Virus record (IMG/VR): IMGVR_UViG_3300017707_001811
Span: 101,573 to 165,572 of that record
From: a virus
Lineage: Duplodnaviria > Heunggongvirae > Uroviricota > Caudoviricetes
Strand: one strand, 5' to 3'
Length of the DNA stretch: 64,000 bases
How positions within the stretch are numbered: position 1 is the first letter of the stretch; each line of letters opens with the position of its first letter. The notes under the pieces are model-generated. The model worked only from the letters and a program-made list of their open reading frames with translations. It searched no databases and had not been told where the DNA came from. The position numbers were made by a program, and so were the translations under genes. Positions 1 to 64,000 of this stretch are shown here, piece by piece.

Positions 1-38
1 ATAAAGGTGAATCTAGATGGTGTACATCTTCACCTGGT

Positions 39-701
39 ATGTCCTATTGGAAAAATTATTTGAGTAGAGGCCCATTATATGTAATATTACCTAATGAATC
101 TTCTGATGTGGGTAAAGTATCTGGATTACCAGTTGAAAGATACCAATTCCAATTCCCTGATGCTCAATTTATGGACAGACATGACCGACAAATTGATTTA
201 GTTGGAATGTTAAATGGTAAACTATCTGAAGTTAAGGAGTATTTTAAACCTGAATTCGCAAAGGGACTTATGAAGTCTAATGAGAATAAGGCGGTAATCA
301 CCTATCCTGATAGTGCATCAGGTAAATTTGTTGCATTATACGGATTCGAGGAATTATTCAACTCATTCCCTGAAAGTTTAGAAAGTTTAGTAATTGAAAA
401 TAAATCCAGAGATAACGTTGCTTTAGATGTACCATCTAGTATTGGTAAATTTAAAAATTTAACAACATTAATGTTACAAAATATTGTAAGAACATTACCT
501 GAAGAAATTGGACAACTTACAAAATTAGACTTTTTATCACTACCTGATAATAAAGAATTAAAAGAATTACCTAATAGTATCGTTAATTTAGATAATATGA
601 CTTTTATAAATCTTAGAGGTAGTAACCCTGATATCAAAATACCTGAAGGAATCACTGAAAAATATGAAGATTTAGGTGGCGGATTTTGGTATACTGCGTA
701 A
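39..701 (+). CDS. leucine-rich-repeat (LRR) protein; reading frame is open to the window start so it may be 5'-partial
   Basis: Repeating LxxLxLxxNxL-type units (LTTLMLQNIVRTLPEEIGQLTKLDFLSLPDNKELKELPNSIVNLDNMTFINL). Confidence 0.5.
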   Translation: MSYWKNYLSRGPLYVILPNESSDVGKVSGLPVERYQFQFPDAQFMDRHDRQIDLVGMLNGKLSEVKEYFKPEFAKGLMKSNENKAVITYPDSASGKFVALYGFEELFNSFPESLESLVIENKSRDNVALDVPSSIGKFKNLTTLMLQNIVRTLPEEIGQLTKLDFLSLPDNKELKELPNSIVNLDNMTFINLRGSNPDIKIPEGITEKYEDLGGGFWYTA

Positions 702-735
702 TTTTTCATAAATTAGCAACTTAAATTAAGGTGCT

Positions 736-1035
736 ATGAAAACAAATGTTGACTGTGAAATTTATCTATCAAACTTCATAGGATTCTTTGATAAGAATCC
801 AAATGACTTGATTGCACTTATTGGGCAACATATGGACAAAAGTAAATTTTATGAGAAAGTTAGAACACAGGTATATTCAAATCATGAAAATGGTGATGAA
901 ATCACTTTAACACAAAAACAAATAATTGATATTTTGGTTAGTTTACATAATCAAAATAAAATTAAAAATTATGATTTGAATAAAGTCAAAATTCCTTTTC
1001 TTGAAACAAAGTACGGTAAGTTATTTTTAAATTAG
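736..1035 (+). CDS. hypothetical protein
   Basis: ORF in the co-directional gene array; no recognisable motif. Confidence 0.35.
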   Translation: MKTNVDCEIYLSNFIGFFDKNPNDLIALIGQHMDKSKFYEKVRTQVYSNHENGDEITLTQKQIIDILVSLHNQNKIKNYDLNKVKIPFLETKYGKLFLN

Positions 1036-1058
1036 TTTAATTTTATTATATTTTTTTT

Positions 1059-2675
1059 ATGATTAATTTGTTAAAAATTAAAAATGAAAGAGTATTCATT
1101 ACTGAATATCATGATTATTGTGACGTAAAACCTGAGGATAATTCACTGTTTGGATACAATATGGTAACTGGTGTAAAAAATGAATGGAAATTCAAAGGAA
1201 ATTATACTTGTACCGAAGAAAAAATAAAAGACTATGGTAATTTATTATGTTCAGTGAATATAATCAGACATACATTATGTTTAGATGAGAATGATGATAT
1301 CGTCTCTATAAGAGCTTATTTTTTCACTAAAAATAGAAGGGTCGGAAGTAGGTTTTTTAAAACTAATACAAATATGAAGTTTTTAACCTACAATAAAAAA
1401 ACAAAAAATTTTTATAATGGTAGTATGTTTAACTATCATTTAAAAAGAAAAAGGACATCATCTATTAAATGTAATTTCTTTTTTGATAATTTTTTTAATC
1501 ATGTCTACTATAGTTTTGCTAGAGTAAACCAAAATACGCCCCAACCAATATTAGAGTTTGATAAGTCCAAAGTTGATGAGATATTTCAAACTTTCCTGAG
1601 TAAAGTCGGTATTGAAAATGAGTTTAATAATAAAACATTTATTAATGATTTATTTGGTAAATTATTAGATGATAAAGGAATTAAAAAACCAAATAATTTC
1701 TATGCATTTAAATACTGTATACCTAGACCGACTAAAAAAATATATAAGAACAACAAAAATAAAATGGTTGAATCTTATATGGATATGTACGGGATTCATG
1801 GGGATAAAATGAAAAAAATTCTACATAATCTAAAAGAAATTAATTTAAAATTAATTAAACAAATAATTGATATTTTTGGGCATACTTATTTATCACAGAA
1901 ATCAGAGATTGATTTAATTTTATTTTATGAAAATATTATTAAGAATAATATATTTTTAGATAAAAATTTTATAGACCTCCTTTCAAAGAAAGAAAAAGAA
2001 AACTTTTTTAAATGTGTTTTAATAATTGACAATAACGTAGGTATTAATCAATGGTCATTTAATGACCACATGGTTTTTTATAAAAAAATACTAAAATACG
2101 AAAAAATAAAATGGAAATCTTTTGACCTAAATTCATTTAAGTCGGAACATATTGAGTATAGCGAAAAGAGTGAGTTTTATTCTAAAGGATATTATGTGAG
2201 AAATTATGATAATAAATTCAAAGATTATATCCAAGAAGAAATTGTTATAAATAACCAAACATATTGGCCAATTCTTCTTGAAGAGTATGAACAATATACA
2301 GAGGAAAGTTCACATCAATCAAACTGTGTTAAAACTTATAATTCAAGAGTTGATTCTGTAATAGTTTCTCTAAGAAACGAAAGTAATGATAGGTTAACAA
2401 TACAAATGATACCTAAAAAAAATAATAACGGTAAAATTTTTTGGAAAAACGCTCAAACTAGAGCAAAATTCAATGAAATGTATACGGAAGATTGGATATT
2501 ACCAATCACAATATTAGAAGAAAGATTTTCGACATCAAAATTTGAATTACCTGAATTTTTTTATGTTAATTATTTAGGTAAAAATAAAGTAAATGTTACA
2601 TTTAATGAAGTAATAGAAGAAACCTATGACAGTGGTCACATTAAACCAAATCAGTTTGATTTATTAAATTTTTAA
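1059..2675 (+). CDS. hypothetical protein (538 aa, Lys/Asn-rich)
   Basis: Long uninterrupted ORF; no recognisable motif. Confidence 0.5.
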   Translation: MINLLKIKNERVFITEYHDYCDVKPEDNSLFGYNMVTGVKNEWKFKGNYTCTEEKIKDYGNLLCSVNIIRHTLCLDENDDIVSIRAYFFTKNRRVGSRFFKTNTNMKFLTYNKKTKNFYNGSMFNYHLKRKRTSSIKCNFFFDNFFNHVYYSFARVNQNTPQPILEFDKSKVDEIFQTFLSKVGIENEFNNKTFINDLFGKLLDDKGIKKPNNFYAFKYCIPRPTKKIYKNNKNKMVESYMDMYGIHGDKMKKILHNLKEINLKLIKQIIDIFGHTYLSQKSEIDLILFYENIIKNNIFLDKNFIDLLSKKEKENFFKCVLIIDNNVGINQWSFNDHMVFYKKILKYEKIKWKSFDLNSFKSEHIEYSEKSEFYSKGYYVRNYDNKFKDYIQEEIVINNQTYWPILLEEYEQYTEESSHQSNCVKTYNSRVDSVIVSLRNESNDRLTIQMIPKKNNNGKIFWKNAQTRAKFNEMYTEDWILPITILEERFSTSKFELPEFFYVNYLGKNKVNVTFNEVIEETYDSGHIKPNQFDLLNF

Positions 2676-2676
2676 A

Positions 2677-3000
2677 ATGGATATAAAAGAAAAATATTTT
2701 ACTAAAGAAAAAGATTTTTTTGATAAATTTGGATTATTATCTGTAATCAATTACGAAGACTCACATAAACTAACCCCAAAGGAACTATCAAGTAAAAAAA
2801 ATACAGAATCTGTTTTAATAATATCTACGTATCAAAACGATAAAGAGTTTATTACTGACTATATTTGTTCAGTACAAAAAAAATTTTATATTTATTTGTC
2901 ATCTACTATTATGGAAAGTAGTTATAAATTAAGAATATATTATTCACCAAATGATATTGCTGAAATAAAAATGTTAATACAAAATTTAAAAAATGATTGA
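2677..3000 (+). CDS. hypothetical protein
   Basis: ORF abuts neighbours with 1-8 nt overlaps, as in a phage operon. Confidence 0.4.
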   Translation: MDIKEKYFTKEKDFFDKFGLLSVINYEDSHKLTPKELSSKKNTESVLIISTYQNDKEFITDYICSVQKKFYIYLSSTIMESSYKLRIYYSPNDIAEIKMLIQNLKND

Positions 3001-3295
3001 AGTATCACCTGAAGAATTAAAAGAAAAAATTCAAAATAAAGAGACCATGATGGTTGATTTTTACGCAACTTGGTGTATTCCATGTGGCAGACTTATTGAA
3101 GAACTTAATGACATTGACACAGAGGTTCCAGTATATAAGATAAACGTTGAGGATGACGTTGAGTTTTCAAAATCCTTAGGGATTAGGTCTGTACCCACCG
3201 TAAAAATATTCAAAGAGGGTCAACCAATATCAACAATGGTTGGATTTAAACCAAAAAGTGAGATAAAAAATATTTTATCTGAAAGTTTATCATGA
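2993..3295 (+). CDS. thioredoxin
   Basis: WCIPCG (CxxC) active site, cis-Pro SVPTV, about 100 aa thioredoxin fold pattern. Confidence 0.8.
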   Translation: MIEVSPEELKEKIQNKETMMVDFYATWCIPCGRLIEELNDIDTEVPVYKINVEDDVEFSKSLGIRSVPTVKIFKEGQPISTMVGFKPKSEIKNILSESLS

Positions 3296-3561
3296 ATAAG
3301 TTAGTGGTATATACAATGAAAGGTTGTCCTCATTGTGATGACTTTAAAAAAATGTTAAAAAATGAAAAAATAAAATTTACGAATAGAGATGTTGAAAAAC
3401 ATTCTGATGAGTATGAGTTATTTGTTAGTGTAACTAATGATTTTGTTCCAGCATTTATGATTATTAATATGGAGGAACCAAATAAATCTGAATTATTTGC
3501 ACCTGATTTACATTTTAATGATTTAGAAGAAGGTTTGAAAATTATTAAAGAAAAATTATAA
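3292..3561 (+). CDS. glutaredoxin/NrdH-like redoxin
   Basis: N-terminal VVYTMKGCPHCDDFKKML (CPxC) in an 89-aa protein, start overlapping the thioredoxin stop. Confidence 0.6.
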   Translation: MNKLVVYTMKGCPHCDDFKKMLKNEKIKFTNRDVEKHSDEYELFVSVTNDFVPAFMIINMEEPNKSELFAPDLHFNDLEEGLKIIKEKL

Positions 3562-4089
3562 ATGAGAGAATTAACATTTAGAAAAAAAGGGGTGGTCCAC
3601 ACCCCTTTGGTTTATTGGGAAATTGATAAAAATAATAAAATAGCGATATATCAGGGAGGTAGAGGTGCTCGTCCTGATTTGGACTTCATTGTTAAACATA
3701 AACAAGAAGGTAAAAAATTAAGAACACCGTCACATACTCATTGGATTGTAGATTTAATTGCTAAAGCTCAATACGATAAAGGTAGAGTTAAATCCTATGT
3801 TGAGGATATGATACAAATGTATGACGAGTGTGAACCATTTAAGGACGAAGAAGAGAGAAACAATTACAAGTTACAATGCCCTACCAAGTATTGGATGAAA
3901 CACATTATGCTTGAAGATAAAGGATATTATCCGATACAAGTATTGACAGCCTTTATTGAATTATTTTCTAAATGTGAAAAACAAACACCTGGAGCATTTA
4001 TGTTTAGAAACCTACTAACATTAGTTAAGGATTATTGTGAAGGTAAGAAAGATTTTTATCAGGTCGTAGGGTACTCTAAAAGAGTTTAA
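3562..4089 (+). CDS. hypothetical protein
   Basis: ORF only. Confidence 0.4.
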   Translation: MRELTFRKKGVVHTPLVYWEIDKNNKIAIYQGGRGARPDLDFIVKHKQEGKKLRTPSHTHWIVDLIAKAQYDKGRVKSYVEDMIQMYDECEPFKDEEERNNYKLQCPTKYWMKHIMLEDKGYYPIQVLTAFIELFSKCEKQTPGAFMFRNLLTLVKDYCEGKKDFYQVVGYSKRV

Positions 4090-4811
4090 ATTACCTGAAA
4101 AAAACTGTTTTCTTTAATTTTTAACCATGGTCTATAATTTTGGTCTATTAAATAATATTTCATGAAATCATGAGATTTAATAATCTCGTTAATTTCTAAT
4201 ACATCCATTTCAAAATTATCCATAATGATTGATTTAAGTTTTGATGATGGATATATTGAATCGGAAATAATGTTAATAATATTAATCGTACCGTTATTGT
4301 GCTCCTCGATTTCGAATTCAATAAAATTATAATTAAAATGGTTTTGTATATTGTATGCAATCATTTCCAAGTATAGGTATAAATTTTTTAAATAATATTT
4401 TGAATACCCAAACGGAAATTTAGAATTGACGGATGATTCGTAAGATATATAATTAGATTTATTTACATACTGAAAATCTTTATTAAATCTAATTTTAATT
4501 TTTTTTTCTTTAAGTTTACTTTTATCAAAATAAGAAATTAAGTCTAAAGTGTTAATATTCTCAATATTCATAAAATTAAATTCAGACTTATACTTAGAAA
4601 TAAACTGATTAACTAATTCTTGAGATGTTAATACGTTTGGAGATTCGGTAATACCCTTTAAAATAATTAAAGATTCAAAATCAGATACTCCTATAACTGT
4701 ATTGAATTTCCCATTTTCACTTATTTTCTCACATAAAAATTCAGAAAAAAGATTACAAAATCCCTGTCTACTATCAATTAAAAAACTATTCATATACAAA
4801 TTTAAAAACAA
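4086..4811 (-). CDS. hypothetical protein
   Basis: Minus-strand ORF forming a 2-gene minus block with 4835..6238. Confidence 0.45.
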   Translation of the reverse strand: MFLNLYMNSFLIDSRQGFCNLFSEFLCEKISENGKFNTVIGVSDFESLIILKGITESPNVLTSQELVNQFISKYKSEFNFMNIENINTLDLISYFDKSKLKEKKIKIRFNKDFQYVNKSNYISYESSVNSKFPFGYSKYYLKNLYLYLEMIAYNIQNHFNYNFIEFEIEEHNNGTINIINIISDSIYPSSKLKSIIMDNFEMDVLEINEIIKSHDFMKYYLIDQNYRPWLKIKENSFFQVI

Positions 4812-4834
4812 AAAAAAACAGTATAAATAGTAAT

Positions 4835-6238
4835 TTAAAAATAATCTCCTATTGAATAATTAATACAATTATCGACCTGACTTGAGTTAGGGTAATCGTC
4901 TAATCTTGGTACTCTTAATGATTCACGAGCTCCATCATCTATTAAATCTTTTAGTAATCTACCGTAACTACCAAAATACTCAATTGTATCACAATGAATT
5001 CCATCACAATCCTTGTTTTCAGTTAACCATTCCGAAACAACTTCATATACACATTTTGTGGCTTTGTATCTTGTTCCGTAAAATGTTTTAGATACTTGTT
5101 TACCTTCTTTATCCCAAACTTGTTTTTTGTATGAATACTCATCTCGTTTGTTGTCATCAATTACAAAACCAACTAGTTCAGACATTAAACTATCATACCA
5201 TTCATCAGTTAATGTTCCTTCATAACAACCGTGATAGATATCATATAAATCACTTCGTATATCATCTAATTCCTTATTAATTAGGTACTCAATAGTATCA
5301 TCATCACCAAGTATACGAGAGATGACCTCATCAGTTAATTCAACATCATCACGACCTTGTTCCTGAGCAATTTCTTCAAGTAATTCAGTATCGGTACCGA
5401 TTGTTTTCATATCTTTAAGTTCAGATGTAATTCTTTCATTAACCAATTTTTTATTTTCATTAGTTAACTCATCATATACGTCTCTATAAACATCATCAGT
5501 CACATCCCAAAAACTCACATCATACTCACCATTTAAAATACTCTCAATTGAATCACTACTAATTTCATTACGATATGACGTATTGAAAAACCCTGAAAGT
5601 TCACCTGAAGATGTGTCAAAATAATAATCACTTCCTATTTTTATAATATCTGAAAGATATTCATCAACTATTCTCCAAACAAAAGAACTATCATTTTCAT
5701 AAAACGCATAAAATAATCGATTTTGGTAATCTTCATATATTGGATTAAATGGGTCTATCCTATTTAATAAACCTTTTTTACTTAAAATTTCGAAATAATT
5801 TTCGATACCACCAAAAAACTTATCAAAAAATTCAATACCTTCATCATCCTCTAATTTCTTTATAATTTTTAAAAATTTTTCATCTTTTTCTGACAAGTTT
5901 TCTTCATTTTGTTCTTTTATATTTTTCTTTTTTAAAAATTTGAGTAATGGTTTTTCATCTGTAACGTCTGCTCGACTAGATAATTTTGAAAATTCATCAC
6001 TCTTTTTCTTATAGTCCCAGTGGTCAGGTAAATCTTCAGAATCAATGACTTTATCATAAACAACATCATCACTTAATGGAACCAAGTCCAATTCTGGATG
6101 AGCAATATATATACCTTTATTACCCCAATCCCAAACTCTTGTTGGTTTATTTAATAACTTTCTAAAATGTTTATTAGAAAAAAAGTTATCTTGGTTATAA
6201 CCTCTAATAATTATGTAATCACCTGTCTGTAAAGTCAT
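4835..6238 (-). CDS. hypothetical acidic protein (467 aa)
   Basis: Long ORF rich in D/E; a divergent AT-rich promoter region follows at 6239-6613. Confidence 0.5.
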   Translation of the reverse strand: MTLQTGDYIIIRGYNQDNFFSNKHFRKLLNKPTRVWDWGNKGIYIAHPELDLVPLSDDVVYDKVIDSEDLPDHWDYKKKSDEFSKLSSRADVTDEKPLLKFLKKKNIKEQNEENLSEKDEKFLKIIKKLEDDEGIEFFDKFFGGIENYFEILSKKGLLNRIDPFNPIYEDYQNRLFYAFYENDSSFVWRIVDEYLSDIIKIGSDYYFDTSSGELSGFFNTSYRNEISSDSIESILNGEYDVSFWDVTDDVYRDVYDELTNENKKLVNERITSELKDMKTIGTDTELLEEIAQEQGRDDVELTDEVISRILGDDDTIEYLINKELDDIRSDLYDIYHGCYEGTLTDEWYDSLMSELVGFVIDDNKRDEYSYKKQVWDKEGKQVSKTFYGTRYKATKCVYEVVSEWLTENKDCDGIHCDTIEYFGSYGRLLKDLIDDGARESLRVPRLDDYPNSSQVDNCINYSIGDYF

Positions 6239-6613
6239 ATTAATAAATATAAAAAAAGGGGAAAATAACTTCCCCTTGTAATCTAGATTAATTTTTTGGT
6301 TTTATTGGATTATTTTCCACATCCGCAACCACCACCACCGTTTTTCATAGCGCTATTTTTTTTTTAATGGTTTATTACTTATAAATATTTTTATTTTTTG
6401 TTTTTGTTGTAGTATTTCTCAATAACCTTTTTAACAGAGTCTTGTGAAGATGTATTCTTTTGAGGTAAAGGTTGTTGATTTGACTGATTTTGCTTATTTT
6501 TACATGAACACCCCATAATATTAGAATATTAATTTTTATTATATATAAATATTTCACTAAGATATTAAAAGGAAATAGTAAGTGGATTTATATATTTATA
6601 AATAAAAACAATA

Positions 6614-7954
6614 ATGAATTATCATTTAAAGAAAATTTTAAAATCTATTATAAGTGAACAGGATGAAAATGAATACATTTTTATCCAACCACAAGAACTT
6701 ATTGATATGTTAAAATTCGTATCCTATGACGTTAATGCTTTAAGTAAGTTAAAAAAATACAGAAACAAAAATATAGTAGTTCAAGGAAACTTGAATCTAA
6801 GCGGATTACCAATTAAGTCATTGAGTCCAATTAAAAAAATAGAGGGAAGACTTGATATTTCAAATACAAAAGTATCTAGTATAGATGGTATTGAAGTTAC
6901 AGGGTATGTGACAGATTATGGGACACCAATTGAGTCTAAACGAAAGGCTAAAATTAGAGCGGAGAAAATTTCAGGAGCTAACGCAAGAAGAGAAGACAAT
7001 GAATGGGATTTAGAAGTTTACAATGACGAAGAAAGTTTATATGCAAATGTTTTGTTTGATTATCTAGAATCGGATATTGATGAAATTGTTAGACCTAAAA
7101 ATTATTCTGAATTATTGAGTAATTTACAGACTAAAAGAAGTAATTTAGAATATGACCAAGAACAATTAGAAGATGTTAATAGTAGTGAATACAACGAGAT
7201 ACAAGAAAAAATTGATGAAATAGACACTGAAATTGAAGAATTGGAAGATAGTGTAGATGTGTATTTTTTAATACCCAGTAAATACACGCATTACGGGTTA
7301 ACAGTATTTGAAGTATTAATACCATCAAAAGAAGGAGAAGAATATACTGTTGGTACTGAAAGAGATATGGACAATGCTATTAGGGATTATCAAGAAGAAT
7401 ATTTTAATGAACATGGTGTTAATGGTTACCGAAGAGACTTTTGGTTAAATTATATCGATTTAGATAGGATTTATGATGATGCATTAGAAGTTTATGAGAG
7501 TGATGTTAGAGACAATCCTGATTCATATTTGAGTGATAGTGATAAAGAATTGAGTCAAGAACAATTAGATGAGATTAAAAAATTGGAAGAGGAAAAAGAT
7601 GAACTTGAATCACAACTTCATGACTTGGAACCTGGGGATGATGAGTATGATAATATTGGAGATAGAATTAATGAAATAGATATTGAAATAGGTGAAATTG
7701 AAGATTCTCCAGATGGCGAATATAATGATAGTGCGATAGAAGAGAAGGCCGAAGAACTTGCAAGTTATTACAGAGATAATCCCGAAGAATTTGCTGGAAA
7801 CATGGGATATGATTTGTCAGAATACATTGACAAAGAAGAATTAATAGAGGCTTCAATTTCTGAGGATGGGTATGGTAACATGAATCATTATGATAATGAT
7901 TATGATAGTTTTGAATTTAATGGTGAAACTTATTATATAATGAGAATAACATGA
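6614..7954 (+). CDS. hypothetical acidic coiled-coil protein
   Basis: Long ORF with E/D-rich heptad-like segments. Confidence 0.5.
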   Translation: MNYHLKKILKSIISEQDENEYIFIQPQELIDMLKFVSYDVNALSKLKKYRNKNIVVQGNLNLSGLPIKSLSPIKKIEGRLDISNTKVSSIDGIEVTGYVTDYGTPIESKRKAKIRAEKISGANARREDNEWDLEVYNDEESLYANVLFDYLESDIDEIVRPKNYSELLSNLQTKRSNLEYDQEQLEDVNSSEYNEIQEKIDEIDTEIEELEDSVDVYFLIPSKYTHYGLTVFEVLIPSKEGEEYTVGTERDMDNAIRDYQEEYFNEHGVNGYRRDFWLNYIDLDRIYDDALEVYESDVRDNPDSYLSDSDKELSQEQLDEIKKLEEEKDELESQLHDLEPGDDEYDNIGDRINEIDIEIGEIEDSPDGEYNDSAIEEKAEELASYYRDNPEEFAGNMGYDLSEYIDKEELIEASISEDGYGNMNHYDNDYDSFEFNGETYYIMRIT

Positions 7955-8709
7955 TTAAAGATATTGTTAAAAATAAAAAAACAAATTTTAAAATGGATAC
8001 AGATTGGATATTCACAGAGCCAATCGATTTAGAACATAAACAATATATGTTACTAGATTTCTTAAAATATTGTGATAAAAAAATTGATAAATTTGAACTT
8101 TACCCAATGTATACTGAATTATCAGTTCACCTTGCAAATTTACAATCAATTTCTAGTGATTTTAAAATGATTTATTTTGAAAGAAAATTGGAAAACGTTG
8201 ACGACGAAGTTTTATTATCTGATTTAAAATTTAGACCTATACAAATAACAAATGAGGAAGATTTAATTGAATATGATAAGATTTTAAAATATTCAGGGCA
8301 AAAAATATTAGACTATTTTAATATAGTTAAAGCTTTGTGGACTTTGATATACGATACAGTATCAATTAAAATAATTAAAAACGATAGAAACATTTCAGAA
8401 CTTACTGGATATTTTTTTTATGAAAAAGAAGGTACTAAAAAAATTTGGAAATATATTATAGATAAGAAGGATAATCTTACAATTGATAATAAAGTTTACA
8501 CTAGAGAATTGATTAATTTTAATAACAATGATTGTGTAGAATCGATAATATATAATTCTGAAAACGTTAAGAAATTACCAATTTTTGAATTAAAGGCAAC
8601 TAATGAATTTCCGATGGAAAGTACATTGTTACCTATTTTCAAAAGGAAAGTTTTGAATTATACTATACAAAAGGGCATCATAAAAAATCTGAGGAATGGG
8701 ATTCAATAA
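7951..8709 (+). CDS. hypothetical protein
   Basis: ORF overlapping the previous stop (ATGA). Confidence 0.45.
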   Translation: MIKDIVKNKKTNFKMDTDWIFTEPIDLEHKQYMLLDFLKYCDKKIDKFELYPMYTELSVHLANLQSISSDFKMIYFERKLENVDDEVLLSDLKFRPIQITNEEDLIEYDKILKYSGQKILDYFNIVKALWTLIYDTVSIKIIKNDRNISELTGYFFYEKEGTKKIWKYIIDKKDNLTIDNKVYTRELINFNNNDCVESIIYNSENVKKLPIFELKATNEFPMESTLLPIFKRKVLNYTIQKGIIKNLRNGIQ

Positions 8710-8837
8710 AAAAATAGTTGGAGAACAAGAAATTATTTTTTTAACAGATAATCCTAGTGTTATTGAATTTTATTTAAAATGTGATGTTATTTTTTTTTCT
8801 AATGAAAAAGTACAAATAAAATTTAATAAAATAAAAG

Positions 8838-9041
8838 ATGATTACATTAAGAGAACAAGTTTTAAATAAGTTAAGAACTGAAATTCACGTATCATTTATA
8901 AGTGAAGTTATTTTAAAATTACCTATGGATAAAACAATTGAACTTATGGAAGATTTAGTTTCCGATGGTTTTATTGATAATTTGGGAAATGGTTACTACA
9001 TTTTAAAAAAAAATAAAAATGGAAAAATTCAAAACATTTGA
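8838..9041 (+). CDS. hypothetical small protein
   Basis: ORF only. Confidence 0.3.
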   Translation: MITLREQVLNKLRTEIHVSFISEVILKLPMDKTIELMEDLVSDGFIDNLGNGYYILKKNKNGKIQNI

Positions 9042-9426
9042 ACCCTTAAAGTCTAATAGATGGATAATCTCATTTAACGATGAGGTAAAAGTACCTCCAT
9101 ACCAGTTCAGTAAGTATAAACTTAAAAACGAAGGAGAAAATCTTATATTAACAACATCAATGTATAACACTGTTGTTTATTCTTTTAATCCTGCTGACCT
9201 ATATAAAATAACCGATGTTAAGATTGAATATTTAGACCCAATCGGTGAAGTGGTTAATGGGTTGTTGTTACCTGTTAAAGGTTCAAATCTTGAGATTAAA
9301 TGTTCATATAAAGATGATAATCTTATGTTTACAAAATTAAGATTTGTTATCGATACTAGCAAGATGACACCAATCTATAAAAATACAATTGAAACAAATT
9401 ATGATGGAACAGAAGGAAATGGTTAA
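9019..9426 (+). CDS. hypothetical protein
   Basis: ORF only. Confidence 0.4.
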   Translation: MEKFKTFEPLKSNRWIISFNDEVKVPPYQFSKYKLKNEGENLILTTSMYNTVVYSFNPADLYKITDVKIEYLDPIGEVVNGLLLPVKGSNLEIKCSYKDDNLMFTKLRFVIDTSKMTPIYKNTIETNYDGTEGNG

Positions 9427-9640
9427 TAACCCAGAACATTATGGGGGTGCGGAAAATGTTTATGAAGTTGTTAAAGTTTGTGAGGCGTGGGGGTTAGATA
9501 AGGATGCGTACCTTTTTAATGTTGTTAAGTATATTGGAAGGGCGGGTAAAAAAGAATCAGACAAAGAATTACAGGATTTGAAGAAAGCCGCTTGGTACCT
9601 TAATAGAAGAATCGAAAACATAGAAAAATTATTAAAATGA
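9389..9640 (+). CDS. DUF3310-family phage protein (true start probably an internal Met near 9419)
   Basis: NPEHYGG...WGLD...FNVVKYIGRAGKKE...DLKKAAWYLNRRIE matches the DUF3310 pattern common in phages. Confidence 0.6.
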   Translation: MKQIMMEQKEMVNNPEHYGGAENVYEVVKVCEAWGLDKDAYLFNVVKYIGRAGKKESDKELQDLKKAAWYLNRRIENIEKLLK

Positions 9641-9796
9641 TAACATTTATTGTTAGTTATGTTTTATCATCATTAATTTTATTCTCTTTAATTTTATTAG
9701 GTGAATACTATTCAAACAAAAAACCAAATAGTAAATTTAATATTTGGTGGAACAAACACATAATTACGAAAATATCTAAAGAAGAGGAAGATTATT

Positions 9797-10666
9797 ATGA
9801 TTGAAAATTACGTAAATAGAGTAATCAACGGGGATTGTATTGAGGTTATGGGTAACATGCCAGAATCATCAGTTGATTTGATTGTTACATCACCTCCATA
9901 CGGAGTAAACATTAATTATGATGTTCATGATGATGATATGGAAATAAATGAGTATTTGGATTTTACTCGTAAATGGATGACTAATGCTTATAAAATCTTG
10001 AAAGACGATGGACGAATTGCTTTAAACATACCATATGAAATAAACAGACAAGAAAAAGGTGGTAGAATTTTTTTGGTATCTGAAGTATATCAGGTTATGA
10101 AGGAAATTGGGTTTAAGTTCTTTGGTGTTGTTGATTTAGAAGAAGATAGTCCTCACAGAAGTAAAACAACTGCTTGGGGTAGTTGGATGAGCCCGTCTAG
10201 CCCTTACATATATAATCCTAAAGAATGTGTAATACTTGCATACAAGAAAAACCACATTAAAAAAGTTAAAGGAGTGCCACAATGGAATGGAGTTCCAACT
10301 AAAATTGAACAAGAAGATGGAACATTCAAGACAAAGGTAGTTTATCAGGAAAAAGACAAAAAAGAATTTATGGAACTTGTGTTCGGACAGTGGAAATACT
10401 TAAACGACTCAAGACCAATGACAAAAGCAACATTTTCAATGGATATCCCAACTAAGGCTATTAAGATATTGTCATACAAGAATGATATTATATTAGACCC
10501 ATTTAATGGGAGTGGGACCAGCTGCGTAGCTGCTGAAACACTTGACCGAAGATGGATTGGAATTGAGTTATCACCAAACTACACTGAAATTTCAAGGCAA
10601 AGAATACAAGCATTTGTTGACCAAAAAAAACAACAAAAAATTGAATTTGAAACTGGAGGTAATTAA
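9797..10666 (+). CDS. DNA methyltransferase (N4-cytosine/N6-adenine, beta class), orphan
   Basis: Motif IV DLIVTSPPY precedes motif I ILDPFNGSGTS; no restriction enzyme nearby. Confidence 0.85.
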   Translation: MIENYVNRVINGDCIEVMGNMPESSVDLIVTSPPYGVNINYDVHDDDMEINEYLDFTRKWMTNAYKILKDDGRIALNIPYEINRQEKGGRIFLVSEVYQVMKEIGFKFFGVVDLEEDSPHRSKTTAWGSWMSPSSPYIYNPKECVILAYKKNHIKKVKGVPQWNGVPTKIEQEDGTFKTKVVYQEKDKKEFMELVFGQWKYLNDSRPMTKATFSMDIPTKAIKILSYKNDIILDPFNGSGTSCVAAETLDRRWIGIELSPNYTEISRQRIQAFVDQKKQQKIEFETGGN

Positions 10667-10711
10667 CCTCCATTTTTTTTTAATATGATGGTATTTATTA
10701 AATAAAAGTTT

Positions 10712-11086
10712 ATGATGGATAATTCAGAAATAATTAAAAAATTAGTAGAATCACAAATACAACTAAAATTCTTACACTGGCAAACAAAATCTTATGCTAA
10801 ACACAAAGCTTATGGTGAGTTATATGAAAGTTTAGGAGAATTAATTGATGATTTTGTTGAGGCTTGTATGGGTAAACACGGAAGACCATCATACGAAGGT
10901 GGATATACCATACAGGGACAAGACATTTCTGAAATATCTGTTCAAAATTTTATCGACGGAGTTTGTATTTTCTTAATACAATTAACTGAAGTATTTGACC
11001 CACAAGAGGATTCAGACCTTTTAAATTTGAGAGATGAAATGTTACATGGGTTCAATAAATTAAAGTATCTCCTAACATTAGAATGA
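10712..11086 (+). CDS. hypothetical protein
   Basis: ORF only. Confidence 0.4.
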   Translation: MMDNSEIIKKLVESQIQLKFLHWQTKSYAKHKAYGELYESLGELIDDFVEACMGKHGRPSYEGGYTIQGQDISEISVQNFIDGVCIFLIQLTEVFDPQEDSDLLNLRDEMLHGFNKLKYLLTLE

Positions 11087-12486
11087 GAAAAATTATATCT
11101 GAATCAGGTATTAGAAATATAAGAGAGCTTTCTAACAGATATAAGAAGGCTAAAATTTATTTTCACCAAGACCTAGATGGTGTCACTACCGCAATAGCCA
11201 TGAGGGACTATTTAAAGTCAAACGGAATTGACGTGGTTGACGTGGAAGTTATTCAATATGGAGATAAGGAGTTCGCGGTTAAAAAAACTGATGCTAGAGG
11301 TGAAGTTATGCCAGTTTTAGTTGATTTTGCACATGGTAAACCAATGTTTATTATTCACACTGACCATCATGATAGACAAGCTGGTGCGGAAGAAACTGGC
11401 TCAAAATCATTTAGACAAGCAAGGTCAAACGTTGAAACCTTGTCTCAAATAATACCCAAAAGTGACTTATTTCCACCTGAAGATGTTGCCACAATATCTA
11501 TGGTTGATAGTGCTGATTATGCTAAAAGAAATATTACACCTGAGATTGTAATGAATTATATCTTTAAATTTGATAAAGATAAATCTGCGGCTGATAATAG
11601 AATGATGTTAGGATTGGTTACTAATAAATTACTTTTGGCATTTAAAAACAAAAAAGGATTTTTAGAAGAATTAGTTATGGAGTGTGAACCTTCATTAATT
11701 TCATTATTTAGAAAAATTAAAGAAATAATGAATTTAAAAGGATTTCCTTCAGAAGATGTTTTAGAAAAAAACAAAGAAATTTATGTTTCTTCCATGAAAA
11801 CACATCCTCAGGTTTCTGGTAATATCATTGTTCAGTATGGAGGTGGTAATATGATGAAACCTGGTTCGTATGATAGATATACACCATTTAGAAATAATCC
11901 TGAAGCTGATTTCTTGGTAATCGCTTGGCCTCTTGGTTTGTTACAAGCCTCTTGTAATCCATTTAAAAAAGAAAGAGAACTTAAAGGTGTTAACCTTGGT
12001 GAAATAGCTCAAGAAGTTTTATCTAAATGGGAATCACAATTAAAAGAAAAACAAATACCTTTGTCAACTATAAAGTGGGTTTCTGAGACTGCAACTAATG
12101 AAGAATCTGTTGGGTTCACATTCAAGGATTTTGCGGCAATTTATGGTGAAAAATATGTGAAAGATAAAGACGGTATTAAAAGTTTGATGGATATTAAATC
12201 TTTAATGGAAAAAAAATCATCAGATTTAACTGAAGATGAATGGACTGTTCTTGACCAATACACGGTTCCTGTTTGGGATGTTATTCAGGCTAATTCTGGA
12301 GGACACAAATGTATTACCAATATTTCAGGACTTAATTACATTGGTAGGAGTAAAAGACCACCAAAGGGTGGATATAGGTATGATGCGGAAAAAGAGGATT
12401 CTCCGTATATTAAATTTTTAAAAATGTTACAAAGAGACTTTGTTAAAAACCTTCAAGAAAAGATTGAATTATCAAAGAATCAGTAA
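11083..12486 (+). CDS. DHH-family phosphoesterase (RecJ/NrnA-like)
   Basis: Motif I YFHQDLDGVTTA and motif III IIHTDHHD. Confidence 0.6.
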   Translation: MRKIISESGIRNIRELSNRYKKAKIYFHQDLDGVTTAIAMRDYLKSNGIDVVDVEVIQYGDKEFAVKKTDARGEVMPVLVDFAHGKPMFIIHTDHHDRQAGAEETGSKSFRQARSNVETLSQIIPKSDLFPPEDVATISMVDSADYAKRNITPEIVMNYIFKFDKDKSAADNRMMLGLVTNKLLLAFKNKKGFLEELVMECEPSLISLFRKIKEIMNLKGFPSEDVLEKNKEIYVSSMKTHPQVSGNIIVQYGGGNMMKPGSYDRYTPFRNNPEADFLVIAWPLGLLQASCNPFKKERELKGVNLGEIAQEVLSKWESQLKEKQIPLSTIKWVSETATNEESVGFTFKDFAAIYGEKYVKDKDGIKSLMDIKSLMEKKSSDLTEDEWTVLDQYTVPVWDVIQANSGGHKCITNISGLNYIGRSKRPPKGGYRYDAEKEDSPYIKFLKMLQRDFVKNLQEKIELSKNQ

Positions 12487-13009
12487 CAACCCAATTTTTA
12501 GTATACTCTATATTATTAACACAAAATTTGGCATAATTATTAATTTTAGGTGAACCTGTATTATAAGCTCCACACGCTTTAGCCCAACTTTTGTATTTAT
12601 CGTAATTTTTTGATAATATTTTCATTGACACCATTACATTAAGTTCTAAATCATACATTAAGTCTTTTCTAGTAACTTTACTACCAGCATAATAAGATGC
12701 GTATTTAGGGATAATCTGCATGGCTCCAACAGCCCCTGCTTTAGAAGATAAATAAGGATTATATAATGTGTCTGATGGACCTTTATATCTGGTTTCTTTG
12801 AATGCAACATTATAAGCGATGTATTTTGGAACACAGAATGAATCAGAGTAAGTCTCAATTAGATAATATAATCTATATGATGGTTTAGAATTTGGATTTG
12901 CTCCAATTTCATAAAGTACATCTTTATCTATTTTTATAGGATATGGTATAATAAATGAAGATGAAATAATAAATGATAGTAAAAGTAATAAAATTTTAAT
13001 TTTGTTCAT
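12443..13009 (-). CDS. secreted lytic transglycosylase (SLT domain)
   Basis: Signal peptide MNKIKILLLLLSFIISS; SLT motifs ...SSKAGAVGAMQIIPKYA. Confidence 0.7.
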   Translation of the reverse strand: MNKIKILLLLLSFIISSSFIIPYPIKIDKDVLYEIGANPNSKPSYRLYYLIETYSDSFCVPKYIAYNVAFKETRYKGPSDTLYNPYLSSKAGAVGAMQIIPKYASYYAGSKVTRKDLMYDLELNVMVSMKILSKNYDKYKSWAKACGAYNTGSPKINNYAKFCVNNIEYTKNWVVTDSLIIQSFLEGF

Positions 13010-13027
13010 AATACTAAAATTAAAAAA

Positions 13028-13387
13028 TTATTTTGAAAGGTCAAATATAAAACTACATTTGTCTCCCATTTTAATACCTTCATTCTGACAACGACCACCC
13101 TCAATCTCTAATACATATTTACCGTATCCATTATAATTCTTACAAATTGGTGATTCACACGGCTCGCAGTTATAATGTATTTCAGTTACTGTTAAATCAC
13201 TATCAATAAAGATAATATCTAAAGGTATGATACAGTTCTTCATCCAAAAACTATGATACCCATTACCCATAAAGAATAACATACCATCAAATCCAATAAA
13301 TTCTTTACCCATCATTCCTTCAGAAATTTCTTTGGGTGAATTACATACCTTAACTTTTATATTTTCATTTTTTATTCTTACAAACAT
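13028..13387 (-). CDS. hypothetical Cys-rich protein
   Basis: ORF only. Confidence 0.4.
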   Translation of the reverse strand: MFVRIKNENIKVKVCNSPKEISEGMMGKEFIGFDGMLFFMGNGYHSFWMKNCIIPLDIIFIDSDLTVTEIHYNCEPCESPICKNYNGYGKYVLEIEGGRCQNEGIKMGDKCSFIFDLSK

Positions 13388-13439
13388 AGTTAATGATAAA
13401 TATTTTTTTTTTAAAAAAAATCAAATATTTATTTGATAC

Positions 13440-13465
13440 TACCAATTTCTTGCCGTAAGTTTGTA
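13440..13465 (+). promoter_or_regulatory. promoter copy 1 (TAAGTTTG -7 box at 13456-13463)
   Basis: ccgTAAGTTTGtaaaagatttga, a module also present at 13660 and 13768. Confidence 0.5.
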
Positions 13466-13550
13466 AAAGATTTGACACTTATAGGTGATGAAAGATACTC
13501 GGTAGTTAAATCAAAAAGTTCTTGTTTTATTTAGAAGATTGAAAATACTT

Positions 13551-13620
13551 CACGGGTGGCTCCCTTAATAGTTAAGGCTGACCTTAAACATCCACTCTAA
13601 AGTATACAGGGGGCGAAAGT
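13551..13620 (+). repeat. conserved about 63-nt RNA-like module, copy A
   Basis: GGCTCCCTTAATAGTTAAGGCTGACC, then 25 nt, then AGGGGGCGAAAG; copy B at 27079-27142 is 23/26 identical with the same 25-nt spacing. Confidence 0.6.
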
Positions 13621-13639
13621 GAAAAAAAATATTAATTTA

Positions 13640-13671
13640 TTTGACAGATTGAAAAAAATGTCGTAAGTTTG
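13640..13671 (+). promoter_or_regulatory. promoter copy 2: TTTG/TTGACA (13640-13646), 17-20 nt spacer, TAAGTTTG (13664-13671)
   Basis: Matches both the Bacteroidetes TTTG-N19-21-TAnnTTTG and a sigma70-like TTGACA-N17-TAAGTT geometry. Confidence 0.6.
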
Positions 13672-13748
13672 TAAAAGATTTGAGATTAAGGTTCACAAAG
13701 TGGTAAAACGATGAAAGTTTCCAAATCTCAAAAAAGTTCACAAATAAC

Positions 13749-13779
13749 TTGACAAATAGAAATAAATGTCGTAAATTTG
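13749..13779 (+). promoter_or_regulatory. promoter copy 3: TTGACA (13749-13754), 17 nt spacer, TAAATTTG (13772-13779)
   Basis: Third tandem copy of the same module, about 50 nt upstream of the ORF-free RNA region. Confidence 0.6.
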
Positions 13780-13830
13780 TAAAACAATTCGGAAATGTCC
13801 GAAACGTTCTTTGAAAAAATAGATTATCCA

Positions 13831-14740
13831 TTCTCTGAGTAAGTCGTATTCCCGCCTTCGTGTGACGAATATGAGCACTGAAAAGAGATAAACGATAATG
13901 GGCCGTGTATGGTCCTTAAATAAACTACGAAAGTAGGATAAAGTGGTCTCCCCCGTGTTGAGGAGGCTGCGGTTTGAAACCCCGTAAGGGGAATTGAACT
14001 CAAGTACACAAGTGGGATATCACCACACCTTTAGTACCGAGGGTAACACTGTAGGGAAAGTGGTAGGGTGACATGGCAATGTGGATTGTCAAGTTGAGTT
14101 CGGAAGAACAATAAGAATAACCCATAGGAATCAAGTAAGAAGTATAGTCATCCAACTATATAATTGCGGATTCCAATATGATAGAATACTTAAAACCGAA
14201 AGGTAAGGTAGAGAACGAGTGGTGTCGCTACTACCCCTAAGGATGACCTACCAAGGTCGCTTTCTGAAGTAATCTAAAAATATGGAGGTGGGGACACTTC
14301 ACGGAGTAGTTTAGTATTCTGTCACTCAAAAGGAGACGGAGCTTACGGTGGACCACTACTCTGACACATCCACGACACAAAACCTATTAATTTCACTGTT
14401 AATGAAAATTTAATACTAAAAATTACAAGGAAAAGTGTCCATCAGGTTTGAGTGAAAGGTGACTACATAGTAATGAGCCGTTCATTGCACACAAAGACCC
14501 CAAGTCAATGTGTATTGTTAAGAAAGACCTTTAATCCCGCAAGGACGAACTGGGGTGGCAACCTCGGAAAGAGTTAAGTACTGATAGAGTAATTCAGACC
14601 TCAAGGAGTGGTATACCTAAAAGACCGTCACTGAGAAATACTTCTCAAAAGGAAGTGGATACGAAGGGAACTAATAATCCTTCAAAAGATTCTCAATCAA
14701 AGCTGTAATCTCAGGCTTCGTTTAACTTAAAATATTATAT
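13831..14740 (+). ncRNA. large (about 0.9 kb) structured RNA of unknown class
   Basis: No ORF of 60 aa or more on either strand; GC well above flanks; several GNRA-capped hairpins (CCCC-GTAA-GGGG at 13980, GG-GCAA-CC at 14556, CC-GAAA-GG at 14196). Three tandem promoters lie upstream and a tRNA plus an intrinsic terminator lie downstream. Confidence 0.5.
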
Positions 14741-14812
14741 TGTGGGATAGAGCAGAGGTAGCTCGAAAGGCTCATAACCTTTAGGTCGGGGGTTCGAATC
14801 CCTCTCCCGCTA
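14741..14812 (+). tRNA. tRNA-Met(CAT)-like with U1-U72 mismatch
   Basis: Acceptor TGTGGGA/TCCCGCT (6/7 bp), D stem GAGC/GCTC, anticodon arm AAAGG-CTCATAA-CCTTT, T arm GGGGG-TTCGAAT-CCCTC. Confidence 0.55.
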
Positions 14813-14844
14813 CTAAATAGAAGTAGGTTTCACCTGTCGCAGGC

Positions 14845-14863
14845 GACGTAAAGTAAGAATCAC
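14845..14863 (+). repeat. copy of the gacgtaRagtaagaat motif found in the 36.4-kb tRNA cluster repeats
   Basis: gacgtaaagtaagaatcac versus gacgtagtaagaatagag at 36424. Confidence 0.4.
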
Positions 14864-14925
14864 AACTTGACTGGTCGTAACCTTCTGTAGTGGTTAATGT
14901 GAACACTATAGACTATTAAAAACAA

Positions 14926-14947
14926 GGTGGGGTAACCCACCTTTTTT
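14926..14947 (+). terminator. intrinsic terminator
   Basis: GGTGGG-GTAA-CCCACC followed by TTTTTT. Confidence 0.75.
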
Positions 14948-15013
14948 AATTATTAAAAATAACTTAAAATAATTTTTGATTTAAAAAATATTTATTAATA
15001 TAATTTAACTACT

Positions 15014-15277
15014 ATGGAAGTTAAAATTGGAGTTATTGAAACACATTACTATAAGGGAGAAAGAGAGTTACAAATTGTTGATTTGGAAAAGTTTCCAATT
15101 ATTAAACAATTTATAGAAGTAAACCCAAAAGCAACCGAAGAAGATTTATTAAAATATTTGAAGAAAATAAAAGATAAAGATTTTCAGAGGTTTATAAACG
15201 AATTATCATGGAATGAGATTAAAAAAGAGGACTTTACTAAAAGTAAAACTGAATTAATTGTAAAATTAGAAAAATAA
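15014..15277 (+). CDS. hypothetical protein
   Basis: ORF only. Confidence 0.35.
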   Translation: MEVKIGVIETHYYKGERELQIVDLEKFPIIKQFIEVNPKATEEDLLKYLKKIKDKDFQRFINELSWNEIKKEDFTKSKTELIVKLEK

Positions 15278-15313
15278 TTTTGTAAATTAAAAATTTTGTA
15301 GTAAATTTGTCCT

Positions 15314-15571
15314 ATGAAAATTATAACACTTAATATCATCCATCCCGAATACGGTAAAATAGTTGAAGAAACATTCCAAGATGCAACACAGATTAAATTG
15401 TTTCTTAGAATGGTACAAGATAGTATTGACACAAACACTTCTTTTAATCATTACAATATCACAGATACTTTAATTCAAATACCATCCAAAGTATTGAAAG
15501 AATGTTTAATTTTTACTAATAAAAAACAAGTCAGCTACACTGAACAAGTATTATCCAAAGTAGCGGTTTAA
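15314..15571 (+). CDS. hypothetical protein
   Basis: ORF only. Confidence 0.35.
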   Translation: MKIITLNIIHPEYGKIVEETFQDATQIKLFLRMVQDSIDTNTSFNHYNITDTLIQIPSKVLKECLIFTNKKQVSYTEQVLSKVAV

Positions 15572-15627
15572 AAATCTTTATGTGAACCATAAAGTGGTGG
15601 ACCACAATCCAAGTCGATTGGCCTAAA

Positions 15628-15652
15628 AAGAGAACACATGTTCTCTTTTTTT
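15628..15652 (+). terminator. intrinsic terminator
   Basis: AGAGAACA-CATG-TTCTCT followed by TTTTTTT. Confidence 0.7.
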
Positions 15653-15687
15653 ATTTTATTATCTATTTATTATAAAAAATATTAATC

Positions 15688-15999
15688 ATGACTAGATACG
15701 TTTTTACTGAAAAACAACTTGAAAAAATAAAAGAAGATTTAAACAGACCTGAAATAACAGAAGGTAAAGATGGTAATTATATGTCAAAACAACAATTATT
15801 TATAATTGCAACTTTAGCATATAAAATGTGGGAGATAATGGAAGATGATGAAGAACTAGATGATTGGATGGAATCCAAAATTGCTCAAGCTGAGCAATCT
15901 ATAACATCAGTCGTCAAGGCTTACATGTATGATGAAATAACTGATGATATGAAAGGTATGGAAACATTAAATTACAATGAACTTGTAATCGGAAAATGA
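15688..15999 (+). CDS. hypothetical acidic protein
   Basis: ORF only. Confidence 0.4.
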   Translation: MTRYVFTEKQLEKIKEDLNRPEITEGKDGNYMSKQQLFIIATLAYKMWEIMEDDEELDDWMESKIAQAEQSITSVVKAYMYDEITDDMKGMETLNYNELVIGK

Positions 16000-16859
16000 A
16001 AAAAATAATTAAAGAAAACGAAAAGAAATTTTATTTATATAACCCAATCCCTATTGTAAAACAAGAGGCATCTGAGGTTATAAAAAGAATACTTAACGCT
16101 CATAACATATCATTTCAGTTTGGTGAAACTGTGAATTTAAATGAATTGGACACAGTTAATAAAATGAGAATGAGAGACTATATTAATCGTGTTATAAAGT
16201 ACAAAGAAGTTAGAGGACACGCAATTGAAGGATTAATGGTTGGACTTTTTGACGGACAATTTAATAAAGAACAAATGGGTTCATGGGATTATATGGTCAG
16301 ACAAGGTACCGTCGAACAAAAATATATTGAAGATATTAATGAAAGCCCATCAATAGGAGCTTTTAAAAATATTATTGATGGTTTACCACAAAAAGATTCA
16401 GATGAAATTAGGAATATACTTTCAAAATACGAAAGTCAAAATATTTTTTTAATCAATGACCCAGAACTTGAAAAATATAAAAGGAATATATTAGAGACAA
16501 TGTTAACTGATATAATTTGTGTCACCACAAAAAGTTTAACAAAATTAGTTAATTATTATTTTACAAAAGAAGATTTTATAAGCTATGCAATTGATGCAAA
16601 AAATATTGCTGCACCTAAAAATAAAAATTCATTACAACTTAGAATAAAATCTGGATTATTAACGTCTAAAGCAAATAAGTTTGAAATTATTATACCATCC
16701 ATAAGTCAGAAAGAATATGATGACTATATGAAGGAAGATTCTGAGGAAATAAGAATCTCAAAAATATTTGGGCCATATTATAATAAAATTAGACCAGATA
16801 TTCTTAAATGGATTAAGAATAATAAAGATTTATTTAAAGATTCGGTAAATCAATTATGA
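15996..16859 (+). CDS. hypothetical protein
   Basis: ORF with overlapping start/stop. Confidence 0.45.
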   Translation: MKKIIKENEKKFYLYNPIPIVKQEASEVIKRILNAHNISFQFGETVNLNELDTVNKMRMRDYINRVIKYKEVRGHAIEGLMVGLFDGQFNKEQMGSWDYMVRQGTVEQKYIEDINESPSIGAFKNIIDGLPQKDSDEIRNILSKYESQNIFLINDPELEKYKRNILETMLTDIICVTTKSLTKLVNYYFTKEDFISYAIDAKNIAAPKNKNSLQLRIKSGLLTSKANKFEIIIPSISQKEYDDYMKEDSEEIRISKIFGPYYNKIRPDILKWIKNNKDLFKDSVNQL

Positions 16860-17884
16860 AAATAGTATTAAATGAAACACAATATAGTAAACTAATTACT
16901 GAAGATTTAGGAGTATCTAGGGCTTCTATTATTTATTCTAATTTAATTTTACAAACGTTGGACCCTATTTTAAAAGATAAGATAGATAAGGGTAAAAATT
17001 TTGCAGATATAATTATTATTGGATTGAAAGATATTAAGGAAATTTATCAAAACAATTTTGATGATTTTATAGAGTTACCGATAGAAGAAATTATTATTGA
17101 ATTTACATTTAAAAAAGTTAAAAATATTAATAAGACTGATGTTAAATATCTTACAGGTGGTGCGGCGTATCAAATAGAGAAGGGTAGAGATGCTAGAACT
17201 AAGATACAAAAACCTTCTCTATCCCTACCAAAAAAAGTACTTGAGGAAATTCCTGAAACTATGACTGCCTATTATGAGTTTGGTGTGATTATAAGTCAAC
17301 ATTATACAAATGATGATTATTCTAGTTTACTATTAGATTTACGTGATACTATTGTACATGAATCTAACCATATTTTAGAGTTTTATAAAAAAAGAAAAGT
17401 GTATAACACAGCATTATCCTTTGCAGGTTCAAAAAACAAAAATATACCAAAACCAATATATGACATTTGGAATGAATTTTTATGGTTTTTATATTTCTCT
17501 GAACCATATGAGATGAACGCTATGGCACAAGAATCTTATAGTAAAATACTAAGGATGACATTTGATGAGTTTAAAAAAACAAAATATTGGATTTATTCTG
17601 AGAAAATGAAAAATTTTGATGCTAATAAACTTTACGAAGAATTATTAAGAAAAATTAATGAATACAATCCTGATACTGAAAAAGTCTTTTTAAATAGTAT
17701 TTTGAAATGGTTTAAACAAGATTATATTTCAGGTTCTAAAGATTATGGTATTGAACCAAACAAAGATGTTGTAAATTCTAAAGACATTATAACACTTATG
17801 AAAAAATTTGAGCCAAGAATTAAGAAATCTGGAGACAGACTTCAAAAAAGATTTATGAGATTATATTCTTTGGAATCTGTTTAA
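16856..17884 (+). CDS. hypothetical protein
   Basis: ORF with overlapping start/stop. Confidence 0.45.
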   Translation: MKIVLNETQYSKLITEDLGVSRASIIYSNLILQTLDPILKDKIDKGKNFADIIIIGLKDIKEIYQNNFDDFIELPIEEIIIEFTFKKVKNINKTDVKYLTGGAAYQIEKGRDARTKIQKPSLSLPKKVLEEIPETMTAYYEFGVIISQHYTNDDYSSLLLDLRDTIVHESNHILEFYKKRKVYNTALSFAGSKNKNIPKPIYDIWNEFLWFLYFSEPYEMNAMAQESYSKILRMTFDEFKKTKYWIYSEKMKNFDANKLYEELLRKINEYNPDTEKVFLNSILKWFKQDYISGSKDYGIEPNKDVVNSKDIITLMKKFEPRIKKSGDRLQKRFMRLYSLESV

Positions 17885-17921
17885 ATTTTGTTTTTTAATG
17901 TTATTTTTATATCTTTGTATT

Positions 17922-18617
17922 ATGAAAATAACATTTATTTCCGATACACACAACAAACATAAGCAAGTCACTAGTTTATTACCTGGTGGGGATTTAATCA
18001 TACATGCTGGAGATATATCATCCATGGGGTATATCCACGAAGTTCAACAATTCTGTAAATGGTTTGAAGGATTAGATAACTATACAACTAAAGTTTTCAT
18101 TGCTGGAAACCATGATTTTGGTTTTCAGGATATTCCTAAAGAGATTAAAGAAATTGTTGATTTTTATGATGGAGTTAATTATTTACAAGACGATTTAATA
18201 CTACTTGGTGATAACTATAGTGAAATGGTTAAAATTTATGGTACTCCATGGCAACCTGAATTCCATAATTGGGCATTTAATTTACCAAGAAATGGATGGG
18301 AACTTGAACAAAAATGGAATGATATCCCGATAAATACGGATATATTAATTACTCACGGACCAGCCCAAGGATATTTGGACACCTCAGGACCACCTTGGAA
18401 TGAGCCCTTGTTAGGTTGCGAATTACTAGTTAAGAGAATTAAAGAAATAAAACCAAAAATTCACGTTTGTGGTCATATTCACGGAGGTTATGGTTATGTC
18501 TTTGATGGTGATACTCACTTCATTAATGCATCTGTACTAAATGAAAAATATGAATTTGTTAACAAACCACTTACAGTTGAGTGGGACCCTGTGACAAATG
18601 AACTTGATTTTCTATAA
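17922..18617 (+). CDS. calcineurin-like metallophosphoesterase
   Basis: Motifs ISDTHNKH, HAGDISSMG, AGNHDF and CGHIHGG. Start moved to the ATG 4 nt after the TATCTTTG -7 box at 17910-17917. Confidence 0.75.
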   Translation: MKITFISDTHNKHKQVTSLLPGGDLIIHAGDISSMGYIHEVQQFCKWFEGLDNYTTKVFIAGNHDFGFQDIPKEIKEIVDFYDGVNYLQDDLILLGDNYSEMVKIYGTPWQPEFHNWAFNLPRNGWELEQKWNDIPINTDILITHGPAQGYLDTSGPPWNEPLLGCELLVKRIKEIKPKIHVCGHIHGGYGYVFDGDTHFINASVLNEKYEFVNKPLTVEWDPVTNELDFL

Positions 18618-18620
18618 AAA

Positions 18621-18646
18621 ACTGACATAATGTCAGTTTTTTTATT
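18621..18646 (+). terminator. intrinsic terminator
   Basis: CTGACAT-AA-TGTCAG followed by TTTTTTT. Confidence 0.7.
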
Positions 18647-18730
18647 TTGGTACGAATTTTAACAATTTGGCACACGGAACTTGATTCCATTAAAATAAAC
18701 TTTTATATTTAAAAAAAATTATCAAAATTT

Positions 18731-20593
18731 ATGGGAAAAATAATAGGTATTGACTTGGGAACTACAAATTCTTGCGTAGCGGTTATGGAAGGTAGTGACC
18801 CTGTAGTAATTACAAACAGTGAAGGAAAAAGAACCACCCCTTCAATTGTCGCATTTGCTAATGGTGGTGAAAGGAAAGTTGGTGACCCTGCTAAACGACA
18901 GTCGGTTACTAACCCTGATAAAACAGTGTATTCAATTAAAAGATTTATGGGAACTAGCTTTGAAGAAAGTAAAAAAGAAGCTGGCAGAGTCCCATACAAA
19001 ATTATAAATGGTAACAATACACCTAAAGTTGAAATTGATAAAAGAAATTACTCACCACAAGAAATTTCGGCAATAGTACTCCAAAAGATGAAACAAACTG
19101 CTGAGGACTATCTTGGACAAGAAGTAACTGAGGCTGTAATTACGGTACCTGCATATTTTAATGACGCTCAAAGACAAGCGACAAAAGAAGCTGGTGAGAT
19201 TGCAGGACTTACAGTAAGAAGAATCATAAACGAACCAACTGCCGCGGCTCTTGCGTATGGTTTAGATAAGAAATCTAAAGATATGAAAGTTGTAGTATTT
19301 GACTGTGGTGGTGGTACTCATGATGTATCCGTACTTGAACTTGGAGACGGTGTATTTGAAGTACTCTCAACTGATGGAGACACTCATCTTGGTGGTGACG
19401 ACTTTGACCAAGCAATTATTGATTGGTTAGTTATGGAATTTAAAGATGAAAATGGATTGGATTTAAAACAAGACCCAATGGCACTTCAAAGACTTAGAGA
19501 AGGAGCTGAAAAGGCAAAAATTGAACTTTCATCATCACCGTCAACTGAAATTAATTTACCATATATCATGCCAGTTGATGGAATACCAAAACATTTAGTA
19601 CGTACTCTATCTCGAGCTAAATTTGAACAATTAGTTGACGAATTAGTTAAAAGAACAATTAAACCATGTGAGTCGGCTTTAAAAAATGCAGGACTTAAAG
19701 TTTCTGAAATTGATGAAATTATTTTAGTTGGAGGTACAACAAGAATTCCTGTTATTCAGGATGCGGTTAAGAAGTTCTTTGGAAAAGAACCGTCAAAAGG
19801 GGTTAACCCTGATGAAGTAGTCGCTTTAGGGGCGGCTATCCAAGGAGGAGTTTTAGCTGGTGATGTTAAAGATGTGCTACTTTTAGATGTCACACCACTA
19901 TCACTTGGTATTGAAACAATGGGTGGGGTTTTTACAAAGTTGATTGAGGCAAACACAACTATCCCAACCAAAAAGTCACAAGTATTCTCAACCGCTGTAG
20001 ATAATCAACCATCAGTTGAAATCCATGTATTACAGGGTGAAAGAGCTATGGCTAAAGACAACAGAACCATTGGTCGTTTCCATCTTGACGGATTACCACC
20101 AGCAATGAGAGGTATTCCACAGATTGAGGTAACATTTGATATTGATGCTAACGGTATTATTAATGTGTCGGCATTGGATAAAGGAACCAATAAACAACAA
20201 AATATTCGAATCGAATCTTCTTCAGGACTTTCAAAAGAAGAAATTGAAAAAATGAAAAAAGAGGCTGAAATGAATGCGGAATCTGATAAGAAAATTAAAG
20301 AAGAGACTGAAACAATTAACAAGGCAGATTCAGTAATTTTCCAAACCGAGAAGGCTTTAAAAGATTTAGAGGATAAAATTGGTGACGAAGATAAAAATAG
20401 AGTGATGGTTGCTTTGGAAGAATTAAAAACCGCACATCAGAATAGAGACGTAGAAAAGATTAATTCTTCTATTGATAATGTTAATAACATCTTTCAAGGA
20501 ATAAGTCAGAATATATATCAACAGATGTCAGACATTGTGAACGAAGATAAAGATGTTGAGGTAACCGATGTTGATTTTGAAGAAGTTAAGTAA
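18731..20593 (+). CDS. dnaK: chaperone DnaK (Hsp70)
   Basis: [14 protein letters not shown] and [12 protein letters not shown] ATPase motifs; full-length 620 aa Hsp70 architecture. Confidence 0.95.
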
Positions 20594-20603
20594 TTAATTA
20601 AAA

Positions 20604-20630
20604 ACCCATCTTCGGATGGGTTTTTTATTT
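20604..20630 (+). terminator. intrinsic terminator
   Basis: AAACCCATC-TTCG-GATGGGTTT followed by TTTT. Confidence 0.75.
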
Positions 20631-20650
20631 ATATTTGTAAAAAAAATAAA

Positions 20651-21220
20651 ATGAAGGTAATATTTTTAGACCACGATGGGGTTATTTGCTTATCAAATAA
20701 CTGGGGGTCACGATTTAAGAAACAAAAGAAATATAGAAAAAAATTGAGTCAATCAGTAATGACAATGCCTCTTGATGCTCGTTTTGATAACTTTGATAAG
20801 AAAGCGATTAAGGTGTTAAATCAAATCTTGGAACAGACTGGTGCTGAAATCGTTGTTTCTTCCGATTGGAGGATTTGGTGTTCAGTTGAGGAAATGGGTG
20901 ATTATTACGAAAGTCATGGAATTATCAAACGTCCAATTGATTTTACAGGTAATGTTATTGATGAATCAAAAGTTACATGGCACCGAAATTGGGATTTGGA
21001 AGGAACAAGGAGTTTGGAAATCCAAGGTTGGTTAAAAGAACACCCTGAGGTAACACAATGGGTAGCTATTGATGATTTGAATATGGGTAAAAAAGGTCTA
21101 CACTACTCAACGGAATTTGAACACGAATGGGGGTTAGATAATTTTGTACATACTCCTCTTAGAAATGAAGGTATAAAACAAGTTGGTATTAAAGAAAAAA
21201 TTTTATCATTTTTAAAATAA
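20651..21220 (+). CDS. HAD-superfamily hydrolase-like protein
   Basis: N-terminal FLDHDGVI (DxDG motif I). Confidence 0.4.
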   Translation: MKVIFLDHDGVICLSNNWGSRFKKQKKYRKKLSQSVMTMPLDARFDNFDKKAIKVLNQILEQTGAEIVVSSDWRIWCSVEEMGDYYESHGIIKRPIDFTGNVIDESKVTWHRNWDLEGTRSLEIQGWLKEHPEVTQWVAIDDLNMGKKGLHYSTEFEHEWGLDNFVHTPLRNEGIKQVGIKEKILSFLK

Positions 21221-21431
21221 AAACTTAAAAATATTGACAAATAAATAAAATTTTAATACTTTTGTTAAACAGTTATATATTTAATTAAAAACAATGAAAC
21301 AGAACTCGATACATAACATAAGTAATCTCCCGATGAATGTGGGCCAAGCTTGGTTTGCGATTAAAGGGCAAGATTGCCGTTGTTTAAGGGTTCTTAATGA
21401 GATGTAAGCGTATCATCAAATATATAAAAAA

Positions 21432-21470
21432 AGAACCCTGAACAATTAAAAAGTTCGGGGTTTTTTTTTG
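21432..21470 (+). terminator. intrinsic terminator
   Basis: AACCCTGAAC...GTTCGGGGTT stem followed by T9. Confidence 0.7.
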
Positions 21471-21507
21471 ATGTTACAAAACAGTTCTTTGACATATTGG
21501 TGAATTT

Positions 21508-21547
21508 CGGGATGTAGCTCAGTTGGCTTAGAGTACGTGCTTTGGGA
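21508..21547 (+). pseudogene. 5' fragment of a disrupted tRNA (acceptor, D arm and anticodon-arm 5' part)
   Basis: CGGGATG-TA-GCTC-AGTTGGCTTA-GAGT-A-CGTGC-TTTGGGA, with nothing pairing downstream. Confidence 0.45.
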
Positions 21548-21590
21548 GCTCAAAACATGTTTTTTCGACTTTCATGATATTTATTATTAA

Positions 21591-22148
21591 ATGAATATTA
21601 TGGAAATAACTAAATATGTTTTGATAGAAGTTGTAAACACTTCTAAAAGTAAATCAGAAATACTTAAAAAGCTTGAATTGAGTGATAATGGTAGAAATAG
21701 AAATCATTTAAATAAATTAATTTCTGAATTTGGTGTTAGTTTAGATATTTTGAAAAAAAATAAAAGAATTAATACTAAATTTATTGAAAAAGAATGCCCT
21801 GTTTGTGGTAAAATCTTTGAAACTAAAAAAACAGATAGAGAAAAAACAACTTGTTCTTATAGTTGTTCGAACAGTTATTTTAGAAGCGGAGAAAATAATC
21901 CAAATTGGAAAGATGATAGTTACAGAACAACATGTTTTTTATATCATGAGAAGAAATGCGTAGTGTGTGGTGAAGATAAAATAATTGACGTTCATCATTA
22001 TGATGAAAACAAAAAAAATAATAACAAAGAAAATTTAATTCCTCTTTGCCCAACTCATCACATGTATTGGCACTCAAGATATAAAAATTTAATTGAAAAA
22101 ACTGTTAACAACTATAGAGATGATTTCATTAAACGAGTAATGGGCTAA
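21591..22148 (+). CDS. HNH endonuclease
   Basis: CVVCGEDKIIDVHHYDENKK...NLIPLCPTHHMYWH. Confidence 0.7.
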   Translation: MNIMEITKYVLIEVVNTSKSKSEILKKLELSDNGRNRNHLNKLISEFGVSLDILKKNKRINTKFIEKECPVCGKIFETKKTDREKTTCSYSCSNSYFRSGENNPNWKDDSYRTTCFLYHEKKCVVCGEDKIIDVHHYDENKKNNNKENLIPLCPTHHMYWHSRYKNLIEKTVNNYRDDFIKRVMG

Positions 22149-22208
22149 TTGGTAAGCCGCCATATTTGGGATATGGACATCATGTGGGTTCGAGTCCCAC
22201 TTATTCGA
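22134..22208 (+). tRNA. tRNA-Pro(TGG), overlapping the HNH gene stop
   Basis: Acceptor CGAGTAA/TTATTCG, D stem GGCT/AGCC, anticodon arm CCATA-TTTGGGA-TATGG, T arm GTGGG-TTCGAGT-CCCAC. Confidence 0.75.
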
Positions 22209-22211
22209 CAC

Positions 22212-22236
22212 GCAGGTTCGAGTCCTGTCATCCCGA
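22212..22236 (+). pseudogene. 3' fragment of a disrupted tRNA (T arm, acceptor 3' strand and discriminator)
   Basis: GCAGG-TTCGAGT-CCTGT-CATCCCG-A; CATCCCG is perfectly complementary to the CGGGATG of the 5' fragment at 21508. Confidence 0.45.
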
Positions 22237-22284
22237 CGATTAAAATTATTTTACATTTTAATCAAAATTGAATATATTTGTACT

Positions 22285-22701
22285 ATGAAACATAGTATGG
22301 AAAATGGCGATAAGTCTAGAAATGGGAATCAATTAGAGTCCTATTTCATGGAAAAAACTGGATTAAAAAAAATTCAGAAGAAAGAAAAGCCTTTTTTTAC
22401 TAATAGCCATGGTAAAAAACAAATTATTGATTTTGATTTTTATGTTAAAATTAATGATGACGATGTTTACATTGATTTAACAACAACTTATAGAAGTGAT
22501 AGGTTAAAACAAAAAGCATATAATGCTTTAATGTATAAATCAAAGATTAACAAACCTTGTAAATTTTATATGGGTGTTGGTAAATTAGTTGAACATGGAA
22601 AGAAAAAAAATCCTGTGTTAATTGAAGGTATTGATGGAGTATTAACAGTTGAGGATTTAGTACAAATGATTTCTAAAAGGTCAGATACTCAAGTGGTTTA
22701 A
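22285..22701 (+). CDS. hypothetical protein
   Basis: ORF starting 4 nt after the TATATTTG -7 box at 22273-22280. Confidence 0.4.
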   Translation: MKHSMENGDKSRNGNQLESYFMEKTGLKKIQKKEKPFFTNSHGKKQIIDFDFYVKINDDDVYIDLTTTYRSDRLKQKAYNALMYKSKINKPCKFYMGVGKLVEHGKKKNPVLIEGIDGVLTVEDLVQMISKRSDTQVV

Positions 22702-22752
22702 GGGGCCTGTCTGCAAAATAGGTATTCGTCGGTTCGAATCCGACTCTGACCT
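22679..22752 (+). tRNA. tRNA-Cys(GCA)
   Basis: Acceptor GGTCAGA/TCTGACC, anticodon arm CCTGT-CTGCAAA-ATAGG, T arm GTCGG-TTCGAAT-CCGAC, discriminator T. Confidence 0.75.
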
Positions 22753-22827
22753 CAAAAAAAAATAAAAAATTTCTTTGAAATTAAAAAAATAGACGTATCT
22801 TTGTACTCACAAATAAACAATAAAAAT

Positions 22828-23577
22828 ATGATTACACTCCAAGAACTCCAATCAGTAGTACCTTCAGTATTCAACACTCAAAAAGCTCAGAAGCTTTCTG
22901 ACAAGTACACAGTTGTTCCAACCATTGACGTAGTAAATCAATTTATGCAAGCAGGGTGGGAAGTGTCAAGTGCAAAACAAGTAGGGTCAGGTGTATACGG
23001 CAAACACTCAGTTCGTCTCCGTAACTCTGAACTCCCAAAGGTAGGTGATTCTCTACTTGAGGCTATCATCACTAACTCTCACGATGGTCGTACCAAACTC
23101 CAAGTAGGAGCAGGGTTGTACCGATTGGTGTGTTCTAATGGTCTTGTAGTACCAATGCAAGAAATGGTTAACATTAACCAGCGTCACATGAACATTCAGA
23201 TGGATGAAGTGAATCAAATCACAGAGAAGTTCATTCAGATATCACCAATCATTGAACGTTCAGTTAATAAAATGATTGACGTTAAAATGGATACTGAAAA
23301 GAAAATTGATTTTGTAACCAAGGCGGTTGGAATTCGTTGGAAAAATACCGAAGACATCTCAAGTATGACTCTTGAGACGATTATCGAACCTCTTCGTGGT
23401 GATGATAACAACGATACACTTTGGCATACTTTCAATGTAGTACAGGAGAAGTTGATTAGAGGTGGATTTGTAAAATCACAAGGTAAAAATGTGAGAACAG
23501 TCAAAGGGATTACTTCCCTAAATATGGACACAATGATTAATACAAAATTGTGGGAATTGGCTGAAACATACATTTAA
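22828..23577 (+). CDS. hypothetical protein
   Basis: ORF; -7 box TATCTTTG at 22797-22804. Confidence 0.45.
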   Translation: MITLQELQSVVPSVFNTQKAQKLSDKYTVVPTIDVVNQFMQAGWEVSSAKQVGSGVYGKHSVRLRNSELPKVGDSLLEAIITNSHDGRTKLQVGAGLYRLVCSNGLVVPMQEMVNINQRHMNIQMDEVNQITEKFIQISPIIERSVNKMIDVKMDTEKKIDFVTKAVGIRWKNTEDISSMTLETIIEPLRGDDNNDTLWHTFNVVQEKLIRGGFVKSQGKNVRTVKGITSLNMDTMINTKLWELAETYI

Positions 23578-23600
23578 TCTTTATGATTGATGTTTACAAA

Positions 23601-23629
23601 TGGTACCTCAAAAAGGTACCATTTTTATT
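23601..23629 (+). terminator. intrinsic terminator
   Basis: GGTACC-TCAAAAA-GGTACC followed by ATTTTTATTT. Confidence 0.7.
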
Positions 23630-23630
23630 T

Positions 23631-23702
23631 GGTGATGTAGCTCAGAGGTGGAGCATCTGACTGTTAATCAGAGGGTCGGGATTTCGAAATTCCCCATCAC
23701 CG
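23631..23702 (+). tRNA. tRNA-Asn(GTT)
   Basis: Acceptor GGTGATG/CATCACC, D stem GCTC/GAGC, anticodon arm TCTGA-CTGTTAA-TCAGA. Confidence 0.8.
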
Positions 23703-23713
23703 CAAAATTTAAT

Positions 23714-23789
23714 GACTTCGTAGCTCAGCTGGTTTTAGAGCATCGCACTTTTAATGCGAGGGTCATGGGTTCGAGTCCCATCGGGGTCA
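23714..23789 (+). tRNA. tRNA-Lys(TTT)
   Basis: D stem GCTC/GAGC, anticodon arm TCGCA-CTTTTAA-TGCGA, T arm ATGGG-TTCGAGT-CCCAT. Confidence 0.8.
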
Positions 23790-23799
23790 CTTTTTATAC

Positions 23800-23883
23800 A
23801 CGTCAGTGGCTGAACGGCTTAGGCAACGGTCTCCAAAACCGTGAACATTATGTTCTACGTAGGTTCGAATCCTACCTGGCGTG
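23800..23883 (+). tRNA. class-II (long variable arm) tRNA with apparent anticodon CCA
   Basis: Acceptor ACGTCAG/CTGGCGT, Ser-like D region, anticodon arm ACGGT-CTCCAAA-ACCGT, variable hairpin GAACA-TTA-TGTTC, T arm GTAGG-TTCGAAT-CCTAC, discriminator G. Confidence 0.5.
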
Positions 23884-23890
23884 CTAATAT

Positions 23891-23965
23891 TCTCAGATAG
23901 CTCAGTTGGTTTAGAGCACTTGTCTGATACACAAGAGGTCGTGGGTTCGAGTCCCACTCTGAGAA
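23891..23965 (+). tRNA. tRNA-Ile(GAT)
   Basis: Acceptor TCTCAGA/TCTGAGA, anticodon arm CTTGT-CTGATAC-ACAAG, T arm GTGGG-TTCGAGT-CCCAC. Confidence 0.8.
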
Positions 23966-23974
23966 CTTAAAAAT

Positions 23975-24049
23975 GGGGGCGCATGTACCAAGGCTTGGCG
24001 AGAAACACTTGCAATGTTTCTGTGGAGGTTTCGATTATCTCCGTCTCCA
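23975..24049 (+). tRNA. tRNA-Ala(TGC)-like with aberrant D arm (possible pseudogene)
   Basis: Strong anticodon arm GAAACA-CTTGCAA-TGTTTC and T arm GAGGT-TTCGATT-ATCTC; acceptor GGGGGCG/CGTCTCC has 2 GU pairs; no regular D stem. Confidence 0.4.
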
Positions 24050-24057
24050 CTAAATTC

Positions 24058-24130
24058 GCTCCAGTAACTCAGTGGTGAGAGTGTCACTCTTATAAGGTGA
24101 AAGTCGTCAGTTCAATTCTGACCTGGAGTA
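24058..24130 (+). tRNA. tRNA-Ile(TAT)
   Basis: Acceptor GCTCCAG/CTGGAGT, D stem ACTC/GAGT, anticodon arm TCACT-CTTATAA-GGTGA, T arm GTCAG-TTCAATT-CTGAC. Confidence 0.65.
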
Positions 24131-24136
24131 CTATAT

Positions 24137-24210
24137 GGCCCCTTAGCTCAGTGGTAGAGAGCGATTGTATTACAAACAATAGGTCGTGTGTTCGATTCAC
24201 ACAGGGGCTA
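24137..24210 (+). tRNA. tRNA-Val(TAC)
   Basis: Anticodon arm ATTGT-ATTACAA-ACAAT, T arm GTGTG-TTCGATT-CACAC. Confidence 0.8.
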
Positions 24211-24216
24211 CTCTAA

Positions 24217-24288
24217 CCCGATGTAATTCAGTGGTAGAATACTTGATTCATATCCAAGCAGTCGGTGGTTCAATTCCACCCATCGGGA
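24217..24288 (+). tRNA. tRNA-Met(CAT) (elongator or Ile2-type)
   Basis: Acceptor CCCGATG/CATCGGG, D stem ATTC/GAAT, anticodon loop TTCATAT with A31-C39 mismatch, T arm GGTGG-TTCAATT-CCACC. Confidence 0.7.
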
Positions 24289-24343
24289 CAAAAAATATTT
24301 GGTGATACAATAATCTAATTGTATATTTGTACTTAAATTATAT

Positions 24344-24419
24344 GGGGTGATAGCGCAGGTGGTCAGTTCGCGTCGGTCTGAAAAACCGAAGATGTGTGGT
24401 TCAACTCCCACTCACCCCA
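24344..24419 (+). tRNA. tRNA-Phe(GAA)
   Basis: Acceptor GGGGTGA/TCACCCC, anticodon arm TCGGT-CTGAAAA-ACCGA; T stem only 4 bp with an 8-nt loop. Confidence 0.65.
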
Positions 24420-24576
24420 CGAGGTCCTGAATTAACAGGACAACCCCCACCTCCGATATGGCAGTCGGTCCGTTAATCCGATGAAGATGGGGTTTTTGAA
24501 AAGTGTCTCGGTAAGCTCTGACGAAAGTCAACTACGAGGTCTCGGTGGACAGAAGGCCTCTGATTCCACCCAAAAT

Positions 24577-24648
24577 GCGGGTATAGTATAATGGTTATTA
24601 TGATAGCCTTCCAAGCCTTAGATGTCAGTTCGATTCTGACTACCCGCT
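24577..24648 (+). pseudogene. tRNA-Gly(TCC)-like with unpaired anticodon stem
   Basis: Acceptor GCGGGTA/TACCCGC perfect, T arm GTCAG-TTCGATT-CTGAC, loop CTTCCAA as in T4-type tRNA-Gly, but flanking ATAGC/GCCTT do not pair (tandem AGCCTT-CCA-AGCCTT). Confidence 0.4.
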
Positions 24649-24655
24649 CTTTTTT

Positions 24656-24729
24656 GGGACATTAGTAGAGTTGGTCACAATGCCACCCTGTCACGGTGGA
24701 GGTCACGGGTTCGAATCCCGTATGTCCCG
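24656..24729 (+). tRNA. tRNA-Asp(GTC), CCA encoded
   Basis: Acceptor GGGACAT/ATGTCCC, anticodon arm CCACC-CTGTCAC-GGTGG, T arm ACGGG-TTCGAAT-CCCGT, then G-CCA. Confidence 0.75.
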
Positions 24730-24791
24730 CCAAAAGAGGAACGACTCAGTGTAGGAGCCTCAGGGGACTGCAGCCCCACTACACTCTATAT

Positions 24792-24862
24792 TGTCCTGTA
24801 GTGAAATGGCATCACTCGACTTTTTGGCAGTCGCATTTCTGGTTCGAGTCCAGACGGGATAA
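24792..24862 (+). tRNA. tRNA-Gln(TTG)
   Basis: Acceptor TGTCCTG/CGGGATA (2 GU), D stem GTGA/TCAC, anticodon arm CGACT-TTTTGGC-AGTCG, T arm TCTGG-TTCGAGT-CCAGA. Confidence 0.7.
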
Positions 24863-24878
24863 CTAAAAAATTAAAACT

Positions 24879-25274
24879 ATGTTAAAAGAAAGAATCAATG
24901 CCGACTTTATGTCCGCATTTAAAAACAAGGAAACTGAAAAGAAAAACTTTTTGGGTGTGGTTAAGGGTGAGATTCAGAATGAGGAAGGTCGCTCTGGTGT
25001 TGCTAACGATGATGTGGTTGTTGCGATTTTGAGAAAGATGGAAAAATCTTTAACTCAAACTGGAACACCTGAAGCATTAAAGGAATTGGAATATATCAAA
25101 CCATATCTTCCATCTCAAATGGGTTCAGATAAAATCCGTGAAATTATCTCAAACTATAAAACCAATGGTCTAACCAATGTCGGTCAGATTATGGGTGAGT
25201 TCAACAAGAACTTCAAAGGTCAAGCAGATAACAAAATCGTATCAGAAATCGCAAAAGAAGTTTTGGCAGGTTAA
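24879..25274 (+). CDS. GatB/YqeY-domain protein
   Basis: Co-linear with E. coli YqeY (MLKERINADFMSAFKNKE...AILRKMEKS...KPYLPSQM...NFKGQADNKIVSEIAKEVL). Confidence 0.75.
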   Translation: MLKERINADFMSAFKNKETEKKNFLGVVKGEIQNEEGRSGVANDDVVVAILRKMEKSLTQTGTPEALKELEYIKPYLPSQMGSDKIREIISNYKTNGLTNVGQIMGEFNKNFKGQADNKIVSEIAKEVLAG

Positions 25275-25297
25275 AAAATCTGCCATACTTTTGTATT

Positions 25298-25720
25298 ATG
25301 GAAAAAGAATTTGTCACATATGAGATTGGTTTAGAACTCAAGAATCTTGGGTTTAACGAACGTTGTTATGGATGTTTCAGTCATTTGGACAACAAGGAGT
25401 TATGGACAAGTAGGGTATACACCAACGGAGTATCTGAAAATATTGCGGCACCAATCTTCTCACAGGTATTCGGATGGTTTGAAGATAATTATTCATATTT
25501 TGTGGATATTAGAACTGACACCACACCAAATGAGATTTTGGGATTTGACTATACGATTAAGAGTTGGAAGTTTCCACCAATGTATTTTGATTTCTTCAAT
25601 GATAAGAGAGAAGGAAACATTGAGGTCATCAAGAAGATGATTAAAATGGCGAATAAAGAAAAACAAAAGGAGGCTCTTATTGATTTAATTAATTTGGATA
25701 ATGACGATAAAGATAAATAA
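25298..25720 (+). CDS. hypothetical protein
   Basis: ORF starting 4 nt after the TACTTTTG -7 box at 25286-25293. Confidence 0.4.
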   Translation: MEKEFVTYEIGLELKNLGFNERCYGCFSHLDNKELWTSRVYTNGVSENIAAPIFSQVFGWFEDNYSYFVDIRTDTTPNEILGFDYTIKSWKFPPMYFDFFNDKREGNIEVIKKMIKMANKEKQKEALIDLINLDNDDKDK

Positions 25721-26024
25721 TATGACACAGAAACAACAAGACGCAATTGATAATATAATGGACAACTTCAAGTTTGAACAAGTCCGAAAAGTAATGGAAC
25801 TATTGGATTGGGAATGGGCGGGAACTGAAGAAGGTGTTCCAACCATTCCTGAATTGAGACGAGAAGCAAGACGACTATTAAAAATGTCGTTTGAAGAAAA
25901 AACAAACGTATCAACAGGTGGATTCCACGTAATGTACGAATCAAATGATGACGGAGAGTTTATTCAATTGATGTTTGCGGTTGAAGAATGGTATGAAGAA
26001 ATAGAAGAATATTTGGAAGAATAA
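25701..26024 (+). CDS. hypothetical acidic protein
   Basis: ORF only. Confidence 0.4.
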   Translation: MTIKINNMTQKQQDAIDNIMDNFKFEQVRKVMELLDWEWAGTEEGVPTIPELRREARRLLKMSFEEKTNVSTGGFHVMYESNDDGEFIQLMFAVEEWYEEIEEYLEE

Positions 26025-26035
26025 GAAAGTTGTTA

Positions 26036-26043
26036 TATCTTTG
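26036..26043 (+). promoter_or_regulatory. TATCTTTG -7 box with no ORF downstream; likely promoter of an ncRNA starting near 26050
   Basis: Same motif as upstream of more than 15 genes; followed by 500 nt without an ORF. Confidence 0.5.
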
Positions 26044-26047
26044 TTGA

Positions 26048-26439
26048 AGTTCTTTGAAATTAGGAAATTAAAGTGTTTAACGGCAGATTTTGATATAAGT
26101 GTTAGAGAGGATAAAAATCTATGAAACTTATAAGACAATTAGGAAGAGTTATCTTTACGTTGGGAGCTAAAAGTGGAGATAATAAAGTATCTATAACCGT
26201 TAAACCTTTTAAAATATTGATAGTGGTTTTCCCCACTCAACGGATGTCGACAATCTAGATTGGAATCGGAATTCATCACCATCAGCCGAGGCCTCGTAAA
26301 ACTACGATTAAGCTGTTAAGATTGGGACGAGACGGGTATCCCAACACTGTCAACAATATTGTGTTGTTCCCTTGAGAAAGGAAGATTGCGGAGATGAACA
26401 GTAAGCTCACAACACAGAGGACTTCTCATCCTCAAACAT
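26048..26439 (+). ncRNA. structured ORF-free RNA region upstream of the tRNA-mimic element
   Basis: Numerous short perfect hairpins (CGAGGCCTCG, GGGA..TCCC, CAACA-ATATTG-TGTTG, GAGGA-CTTCTCA-TCCTC); no ORF. Confidence 0.4.
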
Positions 26440-26537
26440 AGTCAGGTGGCGGAATTGGCGCCAAAGTTAAGGTGTGTTAAGGCGTGACCCGTTGAGGACC
26501 ATCCAATGACTTACAGGTTCGAATCCTGTCCTGACTT
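26440..26537 (+). ncRNA. tRNA-mimic/Y-RNA-like element copy 1 (98 nt)
   Basis: 5' AGTCAGG-TGGCGGAA...ACAGG-TTCGAAT-CCTGT-CCTGACT 3': perfect 7-bp terminal helix plus canonical T arm, but no resolvable anticodon arm. Confidence 0.5.
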
Positions 26538-26552
26538 CTAAATTTAAAAGAT

Positions 26553-26777
26553 ATGAATAGAACACTTGAAGAAATTGTGAAAACACCAGAATTAACTGAC
26601 GGTACTGAAGTCACATTCAGAGTTGTAAATGAAACTTTCAATGGTAAAATTGTAGGTAAATCATCCGATGGATTGATGCCGTATTACATCGTTGAATGTA
26701 CTGATGGGTCATTTCCAAATGAAATGTATAAGTATAAATTCTTATCTTTACCACTTAGTGAAATATTTGTTAAGTGA
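26553..26777 (+). CDS. hypothetical small protein
   Basis: 74-aa ORF between the two tRNA-mimic copies. Confidence 0.3.
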   Translation: MNRTLEEIVKTPELTDGTEVTFRVVNETFNGKIVGKSSDGLMPYYIVECTDGSFPNEMYKYKFLSLPLSEIFVK

Positions 26778-26785
26778 TAAAAAAT

Positions 26786-26866
26786 AGTCAGGTGGCGGAA
26801 ATAGTATCTCTATAATATACTTGATGAGGTATGAGGTTGACTCAGTATTAGTTCCTATCCTGACTA
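26786..26866 (+). ncRNA. tRNA-mimic/Y-RNA-like element copy 2 (81 nt, no T arm)
   Basis: Same 17-nt 5' end ATAGTCAGGTGGCGGAA and 3' end CCTATCCTGACT as copy 1, with an unrelated interior. Confidence 0.4.
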
Positions 26867-27078
26867 CAATGAGTAAGAGGTACTCAGAGTCTTCGAATCA
26901 AGACTTAAAGAATGATTCCGCAGAATGTCTACGGCGTGAGTGGGACATCGTGGGATAAAGGGATAGACACATTCCCTCCCAGTAGTGTTGGATGTTTTTA
27001 ACGGGGATGCCCAGCAGGTTTTTAAGAAATAGAAAACCGATATGACTACTCATTTGTAATCTCAGGATGGGGAAAGCA

Positions 27079-27142
27079 AGGGCTCCCTTAATAGCTGTGG
27101 CTGACCACGGGCGTTGCTTGTTCCGTTATATAGGGGGCGAAG
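27079..27142 (+). repeat. conserved RNA-like module, copy B
   Basis: GGCTCCCTTAATAGCTGTGGCTGACC, then 25 nt, then AGGGGGCGAAGA; paralogous to 13551-13620. Confidence 0.6.
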
Positions 27143-27191
27143 ACGGAACTTTTTAGTAATTATTTATAGGTATTTATAAATAAAATAGAAT

Positions 27192-27650
27192 ATGAAAATT
27201 ACTAAAATTGGAAAAAAAGGTTTGGAATTAATTAAATCTTTTGAAGGTTTAAAATTAAAACCTTATTTGTGTGATGCGGGAGTGCCAACAATTGGTTTTG
27301 GAAATACTTTTTATGAAAATGGTAAAAAGGTCACATTAAATGACCAAGTGATTACTGAACAAAGAGCAGTTGAATTACTTGAATATTCATTATTAAAGTT
27401 TGAACAATATGTTGATTCATATTGTCGTGATGATATAAACCAAAATCAATTCGATGCATTAGTTAGTTTTTGTTATAATTTAGGACCTGTTAATTTAAAA
27501 AATAGTACTTTATTGAAAAAAGTTAATAAAAACCCTAATGATATAACAATTAGAAATGAGTTTATGAAGTGGAATAAAGCAGGCGGAAGAGCTTTGAAAG
27601 GATTAACTAAAAGAAGAACCGCTGAAGCTGATTTATACTTCAGTAAATAG
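27192..27650 (+). CDS. endolysin, GH24 lysozyme (T4 e / lambda R family)
   Basis: GLELIKSFEGLKLKPYLCDAGVPTIGFGNT catalytic region. Confidence 0.85.
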   Translation: MKITKIGKKGLELIKSFEGLKLKPYLCDAGVPTIGFGNTFYENGKKVTLNDQVITEQRAVELLEYSLLKFEQYVDSYCRDDINQNQFDALVSFCYNLGPVNLKNSTLLKKVNKNPNDITIRNEFMKWNKAGGRALKGLTKRRTAEADLYFSK

Positions 27651-27734
27651 AGGTGGTCCGAATGGACGAGGAGCTTGTCTTGAAAACAAGTAGGTCGGTA
27701 ACACGATTTGGGGGTTCGATTCCCTTCGCCTCTG
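27649..27734 (+). tRNA. tRNA-Ser(TGA)
   Basis: Acceptor AGAGGTG/CGCCTCT, anticodon arm CTTGT-CTTGAAA-ACAAG, long variable arm, discriminator G. Confidence 0.7.
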
Positions 27735-27746
27735 CTAAAATTAAAT

Positions 27747-27823
27747 ACCCCTTTGGCGGAACGGTAGACGCGCATCACTTAGGATGATGTCTTAGGGTGA
27801 GAGTTCGAGTCTCTCAGGGGGTA
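27747..27823 (+). tRNA. tRNA-Leu(TAG) with a short (9-nt) variable region
   Basis: Acceptor ACCCCTT/AGGGGGT, D stem GCG/CGC, anticodon arm CATCA-CTTAGGA-TGATG, T arm GAGAG-TTCGAGT-CTCTC. Confidence 0.6.
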
Positions 27824-27832
27824 CAAACTTCA

Positions 27833-27877
27833 ATAGGAGTACCTGTTCTAGGGATGTCGCAATCCCCCTATTGATTA
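27833..27877 (+). ncRNA. 45-nt hairpin with 7-bp closing helix (minihelix)
   Basis: TCAATAG...AGGGAT-GTCGCA-ATCCCC-CTATTGA. Confidence 0.3.
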
Positions 27878-27880
27878 AAA

Positions 27881-27966
27881 ACCACTGTTGTAAGTTACGT
27901 TGGAACGGACGAACAGGAGGGTGACCGATACGTAAGGTCTTTGGGGTTCAAATCCCACCAGTGGTC
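27881..27966 (+). tRNA. tRNA-like, class-II length (86 nt), anticodon unresolved
   Basis: Acceptor ACCACTG/CAGTGGT perfect and T loop TTCAAAT present; T stem only 3 bp and no clear anticodon arm. Confidence 0.35.
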
Positions 27967-28068
27967 AAAACACATAAACTCAAGTACCCATACCGATGAC
28001 TGTGGGATAAGTAAGATACAATTTCGTACTGCGGGAAGTAGAATGCTTGAGAGTGTGTTTATTATATG

Positions 28069-28142
28069 GTGTCTATAGTGTTAGCGGTCTAGCACGAAGG
28101 GTTGTGGTTCCTTTAGCACCAGTTCGAATCTGGTTAGACACA
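28069..28142 (+). tRNA. tRNA-His(GTG), G-1 and CCA encoded
   Basis: Acceptor GTGTCTA/TAGACAC preceded by G, anticodon arm AAGGG-TTGTGGT-TCCTT, T arm ACCAG-TTCGAAT-CTGGT, then A-CCA. Confidence 0.75.
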
Positions 28143-28149
28143 CCATTAT

Positions 28150-28237
28150 GGAGAGTGAGAGAGGGAAATGGTTTCCCCGACTGTCTGCTAAACAGTAACC
28201 CATTAAGTTGGGTGTGGTTCGATTCCACCATTCTCCG
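28150..28237 (+). tRNA. tRNA-Ser(GCT)
   Basis: Acceptor GGAGAGT/ATTCTCC, anticodon arm ACTGT-CTGCTAA-ACAGT, variable hairpin CCCA-TTAAGT-TGGG, discriminator G; D region oversized. Confidence 0.65.
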
Positions 28238-28242
28238 CTTTT

Positions 28243-28315
28243 ACCCTTATAGTTTAATGGATTAGAATATATCACTACGGATGATATGGTGGGAGTTCGA
28301 ATCTCTCTGAGGGTA
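28243..28315 (+). tRNA. tRNA-Arg(ACG)
   Basis: Acceptor ACCCTTA/TGAGGGT, anticodon arm TATCA-CTACGGA-TGATA, T arm GGGAG-TTCGAAT-CTCTC. Confidence 0.75.
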
Positions 28316-28380
28316 CTTAATTTAACATTTGTTTAACTTTTAAACTGTTTACATTAATCTATTTATATGTAAACAAACTC

Positions 28381-28935
28381 ATGAAAAAGTTAATATTTTT
28401 ATTTCTAACATTAATTCCGTTTTTATCTTTCTCACAATTGACAACATCAAATCCTGATACGGTATGTATAGGAGATAATTCATCAATATATCAAGTTACA
28501 GATATACCAGGATATACTTATACATGGAATGTATCGTCTCCTGGAGTTCTAACTTCAGGACAAGGTAGTAATCAAATAACTGTTGATTGGTCATCAGCAC
28601 CTGGAGGTATTATATCGAACGGAGTTAGTGTGTACGCAACAACTCCTGAAGGATGTGAAGGTCCCCCAATCCTAATCGATGTTTTTATTCTTGAAATAAT
28701 TCCAGTAATTACACCATTAATTTTTTGTGAAGGTGACCCATGTGAAGATTTAGTTGCAACACCAGTTGGAGGTATTTTTACAGGACCAAATATTGTAAAC
28801 GGACAGTATTGTCCAATAACTGATGGAGTAGAAACGGTAACATATACCATAACAGAAGCGGGATGTATATTTACAGCAACTGCTGATATGACGGTATACC
28901 CTATTCCTGTTTTAGATAATATTTCACATGATTAA
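28381..28935 (+). CDS. secreted protein (signal peptide); C-terminus ...PVLDNISHD
   Basis: N-terminal MKKLIFLFLTLIPFLSFSQ; Thr/Gly-rich beta-rich body. Confidence 0.45.
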   Translation: MKKLIFLFLTLIPFLSFSQLTTSNPDTVCIGDNSSIYQVTDIPGYTYTWNVSSPGVLTSGQGSNQITVDWSSAPGGIISNGVSVYATTPEGCEGPPILIDVFILEIIPVITPLIFCEGDPCEDLVATPVGGIFTGPNIVNGQYCPITDGVETVTYTITEAGCIFTATADMTVYPIPVLDNISHD

Positions 28936-29510
28936 TGAAATTTGTAAAAACAATATTTTTATTTTTATTAATCATGACTGTATTTTCACAGTCTAATCAA
29001 AAATTAGATATTTGTGTTGAAGACTCAAGACATGAATATACGTATAGTGTTAATTCTGATACTCCGAATACTATATTTTATTGGTATGTTGATGGGGTAT
29101 ATCATTTCGGTCAAACACTAACAATAGATTGGTCAACGTACCAACCTGGAGAACACACTATAACCGTTTACGGAATCTCAAATGATTGTTCTTCACTACC
29201 TGTTACATATAAAGTTTTTATAGACGAATGTTCAAGTATATACATACCTAATGCTTTTACACCTAATGATGATGGTATTAACGATGGTTGGTATCCTATT
29301 GGTGTTGGTTGGGAATGGATTGAAGTTCTAATTTTTGATAGATGGGGTATTTTAGTTTTTTCATCCACAAAAATAAAAGATTCTTGGATTGGTAATTTTA
29401 GAAATGGAGGGTATTATGTTCAAAATGACGTTTATGAGTATAAAGTTACTTGGAAAGGTGTTAACAAAGAACCTGAAATAATATTTGGCCATGTTACATT
29501 AATACGATAA
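28935..29510 (+). CDS. secreted protein with type-B T9SS C-terminal sorting domain (CHU_C-like)
   Basis: Own signal peptide; C-terminus IYIPNAFTPNDDGINDGW...YEYKVTWKGVNKEPEIIFGHVTLIR. Confidence 0.6.
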   Translation: MKFVKTIFLFLLIMTVFSQSNQKLDICVEDSRHEYTYSVNSDTPNTIFYWYVDGVYHFGQTLTIDWSTYQPGEHTITVYGISNDCSSLPVTYKVFIDECSSIYIPNAFTPNDDGINDGWYPIGVGWEWIEVLIFDRWGILVFSSTKIKDSWIGNFRNGGYYVQNDVYEYKVTWKGVNKEPEIIFGHVTLIR

Positions 29511-29553
29511 AGAATGTTATTATTAGTTATTTGGTAATTATATAAATTTTACA

Positions 29554-29561
29554 TATCTTTG
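29554..29561 (+). promoter_or_regulatory. TATCTTTG -7 box
   Basis: 16 nt upstream of the ATG at 29578. Confidence 0.45.
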
Positions 29562-29577
29562 TTAAAATTTATTTATT

Positions 29578-29787
29578 ATGTCTGCAAACGGAAATAATTG
29601 GTATGATGTTATGTTGTGGGTTGAAAATGTCATTAAATCTTGCGAAACTCCACTACAAGAAATTAGTGCCAAAAAACTAGTTAAACTATACCTTAAAAAA
29701 TATAAATACGAATTCAAAGAGTTGGATTTAAGCATTTATTATCGGCTTATGTCAAGATTGGACCAAATTCATTATTCAAAAAAATAA
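29578..29787 (+). CDS. hypothetical small protein
   Basis: ORF only. Confidence 0.3.
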   Translation: MSANGNNWYDVMLWVENVIKSCETPLQEISAKKLVKLYLKKYKYEFKELDLSIYYRLMSRLDQIHYSKK

Positions 29788-30106
29788 TATGTCCTGTTGT
29801 AAAGAATGTCCTTGGAAGGTGGAGAATAACCACAACCAAAAATTAAGAGAGTTCGTTAATAGAACTGGTAGGAAACATACCTGTCATATGGTTAATCCAA
29901 AACTTTGGGACACTTCCAATGATAAACAAATCTGCAAAGGAATTTATGAAGAAAATTAATATTTACCCCGACAAAGTTATTAAGGTTAAACCCAAAATGA
30001 TTAAAGAAGGAATTAACTTAAATCCTTTTACAAAAATTTATTGGTTCTTTTGGTGGGTGCGGAATTACCCTGAAATAGTTTGGTTGAAATTCAAATCATA
30101 CTTTAA

Positions 30107-30493
30107 ATGAAGAAAGAATTAAGGGAGAGGGTATTCCACAAATGTAATGGACATTGTGCTTATTGTGGAAAGGAGATAACCTACAAGGAAACGCAGGTTG
30201 ACCACATTGAACCCAAATGGCATACCTTCACCGAACAGGAAGCGGATAAACATAAGATTATTAAAGGTTCAGATGACTTTAAAAATCTAAATCCATCTTG
30301 CCCAAGGTGTAATAAATGGAAATCAACTTATTCACTGGAACATTTCCGTAAGGTGGTTCGAACATCACTTGTCAGATTGGAAAGGGATACTCCAAATTAT
30401 AGGTTGGCAAAAGATTATGGATTGATTGTTGAAAATGATTCACCGATTGTTTTTTACTTTGAGAAAAATAATATATCTTTGTCTTATGAATGA
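30107..30493 (+). CDS. HNH endonuclease
   Basis: CNGHCAYCGKEI...QVDHIEPKWH...NLNPSCPRCNKWK. Confidence 0.65.
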   Translation: MKKELRERVFHKCNGHCAYCGKEITYKETQVDHIEPKWHTFTEQEADKHKIIKGSDDFKNLNPSCPRCNKWKSTYSLEHFRKVVRTSLVRLERDTPNYRLAKDYGLIVENDSPIVFYFEKNNISLSYE

Positions 30494-31031
30494 TAATGAT
30501 AAAATTAACTGGGTATTAGACCAACACAAAAATACAAACCATTTTTACGACACATACTTACCGTATGAGTTCCATTTGAGAATGGTTGTTAATGTTGCTG
30601 ACAAATTTATGAATCTGTTGGTACCTAAGAACAAATTACATCCTGGTTATCCTGATGTAATTAATATTAGACGAGCGGCTTGGGGACACGACTTGATTGA
30701 GGACACTCGTGTATCTTACAACGATGTTAAAGAACGATTAGGTATAACCGCAGCTGACATCATCTATGCTCTTACCAATGAGAAAGGTAAGAACCGTAAG
30801 GAAAGAGCTAATGCTAATTACTATATGGGTATCAGAAATACTCACGGAGCAGTGTTTGTTAAGTTGTGTGACCGTATTGCTAATGTTCAATACTCAAAAA
30901 TGACAGGTAGTCGTATGTTTGAGATGTATAAAAAAGAAAACGAAAATTTTGAACAAATGCTTGGCCGTCACACTGATTACAAACATTTAGAAGAAATGTT
31001 TAGTTATTTAGAAAACCTTTTTAATGATTAA
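30486..31031 (+). CDS. HD-domain phosphohydrolase
   Basis: H...AAWGHDLIEDT...KLCDRIAN; start 4 nt after the TATCTTTG box at 30474-30481. Confidence 0.6.
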   Translation: MNDNDKINWVLDQHKNTNHFYDTYLPYEFHLRMVVNVADKFMNLLVPKNKLHPGYPDVINIRRAAWGHDLIEDTRVSYNDVKERLGITAADIIYALTNEKGKNRKERANANYYMGIRNTHGAVFVKLCDRIANVQYSKMTGSRMFEMYKKENENFEQMLGRHTDYKHLEEMFSYLENLFND

Positions 31032-31298
31032 TAATATGATGAATAGTTTATTTGGCGGGGAAGCATTTTACCTTATGGGTATGAGTGAACTTTACAATTT
31101 TGAAAAACAACAAGAGGATTGGAAAGAACGAATTAAAAAAGAATTCCGAGAGTCTTGTAATCTACCAAGAAAAAAGAAAAAACGAGTTAGAAAAAATCTA
31201 CAACTTGAGTGGAGTATTGCTAACTGGAATCCGTTTAAATTTTAACTTGTATATTCAAAAAATTAATACTACATTTGTCAAACATTTAAAAAAAAATA

Positions 31299-31553
31299 AT
31301 GGAAACTAAACAACTAATAAAACTCTCCGCCATTGCATTTATGATGGTTGGAGTATTGATACTAACCGTGCCCCTAACCACGCAAATATTCACACTGATG
31401 AATACATCCAATACAGTTTTAAATTTTATTGGAGTTTTTATTTACCTAATTACGTGGTTTGTAGTGGTAATTACAGAGTACAGTTTATATAAGGAACTCA
31501 AAAAAAATCTTGGTACCGATGAATCAACCAAGGACGAAGAAACAAAACAATAA
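31299..31553 (+). CDS. small membrane protein
   Basis: Two hydrophobic helices; -7 box TACATTTG at 31270-31277. Confidence 0.35.
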   Translation: METKQLIKLSAIAFMMVGVLILTVPLTTQIFTLMNTSNTVLNFIGVFIYLITWFVVVITEYSLYKELKKNLGTDESTKDEETKQ

Positions 31554-31592
31554 AATAAATAATCAAATCAATAATTAATAAAAACAAAAAAA

Positions 31593-32429
31593 ATGAACAT
31601 TTTTAAACTTGTGGTGGGAGTAATCCTTGGGATTGTGGTAATGTCAGTAATGTTTGCATCTTGTGAACGAATTGATGCGGGACACGTAGGTGTTAAAGTG
31701 AATATGTATGGTGATGGTAAGGGTGTTGATGACATCACTGAAGTAACAGGTTGGGTATTTTATAACCCTATCGGAGCTAAGATTGTAGAGTTTCCTACCT
31801 TTATGCAACACAAAGAATACACAGGTGAGGAATCATTTGTTGTAAACTCTAAAGATGGTTCTGAATTCCATGTATCACCTTTGATTAACTATTCGGTCCA
31901 ACGGGAAAAGGTACCTTACATCTATTCAAAGTATCGTGTCTCACTTGAGCAGATTCAATCAGGGTTTCTTAAAACTGCAGTATATGACGCATTTCGTTTG
32001 ACCGCAAATGCTTATACCGCCGAAGAACTCATATCTAATCGTGAAAAGTTTGAGGTTAAAGTAAGAGCTCAACTTGATTCAACACTTATTAGTGAAGGTT
32101 TCATGATTTCTCAAATGACATCAAATTTAGTTTATCCTGAGACGTTCAAAAACGCAATTGAGGCCAAGAATAATGCTGTTCAATCAGCACTTATGGCAGA
32201 AAATAAGGTTAAACAAGCCGAGGCTGAAGCTAAAATTAAAATCGCAACCGCTGAAGGTAACGCTCAAGCAATGTTGACATCGGCAAAAGCTGAAGCCGAA
32301 TCTAACCGATTGAGACAACAAACTTTAACTCCTCTTCTTCTACAACAAATGTGGATTGAGAAATGGGATGGAGCAGTTCCACAAACACAACTTGGTCAAG
32401 GTGCCAACGTTATGTACGGACTGAAATAA
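31593..32429 (+). CDS. SPFH/band-7 (stomatin/prohibitin-like) membrane protein
   Basis: N-terminal TM helix, SPFH-like core, C-terminal AEAEAKIKIATAEGNAQAML coiled coil. Confidence 0.55.
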   Translation: MNIFKLVVGVILGIVVMSVMFASCERIDAGHVGVKVNMYGDGKGVDDITEVTGWVFYNPIGAKIVEFPTFMQHKEYTGEESFVVNSKDGSEFHVSPLINYSVQREKVPYIYSKYRVSLEQIQSGFLKTAVYDAFRLTANAYTAEELISNREKFEVKVRAQLDSTLISEGFMISQMTSNLVYPETFKNAIEAKNNAVQSALMAENKVKQAEAEAKIKIATAEGNAQAMLTSAKAEAESNRLRQQTLTPLLLQQMWIEKWDGAVPQTQLGQGANVMYGLK

Positions 32430-32445
32430 TCAAAAAAATAAATTT

Positions 32446-32474
32446 GGTGGAGTGAAAACTCCACCTTATTTTTG
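32446..32474 (+). terminator. intrinsic terminator
   Basis: GGTGGAG-TGAAAA-CTCCACC followed by TTATTTTT. Confidence 0.7.
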
Positions 32475-32796
32475 CTTATATGAAACAGATATTCCATTCG
32501 TTATTTCCAATGTTCAGAGTTTTCAATAAGAAAACTTTGTCTTTGTTAACACCACTGATTGATAGATTAGGTTTGTCATTAAAACTATATTCACTAACAC
32601 TGGTAATTCCTATTTCGGTTAGTATTATTAATATCTTGTTTTGCGGTATTTTAGGGGTTGAATCCATCCACGGATTTTGGGGTAATTTTTACCATATTTG
32701 GATTGGATTTTATTTTACAGGTACATTCCTTGGCATAATTGCGTGGAAATGGCAACTTTTTTTGTTTTTATTTAGTTTTTTATTTACTTTTACAGA

Positions 32797-32979
32797 ATGA
32801 AAGAACAAATCATATACTGTGAAAGATGTGGTGAAAAACTTAACCCATCAAAAGCAGTATGGCTTGAGTTATCAATGACCGATGGAAAATACTATAACCA
32901 AATTCCTGATGGTCACGATAGTCAAGGAGCGTTCAGTTTCGGTAAAGCATGTGCTAAATCACAATTAAAATATAAATAA
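32797..32979 (+). CDS. small Cys-rich (zinc-ribbon-like) protein
   Basis: CERCGEKL...GKACAK. Confidence 0.3.
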   Translation: MKEQIIYCERCGEKLNPSKAVWLELSMTDGKYYNQIPDGHDSQGAFSFGKACAKSQLKYK

Positions 32980-33052
32980 TATTTGACAATCTATAGTTTA
33001 ATGTATATGATTGTCTTCCAATAAACAATAAATAATAAAAGACGTAGTAACT

Positions 33053-34678
33053 ATGGCTAAATTCAGAAACACAGGATTAAAAGAGAAGTTGGACTCTACA
33101 AAACCAAAGAAAAATCTCGTCGCAAAAATGTCGGTTCCTAAACCAAACACAACTAACCTACAAGGTTATGAAGCTTATGATATCGATAATTGGCTACGAC
33201 TAATCTCACTGTTAAACACATCAAAACTTCAACCACAATTTTATCGTTCAGAGAATGATACAATGCGTGAACTGAAGAAATTAATTGATGTATGTGGTAA
33301 AGAAGACCCATACTTCGCGGCACAGTGTATTGTATACTCTCGTTGTGTCGGAGAAGGTATGCGTTCAATCAACCACTTGGCGGCCGTTTACTTGGCACCA
33401 TATATGAGTGGTAAAGAATGGTCAAAACGTTTCTTCTCCGTATGGGATAAGAAAAACCAAAAAGGTGGAACGATTTTCCGTCCTGATGATATGGCAGAAA
33501 TCGTTGCGGCATATACTGCGATGAATGATAAGAGTATCACAAACGCAATGAAAAAAGGTTTCCGTGAAGCACTTGAAAAAATGGATGCTTATAGTCTGTT
33601 AAAGTACAAATCGGCAGTACTTGACATGATTAATTTGGTACATCCAGACCCAAATGAATCAAAAGCTCTTGTTGATTACATGGATAAAAAAGTACCAGCG
33701 TTCGAAGCAATCATTAAAGGGTATAATGTATCTGCGGATACTTGGGAAGTTGCACAATCTGACGCAGGTCAAATTGTTGCACAAGCGGTTCGTGAAGGTA
33801 AACTCTCAGAATCAGAAGCTAAAGAAGTATTAACTGAACAAAAGTCAGAAAACTGGAAAGGGTTATTGACTGAAGGTAAGTTGGGTATTTTGGCCGCTAT
33901 TCGAAATATGAGAAACATTCTTACCAACAAACCTGAGGCGAAAACAATTGACACTCTGTGTGATTTGGTTTCAAATCCTGAATTGATTAAAAAAGGTAAG
34001 ATTATGCCATACCAACTTGACTTGGCAAATGAAGTAATGAACTCTGAGTTTAGTGATACTAACTCAAGAAAGTTGTCAAAAGCTTTATTGACAGGTTATG
34101 AGTTGGCGGTTCCGAACCTTAAAGAACTACTTACAGGTAACAACCTTGTAATCATTGATATGTCAGGTTCTATGGACACTGAAGTACTTGACCCTAACAG
34201 AAAAACAAATTACAAGAGTACTTGTATGGATAAAGCAAGTCTAATCGGAATGACAATTGCTAAGGCGACAAATGCAGATGTTATCCGTTTCGGTTCAAGT
34301 GCTGAGTATATTACTTATAACCCTAACCAAGATGTGTTCAGTTTGGCAAAATCTATCCGTAAAGGAATGGGTGGTACAAACTTGTCACAAGCTTGGGCGA
34401 AGGCTCAAAGTTCAGGTAGAAAATACGACCGTGTTTTTATCTTGTCTGACAATGAGTGTAACATGGGTTCAACATACCGTAATTATACAAGTTATGTTGA
34501 AAAGGTTGGTGACCCATACGTATATTCAATTGACCTAGCATCTTACGGAACTACCGCAATTGCAGGACCTAAAGTAAGATACTACTACGGTTATGGATAC
34601 TCAATGTTTGATGATATCGCTAAGAGTGAGTTCAACCCAAACTATCATATTGAAAAAATCCGTAAGATTGAAATTTAA
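33053..34678 (+). CDS. rsr: Ro60/Rsr orthologue (TROVE domain plus C-terminal vWA/MIDAS)
   Basis: 541 aa. Co-linear matches to vertebrate/bacterial Ro60: N-terminal N..G..AY....L.RL..LL...FYRSE, KIMPYQLD (Ro60 RIHPFHIL), vWA DMSGSMDT, GGTNLSQAWAKAQ (Ro60 GSTDCALPMLWAQ), YDRVFILSDNECN (Ro60 ADIFIVFTDCETN), C-terminal GYGYSMFDDI (Ro60 GFDSGALDVI). Confidence 0.8.
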   Translation: MAKFRNTGLKEKLDSTKPKKNLVAKMSVPKPNTTNLQGYEAYDIDNWLRLISLLNTSKLQPQFYRSENDTMRELKKLIDVCGKEDPYFAAQCIVYSRCVGEGMRSINHLAAVYLAPYMSGKEWSKRFFSVWDKKNQKGGTIFRPDDMAEIVAAYTAMNDKSITNAMKKGFREALEKMDAYSLLKYKSAVLDMINLVHPDPNESKALVDYMDKKVPAFEAIIKGYNVSADTWEVAQSDAGQIVAQAVREGKLSESEAKEVLTEQKSENWKGLLTEGKLGILAAIRNMRNILTNKPEAKTIDTLCDLVSNPELIKKGKIMPYQLDLANEVMNSEFSDTNSRKLSKALLTGYELAVPNLKELLTGNNLVIIDMSGSMDTEVLDPNRKTNYKSTCMDKASLIGMTIAKATNADVIRFGSSAEYITYNPNQDVFSLAKSIRKGMGGTNLSQAWAKAQSSGRKYDRVFILSDNECNMGSTYRNYTSYVEKVGDPYVYSIDLASYGTTAIAGPKVRYYYGYGYSMFDDIAKSEFNPNYHIEKIRKIEI

Positions 34679-34681
34679 TAA

Positions 34682-34710
34682 ATTGGGAGGATAGCTCCTC
34701 CCAATTATTT
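34682..34710 (+). terminator. intrinsic terminator after the Ro60 gene
   Basis: TTGGGAGG-ATAG-CTCCTCCCAA followed by TTATTT. Confidence 0.7.
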
Positions 34711-34713
34711 AAC

Positions 34714-34859
34714 ACTCAGGTGGCGAAAGTGAGAACATTCTAGATAATGACTCCTGGTAGACGTAACATATGGTTATAGCAATGTGGGTTAAAAATCATC
34801 TGAACAAGATGTGGTCACTATAATGGCAGCCCGTGGAGGTTCGAATCCTTCCCTGAGTA
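34714..34859 (+). ncRNA. tRNA-mimic/Y-RNA-like element copy 3 (146 nt), immediately downstream of the Ro60 gene
   Basis: 5' ACTCAGG-TGGCGAAAG...GGAGG-TTCGAAT-CCTTC-CCTGAGT-A 3'; same GGTGGCG D-like motif and same architecture as copies 1-2. Confidence 0.55.
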
Positions 34860-35014
34860 CCAATCGTTACTATTAAGTAACAACCCAACCAAGGGCAATG
34901 CGGGTTCATACCTGCGGAGCAAGGTGACGACCAGGAAAGACTGGTATATTTATGATTATGTATAATTTTATAAAAATAGATATTTTAATAATATTTATTA
35001 TTATAACAATTATT

Positions 35015-35806
35015 ATGGGTAAAAGATTTGTCATTACTGAAGAAGAAAGAAAAGAAATAAAAAAACAACACGGTATTGCAGAAGATTGGTGGGACGATAC
35101 TGTTGAATTTCTTAAAGACACAGGTGAAAAAATAGGAGATTTTGTCTCTGATATTTTTACTGATAGTGATGAAGAGGAGAGTAAAGATGCAGAAGACCTT
35201 AAATCATCAGATTTTTCTTCAGAAGAGAAAAAAGAAATTGAGAAAAAATTAGAAGATACTAAGAAAGAATTATCTTCAAAAATAACAGACTCAAGTTTAA
35301 AAGGATTTAACTTTGATAAGATACCTGATGGTAAAAATAACTACAGGTCGGCTCAAATAACTGCTGATTTGATTCCATTGGTTATTAAAAAGTATGGTAT
35401 TAAGAGAATTATAAGATTTAATGGTGATGACGGAGACGCTAAACATGCGGGTAAACAAGGTCCGAGCATTAGTGAAGAAAAACGTATTTGTGAGAGTAAT
35501 GGATGTGAATTTTATAAATTATCATCAACTAGAAACCAAGATAAAGTTAATTCTTTATTAAAACAAGGTAATACTCTAATACATTGTGCTCACGGTGCGG
35601 ATAGAACAGGTGGTAATGTTGGTGGTTATCTATATGATATAGGATGGGGAGACACAAAAAAAATATGGGATTATACCACAAAATACAATTCATGGGAAAA
35701 TATGGTAATTAATAACCCATCTAAGTTTACAAATGGAGGTTATTTAAATCAAGCCAAAAAGTTTGGGGTCAAAGATATAGAACAAGCTAAAAAATTAAGT
35801 AAATAA
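35015..35806 (+). CDS. protein-tyrosine/dual-specificity phosphatase-like protein with a conserved N-terminal module
   Basis: CX5R motif IHCAHGADRTG; N-terminus MGKRFVITEEERKEIKKQHGIAEDWWDDTVEFLKD is paralogous to the N-termini of 52966..53841(-) and 41335..42642(-). Start set to the internal Met. Confidence 0.55.
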   Translation: MGKRFVITEEERKEIKKQHGIAEDWWDDTVEFLKDTGEKIGDFVSDIFTDSDEEESKDAEDLKSSDFSSEEKKEIEKKLEDTKKELSSKITDSSLKGFNFDKIPDGKNNYRSAQITADLIPLVIKKYGIKRIIRFNGDDGDAKHAGKQGPSISEEKRICESNGCEFYKLSSTRNQDKVNSLLKQGNTLIHCAHGADRTGGNVGGYLYDIGWGDTKKIWDYTTKYNSWENMVINNPSKFTNGGYLNQAKKFGVKDIEQAKKLSK

Positions 35807-35831
35807 ATTTTGTATCATAGTTATTTTACCA

Positions 35832-35839
35832 TATCTTTG
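35832..35839 (+). promoter_or_regulatory. TATCTTTG -7 box 4 nt before the ATG at 35844
   Basis: One of eight genes with this exact geometry. Confidence 0.5.
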
Positions 35840-35843
35840 TGGT

Positions 35844-36326
35844 ATGAATAACGAAATCAAATACAAACCAACAAAAGAGGCGATTATTGGATATAGTGAT
35901 TCTAAAATTGCCCAAAGCGAAACAAACGATTGTGTTGTTAGAGCAATTGCGTCGGCTTTTGAAATGCATTATGATGAGGCACACGACTTTGTTGCAAGTA
36001 ATTGGTTTCGTAGAAATCGTGAGGGAACAAGAAACTTCATTGGAGGTATGCGTAGTATGGTCGACAAAGGAGTTTTAATTAACGGTAAATCATTTTCCAA
36101 TTTGGGTGACCAACATGGTCATATGAAATATGACGTTAAAGTTAAAGGTCAAATTGTTAAACGTAATATGACCACAGGAACTTTTATCAAAAAATTCCCA
36201 AAAGGTCGATACGTTGTGGTTGTTCGTGGACATGCTTTCTCAATCATTGACGGAGTTGTTGTTGGTAATACAGGTGATGCTAAAATGAAGAAGCGTGTTA
36301 TTTTGTATTCTTGGAGAGTTTTATAA
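35844..36326 (+). CDS. hypothetical protein
   Basis: ORF only. Confidence 0.4.
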   Translation: MNNEIKYKPTKEAIIGYSDSKIAQSETNDCVVRAIASAFEMHYDEAHDFVASNWFRRNREGTRNFIGGMRSMVDKGVLINGKSFSNLGDQHGHMKYDVKVKGQIVKRNMTTGTFIKKFPKGRYVVVVRGHAFSIIDGVVVGNTGDAKMKKRVILYSWRVL

Positions 36327-36366
36327 TAAAAATAAGATTTTACTTGACAAGAGTATATTTATAACT

Positions 36367-36415
36367 TACCTTTGTCAAACAATTCAGTAAAGACTGAAAC
36401 GTTCTTTGAAAAATT
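36367..36415 (+). promoter_or_regulatory. tRNA-cluster promoter (TACCTTTG -7 box) plus shared motif gaaacgttctttgaaaaa
   Basis: TACCTTTG at 36367-36374; the 18-mer GAAACGTTCTTTGAAAAA (36397-36414) recurs at 13801-13818 just upstream of the large RNA. Confidence 0.5.
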
Positions 36416-36427
36416 AAAAAAATTGAC

Positions 36428-36452
36428 GTAGTAAGAATAGAGTTACTTCGCA
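36428..36452 (+). repeat. hairpin repeat R1 (AGTAA-N8-TTACT-TCG)
   Basis: gtagtaagaatagagttacttcgca, followed by a T-arm-like minihelix ATTGG-TTCGAAT-CCAAT. Confidence 0.55.
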
Positions 36453-36575
36453 TATTGGTTCGAATCCAATATTTGCCGCAATTTTGGCAGATTAGACAAA
36501 TGGATAAGTCGACGGTCTCATAAACTGTTATAGAAAAACAACCTCTACTCGTTTTCTCGTCATAAAATATTGATT

Positions 36576-36602
36576 GATAGTAATAGATAAGGTTACTTCG
36601 TA
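36576..36602 (+). repeat. hairpin repeat R2
   Basis: gatagtaatagataaggttacttcgta; ends at the 5' end of the following tRNA. Confidence 0.55.
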
Positions 36603-36671
36603 AAATAGCTCAATTGGATGAGCATTTGTATCAGGAACAAAAGGATACGGGTTCAACTCCCGTTTTTACAA
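36599..36671 (+). tRNA. class-I tRNA with anticodon CAG (Leu by anticodon) and C1-A72 mismatch, CCA encoded
   Basis: Acceptor CGTAAAA/TTTTACA, D stem GCTC/GAGC, anticodon arm TTTGT-ATCAGGA-ACAAA, 5-nt variable loop, T arm ACGGG-TTCAACT-CCCGT, then A-CCA. Confidence 0.45.
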
Positions 36672-36714
36672 CCAAAAAAACCTTCCTAACTTTCTTCAAT
36701 CAAACTTATTATCA

Positions 36715-36740
36715 GATAGTGAAGAGACAGTTACTTCAAA
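36715..36740 (+). repeat. hairpin repeat R3
   Basis: gatagtgaagagacagttacttcaaa (AGTGA/TTACT with a compensatory G-U); followed by a degenerate tRNA-like segment with T arm TCGGG-TTCGAAT-CCCGA (36721-36788). Confidence 0.5.
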
Positions 36741-36847
36741 TTTTTCTGGAACAAAAAAGGCTCGGGTTCGAATCCCGACTCCTCTTCGGGGGATGTGGTG
36801 TAGCGGTAGCACTAGATAACACTGTTTCTATTTTCTTCTGATTAAAC

Positions 36848-36931
36848 GCCGAGGTGATGAAAAGGTAGACATGACAGACTTAAAATCTGTTGGGCAGTTC
36901 GCCCGTGCGGGTTCGAATCCCGCCCTCGGTA
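36848..36931 (+). tRNA. tRNA-Leu(TAA)
   Basis: Acceptor GCCGAGG/CCTCGGT, D stem ATG/CAT, anticodon arm ACAGA-CTTAAAA-TCTGT, variable hairpin GGGC-AGTTC-GCCC, T arm GCGGG-TTCGAAT-CCCGC. Confidence 0.75.
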
Positions 36932-36940
36932 CTAAAACAA

Positions 36941-37015
36941 GCCTCCATAGCTCAGCAGGTTTAGAGCGACTGATTTGTAATCAGTAGGTCGTTGGTTCGA
37001 TTCCGACTGGAGGCT
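36941..37015 (+). tRNA. tRNA-Thr(TGT)
   Basis: Acceptor GCCTCCA/TGGAGGC, anticodon arm ACTGA-TTTGTAA-TCAGT, T arm GTTGG-TTCGATT-CCGAC. Confidence 0.8.
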
Positions 37016-37026
37016 CTAATATATAT

Positions 37027-37101
37027 GCTCGGTTCGTCTAGACTGGTCTAGGACACTACCCTTTCACGGTATAAACACGGGTTCGAATCCCGTACCGAGT
37101 A
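37027..37101 (+). tRNA. tRNA-Glu(TTC)
   Basis: GTCT-AGACTGGTCTA-GGAC D arm, anticodon loop CTTTCAC, T arm ACGGG-TTCGAAT-CCCGT; resembles E. coli tRNA-Glu. Confidence 0.75.
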
Positions 37102-37107
37102 CTAAAT

Positions 37108-37137
37108 GAAGTAGTAAGGATAAGAGTTACTTCGCAA
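37108..37137 (+). repeat. hairpin repeat R4
   Basis: gaagtagtaaggataagagttacttcgca. Confidence 0.55.
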
Positions 37138-37195
37138 ATTACTTTTAATGATTCAAGCAAAAACAAACTCTTTCCAACGTTCTCTTCATTAATTT

Positions 37196-37280
37196 GGGAG
37201 TGTCACCATAGCGGCGATTGGCCCGCACTGTAAATGCGGTACCTAAGGTTCCATCGTAGGTTCGAGTCCTACCGCTCCCA
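37196..37280 (+). tRNA. tRNA-Tyr(GTA), class II
   Basis: Acceptor GGGAGTG/CGCTCCC, anticodon arm CCGCA-CTGTAAA-TGCGG, variable arm, T arm GTAGG-TTCGAGT-CCTAC. Confidence 0.75.
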
Positions 37281-37598
37281 CAAAACACGACGAAAATAGG
37301 ATTAAAGCTCCTGTTATCACGACACCAAGATACGGTACGAGTGCGCGCTTAATGACTGTTGCGGTGAGGAGGGAATAAGTAGGGTTTAGCTAACCCAATT
37401 ACGAAAACCTCATAACAAAAATAAAGGACCACCAATCTCAGGTGGTGTAATAAAATGTTTGGGTCGGATGTGGATAATGCTTCCACGCAGTGTTTTAAAT
37501 TTAAAAAAAAAACAAACTTTAAAAAGGGCCCTTCCTGAAATATTGGCTTGTTGGGCCCGAGTTTGTTAAATCCCCCACCTTTTGAGTGGGGTTTTTTA
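37281..37598 (+). ncRNA. ORF-free structured region at the end of the tRNA cluster, ending in an intrinsic terminator
   Basis: Perfect hairpins GGGTTTAGCTAACCC, CACCA-ATCTCAG-GTGGTG, GGGCCC-N21-GGGCCC; terminal CCCCACC-TTTTGA-GTGGGG followed by TTTTTT (37571-37598). Confidence 0.4.
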
Positions 37599-37633
37599 TT
37601 GACATTATAATTTTAATATTATATAATTGAATT

Positions 37634-37987
37634 ATGAAAAAATATCTAACACTTAAAAATTTAGGATGGTTATTAACAACCATTGTAGTCTTCATGCTCG
37701 GAATGAGAGGAGTATCAAAAATCATGGGTACGGATGAAATGGTAGCAAATTTTACTGCTATGAATATGTTACCGTATATGGCTTTAGTTGGTGTAATGGA
37801 AATTGCAGGAGTACTTGCATTGTCAATTCCAAGAACATCAATTTATGGTGCATTACTAATTTCTTCTGTAATGTCTGGAGCGGTTGCAGTACACGTATCA
37901 TTAATGGGTGGTGCAGGTATGTTAGTACCATTGTTTTTAGGAGCTTTGTCGTGGACTGCTCATTGTCTTAGAACTTATACTAAATAA
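37634..37987 (+). CDS. small integral membrane protein
   Basis: Three or four hydrophobic helices. Confidence 0.4.
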   Translation: MKKYLTLKNLGWLLTTIVVFMLGMRGVSKIMGTDEMVANFTAMNMLPYMALVGVMEIAGVLALSIPRTSIYGALLISSVMSGAVAVHVSLMGGAGMLVPLFLGALSWTAHCLRTYTK

Positions 37988-38004
37988 TCTAAGATAATTA
38001 ATCT

Positions 38005-38036
38005 ATTTTAACCCCCATCTTGATAGTTGGGGGTTT
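38005..38036 (+). terminator. intrinsic terminator
   Basis: AACCCCCA-TCTTGATAG-TTGGGGGTT followed by TTTT. Confidence 0.7.
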
Positions 38037-38069
38037 TTTATTATATTTATTTAAACAAATATTTTACAT

Positions 38070-39029
38070 ATGAAAAGATTTTTTTTACTTTTTTTAGTCC
38101 TTATTTCAACAGATTTATTCTCACAATGTGATAGTGATACAATAAATCCTTGGTTTACTTATTTTGAACATGAACCAACAATTAGTTGTGATGGGGATAT
38201 AAGTTTATTGTTCCCTGTTGCTGAAGATAATTGTGATGACAGTGTTGAAATTGCTTTTTATGAAGAAGTAATACCTGGAATCTGCCCAAACAACAGGGAT
38301 ATTTTTAGAGTTTACCGAGCATTTGATGAATTTGGTAATAGTTTCGTACAGACACAAATTATTCATGTTGTAGATGAAACACCTCCAACGTTCCTATACT
38401 TACAACCTGATACTGTATTGGGATGTTTGAGTCAAATAGAATTTGAAGAACCTTTAGTTGAAGATAATTGTGGGAATCATACTTTGACTTCAAGTACAAT
38501 CTTGGACCCAACCTCAACAAACTGCGAATATAATATTACTAAAATATGGACTGCGGTTGACGAGTGTGGTAATAGCGATAGTAGAATACAATTGATAACT
38601 TTATTAGATACAGTACCTCCTAATATTATTGGAGATACTTTAATTAATATTGAACAAGGACAACCAATTAATACGTTATTTGTTACAGTTTTAGATAATT
38701 GTAATAGTTTTGAAATTTATTTCATTGACGAAACTTTATCAGGTGATAACATATTAAGAACTTATACTGCCACAGATGAATGTGGTAATGAATCAACTTT
38801 TATACAAATAATCCACGTAAATACTTCAAATAATGTTGCAATTTGTCATAGATTAGGTAATGGTAACTGGATGACTATGTATGTCCCACAATCATCTGTT
38901 TCCGCTCATTTAGCTCATGGAGATTATTTGGGTCCATGTAATGAAATGAGTAATAACTTTTTTCCATATAACTTTGAGTTAGTGAAAGATGAAGACGGGA
39001 AAGTGAGAAAATACGTCAGAGTTAAATAA
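38070..39029 (+). CDS. secreted protein with HYR/Ig-like repeats
   Basis: Signal peptide; repeated ..TA(V/T)DECGN(S/E)....I..V motifs (four times). Confidence 0.5.
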   Translation: MKRFFLLFLVLISTDLFSQCDSDTINPWFTYFEHEPTISCDGDISLLFPVAEDNCDDSVEIAFYEEVIPGICPNNRDIFRVYRAFDEFGNSFVQTQIIHVVDETPPTFLYLQPDTVLGCLSQIEFEEPLVEDNCGNHTLTSSTILDPTSTNCEYNITKIWTAVDECGNSDSRIQLITLLDTVPPNIIGDTLINIEQGQPINTLFVTVLDNCNSFEIYFIDETLSGDNILRTYTATDECGNESTFIQIIHVNTSNNVAICHRLGNGNWMTMYVPQSSVSAHLAHGDYLGPCNEMSNNFFPYNFELVKDEDGKVRKYVRVK

Positions 39030-39120
39030 GTTTAATGTATATTTATTAGTACGTTCAAGATGAAAGATATTTTTAAAAATTTAACTGAAAAAGAAATTAG
39101 CGAACTTCTGAATAAAACAG

Positions 39121-40269
39121 ATGTTTCTAGAAATGAACGTATTAAAGAAATGCTATTCAAATATATACGTGAAAAAGATACAAAGGATAATAAATGAAGC
39201 ATTAGGAGTACCTAATGAAATTGATATGATTGTTGATATCTATACTGATTTAGTTATAGATAGATTAAAACAAGATATTGTTAATAAGTCATATAAAACA
39301 CGTAAAGTAGATGCCACTAATTACGGAGAGTGGGATATGGTTTATGGTAAATTAAAAATATCCGCAAATGATTCATGGAGATATGTTGAATCATCTCCTA
39401 AGTTTAATATAGATGAATGGAGAAAATTTCCACTATATCGAAATAAATTTGAAATAACCTACCAAGTCATACCTGAAAAAACATTTGAATTACAAGGTAA
39501 GAGTTCCCCACAAATAGGTGGTACCCATGCATTTAAACCAGGTGAAATGAAGATTAAAAATTTAAAGTCTAGAGGGGATGTTTACGATGTTGGATATTTT
39601 GAGTTTGATTTTCATATGAACGAAGAAAATTTTGAAAATCCTGATTCAATGAGAGACGTATTTAAATCAGTTATGGCTCATGAAATTTTTCATTCGTTTC
39701 AGTTGTATACTAAATTTAAAAAAACAGGTAAAGTAGGGTATGGTAAAGAAAGTGTTTATAATTTTTTACAAAACATTTTAAAGAGTAATTTTAGCCAAGA
39801 GTGGAATGATTTTACATATCTATTATATCTTTCATTAAGATTTGAACATCAGGCGAGAATACCACAAGTTTATAATGTTCTTAAAAATAAGAAAATTACA
39901 AACTATGATGAATTTATGGATGAAATTAGAAAAACTGATGTTTGGGATGAAATTAAAAAGTTAAGGTCTTTCTCGGCTAAAAAAATAATTAACGATTTGT
40001 CTAAAATAAGTGGACTTGAAGATATAATCTTTGCACCTATGAAAAGACAAGAGTTACAGCAAAATATTGCAAATTGGAACGACTTTATTGAAATTGTAAT
40101 GCAAAAGTTATCTGAAAATGGTACAGATGTCGGTAAAATAAGAAAGTTAGGTAGTAATATACTAAGTAACCCAGAATCTTTTTTTACTTATTGGGAAAAA
40201 AGATTTCATAACAGAGCCGAGGAATTGGTAAAGAAAATATCTAAATTATATCATTTAGTTAAAAAATAA
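39121..40269 (+). CDS. hypothetical protein
   Basis: ORF; a 45-aa ORF (39060..39197) overlaps its start in another frame. Confidence 0.4.
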   Translation: MFLEMNVLKKCYSNIYVKKIQRIINEALGVPNEIDMIVDIYTDLVIDRLKQDIVNKSYKTRKVDATNYGEWDMVYGKLKISANDSWRYVESSPKFNIDEWRKFPLYRNKFEITYQVIPEKTFELQGKSSPQIGGTHAFKPGEMKIKNLKSRGDVYDVGYFEFDFHMNEENFENPDSMRDVFKSVMAHEIFHSFQLYTKFKKTGKVGYGKESVYNFLQNILKSNFSQEWNDFTYLLYLSLRFEHQARIPQVYNVLKNKKITNYDEFMDEIRKTDVWDEIKKLRSFSAKKIINDLSKISGLEDIIFAPMKRQELQQNIANWNDFIEIVMQKLSENGTDVGKIRKLGSNILSNPESFFTYWEKRFHNRAEELVKKISKLYHLVKK

Positions 40270-40293
40270 TTTGGATATCCAAGAAATAAAACG

Positions 40294-40301
40294 TAGATTT
40301 G
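40294..40301 (+). promoter_or_regulatory. TAGATTTG -7 box
   Basis: 16 nt upstream of the ATG at 40318. Confidence 0.45.
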
Positions 40302-40317
40302 TCTAAAATTAAAACAA

Positions 40318-40704
40318 ATGAAAAAAATAATTCTCTCACTTATCATTTCTTTATTTTCAATCGTGGCTTTTGCTCAGTCATTTGCAAAATCTAAAACGGT
40401 ACAAATCGGAGTTAAGAATGAAACAACAGGTAAATTCGATTTCCAAGAACCCCAAGAAATACCAGCTGTATTGGTAAAAATGGGTGATATTGAGATTATT
40501 ATTTATTCTAAAGTTGAACAAAAATATTTTATATATAGTGAAACATATGATTTTGATGATGGTAATGGTTCTTATTGGTACGCATATGATGCTGAAGGTA
40601 ACAAAGTAAGAATCTATCTATATAAAAATCCAGTGTCAGAAATATTTTTGGGTATTGAATATGGAGATGTTTGTTGGGTATATACTTTGAATTCGATGAA
40701 ATAA
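40318..40704 (+). CDS. secreted hypothetical protein
   Basis: Signal peptide MKKIILSLIISLFSIVAFAQ. Confidence 0.4.
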   Translation: MKKIILSLIISLFSIVAFAQSFAKSKTVQIGVKNETTGKFDFQEPQEIPAVLVKMGDIEIIIYSKVEQKYFIYSETYDFDDGNGSYWYAYDAEGNKVRIYLYKNPVSEIFLGIEYGDVCWVYTLNSMK

Positions 40705-40751
40705 CCATCGAATTTTTTTGCCAATTAAAAAAAAGATTGTATATTTGTCAT

Positions 40752-41345
40752 ATGAAAAATATCCTAATACTTTTAATTTCTTTATTTACATTTTCAGTAA
40801 ATGCTCAAGTTATTGATTACAATAACTTTGACAACAAATTACTTGAACGTTTAGTTTTTGAAGAACTTAACAAATATCGAGATTCTTTAGGTGTTGTAGA
40901 TTTGTTATGGTCAAAAGTAATGTATGAGCAAGTTAGCTGTAAACAAACTGAAATACTTGCTAAAGGTAGTACTTTATATCACCCTGACTTAGATACTTTG
41001 TTTACTGATGAATTCAGAGTAGGGTTATCTAAAGAATCTCAAAAACTAACTGGTATCAAGAGTCAATTTAATTGTGGACCATCTTCTGTAACTACTTTAA
41101 GTGAAAACGGGTTTTCATGGGAATTAAATAAGGTTACTTACCAAGAAATGGCAAAGATTGCAATAATTGCTTGGGACAAATCATATATGCACAAGTGTAA
41201 TCAAAAGTACCCATATGTTGTTGATGGAGGAGGAAAAGGATTTGTGTCAATATCCGCAAGAGTAAATAAGTCAAAAACTAAAATATTTATAACTTGTAAT
41301 TTTTCACAAGTTCACAAAGAAAAAAAAACCACTACTAGTCAGTAG
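40752..41345 (+). CDS. secreted hypothetical protein
   Basis: Start moved to the ATG 4 nt after the TATATTTG box (40740-40747); signal peptide MKNILILLISLFTFSVNAQ. Confidence 0.4.
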   Translation: MKNILILLISLFTFSVNAQVIDYNNFDNKLLERLVFEELNKYRDSLGVVDLLWSKVMYEQVSCKQTEILAKGSTLYHPDLDTLFTDEFRVGLSKESQKLTGIKSQFNCGPSSVTTLSENGFSWELNKVTYQEMAKIAIIAWDKSYMHKCNQKYPYVVDGGGKGFVSISARVNKSKTKIFITCNFSQVHKEKKTTTSQ

Positions 41346-42642
41346 TGGTTTTTACTATATCTTTTTTCTCAAACTTAGGTAATTTAATATCTAAACGTCT
41401 ATTGTTAATTGTCTGATTAAAATCTTTAACTTCAGGCCATTTTTTACCCTTGTCAAATCTATCAGTTTCACCTAAAGGGTTTGCAACAAATGTTCCTGAA
41501 AGTTCTGGTAATGATTTATCTAATTCTTGAATTATTGCTTTAGCTCTTTCTTCAGATAAACATTTATTGTATTCATTTCTGGGTCTACCACCAGGTTTTC
41601 TACAAGCTGGTAAAGTAGTTGTTGTTTTACTATTTGAATCCGACATAATTCCCTTTGGGTCCTCATCAATAGAAGATGATGTGGTCACATAAGCTTTTTG
41701 AGACTTTAAAAAGTTAATATATTCACCATATATTTTATCGTCGTATTTAGTTTTAACATTTTTAATTTCTTTAATAAAGTTTTCTAATTCAAGTTTACCG
41801 TTATCTGTTAAATCTGTTTTATCAAATTTAAATGGGTCAGTCATTTCAGCCTTAATTTCAATAGAAACAACCATAGGAGGTTTTATCTCAGGAGCATTAA
41901 TTACACCAGTTCCTTCAGGACCTTTCATGGCGTTAATACCAATTCCGTAATTATTTACGAATTCTTTATATTTCATATCTGAATAATTAGTACCTGTAGA
42001 TACCGTACGACTTCCAGTATTTCTAAAACTTATACTACTTCTAACCCAAGATGTGGAATTATAATCTTCTTTACTAGGTATAAATAATTCATTTAAACTA
42101 ACATTAGGGTTATTAATTTTTTCATATGGTTTGTCTAAAGTTTGAATTATTGGATATATTTGAAATATTGTAGGAATTCCATTTTCTAACGCTAAAGCAA
42201 AACCAAGATAATTTGGACGTAAGTCTTGCCCAAATTTTACATTTTGTAAAATCAATCCCAAAATTGCAGGATTACCCTCGGCCGCTCCACTTCTATACTG
42301 GTCTCTTGTAATAGTAATTACTTTATTATCAGTAAATTGTCCTGTAGTTAAATTAAAATCAACGTCTAAAATATTACCACTTAAAGTCTCCTCTTGGTGC
42401 ATTTTTTCATATTTTTGTTTTCCAGTTCTTCTACCATCTATTACTTCATCTACTACATCTAAAACTTCTAAATTTCCATTTGTAACATTAATGTAATATC
42501 CTCCTAACTTAAATAAAGTAGGTGTAGATTCTTCAGGTTTATCACCTGTAGTAAAATCCTGCTCAACCAAAATACCCTTGGTTAAATACATTGATAATAT
42601 TTGTGATTTTTCTTGTTCCGTAACTAAAAATCTTTTACTCAT
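41335..42642 (-). CDS. protein with C-terminal OmpA-like peptidoglycan-binding domain and a conserved N-terminal module
   Basis: C-terminus LSEERAKAIIQEL...NPLGETDRFD...NNRRLDIKL; N-terminus MSKRFLVTEQEKSQI shared with 35015 and 53841(-). Confidence 0.5.
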   Translation of the reverse strand: MSKRFLVTEQEKSQILSMYLTKGILVEQDFTTGDKPEESTPTLFKLGGYYINVTNGNLEVLDVVDEVIDGRRTGKQKYEKMHQEETLSGNILDVDFNLTTGQFTDNKVITITRDQYRSGAAEGNPAILGLILQNVKFGQDLRPNYLGFALALENGIPTIFQIYPIIQTLDKPYEKINNPNVSLNELFIPSKEDYNSTSWVRSSISFRNTGSRTVSTGTNYSDMKYKEFVNNYGIGINAMKGPEGTGVINAPEIKPPMVVSIEIKAEMTDPFKFDKTDLTDNGKLELENFIKEIKNVKTKYDDKIYGEYINFLKSQKAYVTTSSSIDEDPKGIMSDSNSKTTTTLPACRKPGGRPRNEYNKCLSEERAKAIIQELDKSLPELSGTFVANPLGETDRFDKGKKWPEVKDFNQTINNRRLDIKLPKFEKKDIVKTTTD

Positions 42643-42768
42643 AATTGTATTTTAAATATAAATATAAAAAAATAAAGAAATATCATTCATTATATTGTTA
42701 TTTGATTTTTTTTAAATTATGATTGTAAAAGAATTTCAAAAAAATTTTAAAAGTTGAAAAAAAAGTAT

Positions 42769-42776
42769 TACATTTG
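42769..42776 (+). promoter_or_regulatory. TACATTTG -7 box
   Basis: 22 nt upstream of the ATG at 42799. Confidence 0.45.
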
Positions 42777-42798
42777 TATTCTAAATAAAATAATAAAC

Positions 42799-43188
42799 AT
42801 GGGAAAAAGTAAGTGTAAAAGTAAAGAAATGAAATCTCAAGTGGAACAACTTGAGGCTATGGTACAAAAGTTGAAAGGTGAGATGAAGAAAAATAGTAGT
42901 ACTATTTATAAATTCACTGAAGAACAGTTAGTTGAATTTGCAACTGAATTACACAATAAGTTTATGGATAATATGTCAAATCAACTTATTGATTGTGATT
43001 TTGATAGTGATGGTATAGTGTCAATTGAAGTTGATGATTTGATGATTACCCCAATTGTTGATACTGATTACTTAGTTGATGAAATTACATCTAACGTAAT
43101 TTGTCCTGAAGAGGATGAAATGATGGATATTGTTTATGAAGTACTAAGTGATTTGGGACTTGAGCAAACTGAAGAAGTTGAGGAATAA
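42799..43188 (+). CDS. hypothetical acidic protein
   Basis: ORF, start set to the first ATG after the promoter box. Confidence 0.4.
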   Translation: MGKSKCKSKEMKSQVEQLEAMVQKLKGEMKKNSSTIYKFTEEQLVEFATELHNKFMDNMSNQLIDCDFDSDGIVSIEVDDLMITPIVDTDYLVDEITSNVICPEEDEMMDIVYEVLSDLGLEQTEEVEE

Positions 43189-43189
43189 C

Positions 43190-43667
43190 AACTAAAACTA
43201 AAAAGAAGACCCCACGAGTAACGGAGATATCCGACCGTTATGGAGTGTGAACATGGCTTAGAAGGCTCCAAGGCTATGGGGGAGGCTACACAAACTAATA
43301 CGGATTCCCCATTATGGATTAAGGGGGTTAGGGGCCTTAAATGGTTGTAATACAATCCACAAGTTGTAGAAATACTGGACAATTCTACAATATACACTCT
43401 TCTTCCGAGTGAGACTCACCACGTAACTTTGGGGGTAGGGCGAAGATGTCCTGAGGGTAGCACTGAACGCTATATCTGAAAGGTTATGACACATTTGATT
43501 AACTGAGTAAATATGGACGGAGTGTAAGAGTAGAGGTCTTCGGTGGATGGTTACTACGGTCCCACTCTCTTGGGGCATATCCGAAGAAATACTAATAATG
43601 GGAAACTACCAAACAAAGGTTAGCGCGTGAAATCCCACACGGACAGAGAAGCTGACCTTTATTTTAT
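43190..43667 (+). ncRNA. ORF-free, GC-richer structured region upstream of a tRNA
   Basis: No ORF of 60 aa or more that is not spurious; many G/C-rich helices; contains GCTGACC (43655), also found in modules A and B. Confidence 0.4.
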
Positions 43668-43742
43668 GAAGAAGTAGCTCAGACGGTAGAGCATAGGGTT
43701 AGAAATCCCTTGTGCCGCGAGGTTCGATTCCCGCCTTCTTCA
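43668..43742 (+). tRNA. tRNA with irregular anticodon arm (4-bp stem with 8-nt loop TTAGAAAT, or 3-bp stem with anticodon AGA) and a bulged T stem
   Basis: Acceptor GAAGAAG/CTTCTTC perfect, D stem GCTC/GAGC, T loop TTCGATT, discriminator A. Confidence 0.45.
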
Positions 43743-43744
43743 CT

Positions 43745-43768
43745 TAACCCACTTATGTGGGTTTTTTC
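43745..43768 (+). terminator. intrinsic terminator
   Basis: AACCCAC-TTAT-GTGGGTT followed by TTTTT. Confidence 0.7.
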
Positions 43769-43790
43769 ATTATAAAAGTATTTATTAATA

Positions 43791-44180
43791 ATGGAATATA
43801 AAATACCTGAAAAAAGACTGTATAATATAATTTATCAGTATATTGATAGTATATACGATGTTAATGAAATACATTGGACTCATCCATATGAGTATGATGA
43901 ATTAAAAGGTGAAGAAGGTGAAGACCCATGTAGAATAACCTTTTACCGTGGTGATTATGACCAATATGACGAACCTTTATTCCGTTGGTATGATAAATGT
44001 TATTGGAATACAGATTCGTGGCAAGGAACTATACAATATGATAGGTCTCCTATTTTGTCTATTGAAGACGAAGAATTATCTAGAATGTATTCTCATTTTG
44101 GGGATTTTTGGAAAACCCCATTTTTAGATTGGTTTACCAATAACTTTAAAGACATTTCAGTTAAAAGCGTTTTAATCTAA
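43791..44180 (+). CDS. hypothetical protein
   Basis: ORF only. Confidence 0.4.
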   Translation: MEYKIPEKRLYNIIYQYIDSIYDVNEIHWTHPYEYDELKGEEGEDPCRITFYRGDYDQYDEPLFRWYDKCYWNTDSWQGTIQYDRSPILSIEDEELSRMYSHFGDFWKTPFLDWFTNNFKDISVKSVLI

Positions 44181-44259
44181 TATTTTATTTGACTTAATTT
44201 AAAATTATCCGTACCTTTTAAAGGTCACAAGGGTTCTTTGAAATAAAGGAGAAAATATT

Positions 44260-44646
44260 ATGGAAACAACTTATTTTGTTTTAGGTGTGCTCTCGGTTGT
44301 TGCTCTAATTTTCATTGGGGTAATTGCTTGGGGTGTGTTTAAGATTAGTAAACAACAAATTCAAATTAAAAATTTACAGGAAGATATTCAGGGGTTATTA
44401 AGAACCATTTCAAATGAAAGTGAATATACCTCAAGAAGAATTGATAATGAAAGACAAAATATCCATTCTGATTTAAGAGAATACAATAATAGAATGGAAA
44501 GTCAGGTAAGTGATATATGGAGACAGATAGAAAGTACTAAAAAAGATACTATTTCTGAATCTAATTCATACGTGGACAAACGAATTGATAAACTAATTGA
44601 TGCCTATTTTGACATCAAAAAAAATAAAGACCTTTTAAAAGGATAA
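44260..44646 (+). CDS. membrane-anchored coiled-coil protein
   Basis: N-terminal TM helix. Confidence 0.4.
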   Translation: METTYFVLGVLSVVALIFIGVIAWGVFKISKQQIQIKNLQEDIQGLLRTISNESEYTSRRIDNERQNIHSDLREYNNRMESQVSDIWRQIESTKKDTISESNSYVDKRIDKLIDAYFDIKKNKDLLKG

Positions 44647-44680
44647 AATAATAATGAACCCTTGTGATTTTTTTTAGAAT

Positions 44681-45061
44681 ATGAATAATAAATTTAATAT
44701 TGCGGTTATTGCTCACGATAACAAGAAAGCGGATATGGTTGCATTTATTATGAAAAGATTAGAGTTTTTTAAAAATGTTAATATATTTGCAACAGGAACC
44801 ACAGGTAAACACATTGAATTTGCAGGATGTTACGTTAGTAAGATGAAGTCTGGACCAATGGGAGGAGATGCTCAAATTGCATCAATGATTGTTGACGGTA
44901 AAATTGATTATGTTATATTTTTTATTGACCCATTATCTTCTCATCCACACGAAGTTGATGTGCAAATGTTATTAAGAATATGTAATGTTACAGATACTCC
45001 AATTGCAACTAATTACTCAACTGCAAAAATGGTTGTTGAGTATTGTGAAAATAAAAAATAA
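44681..45061 (+). CDS. mgsA: methylglyoxal synthase (MGS-like domain)
   Basis: IAVIAHDNKK...ATGTTG...GPMGGDAQIASMIVDGKIDYVIFFIDPLSSHPHEVDVQMLLRICNV...IATN is co-linear with E. coli MgsA. Confidence 0.8.
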   Translation: MNNKFNIAVIAHDNKKADMVAFIMKRLEFFKNVNIFATGTTGKHIEFAGCYVSKMKSGPMGGDAQIASMIVDGKIDYVIFFIDPLSSHPHEVDVQMLLRICNVTDTPIATNYSTAKMVVEYCENKK

Positions 45062-45077
45062 TTTATATATTTGTAAA

Positions 45078-45533
45078 ATGAAATACAATATATACTTAGA
45101 TGATGTTCGTACCCCAAAAGATAAAAATTGGGTAGTTGTACGAAATTATGATGAATTTGTTAATAGAGTTACTGAAATAGGTTTAAATAATATTGATACT
45201 ATTTCTTTGGACCATGACCTTGGAGATACTGCAATGAATGAATATTTCAACAATGTAAGCCCAAACTACACTTTAAACTATGAGAATATTAAAGAAAAAA
45301 CTGGTTTGGATTGTGCTAAATGGTTGGTTAATTATTTCTATGATACTAATCCTGAGTGGATTGAAATGAATAGAATAGTTAAGAGAGCCGATAAAATAAA
45401 CTTTCCTCAGGTTTATACTCATTCTGCAAATCCGATTGGTTCTGCAAATATTATGGGTTACATAAATAATTTTTTAATGAATGAAGCTCAAACTCAGACA
45501 TGTGTTAGGGTTCAAATTCCACATAACGTATGA
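45078..45533 (+). CDS. hypothetical protein
   Basis: Start 4 nt after the TATATTTG box (45066-45073). Confidence 0.4.
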   Translation: MKYNIYLDDVRTPKDKNWVVVRNYDEFVNRVTEIGLNNIDTISLDHDLGDTAMNEYFNNVSPNYTLNYENIKEKTGLDCAKWLVNYFYDTNPEWIEMNRIVKRADKINFPQVYTHSANPIGSANIMGYINNFLMNEAQTQTCVRVQIPHNV

Positions 45534-45742
45534 AAATGGAAAGTAGAGTTCAAGTTACAGTTAATCTAACTGTTGACCAAAGAATTGAAATTATTAAACA
45601 AATCGATAAACATTTTGATATACTAGATTTTGGTATTAACAGTTTTCATGATGAAAAAAATCAGGAAGAAGATTTACATAAAGAAATAGATATTATGTAC
45701 CCTGGATGTCCCAAAACAGTAAATTGTTTTTACGTTATTTAA
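45530..45742 (+). CDS. hypothetical small protein
   Basis: ORF only. Confidence 0.3.
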   Translation: MKMESRVQVTVNLTVDQRIEIIKQIDKHFDILDFGINSFHDEKNQEEDLHKEIDIMYPGCPKTVNCFYVI

Positions 45743-45882
45743 AAATAAATTTTAAAATGAAAACAAAATTTGCAGATACATTTTTTGATAGTTTCAAAAA
45801 AATGGTAAACCGATAAAGATGGTATTGGAAAACATGGGACTTATTCAGATATGACCTGCCAAACTTTTTCCGTAATCTTTGG

Positions 45883-46365
45883 TTGTTCCGTAAGAACTTA
45901 TGGAATCACACTTGGTATAATGGTGATGGTTCTATTTTACCTTGGGTGAAAACCGCAGTTGATGATATGACTTGGAGAATTGAAAAACATGGAAACGAAG
46001 TTGATGAAAGTCGTATGAAAAAAGTTGCGAAAATGAAACGACTATCATATCTCATTGATATTTGTGTTCACGATAAATTCATTGAGGAAGCCGAAAAGGA
46101 GTTGGGAATTGAAATGATTTTACACGATTGGGAGTTTATTCCAGTTGAGGGACGAGAAGATTCATATGAGTTATTGGATAAAGATACACCTGAAGAAAAA
46201 GAGCATAATAAAAAAATCATAAAAAGGTCTCACGAGATTCAAAAGGAATATTGGGAAGAACTTTGTTATATCATCAAAGGACCTGATTATGATTCAATCA
46301 GAGAATCTGGTGAAGATTTCTATGAAAAACTTGACGGTACTGATATTAGAAGTTGGTGGGATTAA
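45883..46365 (+). CDS. hypothetical protein
   Basis: ORF only. Confidence 0.4.
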   Translation: MFRKNLWNHTWYNGDGSILPWVKTAVDDMTWRIEKHGNEVDESRMKKVAKMKRLSYLIDICVHDKFIEEAEKELGIEMILHDWEFIPVEGREDSYELLDKDTPEEKEHNKKIIKRSHEIQKEYWEELCYIIKGPDYDSIRESGEDFYEKLDGTDIRSWWD

Positions 46366-46389
46366 AATAATTAAATAAATTTATATAAA

Positions 46390-46653
46390 ATGAATATTGA
46401 CATTGAAGTGGATGACGTTCTATGGGCAATGAGTAGACGTGAAAAAAAAGAAATGTATGAAGCTTTGAAAGACGAAATTGATGACAGACCAGTCTTGACT
46501 GTACAAAATTTTATACCATTATCTAGTGATGAAAGAAAAAAACTTTCATATTGCGAAACTGAACTTTTTGAGACTCTATTGAGAATTTGGCAAAATAGAA
46601 ATTTTATCGAATTAAGTGATGTAGATGCATTAAAATACTATGTAAATAAATAA
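46390..46653 (+). CDS. hypothetical protein
   Basis: ORF only. Confidence 0.35.
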   Translation: MNIDIEVDDVLWAMSRREKKEMYEALKDEIDDRPVLTVQNFIPLSSDERKKLSYCETELFETLLRIWQNRNFIELSDVDALKYYVNK

Positions 46654-46654
46654 T

Positions 46655-47176
46655 ATGAATTGGTACATTGTTAGAAGTCAGGCTAATAGAGAAAGAAAAG
46701 TTAGCGAGAGACTAATCAAAGAAGGAGAGAACGGAGACCTAAAAGGTGTCTTAGGGAGAGTTATAGTCCCGACAGAAAAAGTATTTTCAATCAAAGAAGG
46801 TAAAAAAGTACAAAGAGAAAAAGTAATATTTCCTGGGTATATTTTTGTTGAATGTTCGGCTATCGGAGAATTGAAACAAGTTGTTAAATCAATAAATGGT
46901 GCCACTGGTTTACTCACTGATAGAACAGGTGAAATCCAAATTGTTAAAGAACAAGAAGTAAATAGAATGATTGGGTTACATGAAGAAAATAAAAATAAAA
47001 ATTTTGCAGATATTTTCTCAGTTGGAGATGAAGTGACAATAACTGAAGGACCCTTTGCGTCATTTAAAGGAGCAATTGATTTTATTGATAAAGATAAAGG
47101 TAAGTTGAAAGTTAACGTATCAATCTTTGGAAGGATAACTGTGGTAGAATTAAACGAATTTCAAGTAAAAAAATGA
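46655..47176 (+). CDS. nusG: NusG-like transcription antitermination factor (NGN plus KOW)
   Basis: WYIVRSQANRERKV...VIVPTEKV...FPGYIFVE...GDEVTITEGPFASFKG...VSIFGRITVVEL. Confidence 0.8.
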   Translation: MNWYIVRSQANRERKVSERLIKEGENGDLKGVLGRVIVPTEKVFSIKEGKKVQREKVIFPGYIFVECSAIGELKQVVKSINGATGLLTDRTGEIQIVKEQEVNRMIGLHEENKNKNFADIFSVGDEVTITEGPFASFKGAIDFIDKDKGKLKVNVSIFGRITVVELNEFQVKK

Positions 47177-47243
47177 TTAGTTTATCAGATTTAGTAGATA
47201 TGGTTCAAAATTCTGCACGTATGGATAGAGAATTAACGCCTAG

Positions 47244-47651
47244 ATGGGTTTATTACATATCTTTGGTTGGAATGGCATTCTTATTAACAATCTCATTAAT
47301 TTATTAATAATGATTAAAATTAACGGTAAAATATTATCTGATAATCCATTTTTAAATCACGAAAAAATTCAAGATTTAGTATTTTATGACGCTCCATTAG
47401 CGGTATTATATAAATACGAAAATGAATACTATGTATGGTGGTGGTTGGATATGGATGGTGTGTGCAATCGACATGGTGTATTTAAAACAACGATAAAAAA
47501 ATTAGAAAGTTGGAGAGAGTTTGATTATAGTTGGGATAAATTAAAAGATGCTATTGATAGTGATTTATCATACATTATTAATTTAGATACTAGTGGGGAT
47601 TTTGTTGTTGGTTGGGAAGTAACATCTGACGTTATATTAGATTATGAATGA
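47244..47651 (+). CDS. hypothetical protein
   Basis: ORF only. Confidence 0.35.
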   Translation: MGLLHIFGWNGILINNLINLLIMIKINGKILSDNPFLNHEKIQDLVFYDAPLAVLYKYENEYYVWWWLDMDGVCNRHGVFKTTIKKLESWREFDYSWDKLKDAIDSDLSYIINLDTSGDFVVGWEVTSDVILDYE

Positions 47652-47974
47652 ATACACAAAAAGAAATAATCCTATGTGCCGCTATTTGGTATAAAGACAT
47701 ACCAATAAAAAAAGAAATTCCAAAAGACGCTGTATTACCAATCAATTGTGATAGAGGGTTAGTATTCTGCGGATATAGACATAATCATTGTATGTATACA
47801 ATGGTTGCGGTTACGGGACTAAGAAGTGTTGAAACTGAAATAGGTGAGTATGTCCAAGGGTTCCTCACTAACAAAAATAGATTTGTAAATAGAGAAGAGG
47901 CGGCTAAAATCCATATATCTAACGGACATAAAATTGATTTCGAAAATAGATTATTCAGTGAAGACCTCTATTAA
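47648..47974 (+). CDS. hypothetical protein
   Basis: ORF only. Confidence 0.35.
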   Translation: MNTQKEIILCAAIWYKDIPIKKEIPKDAVLPINCDRGLVFCGYRHNHCMYTMVAVTGLRSVETEIGEYVQGFLTNKNRFVNREEAAKIHISNGHKIDFENRLFSEDLY

Positions 47975-48185
47975 TAGTGAATTATGTAAAAAAATAGTTA
48001 AATCAGTTTATCCTGATTTAGTTATAAACAACATTGAAATAATACCAAGAAATATATTAGTGGAAGGTAAATGGGTTGAGGACTTACCTGCAATTTTTGT
48101 TGGTATCGGAAGCACTGAACACACAGATATTAGTGAAACTTTAACTAAACTAAGTGGACTTGAGTTTAATGTTTTTATTTCGTAA
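47934..48185 (+). CDS. hypothetical protein
   Basis: ORF only. Confidence 0.3.
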   Translation: MISKIDYSVKTSINSELCKKIVKSVYPDLVINNIEIIPRNILVEGKWVEDLPAIFVGIGSTEHTDISETLTKLSGLEFNVFIS

Positions 48186-48212
48186 AAAATTAGATAATTA
48201 AAAATTTTAGAG

Positions 48213-48220
48213 TATATTTG
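48213..48220 (+). promoter_or_regulatory. TATATTTG -7 box
   Basis: 15 nt upstream of the ATG at 48236. Confidence 0.45.
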
Positions 48221-48235
48221 TAAAAAATATAAGAA

Positions 48236-48967
48236 ATGTTCAAGTTCTATGAGGTCGGAGGTAAAATAAGAGACGAAATCCTTGGTTTAAAATCAAAGGA
48301 TGTTGATTACGTTGCGGTACCAAGTGACGAGTTAATTAATGATATTAGCTCACCTCATTCTATGTTTGGAATACTCGAAGGATTTTTAAAAGAAGAAGGT
48401 TTTGAAATATTTTTAATTACACCTGATTGTTTTACGATTAGAGCCAAGTTTCCCCAAGGGCATACATACGAAGGTGTTGCTGATTTTGTAATGGCGAGAA
48501 AGGAATTGGGATATATTCCTGGCACAAGAACTCCATTGGTTAAACCAGGAACTCTATACGATGATTTGGAAAGACGTGACTTTACATTAAACGCATTGGC
48601 TAAAGATTCAGATGGAAACATTATTGATTTCTTTGGTGGTGAGGATGATTTGAAACATGGTATGTTAAGAACACCACTAGATTGTAAAGTAACTTTTGAT
48701 GATGACCCTTTACGTATTTTGAGAGCAATTAGGTTTTCAATTACTAAGGGATTTACTATGTCTAGAAAGATAGTTGAAGAAATATACATCTACGACTACG
48801 ACAATAAAATGTCTGTAGTATCTACAGAAAGAATCAGAGAAGAGCTCCTCAAGTGTTTTAAACATGACACGATTAAAACATTAAACACTTTGGAGGAGTT
48901 TTACAGATTAAGAGATTATATCTTTAAAAACAATATTTTGTGGTTAAAACCAACTTTAGAAAAATGA
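48236..48967 (+). CDS. tRNA nucleotidyltransferase (CCA-adding, polymerase-beta-type) head domain
   Basis: GGKIRDEILGLKSKDVDYV and ERRDFTLNALA motifs. Confidence 0.75.
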   Translation: MFKFYEVGGKIRDEILGLKSKDVDYVAVPSDELINDISSPHSMFGILEGFLKEEGFEIFLITPDCFTIRAKFPQGHTYEGVADFVMARKELGYIPGTRTPLVKPGTLYDDLERRDFTLNALAKDSDGNIIDFFGGEDDLKHGMLRTPLDCKVTFDDDPLRILRAIRFSITKGFTMSRKIVEEIYIYDYDNKMSVVSTERIREELLKCFKHDTIKTLNTLEEFYRLRDYIFKNNILWLKPTLEK

Positions 48968-49257
48968 ATATGAAGAAAGCAAGTAATATAAAATTAATAA
49001 TGTTTTTAATTTTATTAATATTTTTATCGTTAGGTGTCTTTTATTTTTTTAAAACCGTAACAATTGGTGAAAAAATAACAATTGAATATCAAAAAACAAC
49101 AGTGGTTTCTATTAAAAGAAAACCACCAAAAAACGTACATGAAGAAATTAATTTGTGGTATGAAATAGAACTATCTAATGGTAATAAGTTCGTATCATCA
49201 CATAGATATTTAGTTGGTGATACAGTATATTATGAAATCTATAAAATAAATAAGTGA
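48940..49257 (+). CDS. small membrane protein
   Basis: N-terminal TM helix. Confidence 0.35.
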   Translation: MVKTNFRKMNMKKASNIKLIMFLILLIFLSLGVFYFFKTVTIGEKITIEYQKTTVVSIKRKPPKNVHEEINLWYEIELSNGNKFVSSHRYLVGDTVYYEIYKINK

Positions 49258-49499
49258 TGGAAGTAAGTATGGACGGACTAAGAAACCATTTGTTAAGAAG
49301 TTATAACTCTTTGGTTTCTAAATTAAATAAACGAATTGACGGTGACGACATTGTTGATTTGGAAATTTACGATATTGAAAGAGAACTTGAGGGTATTAGA
49401 AGTTGTATTGTTACACTAGCTTTTACATCACTTGAAGGTGAAGGAGGGTGGAAATCAATGGATGACAGTACTCACTTTGAGCAATTTAATCCTGAATAA
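49254..49499 (+). CDS. hypothetical protein
   Basis: ORF only. Confidence 0.3.
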   Translation: MMEVSMDGLRNHLLRSYNSLVSKLNKRIDGDDIVDLEIYDIERELEGIRSCIVTLAFTSLEGEGGWKSMDDSTHFEQFNPE

Positions 49500-49517
49500 G
49501 AGTTGGAAGATTAAAAA

Positions 49518-49841
49518 TTGTATCAGAAATTGCAAAAGAAGTTTTGGCGGGAGAGTAATCCCGCCGTATCTTTGTTAAATATAAAAAACACTCAAATGAC
49601 TAGCAACGAATTTAATAAGAAATATAAAGAATATCTTGGTGAAAGACACTATGGATTGGATATTGAGGTCCCCCAACTAACACTTTGGTTAGACGAAAAA
49701 TTCCAAGAATTCATCAAAATTCCTGAATTTAAATACTATCAAATCAAAACAAAATTTGGTTATGGTAGATTCTATTGTGATGGGGTACCTCAAGAACAAA
49801 TAACTGAGGTTGAGGTAAAAATTAGAGAACTTTGTAAATAA
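49518..49841 (+). CDS. hypothetical protein
   Basis: ORF only. Confidence 0.35.
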   Translation: MYQKLQKKFWRESNPAVSLLNIKNTQMTSNEFNKKYKEYLGERHYGLDIEVPQLTLWLDEKFQEFIKIPEFKYYQIKTKFGYGRFYCDGVPQEQITEVEVKIRELCK

Positions 49842-49855
49842 AAAAGAGGTATATT

Positions 49856-50149
49856 ATGTCAGGAGGACATTTTGATTATAATCAATACAAAATCGGATAT
49901 ATTGCCGATGAAGTAGAGCAACTTATTGAAAGAAACGGTAAGGAAATACCAAAACAATATCGTGATGATTGGTCGGGTACCAATTACTACGAATATCCAC
50001 CTGAAGTAATTGAGAAATTCAAAGAAGGTGTTGAGATTCTTCGTAAAGCTCAAATTTACGCTCAAAGGATTGATTGGTTGGTTTCAGGTGATGATGGTAA
50101 TGAATCTTTTTTGAGAAGACTGAAAGAAGATTTGGAAAAATTGAAATAG
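49856..50149 (+). CDS. hypothetical protein
   Basis: ORF only. Confidence 0.35.
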   Translation: MSGGHFDYNQYKIGYIADEVEQLIERNGKEIPKQYRDDWSGTNYYEYPPEVIEKFKEGVEILRKAQIYAQRIDWLVSGDDGNESFLRRLKEDLEKLK

Positions 50150-50167
50150 TTTTTGTATATTTGCAAT

Positions 50168-50866
50168 ATGATTCTAAAGATAGAAAAAGATATAAAAGGA
50201 ATTTTCCCAAAAATTTGGATATGTTCTGACCCCCACTACAACCACAAAAATATTTGTAGAGGTGTTACGAATTGGAGAACCTTGGATGGAGAAGTTCCCG
50301 AAGAACAAACTCGCGATTTCCCAACCATTGAGAAAATGAACGAGGCAATTCTGAATGGGATTAACTGGAATGTTGGACAAGATGACATTTTAATTTGTCT
50401 TGGAGACTGGTCTTTTGGTGGGTTTGAGTCTATTAAACAATTCAGAGATAGAATTGTTTGTAAAAATGTACACTTAGTACTTGGTAATCACGACCACCAC
50501 ATTGAACGTAACAGAGAGAACATTAAGGCTTTATTTAGTTCAGTTTCAGAATACCTGAGAGTTGTTGTGATGGAACCGATTAAAAAAGATGTTACTAAAC
50601 GACATGAGTTTGTATGTATGCACTACCCAATACAAAGTTGGGACGGTTTAAATAAAGGAGTTTATCATCTACACGGACATGTACACTTACCAAATGAACG
50701 AAAGTTTGGTCGTGGTAAGAAAATGGACGTTGGTTTTGACGGACATCCTGAATTCAGACCGTACAATCTACTAAAAGAAGTTGTGCCGATGTTAAGTAAG
50801 AGAGAAATGTTGTCGGATATGTCAAATGACCATCACCTTGAAAGATTATTAAACAGTGATAAATAA
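50168..50866 (+). CDS. calcineurin-like metallophosphoesterase
   Basis: ICSDPHYNH, LGDWSFGG, LGNHDHH, HGHVH motifs; start 4 nt after the TATATTTG box (50156-50163). Confidence 0.75.
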   Translation: MILKIEKDIKGIFPKIWICSDPHYNHKNICRGVTNWRTLDGEVPEEQTRDFPTIEKMNEAILNGINWNVGQDDILICLGDWSFGGFESIKQFRDRIVCKNVHLVLGNHDHHIERNRENIKALFSSVSEYLRVVVMEPIKKDVTKRHEFVCMHYPIQSWDGLNKGVYHLHGHVHLPNERKFGRGKKMDVGFDGHPEFRPYNLLKEVVPMLSKREMLSDMSNDHHLERLLNSDK

Positions 50867-51455
50867 TTTTGAACACATAAAAAAATTTTTAATATTTGAA
50901 TCTGAAGACGATTACTATCTTCTTCAGATTCTTAGACGTAAAAAAGAAAATTCAGATGTTGGTAATAAACCTAACGTTGTTAAGACTTATTATATCGACT
51001 CTATTGATTTTTTTGATAGGGTTATTCCTGAAATAATTGCCATCTCTAATGAAAGAAATAGCCGAGCTTATATAAATCTAAATCGAAGGTCCTTCAGAAA
51101 AACTGCAATTAGGACTTTACAAGAGATTGCGAATAATATTGAGTCAGGAAATTATAAATCCGCAAGAAAGGCTTACGAAAAAATATCAGGAAAATCTCCT
51201 AATGAGAAAGATAAAAAATGGGTAATTGATATAGATTGGAAGGATTTTCCTGATAAAAAAACTGAGATTGCTAATCTGGTTTTATATGCTATTGAGTTAC
51301 AATCAGAGACTGATAATGTACCGATGAGCGAACCAATCCCAACTAAAAACGGTATTCACTATATAACTAGACCATTTAATCTAAAGAAATTTAATGAAAG
51401 GTACCCAAAAATTGAGGTACATAAAGATAGATACACTTTATTATATATCCCTTAA
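50856..51455 (+). CDS. hypothetical protein
   Basis: ORF only. Confidence 0.4.
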   Translation: MINNFEHIKKFLIFESEDDYYLLQILRRKKENSDVGNKPNVVKTYYIDSIDFFDRVIPEIIAISNERNSRAYINLNRRSFRKTAIRTLQEIANNIESGNYKSARKAYEKISGKSPNEKDKKWVIDIDWKDFPDKKTEIANLVLYAIELQSETDNVPMSEPIPTKNGIHYITRPFNLKKFNERYPKIEVHKDRYTLLYIP

Positions 51456-51456
51456 T

Positions 51457-52458
51457 ATGAAATTTGATTTTAAAGACATTGTTTTAGTACCTGAAGTTTT
51501 ATCGTCAATCTCGTCTAGGTCAGAAATAGATATTACTGATGAATTTGGTAAACTACCATTGATTGTTTCCCCTATGGATACTGTGATAAATGAAGGTAAT
51601 TCTGAATTATTTGAAAAATTAGGATTTACAGTTTGTTTACCTAGAGGAGAGAATGTTACCGAAAATCAATTTAGGTCTATTTCTTTGGACGACTTTGAAA
51701 TTTTGACTGATTATTTAGTAGTAACTAATGATTATTTATTAGTTGATATTGCAAATGGTCATATGGAAAAATTATATTCACTATGTGAAAAGTTTTTAGA
51801 AAAAAATAATGGTGATAAATTAATGATTGGTAATATTGCCAATCCAAAAACCTACAAAAAATTTGCAGAGATTGGGGTTGGTTTTATTAGGGTCGGTATC
51901 GGAGGTGGTAGTGGTTGTCTAACCTCAGCAAATACTGGTGTTCATTATCCCATGGCTTCACTAATTAATGAGTGTTACCAATTTAAAAAGGATAATGGTT
52001 ATACAACTAAAATAGTTGCTGATGGAGGTTTTAGAAACTATGATGATATTATTAAAGCCATTGCATTAGGTGCGGATTATGTTATGTTAGGAGGAATGTT
52101 AAATAAAAGTTTAGAATCGTGTTCTCCTGTTAAATTATTTGGTAAATTAAAAATTTCTACTAAATTTGCAAATAAATTGTGGGCAAATTATCCAAAACTC
52201 AGAAAGTTTTTTTACAAAGACTTCAGAGGTATGAGTACTAAAGAAGTTCAAAAAAAATGGGGTAGAAAGAATATTAAAACATCTGAAGGGGTACACAGGG
52301 TTAACAAAGTTGAGTACAAGTTAGATACGTGGGTTGATAACTTTAAAGACTATTTAAAATCTGCAATGTCATATACTAACTCAAAAAATTTAAATAGTTT
52401 TAGATACAGTGAGTTTGTAAAAATTACAGAAAACGCATATAAAAGATTTAATAAATAA
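51457..52458 (+). CDS. GMP reductase-like (IMPDH/GMPR family, no CBS insert)
   Basis: KDIVLVPEV...SPMDTV...GIGGGSGCLTS (active-site Cys loop)...VADGGFRNYDDIIKAIALGADYVMLGG; length matches GuaC rather than IMPDH. Confidence 0.7.
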   Translation: MKFDFKDIVLVPEVLSSISSRSEIDITDEFGKLPLIVSPMDTVINEGNSELFEKLGFTVCLPRGENVTENQFRSISLDDFEILTDYLVVTNDYLLVDIANGHMEKLYSLCEKFLEKNNGDKLMIGNIANPKTYKKFAEIGVGFIRVGIGGGSGCLTSANTGVHYPMASLINECYQFKKDNGYTTKIVADGGFRNYDDIIKAIALGADYVMLGGMLNKSLESCSPVKLFGKLKISTKFANKLWANYPKLRKFFYKDFRGMSTKEVQKKWGRKNIKTSEGVHRVNKVEYKLDTWVDNFKDYLKSAMSYTNSKNLNSFRYSEFVKITENAYKRFNK

Positions 52459-52463
52459 TTTTT

Positions 52464-52880
52464 ATGATGAAAACACTTTTTATTGTTAGAGGAGTACCAG
52501 GTTCAGGTAAATCAACGTTTGCTCATGCTATTTGGAATAATTATGCTATTTGTGAAGCCGACCAGTACTTCATAGATAAAGAAACAGGTGAATATAAGTT
52601 TAATCCTGATGAACTAAAAAACGCTCACCAATGGTGTAGAGATGAGGTTGAAACAAAAATGAAAGATAATCAAGCAAATCCTCAATACTACCCTGAAATT
52701 GTAGTTTCAAATACATTCACACAGGAGTGGGAAATGGAACCTTACTTTAAACTAGCTGAAAAGTATGGTTATAAAGTATTTTCTTTTATTGTTGAGAATC
52801 GACACGGGGGCGTGAATACTCATGGTGTTCCAGAAGATAAAATTCAAGTAATGAAAGATAGATTTCAAATCAAACTATGA
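52464..52880 (+). CDS. small P-loop kinase (polynucleotide/nucleoside kinase-like)
   Basis: Walker A VRGVPGSGKST. Confidence 0.5.
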   Translation: MMKTLFIVRGVPGSGKSTFAHAIWNNYAICEADQYFIDKETGEYKFNPDELKNAHQWCRDEVETKMKDNQANPQYYPEIVVSNTFTQEWEMEPYFKLAEKYGYKVFSFIVENRHGGVNTHGVPEDKIQVMKDRFQIKL

Positions 52881-52965
52881 AATACTTAAAAAAAATTTGG
52901 AAATATCTTATTTTTGTACAAGAAGAAGTTGATAAGATTAGAGAAAAGTCTTCGTTTGGTAAATT

Positions 52966-53841
52966 TTAAACCCTAAGACTTTTTTTAATTTCATCTCCAG
53001 CATCAAACATGTCAATGTTTGAAATCGCCCAAGAGTTTCTACTTCTTTTAGCTTCTTCACGGTTTTTAGGTCTTTCAACATTATCGACAATCCAATCAAT
53101 CCATCCTTTAATTCCTTTATCACCTGAAGGTTTTTTACTTTGGACATGTTTTGCCATGAATTTGATTTGTTTATCGCAATCAGATAATACTTTCATCTTT
53201 TCTTCAGGAGACTCATCCTCAACCCCGTATTCCTTTAACAACGCAATGCCTAATCCACCACATATATTGTATTGCCATAACCCAAAAGAACAATAACCAC
53301 CTATACTTGATTCAGGGTGTTTTTTAGCATAGTCACCACCATCACCTCTCGATTTACATTTAAACCCAGATTCTTTAGCTGCATTAGCAACTAATGCGAT
53401 TGATAATTTTTTGTTGTTTAAAATTGAATCTAATTTTCTGTACAAATCAACTGGTGATATTTTACCATCGCCTGACTCAAATTTAAATTTTTCTGACTTA
53501 ACAATATTAATCTCTTTATCTATTTTTTCTTTTTCGTCTTTACTAAAGTCCATGTCCTCAACCGACTCATCACTATCATCATCTAAATCTAACTTATCTT
53601 TAATAAAGTCGACCGCATCCTCCCCAACATCCTTTAAAAATTCTAATGTATCATCTAACCAATCCTCGTTTAAATTATACATTCCTCTTATTTGTTTTTT
53701 TTCGTCTTCTGAAATTATGAAACGTTTGGACATAGTAATATTTTTTTTATAAATACATCCAAAAATAAATTTGTTACTGATTATATTTTTACTATCTTTG
53801 TTTAAAATTAGTTTATGACAAAAAAAGAAAAATTCTTTCAT
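52966..53841 (-). CDS. hypothetical protein with the conserved N-terminal module
   Basis: N-terminus MSKRFIISEDEKKQIRGMYNLNEDWLDDTLEFLKD is paralogous to 35015(+) and 42642(-); C-terminal half Gly/Cys-rich. Confidence 0.5.
   Translation of the reverse strand: MKEFFFFCHKLILNKDSKNIISNKFIFGCIYKKNITMSKRFIISEDEKKQIRGMYNLNEDWLDDTLEFLKDVGEDAVDFIKDKLDLDDDSDESVEDMDFSKDEKEKIDKEINIVKSEKFKFESGDGKISPVDLYRKLDSILNNKKLSIALVANAAKESGFKCKSRGDGGDYAKKHPESSIGGYCSFGLWQYNICGGLGIALLKEYGVEDESPEEKMKVLSDCDKQIKFMAKHVQSKKPSGDKGIKGWIDWIVDNVERPKNREEAKRSRNSWAISNIDMFDAGDEIKKSLRV
53793..53800 (+). promoter_or_regulatory. TATCTTTG -7 box
   Basis: 14 nt upstream of the ATG at 53815. Confidence 0.45.
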
Positions 53842-54102
53842 AATTTACTTATTGATTTACATACCGCTCGTTGGACACTTAATGGTGACATGGTAAATGC
53901 AATTCTTGACAATATTGGAGGTTATTCATATGCACATACAAATGGTAATGTTTGGGATGAAGATGACAAGTACGATAAAGCTTATGAAAGATTTGTTGAG
54001 AAACATAATGATATTATGAGTGGTAACTATAGTAAAACAACTAAGGTATATGAAACACCTAAAGATTCTAAATGGTTAAAAAATGAAAATGATGGAAAAT
54101 AA
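53815..54102 (+). CDS. hypothetical protein
   Basis: ORF only. Confidence 0.35.
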   Translation: MTKKEKFFHNLLIDLHTARWTLNGDMVNAILDNIGGYSYAHTNGNVWDEDDKYDKAYERFVEKHNDIMSGNYSKTTKVYETPKDSKWLKNENDGK

Positions 54103-55237
54103 TAATTCAGTGTGCTATGTAGCACGTATTGACGAAATTAAAGAAATACCTGGCGCTGATAACATTGTACAAGGTGTTATTGGAGGATGGAATTGTATTA
54201 TTCAAAAAGAACAATACCAAGCTGGCGACTTAGTAGTTGTTGCAACTACAGATGCGGTTATTCCTTTAGATTTATCTGATGCGATGAACGTGACTAATTA
54301 TTTACGTAAAGGTCAACGTGTACGTACTGTTAAGTTGAGAGGTGTTTATTCTGAATGTTTAATCATTCCTTTAAAATACGCTCGTGAAGTAGCTAAACAT
54401 GCTAACACAAAATGGGATGAAGGTGAAGACATGATGGATGTATTAAAGATATTTAAATACGAACCACCTGCAGTACAAATACAATTATCTTCAGGTAAAA
54501 AGGTAAGATATCACCAAAACCCGAACTTCCATGTTTACTATAAGTTCCCAAACTTGAAGAATGTTGCAGGAATGTTTACCGAAGAAGATACTGTTGAAAT
54601 TACTCGTAAAATTCACGGTACAAATGCTCGTTATGGGATTGTTAAGAAAACTAAATTAACATTATGGGATAAGTTTAAGAAGTTTATTGGATTGGCGGAT
54701 AAATGGATTGAGTATGAGTATGTGTATGGTTCTCATAATGTTGAAAAGGGGTCCGACTCACAAGGGTTTTATTCAACTGATGTGTGGAGAGAGGTTGCTG
54801 ACAAATACCAAATCAAAAAGAAGTTATGGGATTATGTTAAAAACAACGCTATGGAACCAGAAATTGGAGATGGGATTACAATATACGGTGAAATCTATGG
54901 TGCGGGTATCCAAAAGAACTATGAATACGGTTTAAATGATATTAAATTTGTGGGGTTCGATGTTAAAGAAAACGGAGAGTATTTAAGTCCTATTAATGCT
55001 AAACTACAGATTAAATATCTTTTAGAATTGCCATATGTCGAAATCTTACATTTCGGAAAATGGTCTCAAGAGGTACAAGACAAATATACATTTAATAACT
55101 TTATTGAAGGTACAAAAGTACCACATGAAGGTATTGTGATTAAATATGAGTCGGGTGGACGTAATAAAGTGGCAAAAGTAATCAACCCAGATTATTTAAT
55201 TTATGCTGAAAAAAAGGATGTTGGGGACTCTCACTAA
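54083..55237 (+). CDS. RNA ligase, Rnl2 family, with N-terminal extension
   Basis: Motif I RKIHGTNARYG (T4 Rnl2 EKIHGTN) and motif V NKVAKVINPDY. Confidence 0.7.
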   Translation: MKMMENNNSVCYVARIDEIKEIPGADNIVQGVIGGWNCIIQKEQYQAGDLVVVATTDAVIPLDLSDAMNVTNYLRKGQRVRTVKLRGVYSECLIIPLKYAREVAKHANTKWDEGEDMMDVLKIFKYEPPAVQIQLSSGKKVRYHQNPNFHVYYKFPNLKNVAGMFTEEDTVEITRKIHGTNARYGIVKKTKLTLWDKFKKFIGLADKWIEYEYVYGSHNVEKGSDSQGFYSTDVWREVADKYQIKKKLWDYVKNNAMEPEIGDGITIYGEIYGAGIQKNYEYGLNDIKFVGFDVKENGEYLSPINAKLQIKYLLELPYVEILHFGKWSQEVQDKYTFNNFIEGTKVPHEGIVIKYESGGRNKVAKVINPDYLIYAEKKDVGDSH

Positions 55238-55269
55238 CATCCTTTTTAAAAACTTAGAAAAAAAATAAA

Positions 55270-55707
55270 ATGATAGAAAAAGAAAGGAAATTTATTTTAA
55301 AGTACCTCCCATCAGGACTTAAAAAACAAAAAATTAAACAAGGATACATCTCAAATAACAGTAAAACTCAAGTTAGAGTTAGAATTATTGATGATTCATC
55401 TGCCTTTATAACTGTTAAGTTTAAAATTGATAATGAGACTAGACAAGAGTTTGAATATAAAATACCAATCGATGAAGGTTTTGAAATATATCATTCATGT
55501 AGTTTAAAATTAGAAAAAATTAGATACAAAACAAAATATGAAAATAACCAAATTGATATTGATGTTTATCAAAATGGAAAGTCTGTTGTTGAAATTGAAT
55601 ATGAAGATGTTTTAACAAAATTACCTGATTATTGTGGTGAAGAGGTTACTGGAGTTAAAGAATGGTCTAACTCATCAATAGCAAAATCAATAATGGAAAA
55701 TTATTAA
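55270..55707 (+). CDS. CYTH-like domain protein
   Basis: N-terminal MIEKERKFIL (ExExK signature). Confidence 0.45.
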   Translation: MIEKERKFILKYLPSGLKKQKIKQGYISNNSKTQVRVRIIDDSSAFITVKFKIDNETRQEFEYKIPIDEGFEIYHSCSLKLEKIRYKTKYENNQIDIDVYQNGKSVVEIEYEDVLTKLPDYCGEEVTGVKEWSNSSIAKSIMENY

Positions 55708-55742
55708 ACATAAAATTAACTAAGAATAAAAAATAATTAAAT

Positions 55743-55994
55743 ATGAAAAAAATTTTTTTAAGTGTTATTACAATCTCTATAGTGATGGTGTCATGTACTG
55801 ACGCAACAATGAGTAAAATGGGTGGATACGGGGATACCTTTACAGTTAAAGTACTTGGACCTGATACCATAATCACCTATCACTCAACAGGAAAGGTAAT
55901 TAGTGAAGAACATTCTGACGGATATTATTTTACAAATCGTGAGACTGGGAAGTTGATTGAAGTTAGTGGAAATGTTATAATTGAACAAGAGTAA
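55743..55994 (+). CDS. small lipoprotein
   Basis: Signal peptide ending VMVSC. Confidence 0.35.
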   Translation: MKKIFLSVITISIVMVSCTDATMSKMGGYGDTFTVKVLGPDTIITYHSTGKVISEEHSDGYYFTNRETGKLIEVSGNVIIEQE

Positions 55995-56030
55995 TGATGT
56001 TACTTATATGTACCCTATGCGGGATATGGG

Positions 56031-56813
56031 TTGGAATGTTTATTGGATATCTTGCAACTAAACACATGTTTGAAAAAGAAAATGATTGAAAAATTAATTA
56101 AAAATAGAACTCCATATCTAGGTAAGATGATATTGAAGTTTGAGAAATACCCTCACTATACAAGTAGTCAGGATGGTAAATTAAATAAAGTTCACCTTAA
56201 TTTATGGTTTACCAAATTGGTTTCTAGATTCATACCAAGACAGGTAATGGAAGGTCAGACCAATGTTGACCCTGAAAAAGTTAAGTTAATTGAAAAATAT
56301 ACTGATGGAGTTATTGGAACTCACAAGTGGGGAAATAATGATGAGTATGTTTTGGAGGATTCATTCCTAACTAAAGACGGAAAATATATAGGTAATATTG
56401 ATACTGCTTGGTGGTATTTTAAAAACGGAATGACCGTTTGTGAAGAGTATCCACACGGAGTTGCTATTGTTTGGAATACCGCGAACTCTGATAAAACATT
56501 GATGAGTGGACAAGATGGGATTAAAGGTTATTATGGTTATTCACATCGTGGAGGAGCTTTATTAACAATCGGGGATAGAATTTTTGATAAGGAGTATAAT
56601 CCTGTTGTTGAAGATTACGATAATAAGGAGTTTAAAAAGTGGTGGAAAAAATACGCCAAGTCATATAAAAAGGGTGACGATTTTGATAGAAAACACATTT
56701 ATAATGATGGAATTAAATCAGTAATACCATTTAATAAACGAGGAAAACATATTATTAAAAATTGGTCAGACGCAATGAATTCGGCAATAAACGTGTCAAA
56801 ATATTTAGGATAA
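56031..56813 (+). CDS. hypothetical protein
   Basis: ORF only. Confidence 0.4.
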   Translation: MECLLDILQLNTCLKKKMIEKLIKNRTPYLGKMILKFEKYPHYTSSQDGKLNKVHLNLWFTKLVSRFIPRQVMEGQTNVDPEKVKLIEKYTDGVIGTHKWGNNDEYVLEDSFLTKDGKYIGNIDTAWWYFKNGMTVCEEYPHGVAIVWNTANSDKTLMSGQDGIKGYYGYSHRGGALLTIGDRIFDKEYNPVVEDYDNKEFKKWWKKYAKSYKKGDDFDRKHIYNDGIKSVIPFNKRGKHIIKNWSDAMNSAINVSKYLG

Positions 56814-56954
56814 CATGAAAATAATACCATTCTTTAACTTAACTTGGACTGAGGACTTTAAACAAATTGCCATAGTCCCAACAATATTCCTAACTAAGAG
56901 TTATGGAAATAGATACAATTTTGGAATTAATTTTTTATGTTTTGATTTTGGACT

Positions 56955-57353
56955 ATGGATACTAATAAGAAAATAAACATTATTGAAGATTTAAGTAGGT
57001 ATGAAGATTATCTTACTGTTGGAAAATTAAAGAAGTTTTTGGAAGAACATCCTGAACTACCTGACGACGCAAATGTTTTAATCCAAAGGGTCGAAGATAG
57101 GTATTATGAAGAACATGGATGGGGTGTTGTTTTGAAGGAAGGTGACCATTATCACATGTATAAAGAACAGAACTATCGGATGAATGAGGAGATTAAAAGA
57201 AGAAAGAACGGAGAACACCCAAAGTATGAAATGGAAGACCCATCAAAATTCATAGTTGAATTGGATGACTCAATGAAAGACCAATACCATCCAGGATGGT
57301 GTTGTTTAAAATATAAAGATGATAACAATTTATATATTGATTTACATTATTAG
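56955..57353 (+). CDS. hypothetical protein
   Basis: ORF only. Confidence 0.35.
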   Translation: MDTNKKINIIEDLSRYEDYLTVGKLKKFLEEHPELPDDANVLIQRVEDRYYEEHGWGVVLKEGDHYHMYKEQNYRMNEEIKRRKNGEHPKYEMEDPSKFIVELDDSMKDQYHPGWCCLKYKDDNNLYIDLHY

Positions 57354-57356
57354 ACA

Positions 57357-57689
57357 ATGGCAACACTAGAAACACAATACTGGAACTTTCTAGAAAAGAA
57401 TCCTAAATCTACGTTCACATTTGAGGAGTGGAAACAAAAATGGGCGGATGATATGAAACCATCATTTGATAAATTAAACAATCCATCAGTTGAATGGAAA
57501 TTATATCAGAACTACGTAAATACTTTCATAGGACACGAAGATATCCCAAGTTTTGAATGGTTCAAACACGAATTGGAAAATAACAAAGAGTTCAGTGAGA
57601 GGTATGGTGAAACAGATTCCATATATTGTCCTGTATGTTCGGGATGTGTGATAATTGAAACTGAATCGGAGATTAAGATTATAAGATGA
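57357..57689 (+). CDS. hypothetical protein, paralogue of 58020..58391
   Basis: MATLETQYWNFLEKNPKSTFTFEEWKQKW versus MATLESQYWKFLEDNPGSTLTFEEWNVEL. Confidence 0.4.
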   Translation: MATLETQYWNFLEKNPKSTFTFEEWKQKWADDMKPSFDKLNNPSVEWKLYQNYVNTFIGHEDIPSFEWFKHELENNKEFSERYGETDSIYCPVCSGCVIIETESEIKIIR

Positions 57690-58048
57690 ATAGAGTTTTT
57701 TTAATTGATATTGACGGGACAATATGTGATGATATAAAAAATGAGGAGTCACATTTATACCCAACGGCAAAGTGTTATCCTGACGCATTACGGATAATCA
57801 ATAAGTGGTATGATGAAGGAAACGTCATAACATTTTTCACCGCACGTGAGAGTAAAGATAGGGATGTTACTGAAACTTGGTTGGGTGATAATGGATTTAA
57901 ATATCACGGATTGGTTATGGATAAACCAAGAATTAAAGATGGTCAGGAATATATTTGGATTGACAATCGTAAGGTGAGAGCGGTTACTTATTTGGGTAAC
58001 TGGACGGAACTAAAAGAAATTGAAACTAAAATACAAGTTTTTGAATAA
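57686..58048 (+). CDS. small HAD-like hydrolase
   Basis: FLIDIDGTICDD motif I. Confidence 0.5.
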   Translation: MNRVFLIDIDGTICDDIKNEESHLYPTAKCYPDALRIINKWYDEGNVITFFTARESKDRDVTETWLGDNGFKYHGLVMDKPRIKDGQEYIWIDNRKVRAVTYLGNWTELKEIETKIQVFE

Positions 58049-58391
58049 TATGGCAACACTTGAATCACAGTATTGGAAGTTTTTGGAAGACAACCCTGGC
58101 TCAACTCTTACCTTTGAAGAGTGGAATGTTGAATTGGCTAAACGAATTAAAATGGGTTTTGAAAACAGGAAAAATAATTTAGATGAACAACTTGAAGAGT
58201 TTGAAATGGTTCGTTATAGAATGGAGAATGAAGGTTTCCACTATTGTTTTAAACATTACTCATCATTCAAAGAAGTTGAGGATGAAAAGTTCCACGAACT
58301 GAGGAGAAAGTATTTGGAGATATCTCACGAGCTTGAGGAGTATGTCCATTCAAAGATTAATACATTGAGAGATGAAATAGAAGAATTATGA
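58020..58391 (+). CDS. hypothetical protein, paralogue of 57357..57689
   Basis: Shared N-terminal 28 aa. Confidence 0.4.
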   Translation: MKLKYKFLNNMATLESQYWKFLEDNPGSTLTFEEWNVELAKRIKMGFENRKNNLDEQLEEFEMVRYRMENEGFHYCFKHYSSFKEVEDEKFHELRRKYLEISHELEEYVHSKINTLRDEIEEL

Positions 58392-58583
58392 TAAAACAAG
58401 ATTATGAATAAGGAAATCAAAAAAGGCAATCTTAACTACGACCAATCAGGTAGAGCATATCCTGATAACCCAAGAATAAAAGAAAATTGGGATTGTATTT
58501 GGGAAAATGATGGTAAATACTACAAGTTAGTTGGTGATAATGAGCATAAAGAATGGGAAGAAATAGAAAACCAATAAAAAGTT

Positions 58584-58877
58584 ATGAATAAAGAAAAAAT
58601 TATTTTAATTCATTATATCAATGTAAGTAATATTGATAGTAATGATGTGTCAAAAATGATAGAAGAAGTTATTAACAAATTCTCTCCAAAGGAAGAAGAT
58701 AATATAATTTCATATTGGATACCAGTTAGAGAAGGTGAAACAAGAGTAGAATGTATAAATCCTAAACTTGTATCAGAAGAAGATTTCACGGAAGCGAAAC
58801 GAGTATTAGATAGAAATCAGGAAATTGTAAATGATATTATTAATTGGAAAAACAAAACAATAGAAAGTTATGAGTAA
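58584..58877 (+). CDS. hypothetical protein
   Basis: ORF only. Confidence 0.35.
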   Translation: MNKEKIILIHYINVSNIDSNDVSKMIEEVINKFSPKEEDNIISYWIPVREGETRVECINPKLVSEEDFTEAKRVLDRNQEIVNDIINWKNKTIESYE

Positions 58878-58974
58878 AAGAAATATAATCCAAATAGATT
58901 TAAGTGGTTGTAAAAACTGGAAAGAGTGTGAAAGAACAATTGCACTAATTACAACGATAAAACAATAGAAAGTT

Positions 58975-60111
58975 ATGAGTAACACATTAGATAAAACATA
59001 CACAGACCTACTTCAAGACATTCTTGATAACGGAGTAGAAAAGAAAGACAGAACAGGTACTGGTACCTTATCAGTATTCGGAAGACAAATCAGACATAAG
59101 ATGTCAGAAGGGTTTCCACTTCTAACAACCAAAAAGATGCCATTCAAAACAATCACTACAGAATTGTTATGGTTCCTAAGAGGTGATACCAACATCAAAT
59201 ATCTTGTTGACAATAATTGCCATATTTGGGATGGTGATGCTTATAAGAATTATTGTAAAAATGTGATAGTAGATGAAGATGTTTTAAGTGTTTATTCAAC
59301 TAAAGATGGAAATGTTTCACATTTATTTACTGATAAAGTTTTAACGCAAGAAGAATTCATCAACAAAATCAAAACAGATGATGAGTTTGCTAAGAAGTGG
59401 GGTGAATTAGGTCCCGTGTATGGTAAGCAATGGAGAAGTTGGGGAGGTGAATTTTCATTACATATTGGATTAGAACGGGATGGAAGTCAAGATAAAATAA
59501 ATTTTAAACCAGGTATAGACCAAATCGCAAACTCAATCAATCTACTTAAAACAGACCCAGACTCAAGACGTAATAAAGTTAATGCTTGGAATGTAGGTGA
59601 GTTGGATTCTATGGTCTTGCCACCTTGTCATACAGATTTTCAATTTTATACAAGAGAGTTGAGTTTAGAAGAGAGGTTATCTTTATGGGATAAAAGATTT
59701 GGGTTTGCAAATGAAGAACAACAAAATCAATTCAATCCCGATGTACATTTAGATACACATGGAATACCTAAACGAGCAATCTCTTTAATGTGGAATCAAC
59801 GTTCAGTAGATACATTCTTAGGTTTACCATTCAACATTGCTAGTTATGGGTTGTTATTAGAAATCATTGCCAAAGAAGTTAATATGGTTCCTGATGAGTT
59901 GATTGGTAATTTGGGTGATACTCACTTATATCTTAATCATATTGAACAGGCAAAAGAACAAATTGGAAGAGAACCTTATGATTTGCCTAAATTAGGTGTG
60001 GATTATAGAGAGGGTGAATATAATAAAAATTTAAAAGACTTTGTACCTGATGATTTTTATTTAATAGATTACCAATCACACCCAACTATTAAGGCCCCAC
60101 TATCCAATTAA
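58975..60111 (+). CDS. thyA: thymidylate-synthase-family enzyme (ThyA or pyrimidine hydroxymethylase) with insertions
   Basis: GTGTLSVFGRQIRH, FPLLTTKKMPFKTITTELLWFLRGDTN, LGPVYGKQWRSW, MVLPPCHTDFQFY, LGDTHLYLNH; 378 aa versus about 264 for canonical ThyA. Confidence 0.8.
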   Translation: MSNTLDKTYTDLLQDILDNGVEKKDRTGTGTLSVFGRQIRHKMSEGFPLLTTKKMPFKTITTELLWFLRGDTNIKYLVDNNCHIWDGDAYKNYCKNVIVDEDVLSVYSTKDGNVSHLFTDKVLTQEEFINKIKTDDEFAKKWGELGPVYGKQWRSWGGEFSLHIGLERDGSQDKINFKPGIDQIANSINLLKTDPDSRRNKVNAWNVGELDSMVLPPCHTDFQFYTRELSLEERLSLWDKRFGFANEEQQNQFNPDVHLDTHGIPKRAISLMWNQRSVDTFLGLPFNIASYGLLLEIIAKEVNMVPDELIGNLGDTHLYLNHIEQAKEQIGREPYDLPKLGVDYREGEYNKNLKDFVPDDFYLIDYQSHPTIKAPLSN

Positions 60112-60117
60112 TCCACT

Positions 60118-60576
60118 ATGATGGAAGATGACCTGTGGTGTAATTATTCTGACCTACCAAGTGTAATGAGTTACGAACAACCAAAAAAGAAATATCCCGA
60201 CAATGTTGTATGGAGTGAAGAGCGTGGTTATTATGCTCATCTTCTTCCATATGCAACAAACATTGGGGCACCAGTTATAATACCTGACAATGTATCAACT
60301 TGGAAGAATGAAAAGATTTTAAAAACCAATCATTACTTCAATAAAAAATACGAGGAGATAAAAGAACAATATGAAAAACTACTTCAGGAATTTGAGTGGA
60401 ATAGTATTGTATATAATGCGACATATAATTTTCAACCAGTTATTGGACAAGAATATTATTTGTATCGTAGAAAAAGTGGAGAGTATTTCTTATCATTAAT
60501 CAAACCAACCGAGTGGAAAGAAAACCACATTGGAACATTTGAATTGGATTCAGATAATAAGTGGAAAAAAATATAG
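60118..60576 (+). CDS. hypothetical protein
   Basis: ORF only. Confidence 0.4.
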   Translation: MMEDDLWCNYSDLPSVMSYEQPKKKYPDNVVWSEERGYYAHLLPYATNIGAPVIIPDNVSTWKNEKILKTNHYFNKKYEEIKEQYEKLLQEFEWNSIVYNATYNFQPVIGQEYYLYRRKSGEYFLSLIKPTEWKENHIGTFELDSDNKWKKI

Positions 60577-60771
60577 AATTATGGAGAAATTAATAGGTAG
60601 TTATGATTACTTGAAAGTTAGAGAGTCTATAAAAAATATTGAATTACTAACTAAACAATTCAAAAAAAATAGAATAAAGACTGACGAGTATATTATTAAA
60701 GTAAACGAAAATTTATATAATCTAACCAATCAGAGAGACTACATTGGTTATTTAAAAAATATAGGACAATT

Positions 60772-61107
60772 ATGAAAAGAATTATATTTTTATTATTTTT
60801 TATAGTACCATTTAAATTATTATCTCAGTCAGATTCGTTATATATACCTAACGCATTTTCGCCAAATAATGATGGGGATAACGACTATGTTAAAGTTTAT
60901 AGTGATGAGGTTTTTTCAAAATTTAATTTTGAGATATATTCAAATTATGGTGAATTAGTATTTAAAACTAATAATCAGTATGAAGTTTGGATGGGAGGTG
61001 ATTTTTATTATTCTGGTCCTACAGTATTCCAATATAAAATTGAATATACTATAGAAAATAAATTTGATAGTCAAGTTAAATTTGGTCATATAGTTTTAAT
61101 AAGATAA
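60772..61107 (+). CDS. small secreted protein consisting of signal peptide plus type-B T9SS C-terminal domain
   Basis: LYIPNAFSPNNDGDNDYVKV...KFGHIVLIR. Confidence 0.6.
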   Translation: MKRIIFLLFFIVPFKLLSQSDSLYIPNAFSPNNDGDNDYVKVYSDEVFSKFNFEIYSNYGELVFKTNNQYEVWMGGDFYYSGPTVFQYKIEYTIENKFDSQVKFGHIVLIR

Positions 61108-61110
61108 ATT

Positions 61111-61305
61111 ATGAATGAATTTGAAAAAATGATAGTTGAGATTGAATTTGCGGTCGGACAAATTGATTATGACAATGGGGACATATCCGATATAGGAAAT
61201 GAGATTGGGTATGCTATTGGTAGATTTATTAAAAATGATGAAGACATTAATGATTTTATTACGGGTTTAAAACATGGGGTTTCGTTAAGAAATGGCACAC
61301 ATTAA
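61111..61305 (+). CDS. hypothetical small protein
   Basis: ORF only. Confidence 0.3.
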   Translation: MNEFEKMIVEIEFAVGQIDYDNGDISDIGNEIGYAIGRFIKNDEDINDFITGLKHGVSLRNGTH

Positions 61306-62443
61306 AAAAATCATAATTTTACTCTTATTAATTTTTCCTAATTTAACGTTTTCACAATGTTTGAACTCTAATTTTGAACTTGGAAACTTTACAAATTGGT
61401 CAGGTAGACGAGGTACATGTTGTCCTATAAATTTACCAACAAATGGTATTTTGAACGGAAGACAAACCATTATGACACAAGGAATTGACCCACACAGTTG
61501 TGGTGGATTAAATATGGTGTACCAGGGTAATTTCTCCGCTAGACTTGGTAACGATGCGGTTGGAGCAAGAGCTGAAGGTCTTTATTATCAGTTTACAGTT
61601 AGCCCAAATTCTACGTTAATTCAATATGCTTATGCTGTTGTATTACAAGACCCAGGTCATAATGATGGAGACCAACCAAGGTTTCAATCTAGAGTTAGAT
61701 TACAAAATGGAAATGTAATTCCGTGTACCGAATACATGGTTACCGCAGGACCCAACTTAAGCGGGTATAATTATTGTACTGAGATTGATTCCCAAGGAAA
61801 CTTAGTACAAGTTGCTTGGAGTGATTGGAGAGTTATTACATTAGATTTATCAGGTTATATCGGACAAGTTGTAACACTAGAGTTTGAAACAGGTGATTGT
61901 GAATTAGGTGCTCACTATGGTTACGCATATATTGACGCAATTTCTTGCGGACCAATTGAAACACAAGTTAGTTATTGTTTAGATAGTGATTCTATTCTTG
62001 TTGAAGGTCCTGAAGGATTTGCAACATATGAATGGGTACCAACTGGTGACACAACAAGAGTAATTACTATAGGACCACAGGATTATGATACCCTTTGGTG
62101 TAATGTGACCACAGTAACAGGATGTGAATTACAATTAGAAGTTTTATTAAATCCTGTTGGAGTTTTAGCTGAAATAATATGTGATAATACCTGTATTGGT
62201 GATACTGTGTATTTTACTAATTTAACTCCATTAATTAATGGATATAATTTATTATTTTATTGGGATTTTGGTGATGGGCAAAATTCTATTGAATATTCAC
62301 CATCACATTTTTATGAATTACCTGGTGCATATATTGTTACATTAACTGTTGAGGTTGAAGGTACTAATTGTACTGATATAACATATTGTGAAGTTATTAT
62401 TTATGAGGAACCAATTCCTATTAATGAAATAGAACACGACTAA
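61292..62443 (+). CDS. secreted Cys/Gly-rich protein
   Basis: Signal peptide MAHIKKIIILLLLIFPNLTFSQC; C-terminus ...PINEIEHD resembles the ...LDNISHD end of 28381..28935. Confidence 0.45.
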   Translation: MAHIKKIIILLLLIFPNLTFSQCLNSNFELGNFTNWSGRRGTCCPINLPTNGILNGRQTIMTQGIDPHSCGGLNMVYQGNFSARLGNDAVGARAEGLYYQFTVSPNSTLIQYAYAVVLQDPGHNDGDQPRFQSRVRLQNGNVIPCTEYMVTAGPNLSGYNYCTEIDSQGNLVQVAWSDWRVITLDLSGYIGQVVTLEFETGDCELGAHYGYAYIDAISCGPIETQVSYCLDSDSILVEGPEGFATYEWVPTGDTTRVITIGPQDYDTLWCNVTTVTGCELQLEVLLNPVGVLAEIICDNTCIGDTVYFTNLTPLINGYNLLFYWDFGDGQNSIEYSPSHFYELPGAYIVTLTVEVEGTNCTDITYCEVIIYEEPIPINEIEHD

Positions 62444-62529
62444 CATGTAAATTACGTAGACATAAATAAAAATATTAATTTGAAATATTATAAAATTACT
62501 GGTATTTATGAATGTAAGTTGAGAATGTT

Positions 62530-63111
62530 ATGAGGTTAGTTTTAATATTTTATTTCATATTTTTACATTTAACATCCCTCGGACAACTGAGGGATTCTGT
62601 TTATATAAGGACTTCTATTTTTGATGTTGTTTATTCTGAAATATTACAACAACCAAAGTGGATAGAATATAATATAAGGTGTAGTGAAGGACAAATATCC
62701 AGAAAAGGTCTTGATTTTTATACTTGCGACAGTATAGTAACCTCAGATTCAAAAGACTATGAAAATAATGAATGGGATAAAGGACATTTAGCCCCTGCCG
62801 CAGACTTTAACTGCGATAAAGATTTATTAAAAATAACTTTTTCTTATTTAAATTGTGTTTTACAACATGAAAAATTAAACAGAGGTGTATGGAAAAACTT
62901 AGAATTTTACGAACGAGAAATATCTAAAAAATACTCAGTTTATGTTGAGATAAGAGTTATATATAGTAAAAAATCAAAAAAATTACCCTCAGGGGCTACA
63001 GTACCTGACGGATTTTATAAAATAATATATTATAATAATAGTAAAGAAAAATATTATTTTCCAAACAGTATACCAATACATTCAGATTATACAAAATACA
63101 GAGTGAACTGA
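62530..63111 (+). CDS. secreted DNA/RNA non-specific endonuclease (His-Me finger)
   Basis: Signal peptide; WDKGHLAPAADF (DRGH-type active site). Confidence 0.65.
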   Translation: MRLVLIFYFIFLHLTSLGQLRDSVYIRTSIFDVVYSEILQQPKWIEYNIRCSEGQISRKGLDFYTCDSIVTSDSKDYENNEWDKGHLAPAADFNCDKDLLKITFSYLNCVLQHEKLNRGVWKNLEFYEREISKKYSVYVEIRVIYSKKSKKLPSGATVPDGFYKIIYYNNSKEKYYFPNSIPIHSDYTKYRVN

Positions 63112-63159
63112 CCTATGCTCTCTGTTATTAATAAACATATTTATATTTTTTAAAAAAAA

Positions 63160-64000
63160 ATGAAAAAATTATTTTTTCTATTAACTTTTTGTTTCTCTTT
63201 CATTTTTGGATATGGCCAATATGATTTATCCAAAAATGTAGACAAACAAGTCATAGTGGTTCCAAAAAAAGGAATGGAGTCACTAACAGAATCATTTATT
63301 GAAGGTAACTTTGCTAAAATAGTTGCCGAATTTGACCAACTAGGTTGGTATGTAGTTTTATTACCTGATAATTTAACTCAGGATAGATTTTTAGAAATCT
63401 GTAAAGATTTCAGTTTTATTAAAAATGTGTGGAAAGATGAGGAAATGGAGATGAAATTGGATTACATCCCAAACGACACTGAATTTTCATCTTGCTGGCA
63501 TTTAAAACAATCAACTGATAAAGACATTGATGCTGACGAAGCTTGGGATTTAGTTCCTTCAGATAATCCATATGTAAGTGTTGCAATGTTTGATGGGGGA
63601 CTTGATTTAACTATACCTGATTTAGGTCAAAACGTTGTAAATCCATTTAATGCGGTTAACAGTACCACATCAATCCCATATGTGAATGCTGAAGATAAAC
63701 ACGGTACAACATGTAGTGGAACAATCGCCGCAATCACTAACAACGGATTAGGTGTTAGTAGTGTTGGTAACAACAAAGTTAAAGTAATGCCTGTAAATAT
63801 TATGTCTAATGTTTACGCTGGAGGTAGTTTTGCGACAACTGCGGTAATCCAAATAAACGCAGTAAACGCGGCTATGGCTAACCCAAATTGTGTGGCAATT
63901 GCGATGTCATATGGAGGTTCATCATATTCAGCAGCTCTTGAAGCGGCGTTTGAATCTGCAAGAACGACAGCAAGAGAAGGTAAAGGTATGGTTGTTGTCG
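63160..64000 (+). CDS. secreted subtilisin-like (S8) serine protease, 3'-partial at window end
   Basis: Signal peptide; Asp motif VAMFDGGLD; His motif HGTTCSGTIAA. Confidence 0.65.
   Translation, partial: MKKLFFLLTFCFSFIFGYGQYDLSKNVDKQVIVVPKKGMESLTESFIEGNFAKIVAEFDQLGWYVVLLPDNLTQDRFLEICKDFSFIKNVWKDEEMEMKLDYIPNDTEFSSCWHLKQSTDKDIDADEAWDLVPSDNPYVSVAMFDGGLDLTIPDLGQNVVNPFNAVNSTTSIPYVNAEDKHGTTCSGTIAAITNNGLGVSSVGNNKVKVMPVNIMSNVYAGGSFATTAVIQINAVNAAMANPNCVAIAMSYGGSSYSAALEAAFESARTTAREGKGMVVV

Follow-up and report, generated by a model that had tools for sequence, protein, structure and literature searches.

A full-length GOLLD RNA behind predicted Bacteroidota-type promoters and a boxA-like leader in a tRNA-rich phage genome

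GOLLD RNAs are among the largest non-coding RNAs of bacteria and phages and form RNA-only nanocages bigger than the ribosome, built as 10-, 12- or 14-mers across the family, and their expression climbs during phage lytic growth. For the metagenomic GOLLD env-38, cryo-EM has revealed a nanocage that is a D7 14-mer (PMC12286853), and the S. agalactiae GOLLD forms a 12-mer nanocage (PMC12990946). Like the RNA described here, the GOLLD RNAs of S. agalactiae, Lactobacillales and Mycobacterium keep the company of tRNA arrays, HNH endonuclease genes and phage (PMC12990946, PMC6582537), but they lack P9, P11a-c and P21b, or hold a tRNA within the linker, whereas our RNA has a fuller, env-38-type 5' domain, no embedded tRNA and Bacteroidota-like promoters. 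The ROOL RNAs occupy a similar phage or prophage niche near tRNAs and, by analogy, may share cage formation; there is, however, no sequence or structure match to ROOL at this locus, either at the Rfam gathering threshold or at E<=1. For the leader, the relevant comparison is with the rrn-type boxA (consensus GYTCTTTAANA; PMC5725501) of rRNA leaders, suhB and CRISPR arrays, which guards CRISPR transcripts, long and untranslated, against Rho and has been found mostly among proteobacterial, Bacteroidetes and cyanobacterial genera (PMC7665894), a Bacteroidia CRISPR-leader boxA being given as AGTTCTTTGACATGTTGAAA and also as AGTTCTTTGACA...

The RNA is encoded on the plus strand, as are all parts of its transcription unit described below, of the window (the whole 64-kb stretch of viral DNA that was analysed), and belongs at full length, with both domains, to the known GOLLD family, not to a new class. 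The Rfam model RF02032 aligns to the 3' domain at 14302-14717 with 316.8 bits against a gathering score of 150 (cmscan, E 7e-90), and the alignment runs untruncated over model positions 1-416 of 416. The 5' domain, the counterpart of the cap in the solved structure, lies at 13898-14301 by collinearity with env-38, viral homologs and covariation. Over both domains, 13901-14717 is collinear with nt 5-816 of the env-38 construct at 67.6% identity, giving a core of about 820-830 nt (13898-14717), and a conservation profile sets the boundaries at 13740-13830 and 13890-14719, with the 3' limit of the conserved RNA near 14719. The length (about 800 nt or more) and the phage or prophage setting near tRNA genes are those of a GOLLD RNA. 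An earlier note on this DNA had described a highly structured RNA of unknown class at 13831-14947, GC-richer than its flanks, and had named GOLLD and ROOL as classes for testing. The structure and the composition (0.38-0.45 GC over 13700-14900 against 0.23-0.30) hold, the first of the two suggestions proved correct and the class is thus no longer in doubt. Its interval does contain a large RNA and the whole GOLLD core, but it starts about 45 nt inside the predicted transcript and merges into one RNA part of the leader, the core, a tRNA gene and a trailer with its terminator; 14741-14947 belongs to these last three elements and not to the large RNA.

A GOLLD motif search of viral contigs (IMG/VR, up to 304 kb) returned at least 119 carriers, of which about 100 have homologs of both halves, the 5' half being 68-89% identical in the roughly 100 other loci. 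Thirteen viral motif matches were chance occurrences without GOLLD, and a scan of genome contigs with the same motif gave 120 loci, all due to chance, with no BLAST similarity to either half. Megablast of window positions 1-25000 against INPHARED gave no match, and an exact 34-mer taken from the linker was absent from IMG/VR, so that by these searches neither collection contains the source genome. The alignment of relatives supports a consensus structure of 204 pairs, 125 of which carry compensatory changes, so that the covariation to which the earlier note had looked for support is strong, and the RNA folds beyond chance (MFE z = -3.17). The GNRA-capped helices that the same note had picked out are also present, with six GNRA tetraloops in the consensus structure (13929, 13990, 14102, 14198, 14291 and 14459).

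The separate, less conserved 5' domain of the family (P1-P13) is collinear here with env-38 nt 5-420, and comprises 110 consensus pairs with 97.5% of alignment cells paired and compensatory changes in 75 of the 110. Sliding the partners left only 19-30 compensatory pairs and lowered the covariation score from 0.438 to 0.055-0.111, and the observed values were matched in 0 of 500 shuffles. As in env-38, a variable A/U-rich linker separates the domains of the ~830-nt core: in the RF02032 alignment it is unpaired and lies between the first 3'-domain hairpin and the remainder (about 14362-14440), where conservation falls to 0.35-0.41 identity with gaps, dipping at 14380-14420. The loop GGCA at 14557-14560, invariant in 56 sequences, aligns with the GGCA loop (L21a) of env-38, and is a candidate for the kissing-loop pairing that L21a makes through its GC/CG dinucleotide at bridge B8. 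A GAAA loop at the P11 tip and an adjacent tRNA-Met are likewise shared. Two differences in arrangement stand out, in that the tRNA-Met is upstream in env-38 but downstream in the window, and a conserved leader of about 110 nt precedes the part of the RNA that was solved. Furthermore, only ACC-GAAA-GGU remains of the hairpin equivalent to P11a, which leaves a gap of about 17 nt in the alignment with env-38, and because this hairpin is shortened the stoichiometry of the cage is not predictable.

Upstream of the core lie three 60-nt direct repeats (family D1), each 72-77% identical to the reference copy, which bear out the three tandem promoter modules of the earlier note. Module 1 (13414-13473) has an A-tract, a -33 TTTG and the -7 box TAAGTTTG (13456-13463); module 2 (13622-13681) has -33 TTTGACA and the same -7 box at 13664-13671; and the proximal module 3 (13730-13789) has an A-tract, CTTGACA (13748-13754) and TAAATTTG (13772-13779). 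Exact occurrences of the core CGTAARTTTGTAAAA in the 64 kb are confined to these three modules. The Bacteroidota sigma-A consensus (-33 TTTG / -7 TAnnTTTG, spaced by about 19-21 nt) comes from the promoter literature on Bacteroides and Flavobacterium, and in sequence terms the modules are confirmed as being of this type (TTG-N19-22-TAnnTTTG). Across the window the motif occurs 25 times on the plus strand and 4 times on the minus strand, against 5.0 +/- 2.0 in shuffles, and in 39 of 59 relatives the 700 nt preceding GOLLD hold at least two copies. Module 3, which also matches a sigma-70-like scan, has a column identity of 64-82% across 62 relatives. Transcription probably starts near 13784-13786, since 7 other promoters of the window have an ATG 4 nt past the -7 box and since conservation and covariation also place the 5' end there. 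Strong promoter activity and heavy transcription are predicted from the promoter architecture.

The intervals between the promoters hold elements of their own. Directly after module 1 is a hairpin that we term type B (TTTGAC..GATGAAAGATACTCGG..GTTAAA, 13471-13510), followed by a degenerate boxA, GTTCTTGTTTT (13518-13528; whole element 13471-13528). Positions 13454-13517 are 95% identical over 64 nt to a related locus (L075), and about 10 other loci have the element immediately ahead of GOLLD, with a covarying outer stem (TTTGAA/TTCAAA, TTTGAC/GTTAAA, TTTAAC/GTTAAA). A kink-turn (box C/D) reading of the type B leader (GUGAUGA) was considered and set aside, as conservation among the copies is limited to AUGAAAGA. 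Between modules 1 and 2 lies a structured element of about 65 nt (GGCTCCCTTAATAG..GGCTGACC..AGGGGGCGAA, 13552-13621), which recurs at 27081-27145 (2 matches in all, 0 expected) and a third time in a relative (L101), and has no match in Rfam; its inner hairpin covaries between copies (TTAAGG/CCTTAA and CTGTGG/CCACGG). After module 2, a leader hairpin can be read from the sequence at 13679-13732 (TTTGAGATT ... AAATCTCAAA, internal GATGAAAG), and it folds unexceptionally compared with shuffles. The inter-promoter segments as a whole fold no better than shuffles (z = 0.0 to 1.2).

The GOLLD transcript itself would open with a hairpin, TTCGG-AAATGT-CCGAA (13788-13803), in a boxB-like position and with compensatory variants among relatives (TTCGG/CCGAA in 15, TCAGG/CCTGA in 8, ATCGG/CCGAT in 6, and CTTGG/CCAAG); one relative, L001, has a hairpin of unrelated sequence in the same position. 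The hairpin is followed by the boxA-like element GTTCTTTGAAA at 13806-13816 (extended form CGTTCTTTGAAAAAA, 13805-13819), about 20 nt from the predicted start and on the transcribed strand. It fits 10 of the 11 positions of the boxA consensus, and the variants GTTCTTTAAAT and GTTCTTTAACA found in relatives fit at 11 of 11; this consensus may not be the presumed Bacteroidota host's own, and the related loci retrieved have no 16S gene. Among relatives, 55 of 58 have the motif, at 23-115 nt ahead of the core, and the window has 4 exact copies of GTTCTTTGAAA, all on the plus strand, against 0.16 expected. A complete promoter-hairpin-boxA module recurs at 36340-36413 (boxA at 36401) ahead of a tRNA cluster, and a promoter with boxA stands upstream of tmRNA genes in six loci of related contigs, while the copies at 26049 and 44233 stand before small protein-coding ORFs and not before stable RNAs. 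The 635-kb phage LR745206.1 shows the order tRNA-Met, hairpin (of unrelated sequence), boxA and GOLLD, with no promoter between. In the literature examined, GTTCTTTGAAAA is matched solely by mycoplasma PCR primers, the string being conserved in Mollicutes; these primers presumably target the rRNA operon. Between the boxA-like element and the core, the covarying helix TCTC/GAGA (13832-13835 / 13885-13888; TCAG/CTGA in 28 relatives, also TCGA/TCGA, TCTC/GAGA, TTGG/CCGA and TTAC/GTAA) encloses a lineage-variable hairpin insert that is itself unconserved. Pairing of the leader sequence GATACTC with the GOLLD body was also considered, but its complement is absent from the window. This conserved leader of about 110 nt falls outside the solved env-38 construct and might be processed off or have another purpose. 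In the literature examined we found no description of a leader hairpin and boxA-like module for GOLLD.

The reading of the whole locus, namely a GOLLD transcription unit with Bacteroidota-type promoters in a tRNA-rich, jumbo-phage-like genome, has in our estimate a probability of about 0.9. Were length alone considered, the region might be a degenerate or frameshifted protein gene, or another large RNA such as ROOL, a group I or II intron, RNase P, tmRNA or an rRNA fragment. This is extremely improbable: the region is ORF-free as the earlier note had stated, with no frame longer than 64 aa on either strand over 13637-14947, the substitutions are compensatory in helices and not codon-periodic, and the overlooked frameshifted gene that the note had raised against itself is not to be found. 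A search of 13300-15050 with all Rfam families returned only GOLLD and tRNA even at E<=1, and ROOL was among the families without a match. It is a more serious proposal that module 3 is the sole GOLLD promoter, modules 1 and 2 being decaying duplications or drivers of short RNAs, such as a type B hairpin RNA and an RNA of the 65-nt repeated element. The broad conservation is indeed limited to module 3, the boxA of module 1 is degenerate, and the interval between modules 1 and 2 holds its own hairpin, that with the L075 counterpart, together with the 65-nt element that has a paralog at 27081. We nonetheless think a single promoter unlikely, considering that the -33 and -7 boxes are intact in all three copies, that modules 1-3 are not separated by any terminator-like site bar a weak leader hairpin, that the intervening segments fold as unexceptionally as described above, and that arrays of 2-4 modules recur upstream of GOLLD in the 39 of 59 relatives.

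For the leader, the putative signal that we favour is an rrn-style, Nus-factor antitermination element. Instead, GTTCTTTGAAA and its hairpin could be a processing or stability module, combining, for instance, protection by the 5' stem-loop against 5'-end-dependent decay with an RNase E/G or RNase III site at which leaders are cut from mature GOLLD, tRNAs and tmRNA; or they could be bound by a phage protein. The leader lies outside the ~830-nt core shared with env-38, consistent with its removal, and the consensus fold leaves the motif, which is A/U-rich, single-stranded, both being traits of RNase E sites; moreover the motif also precedes two small ORFs, and Nus binding at the motif is putative. 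Set against this are the close fit to the boxA consensus, perfect in the two variants, and the order of hairpin then boxA near the start of untranslated stable RNAs, which is the architecture of rrn leaders. L001 even has a second boxA-like copy within one operon, resembling the leader and spacer boxA of rrn operons. The window element differs from known rrn-type boxA elements in preceding a phage ornate RNA rather than rRNA or CRISPR, and is a candidate recognised by sequence and position, but it shares with them the leader position on a long untranslated transcript, the preceding hairpin and, in its recurrence before a tRNA cluster and tmRNA, the association with other stable RNAs. We consider processing in place of antitermination doubtful; the two functions are, in any case, compatible and not mutually exclusive.

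Downstream of the core is the tRNA-Met(CAT) gene (14741-14813; ARAGORN and Rfam) that the earlier note had recognised. It is initiator-like, with a U1xU72 mismatch, A11:U24 and two G-C pairs at the bottom of the anticodon stem; a comparison with E. coli genomes gave only 13 tRNA-Met matches, which did not bear on the initiator identity. Since no terminator separates the two genes, the tRNA-Met is probably co-transcribed with GOLLD. It is the only tRNA found directly adjacent to GOLLD in any relative, and it adjoins GOLLD in just 12 of about 60, with no conserved position. The trailer that follows (14814-14923) forms two hairpins and is not conserved, having no homolog among the 119 viral loci and no Rfam match. 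It leads to an intrinsic terminator found by sequence scan (AAGGTGGGGTAACCCACCTT and a T run, 14924-14949), again as the earlier note had it, with an 8-bp stem at 14924-14943 that includes 5 G-C pairs; trailer and terminator together fold with z = -2.98. A 12-nt direct repeat, TAACTTAAAATA, flanks the tRNA cassette (14723 and 14960). By our own rough estimate such a repeat is near chance level in A/T-rich DNA, and we leave it uninterpreted.

We tentatively propose the following sequence of events. Host RNA polymerase would initiate at up to three tandem strong promoters, and the nascent RNA would open with a stable 5' hairpin followed by the boxA-like element. In the manner of rRNA operons and CRISPR arrays, this element could recruit NusB/NusE and the remaining Nus factors, which may both confer Rho resistance on the long untranslated transcript and aid its folding during transcription. 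By homology to the env-38 and S. agalactiae GOLLD RNAs, the transcript would fold into a 5' 'cap' and a 3' 'ring' domain and might assemble by itself, with no help from protein, into a closed homo-oligomeric nanocage in which the A/U-rich linker points inward. RNase P, together with 3' processing, would free the tRNA-Met, and the unit would stop at the terminator at 14924. In this speculative model, the GOLLD of this clade of tRNA-rich, Bacteroidota-type phages is transcribed as an rRNA-operon-like stable-RNA operon, with stacked strong promoters, a hairpin and a boxA that takes over the host's Nus antitermination and RNA-chaperone machinery, often physically coupled to an initiator tRNA-Met and with a leader common to tRNA clusters and tmRNA; we rate the model as a whole at slightly short of an even chance.

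The genomic context is suggestive of what such a cage may do. The window has 23 tRNA genes, and its proteins and domains include a lysozyme, a methylase, an RNA ligase, HAD_SAK_2 (an RNA-repair HAD domain), TROVE/Ro60, Hsp70 and Tad6. The tRNA genes, the RNA ligase, the RNA-repair HAD domain and the Ro60-like protein point to a cage through which the phage may regulate tRNA supply or translation at a late stage of infection.

The copy in the window is a complete promoter-to-terminator unit in a lineage whose promoters are readily legible, and comparison with some 60 relatives reveals a conserved leader that is missing from the solved construct. If the boxA is real, it would account for how a phage RNA of about 1 kb escapes Rho while untranslated, Nus-assisted co-transcriptional folding may matter for cage assembly, and the regulation of GOLLD would be tied to that of the phage tRNA and tmRNA genes. 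If the proposed operon model is true, assembly of the GOLLD cage would rely on an elongation complex that has been modified and acts like a chaperone, and GOLLD would be one member of a co-regulated regulon for the takeover of translation.

The large RNA of the window belongs to the GOLLD family, which has been described previously. The Rfam scan that the earlier note had proposed, run on the whole window against Rfam 15, returned GOLLD (RF02032) at 14302-14717 on the + strand with 316.8 bits against a gathering score of 150 (E 7e-90), aligned over model positions 1-416 of 416 with few non-canonical pairs; it is the sole large non-tRNA match. The note's label of 'unknown class' thus falls, and of the two classes it had singled out for testing, GOLLD was the right one, while a permissive scan of 13300-15050 (E<=1) added nothing credible, yielding neither ROOL nor RNase P, tmRNA or an intron. 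As the Rfam model represents only the conserved 3' domain, the 5' half (13790-14301) was tested on its own. A search of IMG/VR with the conserved GOLLD motif retrieved at least 119 loci and, among the matches listed, both halves have BLAST homologs in about 100 loci, with 68-89% identity to viral loci for the 5' half and 70-88% for the 3' half. The construct of env-38, a metagenomic GOLLD RNA solved by cryo-EM (sequence from Supplementary Table 4, Kretsch et al. 2025), is collinear with 13901-14717 at 67.6% identity; its residue numbers are approximate here, since the text as extracted is about 17 nt below the published 833 nt. This collinearity, together with the 5'-half tests, shows both domains to be of canonical GOLLD type, and the locus is a further family member rather than a new class. 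Its genome has no match in INPHARED (searched with positions 1-25000) nor, judged by one exact 34-mer, in IMG/VR.

The description of a highly structured, GC-rich and ORF-free region holds well. No ORF longer than 64 aa is found on either strand of 13637-14947, and G+C is 0.38-0.45 across 13700-14900 compared with 0.23-0.30 on both sides. The 934-nt RNA is more stably folded than all of 20 dinucleotide shuffles (z = -3.17), and its consensus structure carries six GNRA tetraloops, in line with the GNRA-capped helices noticed by eye. The comparison with related phages, also suggested in the earlier note, revealed a conserved and covarying RNA: across 62 distinct aligned relatives, two stretches are highly conserved, 13740-13830 and about 13890 to 14719, the latter less so at 14380-14420; conservation falls away steeply between them, at 13840-13885, and again beyond 14720. 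Of the 204 pairs that RNAalifold predicts from 56 sequences, 125 show compensatory changes. The 5' domain by itself, with 110 pairs, was set against slid partners and 500 shuffles as controls. Cells were paired in 97.5% of cases versus 35-41% with partners slid, a figure that is partly circular because the structure was derived from that alignment. The compensatory-change counts, unlike the percentage paired, are not circular: double changes occur at 75 pairs versus 19-30 with partners slid. The covariation score is 0.438 versus 0.055-0.111 with partners slid, and none of the shuffles attained any of the observed measures.

Upstream lie the three tandem promoter modules that had been anticipated, as 60-nt direct repeats (13414-13473, 13622-13681 and 13730-13789) whose core, CGTAARTTTGTAAAA, has exact copies at these modules only in the 64-kb window. 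All three fit TTG-N19-22-TAnnTTTG, which we take to be the sigma-A consensus of Bacteroidota (-33 TTTG, -7 TAnnTTTG). There are 25 such motifs on the + strand of the window, which carries 38 of the 43 ORFs of at least 150 aa, and 4 on the - strand, against a dinucleotide-shuffle expectation of 5.0 +/- 2.0. Tandem arrays are common among relatives, 39 of 59 having at least two motifs in the 700 nt that precede GOLLD. A Bacteroidota host, which is probable here, would not be new for the family, as a Flavobacteriia MAG contig is already present in the published GOLLD alignment.

The proximal module and the following 50 nt are conserved in most relatives. On the + strand, an A-tract is followed by CTTGACA (13748-13754), TAAATTTG (13772-13779), a leader hairpin (13788-13803), the near-invariant CGTTCTTTGAAAA (13805-13817) and a helix (13832-13835 / 13885-13888) that encloses a lineage-variable hairpin, after which the GOLLD core begins. 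The leader hairpin varies as TTCGG/CCGAA (15 times), TCAGG/CCTGA (8), ATCGG/CCGAT (6) and CTTGG/CCAAG, and the closing helix as TCAG/CTGA (28), TCGA/TCGA, TCTC/GAGA (the window's own), TTGG/CCGA and TTAC/GTAA. Since both helices covary, the leader is transcribed and folded. At seven other promoters of the window (-7 boxes ending at 15309, 17917, 25293, 35839, 40747, 45073 and 50163) an ATG stands exactly 4 nt past the TAnnTTTG box, which suggests that their mRNAs are leaderless or nearly so. This spacing places transcription starts about 5 nt past the -7 box and therefore the GOLLD start near 13784-13786, so that the extent of 13831-14947 proposed from the sequence begins some 45 nt inside the RNA. 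At the other end it also needs correction: the conserved RNA stops near 14719, and the remainder comprises tRNA-Met(CAT) (14741-14813), a 110-nt trailer and a terminator (stem 14924-14943, 8 pairs, 5 of them G-C, then a T run). The tRNA and terminator are present as the earlier note had it, and none of the three elements is conserved at that place among relatives. An exact 12-nt direct repeat, TAACTTAAAATA, brackets this block (14723-14734 and 14960-14971) and could mark a cassette insertion; by our own rough estimate, such a repeat is close to chance expectation in DNA this A/T-rich.

The leader also carries a boxA-like sequence. GTTCTTTGAAA agrees at 10 of 11 positions with the boxA consensus GYTCTTTAANA (PMC5725501), which is gamma-proteobacterial, and the relatives' variants GTTCTTTAAAT and GTTCTTTAACA fit it at 11 of 11. 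Of 58 relatives, 55 carry the motif, at a distance of 23-115 nt before the GOLLD core. The window has four exact copies, each on the + strand, versus 0.16 expected; small ORFs follow two of them. Stringer et al. 2020 (PMC7665894) showed that boxA shields long untranslated CRISPR transcripts from Rho and found it mostly in genera of Proteobacteria, Bacteroidetes and Cyanobacteria; for one Bacteroidia array, the supplement gives AGTTCTTTGACATGTTGAAA. Because rrn leaders are built in this way, with a hairpin and then boxA opening a stable-RNA unit, we propose that this leader would act in Nus-factor antitermination and transcript chaperoning. A live rival is that it serves as a processing or stability element, a role compatible with the boxA reading. 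No link between GOLLD and antitermination was apparent in a limited literature search: four papers use both words, and neither word stands in the title or abstract of any of them.

A second promoter-hairpin-boxA module (36340-36413: CTTGACA..TTACCTTTG, hairpin ATTCAG-taaaga-CTGAA, then GTTCTTTGAAAAA) stands about 185 nt ahead of a five-tRNA cluster (36599-37281); ARAGORN makes no call for GGTTCGAATCC (about 36440-36480), a fragment that resembles a tRNA. In related viral contigs, a promoter and GTTCTTTGAAA directly precede the 5' end of a candidate phage tmRNA (..TATGGGGGTGTTTTTGGATTTGACAGG; L019(-):9341, L080(+):3894, L093(+):221, L112(+):171, L119(+):5142 and L048(+):3542). Phage LR745206.1, of 635 kb, carries promoter, hairpin, boxA, tRNA ... 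tRNA-Met, hairpin, boxA, GOLLD in that order; the second hairpin is unrelated in sequence, and no promoter separates tRNA-Met from GOLLD. A promoter and an exact boxA copy (26049) also head a 1.1-kb ORF-poor stretch (26010-27190, with G+C raised to 0.33-0.465) that has no Rfam family match and is a candidate for a further composite non-coding locus. Within its segment 26062-26230, almost identical in loci L033 and L005, is a 45-aa ORF that has a Shine-Dalgarno-like site; the three sequences differ at few positions, one of which is a synonymous GTT/GTG/GTA. There follow a covarying hairpin segment (TGGGA..TCCCA versus TGGAG..CTCCA), a sequence at 26440-26537 that resembles a class II tRNA but scores below threshold (27 bits), an ORF of 74 aa, a further tRNA-like stretch (about 26786-26875) and a terminator.

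Two further elements lie between the first and second modules. A 'type B' leader hairpin (13471-13510), directly past a -7 box, is 95% identical to that of locus L075, above the 84-87% of the GOLLD body. It recurs in L014, L016, L017, L031, L049, L051, L055, L067, L070, L075, L090, L109 and L111, and in about 10 loci it is the element just upstream of GOLLD. The hairpin has a covarying outer stem and a core, AGGnnATGAAAGAYACTCG, that hardly varies. A box C/D kink-turn was considered as its identity and rejected. A structured element of about 65 nt (13552-13621), repeated at 27081-27145 and near 3722 of locus L101, has the layout GGCTCCCTTAATAG-N4-GGCTGACC ... TATAnAGGGGGCGAA, with an outer stem GCUCCCU/AGGGGGC and an inner CUGA-loop hairpin whose stem covaries between copies; it has no Rfam match.

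The tRNA-Met carries a U1xU72 mismatch and A11:U24, which we take to be bacterial initiator features, and two G-C pairs close its anticodon stem, one below the presumed canonical three. In 60 relatives with enough flank, among the matches listed, tRNA-Met is the only tRNA directly adjoining GOLLD, 10-19 nt downstream in six and just upstream of the promoter and leader in six, mostly with a shared initiator-like sequence. Env-38 lies downstream of a Met-tRNA (PMC12286853); the window GOLLD also has an adjacent tRNA-Met, here downstream. Elsewhere, a candidate 5' part of tRNA-Pro(UGG) (21497-21560) lies behind a terminator and a boxA with one mismatch, GTTCTTTGACA (21484); an ORF for an HNH endonuclease (21591-22148) comes next, and then a complete tRNA-Pro (22134-22209). 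Such an order may have been left behind by a homing-endonuclease insertion or a duplication; with introns allowed, ARAGORN reports the complete tRNA-Pro alone across 21497-22209. Two tRNAs (28069-28142 and 43668-43742) are called by Rfam and not by ARAGORN, and a tRNA-Ser (28150-28238) by ARAGORN and not by Rfam.

Env-38 forms a D7 14-mer that measures 380 Å across and encloses the linker (PMC12286853), and the S. agalactiae GOLLD a 12-mer, the number depending on 5'-domain elements such as P11a-c (PMC12990946). By homology, we infer that the window RNA would likewise assemble into an RNA-only cage. Its GGCA loop aligns with, and retains, the GGCA of env-38; we take this loop to be L21a, an approximate assignment given the numbering offset, whose GC dinucleotide makes the symmetric kissing contact B8 in env-38 (PMC12286853). 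At the tip of P11 the GAAA loop is kept on a hairpin shorter than in env-38. Judging from the architecture, transcription would be high-level and Rho-resistant, GOLLD and tRNA-Met would be co-transcribed, and the tRNA would be freed by RNase P. Genes for RNA and translation functions abound nearby, with 23 tRNA genes in the window and an RNA-centred protein set: a weakly matched Ro60/TROVE plus vWA protein (33053-34678, E 7e-6), an RNA ligase (54083-55237) that has a PHA02142 OB domain, HAD_SAK_2, a domain from the 'Swiss Army Knife' proteins of RNA repair (20651-21220), and a metallophosphoesterase (17898-18617). A full-length Hsp70 (18731-20593, 852 bits) and a Tad6-like Thoeris inhibitor (56031-56813) are also encoded. 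The analysis adds three things: boundaries that correct those first proposed, the whole of a transcription unit, and a conserved hairpin and boxA-like leader, which in this phage group is common to GOLLD, tRNA and putative tmRNA units and offers a testable hypothesis on how GOLLD is produced.

Follow-up and report, generated by a model that had tools for sequence, protein, structure and literature searches.

Fixed four-nucleotide spacing between a TAnnTTTG box and ATG points to leaderless transcripts in a jumbo phage probably of Flavobacteriales

Introduction

The cI mRNA of phage lambda, transcribed from PRM, starts at the A of its AUG, and its promoter abuts the start codon. Like cI, the other classic leaderless phage messages are those of single regulatory genes, transcribed from sigma-70 promoters in Proteobacteria.

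Leaderless mRNAs have previously been reported in Flavobacterium as well, with a share of 5.5% in F. psychrophilum, and leaders of at most 10 nt account for 13% in F. johnsoniae and those of less than 10 nt for 3.7% in B. thetaiotaomicron. For Actinobacteria, Deinococcus-Thermus and archaea, leaderless genes have been predicted from a promoter box that lies ~10 nt 5' of the initiation codon (Zheng et al. 2011, PMC3160421); that survey sought Pribnow-like boxes, found leaderless genes in 1 of 37 Bacteroidetes/Chlorobi genomes and noted its own under-counting. A literature search for leaderless transcripts in Bacteroidota phages returned nothing specific.

The locus described here resembles the leaderless mRNAs of Flavobacterium and Bacteroides, members of a phylum without Shine-Dalgarno use, in that TAnnTTTG would lie at -12 to -5 with the start codon at or beside +1. 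It also follows the logic of the PMC3160421 survey, according to which a promoter element at a short constant distance from the start implies the lack of a leader, the box in this case being TAnnTTTG. Compared with the low shares in the Flavobacterium and Bacteroides chromosomes, however, a box exactly four nucleotides before the ATG (N4; other spacings are named likewise) is found in 9 of the ~18 recognisable box-proximal genes, and, in contrast to lambda cI, many auxiliary genes are concerned, with promoters of the Bacteroidota type that are kept across a phage family. The leaderless layout is of an already known kind, and this phage uses it often and precisely.

The window, i.e. the whole 64-kb stretch of DNA analysed, belongs to a large, uncultured family of jumbo phages from fresh water, whose hosts are probably Flavobacteriales. 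Its DnaK shares 78% identity with freshwater Flavobacteriales MAGs, and a type IX secretion domain (CHU_C) is encoded as well. No near-identical phage records were found by megablast of 20 kb, and the closest isolates by the phosphoesterase protein are Flavobacterium phage vB_FspM_immuto (50% identity) and Cellulophaga phage phi17:2 (41%), both of them large. DnaK, the CHU_C domain and the hosts of these isolates indirectly place the host in the Bacteroidota. The spike of N4 sites seen in the window is absent from both, with 0 cases in 40 kb of immuto and a single one, at gp015, in 50 kb of phi17:2, and the idea that N4 is common to Flavobacteriia phages in general was therefore rejected. The window also carries an initiator-like tRNA-Met (14741-14813) adjoining a GOLLD RNA, and a NusG-like gene (46655-47176); phage factors may transcribe part of the window. 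No Rfam match was obtained for an RNA adjoining the Ro60 gene.

Results

Spacing between box and ATG

Exact TAnnTTTG-N4-ATG matches number 11 in the window, all of them on the + strand, against 2.04 +/- 1.38 expected when the sequence was dinucleotide-shuffled 100 times, with at most 6 in any one shuffle. Real ORFs open behind nine of them, namely the eight positions listed in the first-pass annotation, each of which proved exact, and 15302:

15302..15316, + strand: box TAAATTTG, spacer TCCT, ATG; ORF 15314-15571 (85 aa)
17910..17924, + strand: box TATCTTTG, spacer TATT, ATG; metallophosphoesterase gene 17922-18617
22273..22287, + strand: box TATATTTG, spacer TACT, ATG; ORF 22285-22701 (138 aa)
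25286..25300, + strand: box TACTTTTG, spacer TATT, ATG; ORF 25298-25720 (140 aa)
30474..30488, + strand: box TATCTTTG, spacer TCTT, ATG; HD-type phosphohydrolase gene 30486-31031 (phrog_990)
35832..35846, + strand: box TATCTTTG, spacer TGGT, ATG; ORF 35844-36326 (160 aa, phrog_3754)
40740..40754, + strand: box TATATTTG, spacer TCAT, ATG; ORF 40752-41345 (197 aa)
45066..45080, + strand: box TATATTTG, spacer TAAA, ATG; cREC_REC gene 45078-45533
50156..50170, + strand: box TATATTTG, spacer CAAT, ATG; phosphoesterase gene 50168-50866 (phrog_547)

The remaining two matches are intragenic and open ORFs of a few codons only, and are therefore taken to be the approximately two expected by chance:

11022..11036, + strand: within gene 10712-11086; ATG opens just 9 codons
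46840..46854, + strand: within the NusG-like gene; ATG opens just 11 codons

When the distance was measured from each + strand box to the next ATG that begins an ORF of 50 aa or more, N4 was found nine times, N5 once, N6-10 not at all, and spacings from N11 to N24 and beyond one or two times each. The distribution is bimodal, and the binomial probability of at least 9 of 33 boxes falling at a single spacing is 2e-9; the earlier claim that the 4-nt spacing is too regular for chance is borne out by these values. No N4-type peak was found on the minus strand of the window. The N4 arrangement is thus confirmed as real and well supported.

Further boxes on the same strand include a near-consensus N4 member, an ambiguous N5 site and a leadered class (20630..53800), in which the same box precedes A-rich leaders of 13-24 nt:

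37622..37636, + strand: near-consensus N4 member, TATAATTG, spacer AATT, ATG; ORF 37634-37987
32467..32482, + strand: ambiguous N5 site, TATTTTTG, spacer CTTAT, ATG; ORF 32480-32800
20630, + strand: leadered box, N13
22796, + strand: leadered box, N24
29554, + strand: leadered box, N16
31270, + strand: leadered box, N21
40294, + strand: leadered box, N16
42769, + strand: leadered box, N22
48213, + strand: leadered box, N15
49567, + strand: leadered box, N21
53793, + strand: leadered box, N14

Seven leadered boxes (14-24 nt) had been named before and are right, apart from a one-nucleotide shift of 22797 to 22796; 20630 and 49567 are additions. The DNA of the 37622 site also reads as a perfect TTGACA-17-TATAAT, a short way 3' of a terminator (37573-37591).

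The genome has a GC content of ~30%, because of which T-rich octamers are common, and TAnnTTTG alone was seen 133 times against 107 expected. Moreover, hairpins touch the box directly from its 5' side at 25286 (25264-25285) and at 32467 (32446-32465), where the box doubles as the T-tail, so that the T-rich box could be a terminator tail too. The motif might accordingly be read as a translation-level or protein-binding signal, or as terminator tails or AT-rich chance, instead of a promoter. Such a reading is very improbable given that all the N4 matches, in their more than fivefold excess, lie on the coding strand, that the majority of N4 sites have no hairpin, that other genes possess the identical box followed by an A-rich leader, and that N4 sites display the -33 TTTG at a constant distance and the A-tract spacer described below.

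Promoter architecture and predicted transcription start

The architecture was derived from 72 non-redundant N4 sites of the window and its relatives. T reaches 69-86% at -36 to -34, G 36-50% at -33/-32 and A 57-71% from -24 to -19 (the A-tract spacer), with 61% T at -1 followed by A at +1. The -33 TTTG sits 19-20 nt 5' of the box; by eye, TTTG is present at 19-21 nt in five of the nine window sites and ATTG (20 and 24 nt) in two, the element being less clear at 22273 and 50156. The -7 element TAnnTTTG is exact at all nine. G is scarce at both n positions (7% and 0%), in agreement with the refined box TAHHTTTG (PMC6847099).

In start-site maps of Flavobacterium the box spans -12 to -5 and transcription begins 4-5 nt past its G (PMC6847099, PMC9723704), and N4 would therefore put +1 on the A of the ATG. 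The proposed distance of about 7 nt from the box to the transcription start does not agree with these maps, yet the leaderless conclusion drawn from it holds and becomes sharper: judged from the N4 geometry, and extrapolating from two cultured species, F. johnsoniae and F. psychrophilum, the N4 mRNAs would be perfectly leaderless.

A at -3 is present at 28% of N4 sites versus 56% of leadered genes, and N4 sites have no A-rich stretch 5' of the ATG. Promoterless orthologs show an A-rich context before the start (e.g. ...aataaaATG).

Start codons

At N4 sites followed by at least 60 open codons, the start codon is ATG in 147 cases, GTG in 0 and TTG in 1. Leaderless mRNA of E. coli requires an AUG start, and GUG and UUG work poorly. 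Conserved coding in orthologs starts at the N4 ATG, and the assignment of a later Met would lose the DxH metal-binding motif. The Pfam Metallophos alignment begins at residue 1 of the 17922-18617 product; every ortholog of this protein starts ATGAAAATnACnTT, and the start is therefore 17922, not 17898. Likewise, the cREC_REC profile aligns from residue 3, hence the start at 45078 and not 44985. The upstream starts 17898, 30435, 44985 and TTG 50153 were ruled out from the domain boundaries, the positions at which orthologs begin and the overlap with upstream genes. On this sequence evidence the codon at the predicted +1 is the true start codon of the N4 genes.

Genomic context of the N4 genes

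The site at 15302, absent from the first-pass list, is a probable leaderless promoter and probable ninth member, with a -33 TTTG at 15279-15282, 19 nt 5' of the box, and a terminator-like hairpin (15625-15650) downstream of the ORF. Together with 17922-18617 (terminator 18616-18642 at its end) and 40752-41345 (-33 TTTG 19 nt 5' of the box, two-way terminator 41324-41353), ORF 15314-15571 is one of three single-gene promoter-ORF-terminator units; the other six N4 genes lie in or head multi-gene runs. The flanking of one gene by its own promoter and terminator, which would define a self-contained 'moron'-like phage cassette, is thus seen in three of the nine. The product of 40752-41345 has a signal-peptide-like N-terminal sequence, and ORF 22285-22701 is flanked by tRNA-Pro and tRNA-Cys. 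The promoter at 30474 lies wholly within the 3' end of the preceding gene (end 30493), and at 25286 the hairpin separates the -33 TTTG from the box. The N4 genes of the window are auxiliary enzymes, not structural genes.

Eight of the nine N4 genes have intergenic gaps of -8 to 47 nt, against 48-96 nt for leadered genes, and the majority of N4 promoters have no terminator upstream, so N4 genes may also be on read-through transcripts. Tight gaps, few upstream terminators and the several N4 genes that lead multi-gene runs could even mean that the promoters are real but that most translation of N4 genes draws on polycistronic read-through mRNA, the spacing being a by-product of squeezing promoters for downstream genes into small gaps. 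We consider this quite improbable, since compaction would also permit N2, N3 and N6-10, which are nearly absent (5 versus 79 at N4 in the ortholog sets below), ATG is almost exclusive at N4, and the A-rich context of internal initiation is missing; furthermore, in the three single-gene units the promoter can serve that gene only.

Orthologs and promoter turnover

Six ortholog sets pooled gave 79 cases of N4, 5 of N5-10 and 35 of N11-37. For the phosphoesterase gene (50168), the regions upstream of its orthologs (52 distinct ones, 60-95% aa identity) include 39 with an exact N4 and a further 4 with a one-mismatch box at N4; the spacers of the exact sites comprise ~20 different tetramers, i.e. 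the spacer letters vary freely. For 35844, exact N4 and the -33 TTTG are present in all nine distinct regions (71-91% aa identity). Orthologs of the HD-type phosphohydrolase (30486) are divided into N4 (9), N7 (1), N11-25 (12), N42 (1) and no box (30), and those of cREC_REC (45078) into N4 (6), N29-41 (3) and no box (40). Orthologs of one gene change among N4, N15-28 and promoterless states across related phages. Within the window itself, the duplicated 74-nt module D8 is N4 in one copy (the 25286 site) and N21 in the other (49514-49587). Copies of one mobile promoter cassette were considered and rejected, as the N4 promoters have only the consensus in common, the D8 pair excepted. In the non-redundant phage set N6-10 occurs 9 times versus 28 for N11-15 (p=0.003). 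Two geometries are workable, one with no leader at all and one with a leader no shorter than about 11-15 nt.

Loci of Flavobacteriales genomes show the same N4-6 peak, though broader than in the phages. With leaderless shares counted from gene starts that were defined crudely, by ORFs, pooled N4-6 amounts to 25% in phages versus about 20% in these loci (p=0.26), whereas N4 alone is enriched over the loci (13/164) both in the window (9/27, p=0.0009) and in the family (36/198, p=0.005); a strong enrichment over the host is in this sense only partly true. Unlike the host-like genomes, which are spread over N4-6, the phages of this family keep sharply to N4 (N4:N5+6 ratio 36:14 versus 13:20, p=0.006).

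This sharper fixation, the initiator-like tRNA-Met and the auxiliary nature of the N4 genes would suit a separate regulon under temporal or translational control, for example one in which leaderless initiation escapes some block after host takeover, possibly aided by the phage tRNA. Such a regulon seems improbable, as the box and the -33 element are shared by N4 and leadered promoters, which are interspersed on one strand, orthologs and D8 switch state, and the pooled N4-6 share is no different from the host-like baseline. Since orthologs change states freely, N4 marks no fixed, gene-specific regulon, and the earlier suggestion of a distinct temporal class finds no support here; in translation, the layout by its nature sets leaderless initiation apart from leadered initiation.

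Discussion

The N4 sites are best explained as ordinary Bacteroidota sigma-A-type promoters from which the host polymerase would begin each transcript with the A of the start codon, the mRNAs being translated by the leaderless route; we assign this reading a probability of roughly 0.78. Geometry, architecture, ortholog spacing, bimodality, ATG-only starts and the lack of an A-rich leader all favour the leaderless sigma-A transcripts originally proposed. A promoter composed of the -33 TTTG, 19-20 nt and the -7 TAnnTTTG would position RNA polymerase so that +1 falls on the A of the ATG; the host enzyme would produce mRNAs with a 5'-AUG end, and ribosomes would initiate on them by the leaderless route. 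With the N4 layout, 16-47 nt between genes would suffice for a full promoter, which may also overlap the upstream gene, and genes drift between leaderless and leadered states. No new mechanism is revealed by this layout.

It is doubtful, although conceivable, that exact +1-AUG messages are a deliberate strategy of this freshwater jumbo phage lineage, in which the phage's own tRNA-Met could help and auxiliary translation outlasts that of the host. If true, auxiliary genes of the phage would be translated independently of leaders while leader-dependent translation of the host is impaired during takeover.

With ordinary sigma-A-type promoters as the preferred reading, TTTG-N19/20-TAnnTTTG-N4-ATG would serve as a mark of leaderless starts, N6 to N10 not being tolerated, and for uncultured phages of Bacteroidota, as for the hosts, a rule of this kind would allow start codons and transcription units to be settled from sequence only. 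Leaderless genes of Flavobacteriales may exceed the counts obtained in older Pribnow-box surveys. Finally, the ortholog sets that change among leaderless, leadered and operonic states would constitute a natural experiment on promoter gain and loss, and may inform on the minimum usable leader in a phylum without Shine-Dalgarno pairing.

The TAnnTTTG-N4-ATG motif within the window

An exact search of the window for TAnnTTTG-N4-ATG (Nx denotes x nucleotides between the box and the ATG) returned 11 matches, all on the plus strand, while dinucleotide shuffles gave a chance expectation of 2.04 ± 1.38 and in no case reached 11. The motif finding is real. All eight coordinates in the first-pass annotation, a model's reading of the sequence alone, were recovered, and its examples of leadered genes (the same box at longer spacing) were correct except that 22797 should read 22796; boxes 20630 and 49567 can be added. 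The three matches absent from its list are as follows.

Additional exact matches to TAnnTTTG-N4-ATG
15302, +, upstream of an 85-aa ORF (15314-15571)
11022, +, within a gene; the ATG opens 9 codons only
46840, +, within a gene; the ATG opens 11 codons only

The latter two, being inside genes and opening tiny ORFs, account for roughly the two matches expected by chance. When each plus-strand box was paired with the next ATG opening at least 50 codons, the spacing was N4 in nine cases and N5 in one, with none at N6-N10 and a thin scatter from N11 upwards (P = 2e-9 for at least 9 of 33 boxes sharing one spacing). No spacing peak was found on the minus strand of the same window.

Promoter elements and start codons

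In Flavobacterium johnsoniae the invariant positions of the box are T-12, A-11, T-8, T-7, T-6 and G-5, and the distance from box to start site is 4 or 5 nt (PMC6847099); the box of F. psychrophilum likewise occupies -12 to -5 (PMC9723704). With the box so placed and followed by four spacer bases, +1 would coincide with the A of the ATG. The first-pass annotation had put the start about 7 nt downstream of the box, which is imprecise, yet its proposal of leaderless transcripts stands and becomes exact. In a non-redundant set of 72 N4 sites, drawn from the window and from its relatives, a -33 element (T 69-86% at -36 to -34, G at -33/-32) and an A-tract (A 57-71%, -24 to -19) were recognised, together with T at -10 and -4 and T in 61% at -1, directly before the A at +1. 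By eye, the layout of the nine N4 sites of the window matches that of the larger set. The N4 boxes read as complete promoters rather than stray octamers.

As to the start codon, the Metallophos profile alignment begins at residue 1 of the product of gene 17922 (a metallophosphoesterase; genes are named by the position of their ATG), and the cREC_REC profile alignment at residue 3 of that of gene 45078. All orthologs of 17922 start ATGAAAATnACnTT regardless of the upstream DNA, which excludes the alternative ATG 17898, and in the orthologs of 50168 (phosphoesterase) and 35844 (phrog_3754) conservation runs from the N4 ATG onward. The codon at distinct N4 sites opening at least 60 codons was ATG in 147 cases, TTG in one and GTG in none.

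Spacing across orthologs

Box spacing in distinct ortholog upstream regions
50168 (N4 in window), 52 regions: exact N4 39; one-mismatch box at N4 4 more; N7 2; N22 1; N32 1; remainder without exact box (L075 is counted twice, as the N32 locus and as one of the four one-mismatch boxes)
35844 (N4 in window), 9 regions: N4 9/9
48236 (N15 in window, control), 45 regions: N4 13; N5 1; N6-14 zero; N15-28 12; none 19
45078 (N4 in window), 49 regions: N4 6; N29-41 3; none 40
17922 (N4 in window), 43 regions: N4 3; N8 1; N14-37 7; N43 7 (probably coding-sequence coincidences); none 25
30486 (HD-type phosphohydrolase, N4 in window), 53 regions: N4 9; N7 1; N11-25 12; N42 1; none 30

Pooled over the six sets, N4 occurs 79 times, N5-10 five times and N11-37 35 times. 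In the orthologs of 50168 the four-letter spacer takes about 20 forms while its length is constant. A promoter beside a gene accordingly appears to have two viable geometries, either without a leader or with one of about 11-15 nt or more. Orthologs lacking a promoter carry an A-rich context directly 5' of the ATG, which is not seen at N4 sites (A at -3 in 28%, vs 56% in leadered genes). Two-state spacing, ATG use and this context together form the signature expected of leaderless initiation. The leaderless reading of the N4 genes is well supported, the 5' end itself being extrapolated from the Flavobacterium start-site maps.

N4 and leadered promoters compared

The first-pass annotation also suggested that the fixed spacing marks a distinct temporally or translationally regulated class. 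No evidence of a temporal class or fixed regulon was found, since orthologs of a single gene differ in state from one relative to the next and N4 and leadered promoters share the same elements. A duplicated 74-nt module (25233-25306 and 49514-49587, 76% identity), in which the tail of a gene (...IAKEVLAG) is combined with a GC-rich hairpin and the -7 box, carries box 25286 at N4 in one copy and box 49567 at N21 in the other. A hairpin directly abuts the box at 32446-32465 as well, and such sites may be overlapping terminator-promoter units. Eight of the nine N4 genes have intergenic gaps between -8 and 47 nt, vs 48-96 nt for leadered genes; the N4 geometry permits tight packing. Three N4 genes form single-gene promoter-ORF-terminator units.

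Gene content, non-coding RNAs and probable host

The window has a GC content of ~30%, almost every ORF lies on the same strand, and there are about 25 tRNA genes in clusters as well as a full-length GOLLD RNA. Its genes include those for DnaK, a Ro60-like protein, two metallophosphoesterases and ThyA, and the following.

Selected features of the window
18731-21220, 45078-45533, 48236-48967, 54083-55237: RNA-repair and chaperone set (DnaK, HAD_SAK_2, cREC_REC, CCA-adding-like nucleotidyltransferase, RNA ligase)
46655-47176: NusG-like gene
56082-56813: Tad6-like anti-Thoeris protein
28935-29510: CHU_C type IX secretion domain protein
22134-28316, 36599-37281, 43668-43742: tRNA regions

The GOLLD match (RF02032, 316.8 bits) spans 14302-14717 and is directly followed by a tRNA-Met (14741-14813) that, compared by eye with E. 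coli tRNA-fMet, looks to be of initiator type: pair 1:72 is mismatched, A11:U24 is present, the anticodon loop reads CUCAUAA and two of the three anticodon-stem G:C pairs occur. T-arm-like segments outside the tRNA calls lie at 27943-27976 and at 26440-26537, the latter a sub-threshold tRNA match that may be interrupted. A promoter-like module of 60 nt (TTGAC, about 20 nt, TAAGTTTG/TAAATTTG) occurs five times (13414-13789, 21215-21274, 36325-36416); three copies are arranged in tandem ahead of GOLLD and one precedes the tRNA cluster 36599-37281. Segments 13730-13821 and 36325-36416 have 92 nt in common, including a downstream hairpin TTCGGAAATGTCCGAA, and on that account may represent a common leader of non-coding RNA operons. 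Downstream of the Ro60-like gene (33053-34678, TROVE and vWA domains) come a terminator hairpin and a tRNA-like element (~34714-34866) with an acceptor-like stem CUCAGG...CCUGAGUACCA and a T arm GGAGGUUCGAAUCCUUC; this element, which gave no Rfam match and no tRNA call, could be a YrlA-like Y RNA. At 37599-37627, with a terminator immediately upstream and 6 nt separating it from ATG 37634, lies a perfect match to the sigma-70 consensus, TTGACA-17-TATAAT (12/12; chance expectation about 0.2 by a rough hand estimate), and the same DNA also reads TATAATTG-N4-ATG.

No near-identical phage record was found; hundreds of IMG/VR contigs (up to 373 kb) encode proteins 60-95% identical to those of the window, and the names of matching MAG isolates (e.g. 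ME/Mendota, RE, ZE and Jr labels) indicate a lake origin for at least part of the related sequence. Among isolates, Flavobacterium phage immuto and the Cellulophaga phages phi17:2 and phi4:1 come closest, and the DnaK shares 78% identity with its counterpart in freshwater Flavobacteriales MAGs. Together these point to the window being part of an uncultured jumbo phage that most likely infects a Flavobacteriales bacterium living in freshwater.

Comparison with the probable host lineage and other phages

In 1.26 Mb of Flavobacteriales genome loci (L258-L337, non-redundant sites), 13 of 164 boxes before an ATG were spaced at N4, 12 at N5 and 8 at N6; in the phage family, with one count per protein family, the figures were 36, 12 and 2 of 198. 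N4 alone is enriched relative to these loci both in the family (p=0.005) and in the window by itself (9/27, p=0.0009), and the phage peak is the narrower of the two (p=0.006 for N4 versus N5+6). With N4-6 pooled, the shares did not differ (phages 25% vs Flavobacteriales loci 20%, p=0.26), and the N4 spike was absent from the two cultured relatives examined. According to start-site studies (including PMC6847099 and PMC9723704), leaderless mRNAs make up 5.5% in F. psychrophilum; leaders of ≤10 nt account for 13% in F. johnsoniae, and those of <10 nt for 3.7% in Bacteroides thetaiotaomicron. Such studies of cultured species may understate how common leaderless or near-leaderless genes are in freshwater Flavobacteriales. 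An older genome survey, which searched for Pribnow-like boxes, overlooked Bacteroidetes, as it stated itself (PMC3160421), and no paper describing leaderless genes in Bacteroidota phages was found in the literature. The N4 arrangement is a layout already known from the host lineage, here seen in a phage family as well.

Follow-up and report, generated by a model that had tools for sequence, protein, structure and literature searches.

The resident tRNA-Pro(UGG) gene at the head of a phage tRNA array appears to have been disrupted by a 661-bp free-standing homing-endonuclease module that brought with it a tRNA-Pro(UGG) of a different clade, a reading to which we give a probability of about 0.7. 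The DNA analysed, called the window below, is a 64-kb stretch of an IMG/VR virus record. The role of homing endonucleases in reshaping tRNA arrays recently drew attention, and such enzymes are already known in phage tRNA clusters (T4 SegB); what is new here is the split tRNA together with the replacement tRNA that the element carries.

A tRNA-Pro(TGG) gene in two pieces around an HNH gene and a second tRNA-Pro(TGG)

The 5' piece of the resident gene lies at positions 21508 to 21549 (+ strand, as for all features given below). Direct reading and explicit parsing give CGGGATG TA GCTC AGTTGGCTTA GAGT A CGTGC TTTGGGA GC, that is the acceptor, the D arm, the 5' strand of the anticodon stem, the complete Pro(TGG) anticodon loop and 2 nucleotides of the 3' strand of the stem. 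The first-pass annotation had described a 5' tRNA half that is never completed; this was borne out, the half extending to 21549 and being parsed as nt 1-40, and it is itself a tRNA-Pro(TGG), a point absent from that annotation. The 3' piece (22210 to 22236; direct reading and match to relatives) opens with an AC that is possibly the end of the variable loop, and then reads from 22212 to 22236 GCAGG TTCGAGT CCTGT CATCCCG A, corresponding to the T arm, the 3' strand of the acceptor and the discriminator A. The perfect complementarity claimed for the two acceptor strands was found as described, with 7/7 pairs between CGGGATG (21508-21514) and CATCCCG, and a scan of 21000-23000 gave this as the single orphan T arm with a complementary upstream acceptor. 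Neither half contains nt 41-43, which belong to the 3' strand of the anticodon stem, and the variable loop is for the most part missing.

The two-piece tRNA-Pro is real and not a chance match. The composite is identical base for base in an independent assembly, L165 (ENA, sample ERZ27247975), and in its exact form it was found only there and in the window genome. The 22-nt 3' junction is absent from IMG/VR; the 19-nt 5' junction has six metagenome matches, which have nothing else in common with the window and are most simply accounted for by chance.

Between the halves lie, as had also been noted, an HNH endonuclease ORF and a well-formed tRNA-Pro(TGG) overlapping it, both recovered by the programs used (Pfam, PHROG, ARAGORN, Rfam). 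The HNH gene (21591 to 22148; Pfam, PHROG, alignment and AlphaFold) encodes 185 aa, or 182 aa if translation starts at 21600, and its TAA stop (22146-22148) falls inside the D loop of the downstream tRNA. Its product reaches the Pfam HNH_2 threshold (21.2 bits for a cut-off of 21) and matches the PHROG 'HNH endonuclease' (E=1.9e-14); only HNH families match, and no GIY-YIG domain was found. In a 32-sequence alignment the protein is full length and keeps the invariant C/H/N residues (HH...N...N...CPTHH plus CxxC), so that it is a nuclease of the homing-endonuclease class with an intact catalytic motif. The predicted layout is an N-terminal helical domain, a Cys4 zinc ribbon, the HNH beta-beta-alpha motif and a C-terminal helix. 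The AlphaFold model has a pLDDT of 89; a fold search with it ranked HNH nucleases at the top (McrA, Cap5, IscB), none of them significant (all E>=0.066), and a sequence search of solved structures gave weak matches only (IcmJ/DotN, IscB, McrA; E>=0.017). The HNH gene of Gundel_1 overlaps a similar kind of tRNA; homology between the two proteins was considered and rejected, as nothing beyond the tRNA-encoded last residues is shared, and they represent two unrelated HNH families.

The intact tRNA-Pro(TGG) of the insert, referred to as Pro' (22134 to 22208; ARAGORN, Rfam at 56.8 bits, clade covariation), is the sole intact tRNA-Pro of the window, and it shares its first 15 nt with the 3' end of the HNH ORF. 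The split gene and Pro' are isoacceptors, both Pro(TGG), and differ in acceptor, D arm, anticodon stem and variable-loop length. The Pro' clade is marked by its D arm (GGCTAATTGGTAAGCC) and by a 7-nt variable loop. Over six members of the clade, 100% of cells are paired and 15/21 pairs show compensatory changes, and none of 500 shuffles scored as high. Direct reading of Pro' gives C1:G72, A73, the UGG anticodon and G37; judged by this cloverleaf and these Pro identity nucleotides, it should be a functional replacement tRNA.

The uninterrupted gene and the module in relatives

The first-pass annotation had called for a comparison with relatives lacking the insertion, and in place of two unrelated tRNA remnants this comparison gave a continuous ancestor-type gene. 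A 76-nt tRNA-Pro(TGG) is present in eight related contigs (L010 among them); the first 30 nt of the 5' piece are identical to it at 29/30 positions and the 26-nt 3' piece at 23/26, with the correct spacing. The HNH gene was found in none of 80 relatives fetched via the neighbouring HAD gene, and megablast of 25 kb against the phage record collection revealed no close relatives, only short HNH and tRNA matches. The idea that tRNA-Pro is unusually polymorphic among close relatives was dropped, since just as much diversity is seen for Trp, Phe, Gln, Gly and Ala.

The split gene lies at the head of the array. Upstream of the array, a hairpin (CCCTGAAC..GTTCGGGG) followed by a T run (21436 to 21469; direct reading, Rfam, relatives) forms an intrinsic terminator closing a small leader ORF (21294-21407); several Rfam leader/sRNA models match it as a terminator stem, and it is kept in 22 relatives. 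It is followed by a promoter-like motif, TTTGACATATTGG... (21488 to 21507; by-eye alignment and blastn with L010, L053, L168 and L173), which in relatives stands immediately 5' of the first array tRNA, tRNA-Asn, and is the putative array promoter. The split gene sits between this motif and tRNA-Asn, while the tRNA-Pro of relatives follows tRNA-Ile(GAT). Alignment with L018 places the latter slot at 23967 to 23973 of the window, where it is vacant: L018 7944-8059 corresponds to window 23858-23973 and L018 8142-8243 to window 23973-24076, and the L018 tRNA-Pro (8060-8137) has no counterpart. Since the split gene is off its usual slot and that slot is vacant, at least one further rearrangement, or the import of the whole block, is needed. 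A before-state at the locus, with an intact tRNA-Pro followed by ORF138-tRNA-Cys, was not found among the contexts of ORF138 homologues, which lie between HAD and the leader ORF in L173 and in non-tRNA neighbourhoods in L174-L177.

The whole mobile module, composed of leader, HNH gene and Pro', was delimited by blastn against L166 and runs from 21550 to 22210 (661 bp). L166 carries it at 3262-3922, with 80.5% identity over 662 columns, exactly matching ends and the same fusion of the HNH stop with the tRNA, and without flanking tRNA pieces. It occupies there an array slot where relatives hold tRNA-Pro, which differs from the slot used in the window. We examined the L166 flanks as possible decayed tRNA-Pro remnants and rejected the idea (local alignment against shuffles, p=0.30 upstream and 0.97 downstream). 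The leader of the HNH gene (TCAAAACATGTTTTTTCGAC...GATATTTATTATTAAA, 21550 to 21590; alignments with L100, L166, L167 and L168) is common to other members of the cassette family, and the upstream TTGAC element of the family is absent in the window. The left junction has no homology with donor-type sequence, meaning that the insertion was not classical homology-driven homing.

The L165 locus is otherwise identical to that of the window and carries a 54-nt deletion inside the HNH gene. The deleted segment (22030 to 22083, by alignment) lies between 11-nt direct repeats (AAAATTTAATT), and its translation, ENLIPLCPTHHMYWHSRY, closes the HNH catalytic core; the resulting protein, P0001, has 164 aa and has lost the end of the catalytic motif. 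Together with the HNH of L108, which has no annotatable N-terminal third, it provides the degenerate copies that belong to a homing cycle.

The HNH family, its tRNA neighbours and the competing explanations

A total of 838 homologues of the HNH protein were found, and the family adjoins tRNA-Pro(TGG) in almost every locus examined. In 8 of the 10 best IMG/VR homologue loci ARAGORN calls a tRNA-Pro(TGG) immediately upstream, and in 1 more the upstream tRNA-Pro is interrupted; 5 homologues chosen solely for lying on long contigs all adjoin tRNA-Pro(TGG), in one case as an uncalled Pro-like gene. The same adjacency is seen in Xanthomonas phage XbC2, Serratia phage BF, an Erwinia phage, L003 and L167, and more distant members of the family adjoin tRNA-Ala(TGC). 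The tie to one isoacceptor suggests that a specific tRNA gene is recognised, which repeated breakpoints near nt 40 support; the linkage could in part reflect co-inheritance of the Pro-HNH unit and not targeting. Presence is sporadic among close relatives, as indicated by the 80 HAD-linked relatives, by L166 and by L097-L100, where an Arg-Pro-small ORF-Ile array (L097/L098) and an Arg-(Pro-like)-HNH-Ile array (L099/L100) form a presence/absence pair.

Wrecked or interrupted tRNA genes were found beside other members. In L168, the 5' half of a different Pro allele stands beside the HNH gene and also ends after nt 40 (...CTCGG TTTGGGA CC, then the break). In L108, an intact tRNA-Pro and the HNH gene lie between two remnants of a single tRNA, nt 1-17 and nt 49-76, and L114 has an orphan T arm plus acceptor immediately after an HNH-fused tRNA-Pro. 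The tRNA-Pro of L109, directly upstream of a free-standing HNH gene, contains between nt 38 and 39 an interrupting insert of 243 nt that is structured (fold z=-5.45) and matched no Rfam family; the insert is probably an intron in the anticodon loop, its group I label coming from manual features and fold stability only. The first-pass proposal of a homing-endonuclease cassette inserted into, or recombined through, a tRNA gene is supported by the continuous gene of the relatives, by the discrete module of L166 and by a family tied to tRNA-Pro with both presence/absence and decay. Besides the unusual position of the split gene, the missing before-state, the left junction without homology and the rarity of the exact composite, further observations count against it: the breakpoints do not all coincide (nt 17, 40, 40 and 47-49), and the intact tRNA-Pro genes beside HNH in other phages keep the TTTGGG anticodon loop, for which the proposal offers no account of self-immunity.

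The HNH gene and its tRNA could also have been carried along by illegitimate or microhomology recombination between tRNA genes in a hot-spot array, without being the breaker, an explanation we consider unlikely. Array order and content do differ greatly among close relatives, the ORF138-tRNA-Cys and DUF932 modules stand at different places in different relatives, and the split gene itself is outside the usual slot. In addition, L053 has a Thr/Pro chimera joined at a common GGTCG, and the 5' ends of tRNA-Asn and tRNA-Pro have GATGTAGCTCAG in common. However, the wrecked tRNAs cluster beside the HNH family and are tRNA-Pro wherever the isotype is readable (window, L168, L109), those of L108 and L114 having the C1:G72/A73 ends of a Pro-like tRNA. 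The truncation falls after nt 40 in both of two different Pro alleles, the module ends are sharp and reproducible, and even the L053 chimera directly adjoins an HNH gene, of a second family.

A tandem amplification of [tRNA-Pro + HNH] of the SegB/T6 kind, with fusion of the HNH 3' end to the tRNA 5' end and later deletions, would dispense with an insertion into a single gene; we find it quite improbable. In the window, L114, L166, L167, L168 and Gundel_1 the HNH ORF extends into the start of a tRNA-Pro, and two tRNA-Pro genes lie around or before HNH in L167, XbC2 and BF. Amplification may explain the origin of the HNH-tRNA fusion. It does not explain the split: the outer pieces are complementary parts of a single gene and both correspond to a single intact gene of the relatives, the allele of the split gene is far removed from that of the cassette tRNA, the two not being recent duplicates, and the inner module stands alone in L166.

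Very improbable, in our view, is a repair at the RNA level, in which the halves would yield a functional tRNA-Pro either by splicing of a 660-nt insert or by two-piece pairing. The two pieces do preserve the acceptor, D arm and T arm, with full pairing in the acceptor; removal of 21552-22206 (equivalent to 21550-22204) would give a 74-nt molecule with a 4-nt variable loop and 4/5 pairs in the anticodon stem, interrupted by one central U.U, and family member L109 has the intron-like insert in its tRNA-Pro anticodon loop. ARAGORN, run on 4,290 artificial exon joins, did not discriminate, since it accepts nearly every join in which acceptor, D arm and T arm are good; in its place we scored stem pairing and the length of the variable loop explicitly. 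None of the 69 junctions leaving a variable loop of 3-8 nt gave a 5/5 anticodon stem, and in the best of them 3 nt have to come from the inner tRNA's acceptor end. The break after nt 40 is in the stem and not in the loop, and what separates the halves, an ORF preceded by its leader together with a complete tRNA, has homologues in free-standing modules found elsewhere. Moreover, the halves are absent in L166, and L168 has the 5' half only. The split or intron-containing tRNA that had been offered as an alternative is therefore unsupported: cmscan of 21200-22900 gave no Rfam intron family, and so no group I signal, at E<=10, no junction provides a 5-bp stem with a variable loop, and the L166 module exists without the halves. 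Of the group I features, neither a catalytic RNA core nor an insertion in the anticodon loop that restores the cloverleaf was found, and the pieces do not form an archaeal-type split tRNA, as nt 41-43 are lacking, together with the greater part of the variable loop. A T9SS CHU_C domain protein marks the window as DNA of a bacterial phage, a context in which no splicing endonuclease of the archaeal split-tRNA type is known. Finally, an assembly artefact, in which reads of two phage variants differing in their tRNA-Pro alleles were fused into a chimera, is conceivable in metagenomic data where conserved tRNA stretches can mislead assemblers; it has a negligible chance, the independent L165 assembly having both junctions while differing by its 54-nt deletion, and neither junction lying within the conserved T-loop or D-loop stretches.

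Proposed mechanism and comparison with known systems

If the resident gene was disrupted by the homing-endonuclease module, comparative anatomy points to an active HNH protein that would recognise tRNA-Pro(UGG) genes as DNA and break them in the 3' strand of the anticodon stem or in the variable-loop region, at about nt 40-48. Repair of the break would copy the module from a donor genome into the tRNA-Pro gene, through non-homologous or microhomology joints and with the loss of a few to about 8 nt of the target, and the leftover pieces (nt 1-40 and nt ~47/49-76) would be inactive debris. The decoding of CCN codons by phage tRNA would pass to the cassette tRNA-Pro, and the insertion would therefore cost the phage little. 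The resident tRNA-Pro is physically interrupted, and the cassette tRNA differs from it in the anticodon stem and has the 7-nt variable loop; the interrupted target would no longer be cuttable, and the carrier genome would be protected. Having lost its own upstream promoter element, the HNH gene is probably transcribed from the tRNA-array promoter. With the HNH stop inside the downstream tRNA, RNase P processing would remove the stop and so limit endonuclease production, a parallel to what has been proposed for segB/tRNA-Arg in T4.

It is possible, and we put it forward as a tentative extension, that the HNH family is an isotype-specific tRNA-gene replacement drive, breaking near nt 40 and spreading a cleavage-resistant allele with a 7-nt variable loop. 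The HNH protein would in this case recognise tRNA-Pro(UGG) genes at the DNA level by their anticodon arm and would swap the resident tRNA-Pro across phages of unrelated hosts, a sister branch doing likewise for tRNA-Ala(UGC). Carriers would then be protected in three ways, by the variant allele, by an anticodon-loop intron (L109) or by a cassette that splits the target (window).

SegB of T4/T6 is a free-standing GIY-YIG homing endonuclease of a tRNA gene cluster (PMC2330249). The T4 enzyme cleaves tRNA genes as DNA, at a recognition site that includes the T-loop motif GGTTCRANTCC, and drives the inheritance of itself and of neighbouring tRNA genes, while the end of the segB ORF loses its stop codon during tRNA-Arg maturation (PMC2330249). 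SegB can also remodel the tRNA array (PMC2330249; PMC13096335), and its neighbourhoods show no isotype preference (PMC13096335). Like the window HNH, it sits between tRNA genes and its ORF end abuts the downstream tRNA. The window enzyme would work in a similar way, but it belongs to the HNH superfamily and is not a member of the SegB/GIY-YIG Seg family; unlike SegB, its family is tied to tRNA-Pro(UGG), with a distant branch tied to tRNA-Ala(UGC), and for SegB no case is described of a resident tRNA split around the endonuclease and accompanied by a replacement isoacceptor. HNH-type site-specific endonucleases inside a phage tRNA gene cluster, with a proposed control of expression by transcript processing, are cited in the SegB study (PMC2330249). 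As they are presented there, they resemble the window HNH in nuclease class and location. To our knowledge, no split tRNA has been reported for them.

Other systems share part of this organisation. The mobE gene in nrdA of Aeromonas phage Aeh1 is reportedly a free-standing HNH-family insertion that splits its host gene, the protein pieces of which reassemble and keep their function. The window likewise has a free-standing HNH gene inside a phage gene that is left in two pieces; in contrast, the tRNA pieces cannot reconstitute, and function would come from a second, complete gene on the insert. In the collaborative homing described for cyanophage psbA, a free-standing endonuclease gene lies beside an intron-interrupted target, and the intron shields the carrier's site. 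The L109 locus, where HNH is immediately downstream of a tRNA-Pro with a candidate intron in the anticodon loop, has this arrangement, whereas in the window the shield would be the cassette itself. Integrative elements in tRNA genes are integrase-driven and repair the gene by supplying its 3' end themselves, duplicating only the attachment-site portion of that tRNA. They have in common with the window module that a mobile element targets a tRNA gene and that the carried sequence compensates for the damage; the module differs in that it has no integrase, carries a whole divergent isoacceptor and leaves the resident gene broken.

A selfish element that, instead of lying next to its target, breaks a resident tRNA gene and supplies a substitute could invade a useful gene at little cost, and such a break-plus-substitute would be the nucleic-acid counterpart of the outcome of intron or intein splicing. 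The data also yield a concrete candidate cleavage site, and tRNA fragments beside HNH genes would be informative scars rather than annotation noise. The model could help explain the strong allele differences of the same tRNA among closely related phages, and could account for the movement of tRNA genes between phages of different hosts. As to the Pro' clade, it occurs in a Tenacibaculum phage, a Xanthomonas jumbo phage, a 642-kb huge phage and the phage group of the window.

Anatomy and ancestry of the split tRNA-Pro gene

The 5' piece of the split gene (21508-21549, + strand) was read directly and parsed explicitly as CGGGATG TA GCTC AGTTGGCTTA GAGT A CGTGC TTTGGGA GC. It corresponds to tRNA nt 1-40, comprising the acceptor strand, the D arm, the 5' strand of the anticodon stem, the complete anticodon loop and two bases of the stem 3' strand, and is directly followed on its 3' side by TCAAAACATG.... 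The 3' piece (22212-22236, +) reads GCAGG TTCGAGT CCTGT CATCCCG A, i.e. the T arm, the acceptor 3' strand and the discriminator base, and its acceptor strand pairs with the CGGGATG of the 5' piece at 7/7 positions. The first-pass annotation had correctly described a tRNA 5' half and a complementary 3' half around an HNH endonuclease ORF and a well-formed tRNA-Pro(TGG) whose 5' end overlaps the HNH stop; what it missed is that the split gene, whose anticodon is TGG, is also a tRNA-Pro(TGG), an isoacceptor of the tRNA inside it.

The HNH gene (21591-22148, +; 185 aa in the ORF list) matches Pfam HNH_2 at threshold and the PHROG HNH endonuclease with E=1.9e-14. Its product is not truncated relative to homologues and retains every invariant Cys, His and Asn. 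The AlphaFold model (pLDDT 89) comprises a helical domain at the N terminus, a zinc-ribbon hairpin, an HNH beta-beta-alpha unit and a C-terminal helix; HNH nucleases top its structural ranking, though all matches are non-significant (E at least 0.066). The cassette tRNA-Pro(TGG) (22134-22208, +; ARAGORN, and Rfam with 56.8 bits) is the single complete tRNA between the pieces and the sole tRNA-Pro found by ARAGORN and Rfam in the 64-kb window. Its first 15 nt are the last 15 nt of the HNH ORF, the stop TAA lying in the D loop. Its clade, marked by an invariant D arm and a variable loop of 7 nt, is also represented in Tenacibaculum phage Gundel_1, Xanthomonas phage XbC2, a 642-kb uncultured phage and the homologue contigs L166 and L168. 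In six clade members the cloverleaf cells are all paired and 15 of 21 pairs are altered on both sides, a result to which neither shuffles nor register shifts come close; the cassette tRNA-Pro is under structural selection.

A split or intron-containing tRNA had been put forward as an alternative. A sensitive Rfam scan (E<=10) found no intron family in 21200-22900, and when every junction leaving a variable loop of 3-8 nt was enumerated, none restored the five anticodon-stem pairs. The best junction gives four stem pairs with a central U.U and has to borrow three acceptor-end bases of the inner tRNA; the simple join GC+ACG makes a perfect stem, but the variable loop is then absent and the T stem has 4 bp. 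These two null results, together with a leader common to free-standing copies of the HNH gene, led us to reject an intron or a working split tRNA. Since no junction restores a full stem plus variable loop, a few to about 8 nt of the original gene are missing. An assembly artefact is ruled out by L165, an independent ENA assembly from a different sample, which reproduces window 20980-23214 exactly, with both tRNA pieces, save for one 54-nt deletion. This deletion (window 22030-22083) lies between two 11-nt direct repeats and takes out ENLIPLCPTHHMYWHSRY, with which the HNH motif ends; the population thus contains an endonuclease gene copy in decay.

No close relative of the window phage was found among deposited phage genomes. 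Using the HAD-family gene neighbouring the tRNA array as query, we retrieved 80 related IMG/VR contigs (61-88% amino-acid identity). Comparison with relatives lacking the insertion had been suggested at first pass, and it yielded a continuous gene matching both pieces: an intact 76-nt tRNA-Pro(TGG) is present in eight of the 80, with one mismatch to the 5' piece in the first 30 nt and three to the 26-nt 3' piece. Downstream of the HAD gene, none of the 80 carries the HNH gene, the 138-aa ORF138 or the DUF932 gene. The small ORF, terminator and TTTGACATATTGG motif found upstream of the 5' piece recur in the relatives, where they lead directly into tRNA-Asn and an array continuing ...Ile(GAT)-Pro(TGG)-Phe/Ala. 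Compared with these genomes, window 21508 to ~23630 is extra sequence. The split gene stands at the head of the array, away from the canonical tRNA-Pro slot after tRNA-Ile(GAT), which is cleanly empty in the window (23967-23973). No cassette-free state of exactly this locus was found.

Boundaries and family linkage of the module

A protein-database search with the HNH protein gave 838 homologues at E<=1e-5, the closest of which led to contigs L165, L166 and L167. In L166, the array of a related phage, positions 3262-3922 are 80.5% identical to window 21550-22210, and the ends coincide exactly with both tRNA break points. This module has the same leader, the HNH gene and an HNH end fused to a tRNA-Pro of the same clade, and is placed where relatives have Ile-Pro; its flanks bear no significant resemblance to the window tRNA pieces (p=0.30 and 0.97 against shuffles). 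The gene order in L167 is tRNA-Pro, HNH, tRNA-Pro. The leader TCAAAAC..TTTTT.CGA..GATATTTAT.AT is common to the free-standing HNH copies of L100, L166, L167 and L168.

Linkage to tRNA-Pro extends through the family. Directly upstream of the HNH gene, ARAGORN calls a tRNA-Pro(TGG) at eight of the 10 best IMG/VR homologue loci, and a ninth locus carries an interrupted tRNA-Pro; homologues chosen solely for their long contigs adjoin tRNA-Pro(TGG) in 5/5 cases, counting an uncalled Pro-like gene in L170. The same adjacency occurs in XbC2, Serratia phage BF, an Erwinia phage and contig L003, more distant family members adjoin tRNA-Ala(TGC), and one array offers a presence/absence pair (contigs L097/L098 versus L099/L100). 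Co-inheritance could account for part of the association.

Other tRNA scars lie beside HNH genes. L168 holds the 5' half of another tRNA-Pro allele, likewise ending after nt 40, and in each case the two post-loop bases fit their own stem (CC with CTCGG in L168, GC with CGTGC in the window). In contig L108, nt 1-17 and nt 49-76 of one tRNA flank an intact tRNA-Pro and HNH, and in L114 an orphan T arm and acceptor lie immediately 3' of an HNH-fused tRNA-Pro. The tRNA-Pro(TGG) of L109 (2131-2449), with a free-standing HNH homologue directly downstream, is broken at 38|39, after TTTGGGT, by a 243-nt structured insert (z=-5.45 for the whole fold) with a possible U.G pair at the 5' junction and a terminal G; Rfam does not recognise this insert, which is probably a group I intron that it misses. 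Finally, L053 (7684-8296) encodes an HNH protein of a second, unrelated family, 44.6% identical to that of Gundel_1, where the gene overlaps the same kind of tRNA-Pro as the cassette tRNA. It is followed by a chimeric tRNA, tRNA-Thr(TGT) in its 5' part and tRNA-Pro in its 3' part, joined at a shared GGTCG (nt 44-48), tRNA-Ile and the Pro 5' part being deleted.

Proposed copying of a homing-endonuclease module into a tRNA gene

The continuous gene in eight relatives, the discrete module in L166 and the family-wide tRNA-Pro linkage support the initial proposal of a homing-endonuclease cassette inserted into, or recombined through, a tRNA gene. The reading best supported by these sequences is that a resident tRNA-Pro gene was broken and then received a copy of a free-standing HNH homing-endonuclease module, complete with a tRNA-Pro of its own. 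The sequences show the anatomy and ancestry of the split gene, the limits of the module, its family linkage and the decay variant, whereas cleavage specificity, cut position, repair route and expression control are inferred. The break would have fallen in the anticodon-stem 3' strand or the variable loop. The insertion joints lack donor homology, so repair of the break by copying in the module would have been non-homologous or via microhomology. The leftover pieces would be debris, the carried tRNA substituting for the broken gene. The window lacks the TTGAC element that belongs upstream of the module, so transcription of the HNH gene probably starts at the array promoter; terminator-like sites were not detected ahead of 23598. 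Because the HNH ORF terminates within the tRNA, maturation of that tRNA by RNase P would leave the mRNA without its stop codon. Intact tRNA-Pro genes adjoin HNH in other phages, and their escape from cleavage is unaccounted for by this model.

The closest known system is SegB of T4/T6, a free-standing GIY-YIG endonuclease within a tRNA cluster. It recognises the T-loop motif in tRNA genes and drives the tRNA region's inheritance; it can also bring about tRNA gene amplification, the junctions then falling at the tRNA 5' end (PMC2330249; PMC13096335). Loss of a stop codon through tRNA processing has been proposed for T4 segB/tRNA-Arg (PMC2330249). By analogy, the window module would work like SegB, with a similar stop-codon-in-tRNA device. 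However, the window endonuclease is not a SegB member because its nuclease fold is HNH, and SegB neighbourhoods show no isotype preference whereas this HNH family is tied to tRNA-Pro. The T5 tRNA cluster, as mentioned in PMC2330249, resembles the window in encoding HNH endonucleases. A full-text literature search returned no account of a phage tRNA gene that remains in two pieces on either side of an endonuclease and a substitute isoacceptor.

Neighbouring units and other features of the window

The ORF138-tRNA-Cys and DUF932 modules neighbouring the split gene are themselves mobile. ORF138 (22285-22701, +; 138 aa) has a weak Cfr10I/Bse634I restriction-endonuclease match (Pfam E=0.031), a family also precomputed for several of its homologues, and its stop codon lies within tRNA-Cys (22679-22753, +). 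The unit is conserved in L097-L100 and occupies a different site in L173; closer ORF138 homologues are found in neighbourhoods without tRNA genes (L174-L177). The unit is possibly another mobile nuclease module. In these arrays an ORF commonly ends within the first bases of the tRNA that follows (L103, L113, L114, L120, L167, L168, L171, L001 2512-3018): HNH genes, for example, run into Asn, Ala, Pro or Ile tRNAs, and a window lysozyme gene (27192-27650) overlaps tRNA-Ser. This suggests that mRNA 3' ends and tRNA processing are coupled in general.

Upstream of the array promoter motif, a 37-aa ORF with a strong terminator (21294-21469, +), also present in 22 relatives, looks like a conserved leader unit; L168, L173 and Gundel_1 have comparable arrangements. 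A tRNA-Ala(TGC)-like element (23974-24052, +) with anticodon loop CTTGCAA and a pairable acceptor, uncalled by ARAGORN and Rfam, occupies the relatives' tRNA-Ala place and is 95% identical in L166. Between tRNA-Phe and tRNA-Gly, ~155 nt (24421-24576, +) without ORF call or Rfam match are 83-93% conserved in L010, L018 and L005 and may be an undescribed small RNA.

The window also carries a full-length GOLLD RNA (14302-14717, +; Rfam RF02032, 316.8 bits, E=7e-90), with tRNA-Met (14741-14813) immediately downstream, and a phage-encoded Ro60-like protein of 541 aa with TROVE/Ro60 and vWA domains (33053-34678, +); YrlA (Y RNA-like) matches in the window and L104 are sub-threshold only. A DnaK homologue (18731-20593), a HAD_SAK_2 (RNA-repair-associated HAD) protein (20651-21220) and a CHU_C type IX secretion domain protein (28935-29510) are encoded, the last pointing to a Bacteroidota host. 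With related contigs as long as 200-320 kb, the window phage is probably a jumbo phage. Two tRNAs missed by ARAGORN were found by Rfam only, at 43668-43742 (+, 52.0 bits) and 28069-28142 (+, 53.3 bits), the latter reading as tRNA-His(GTG).
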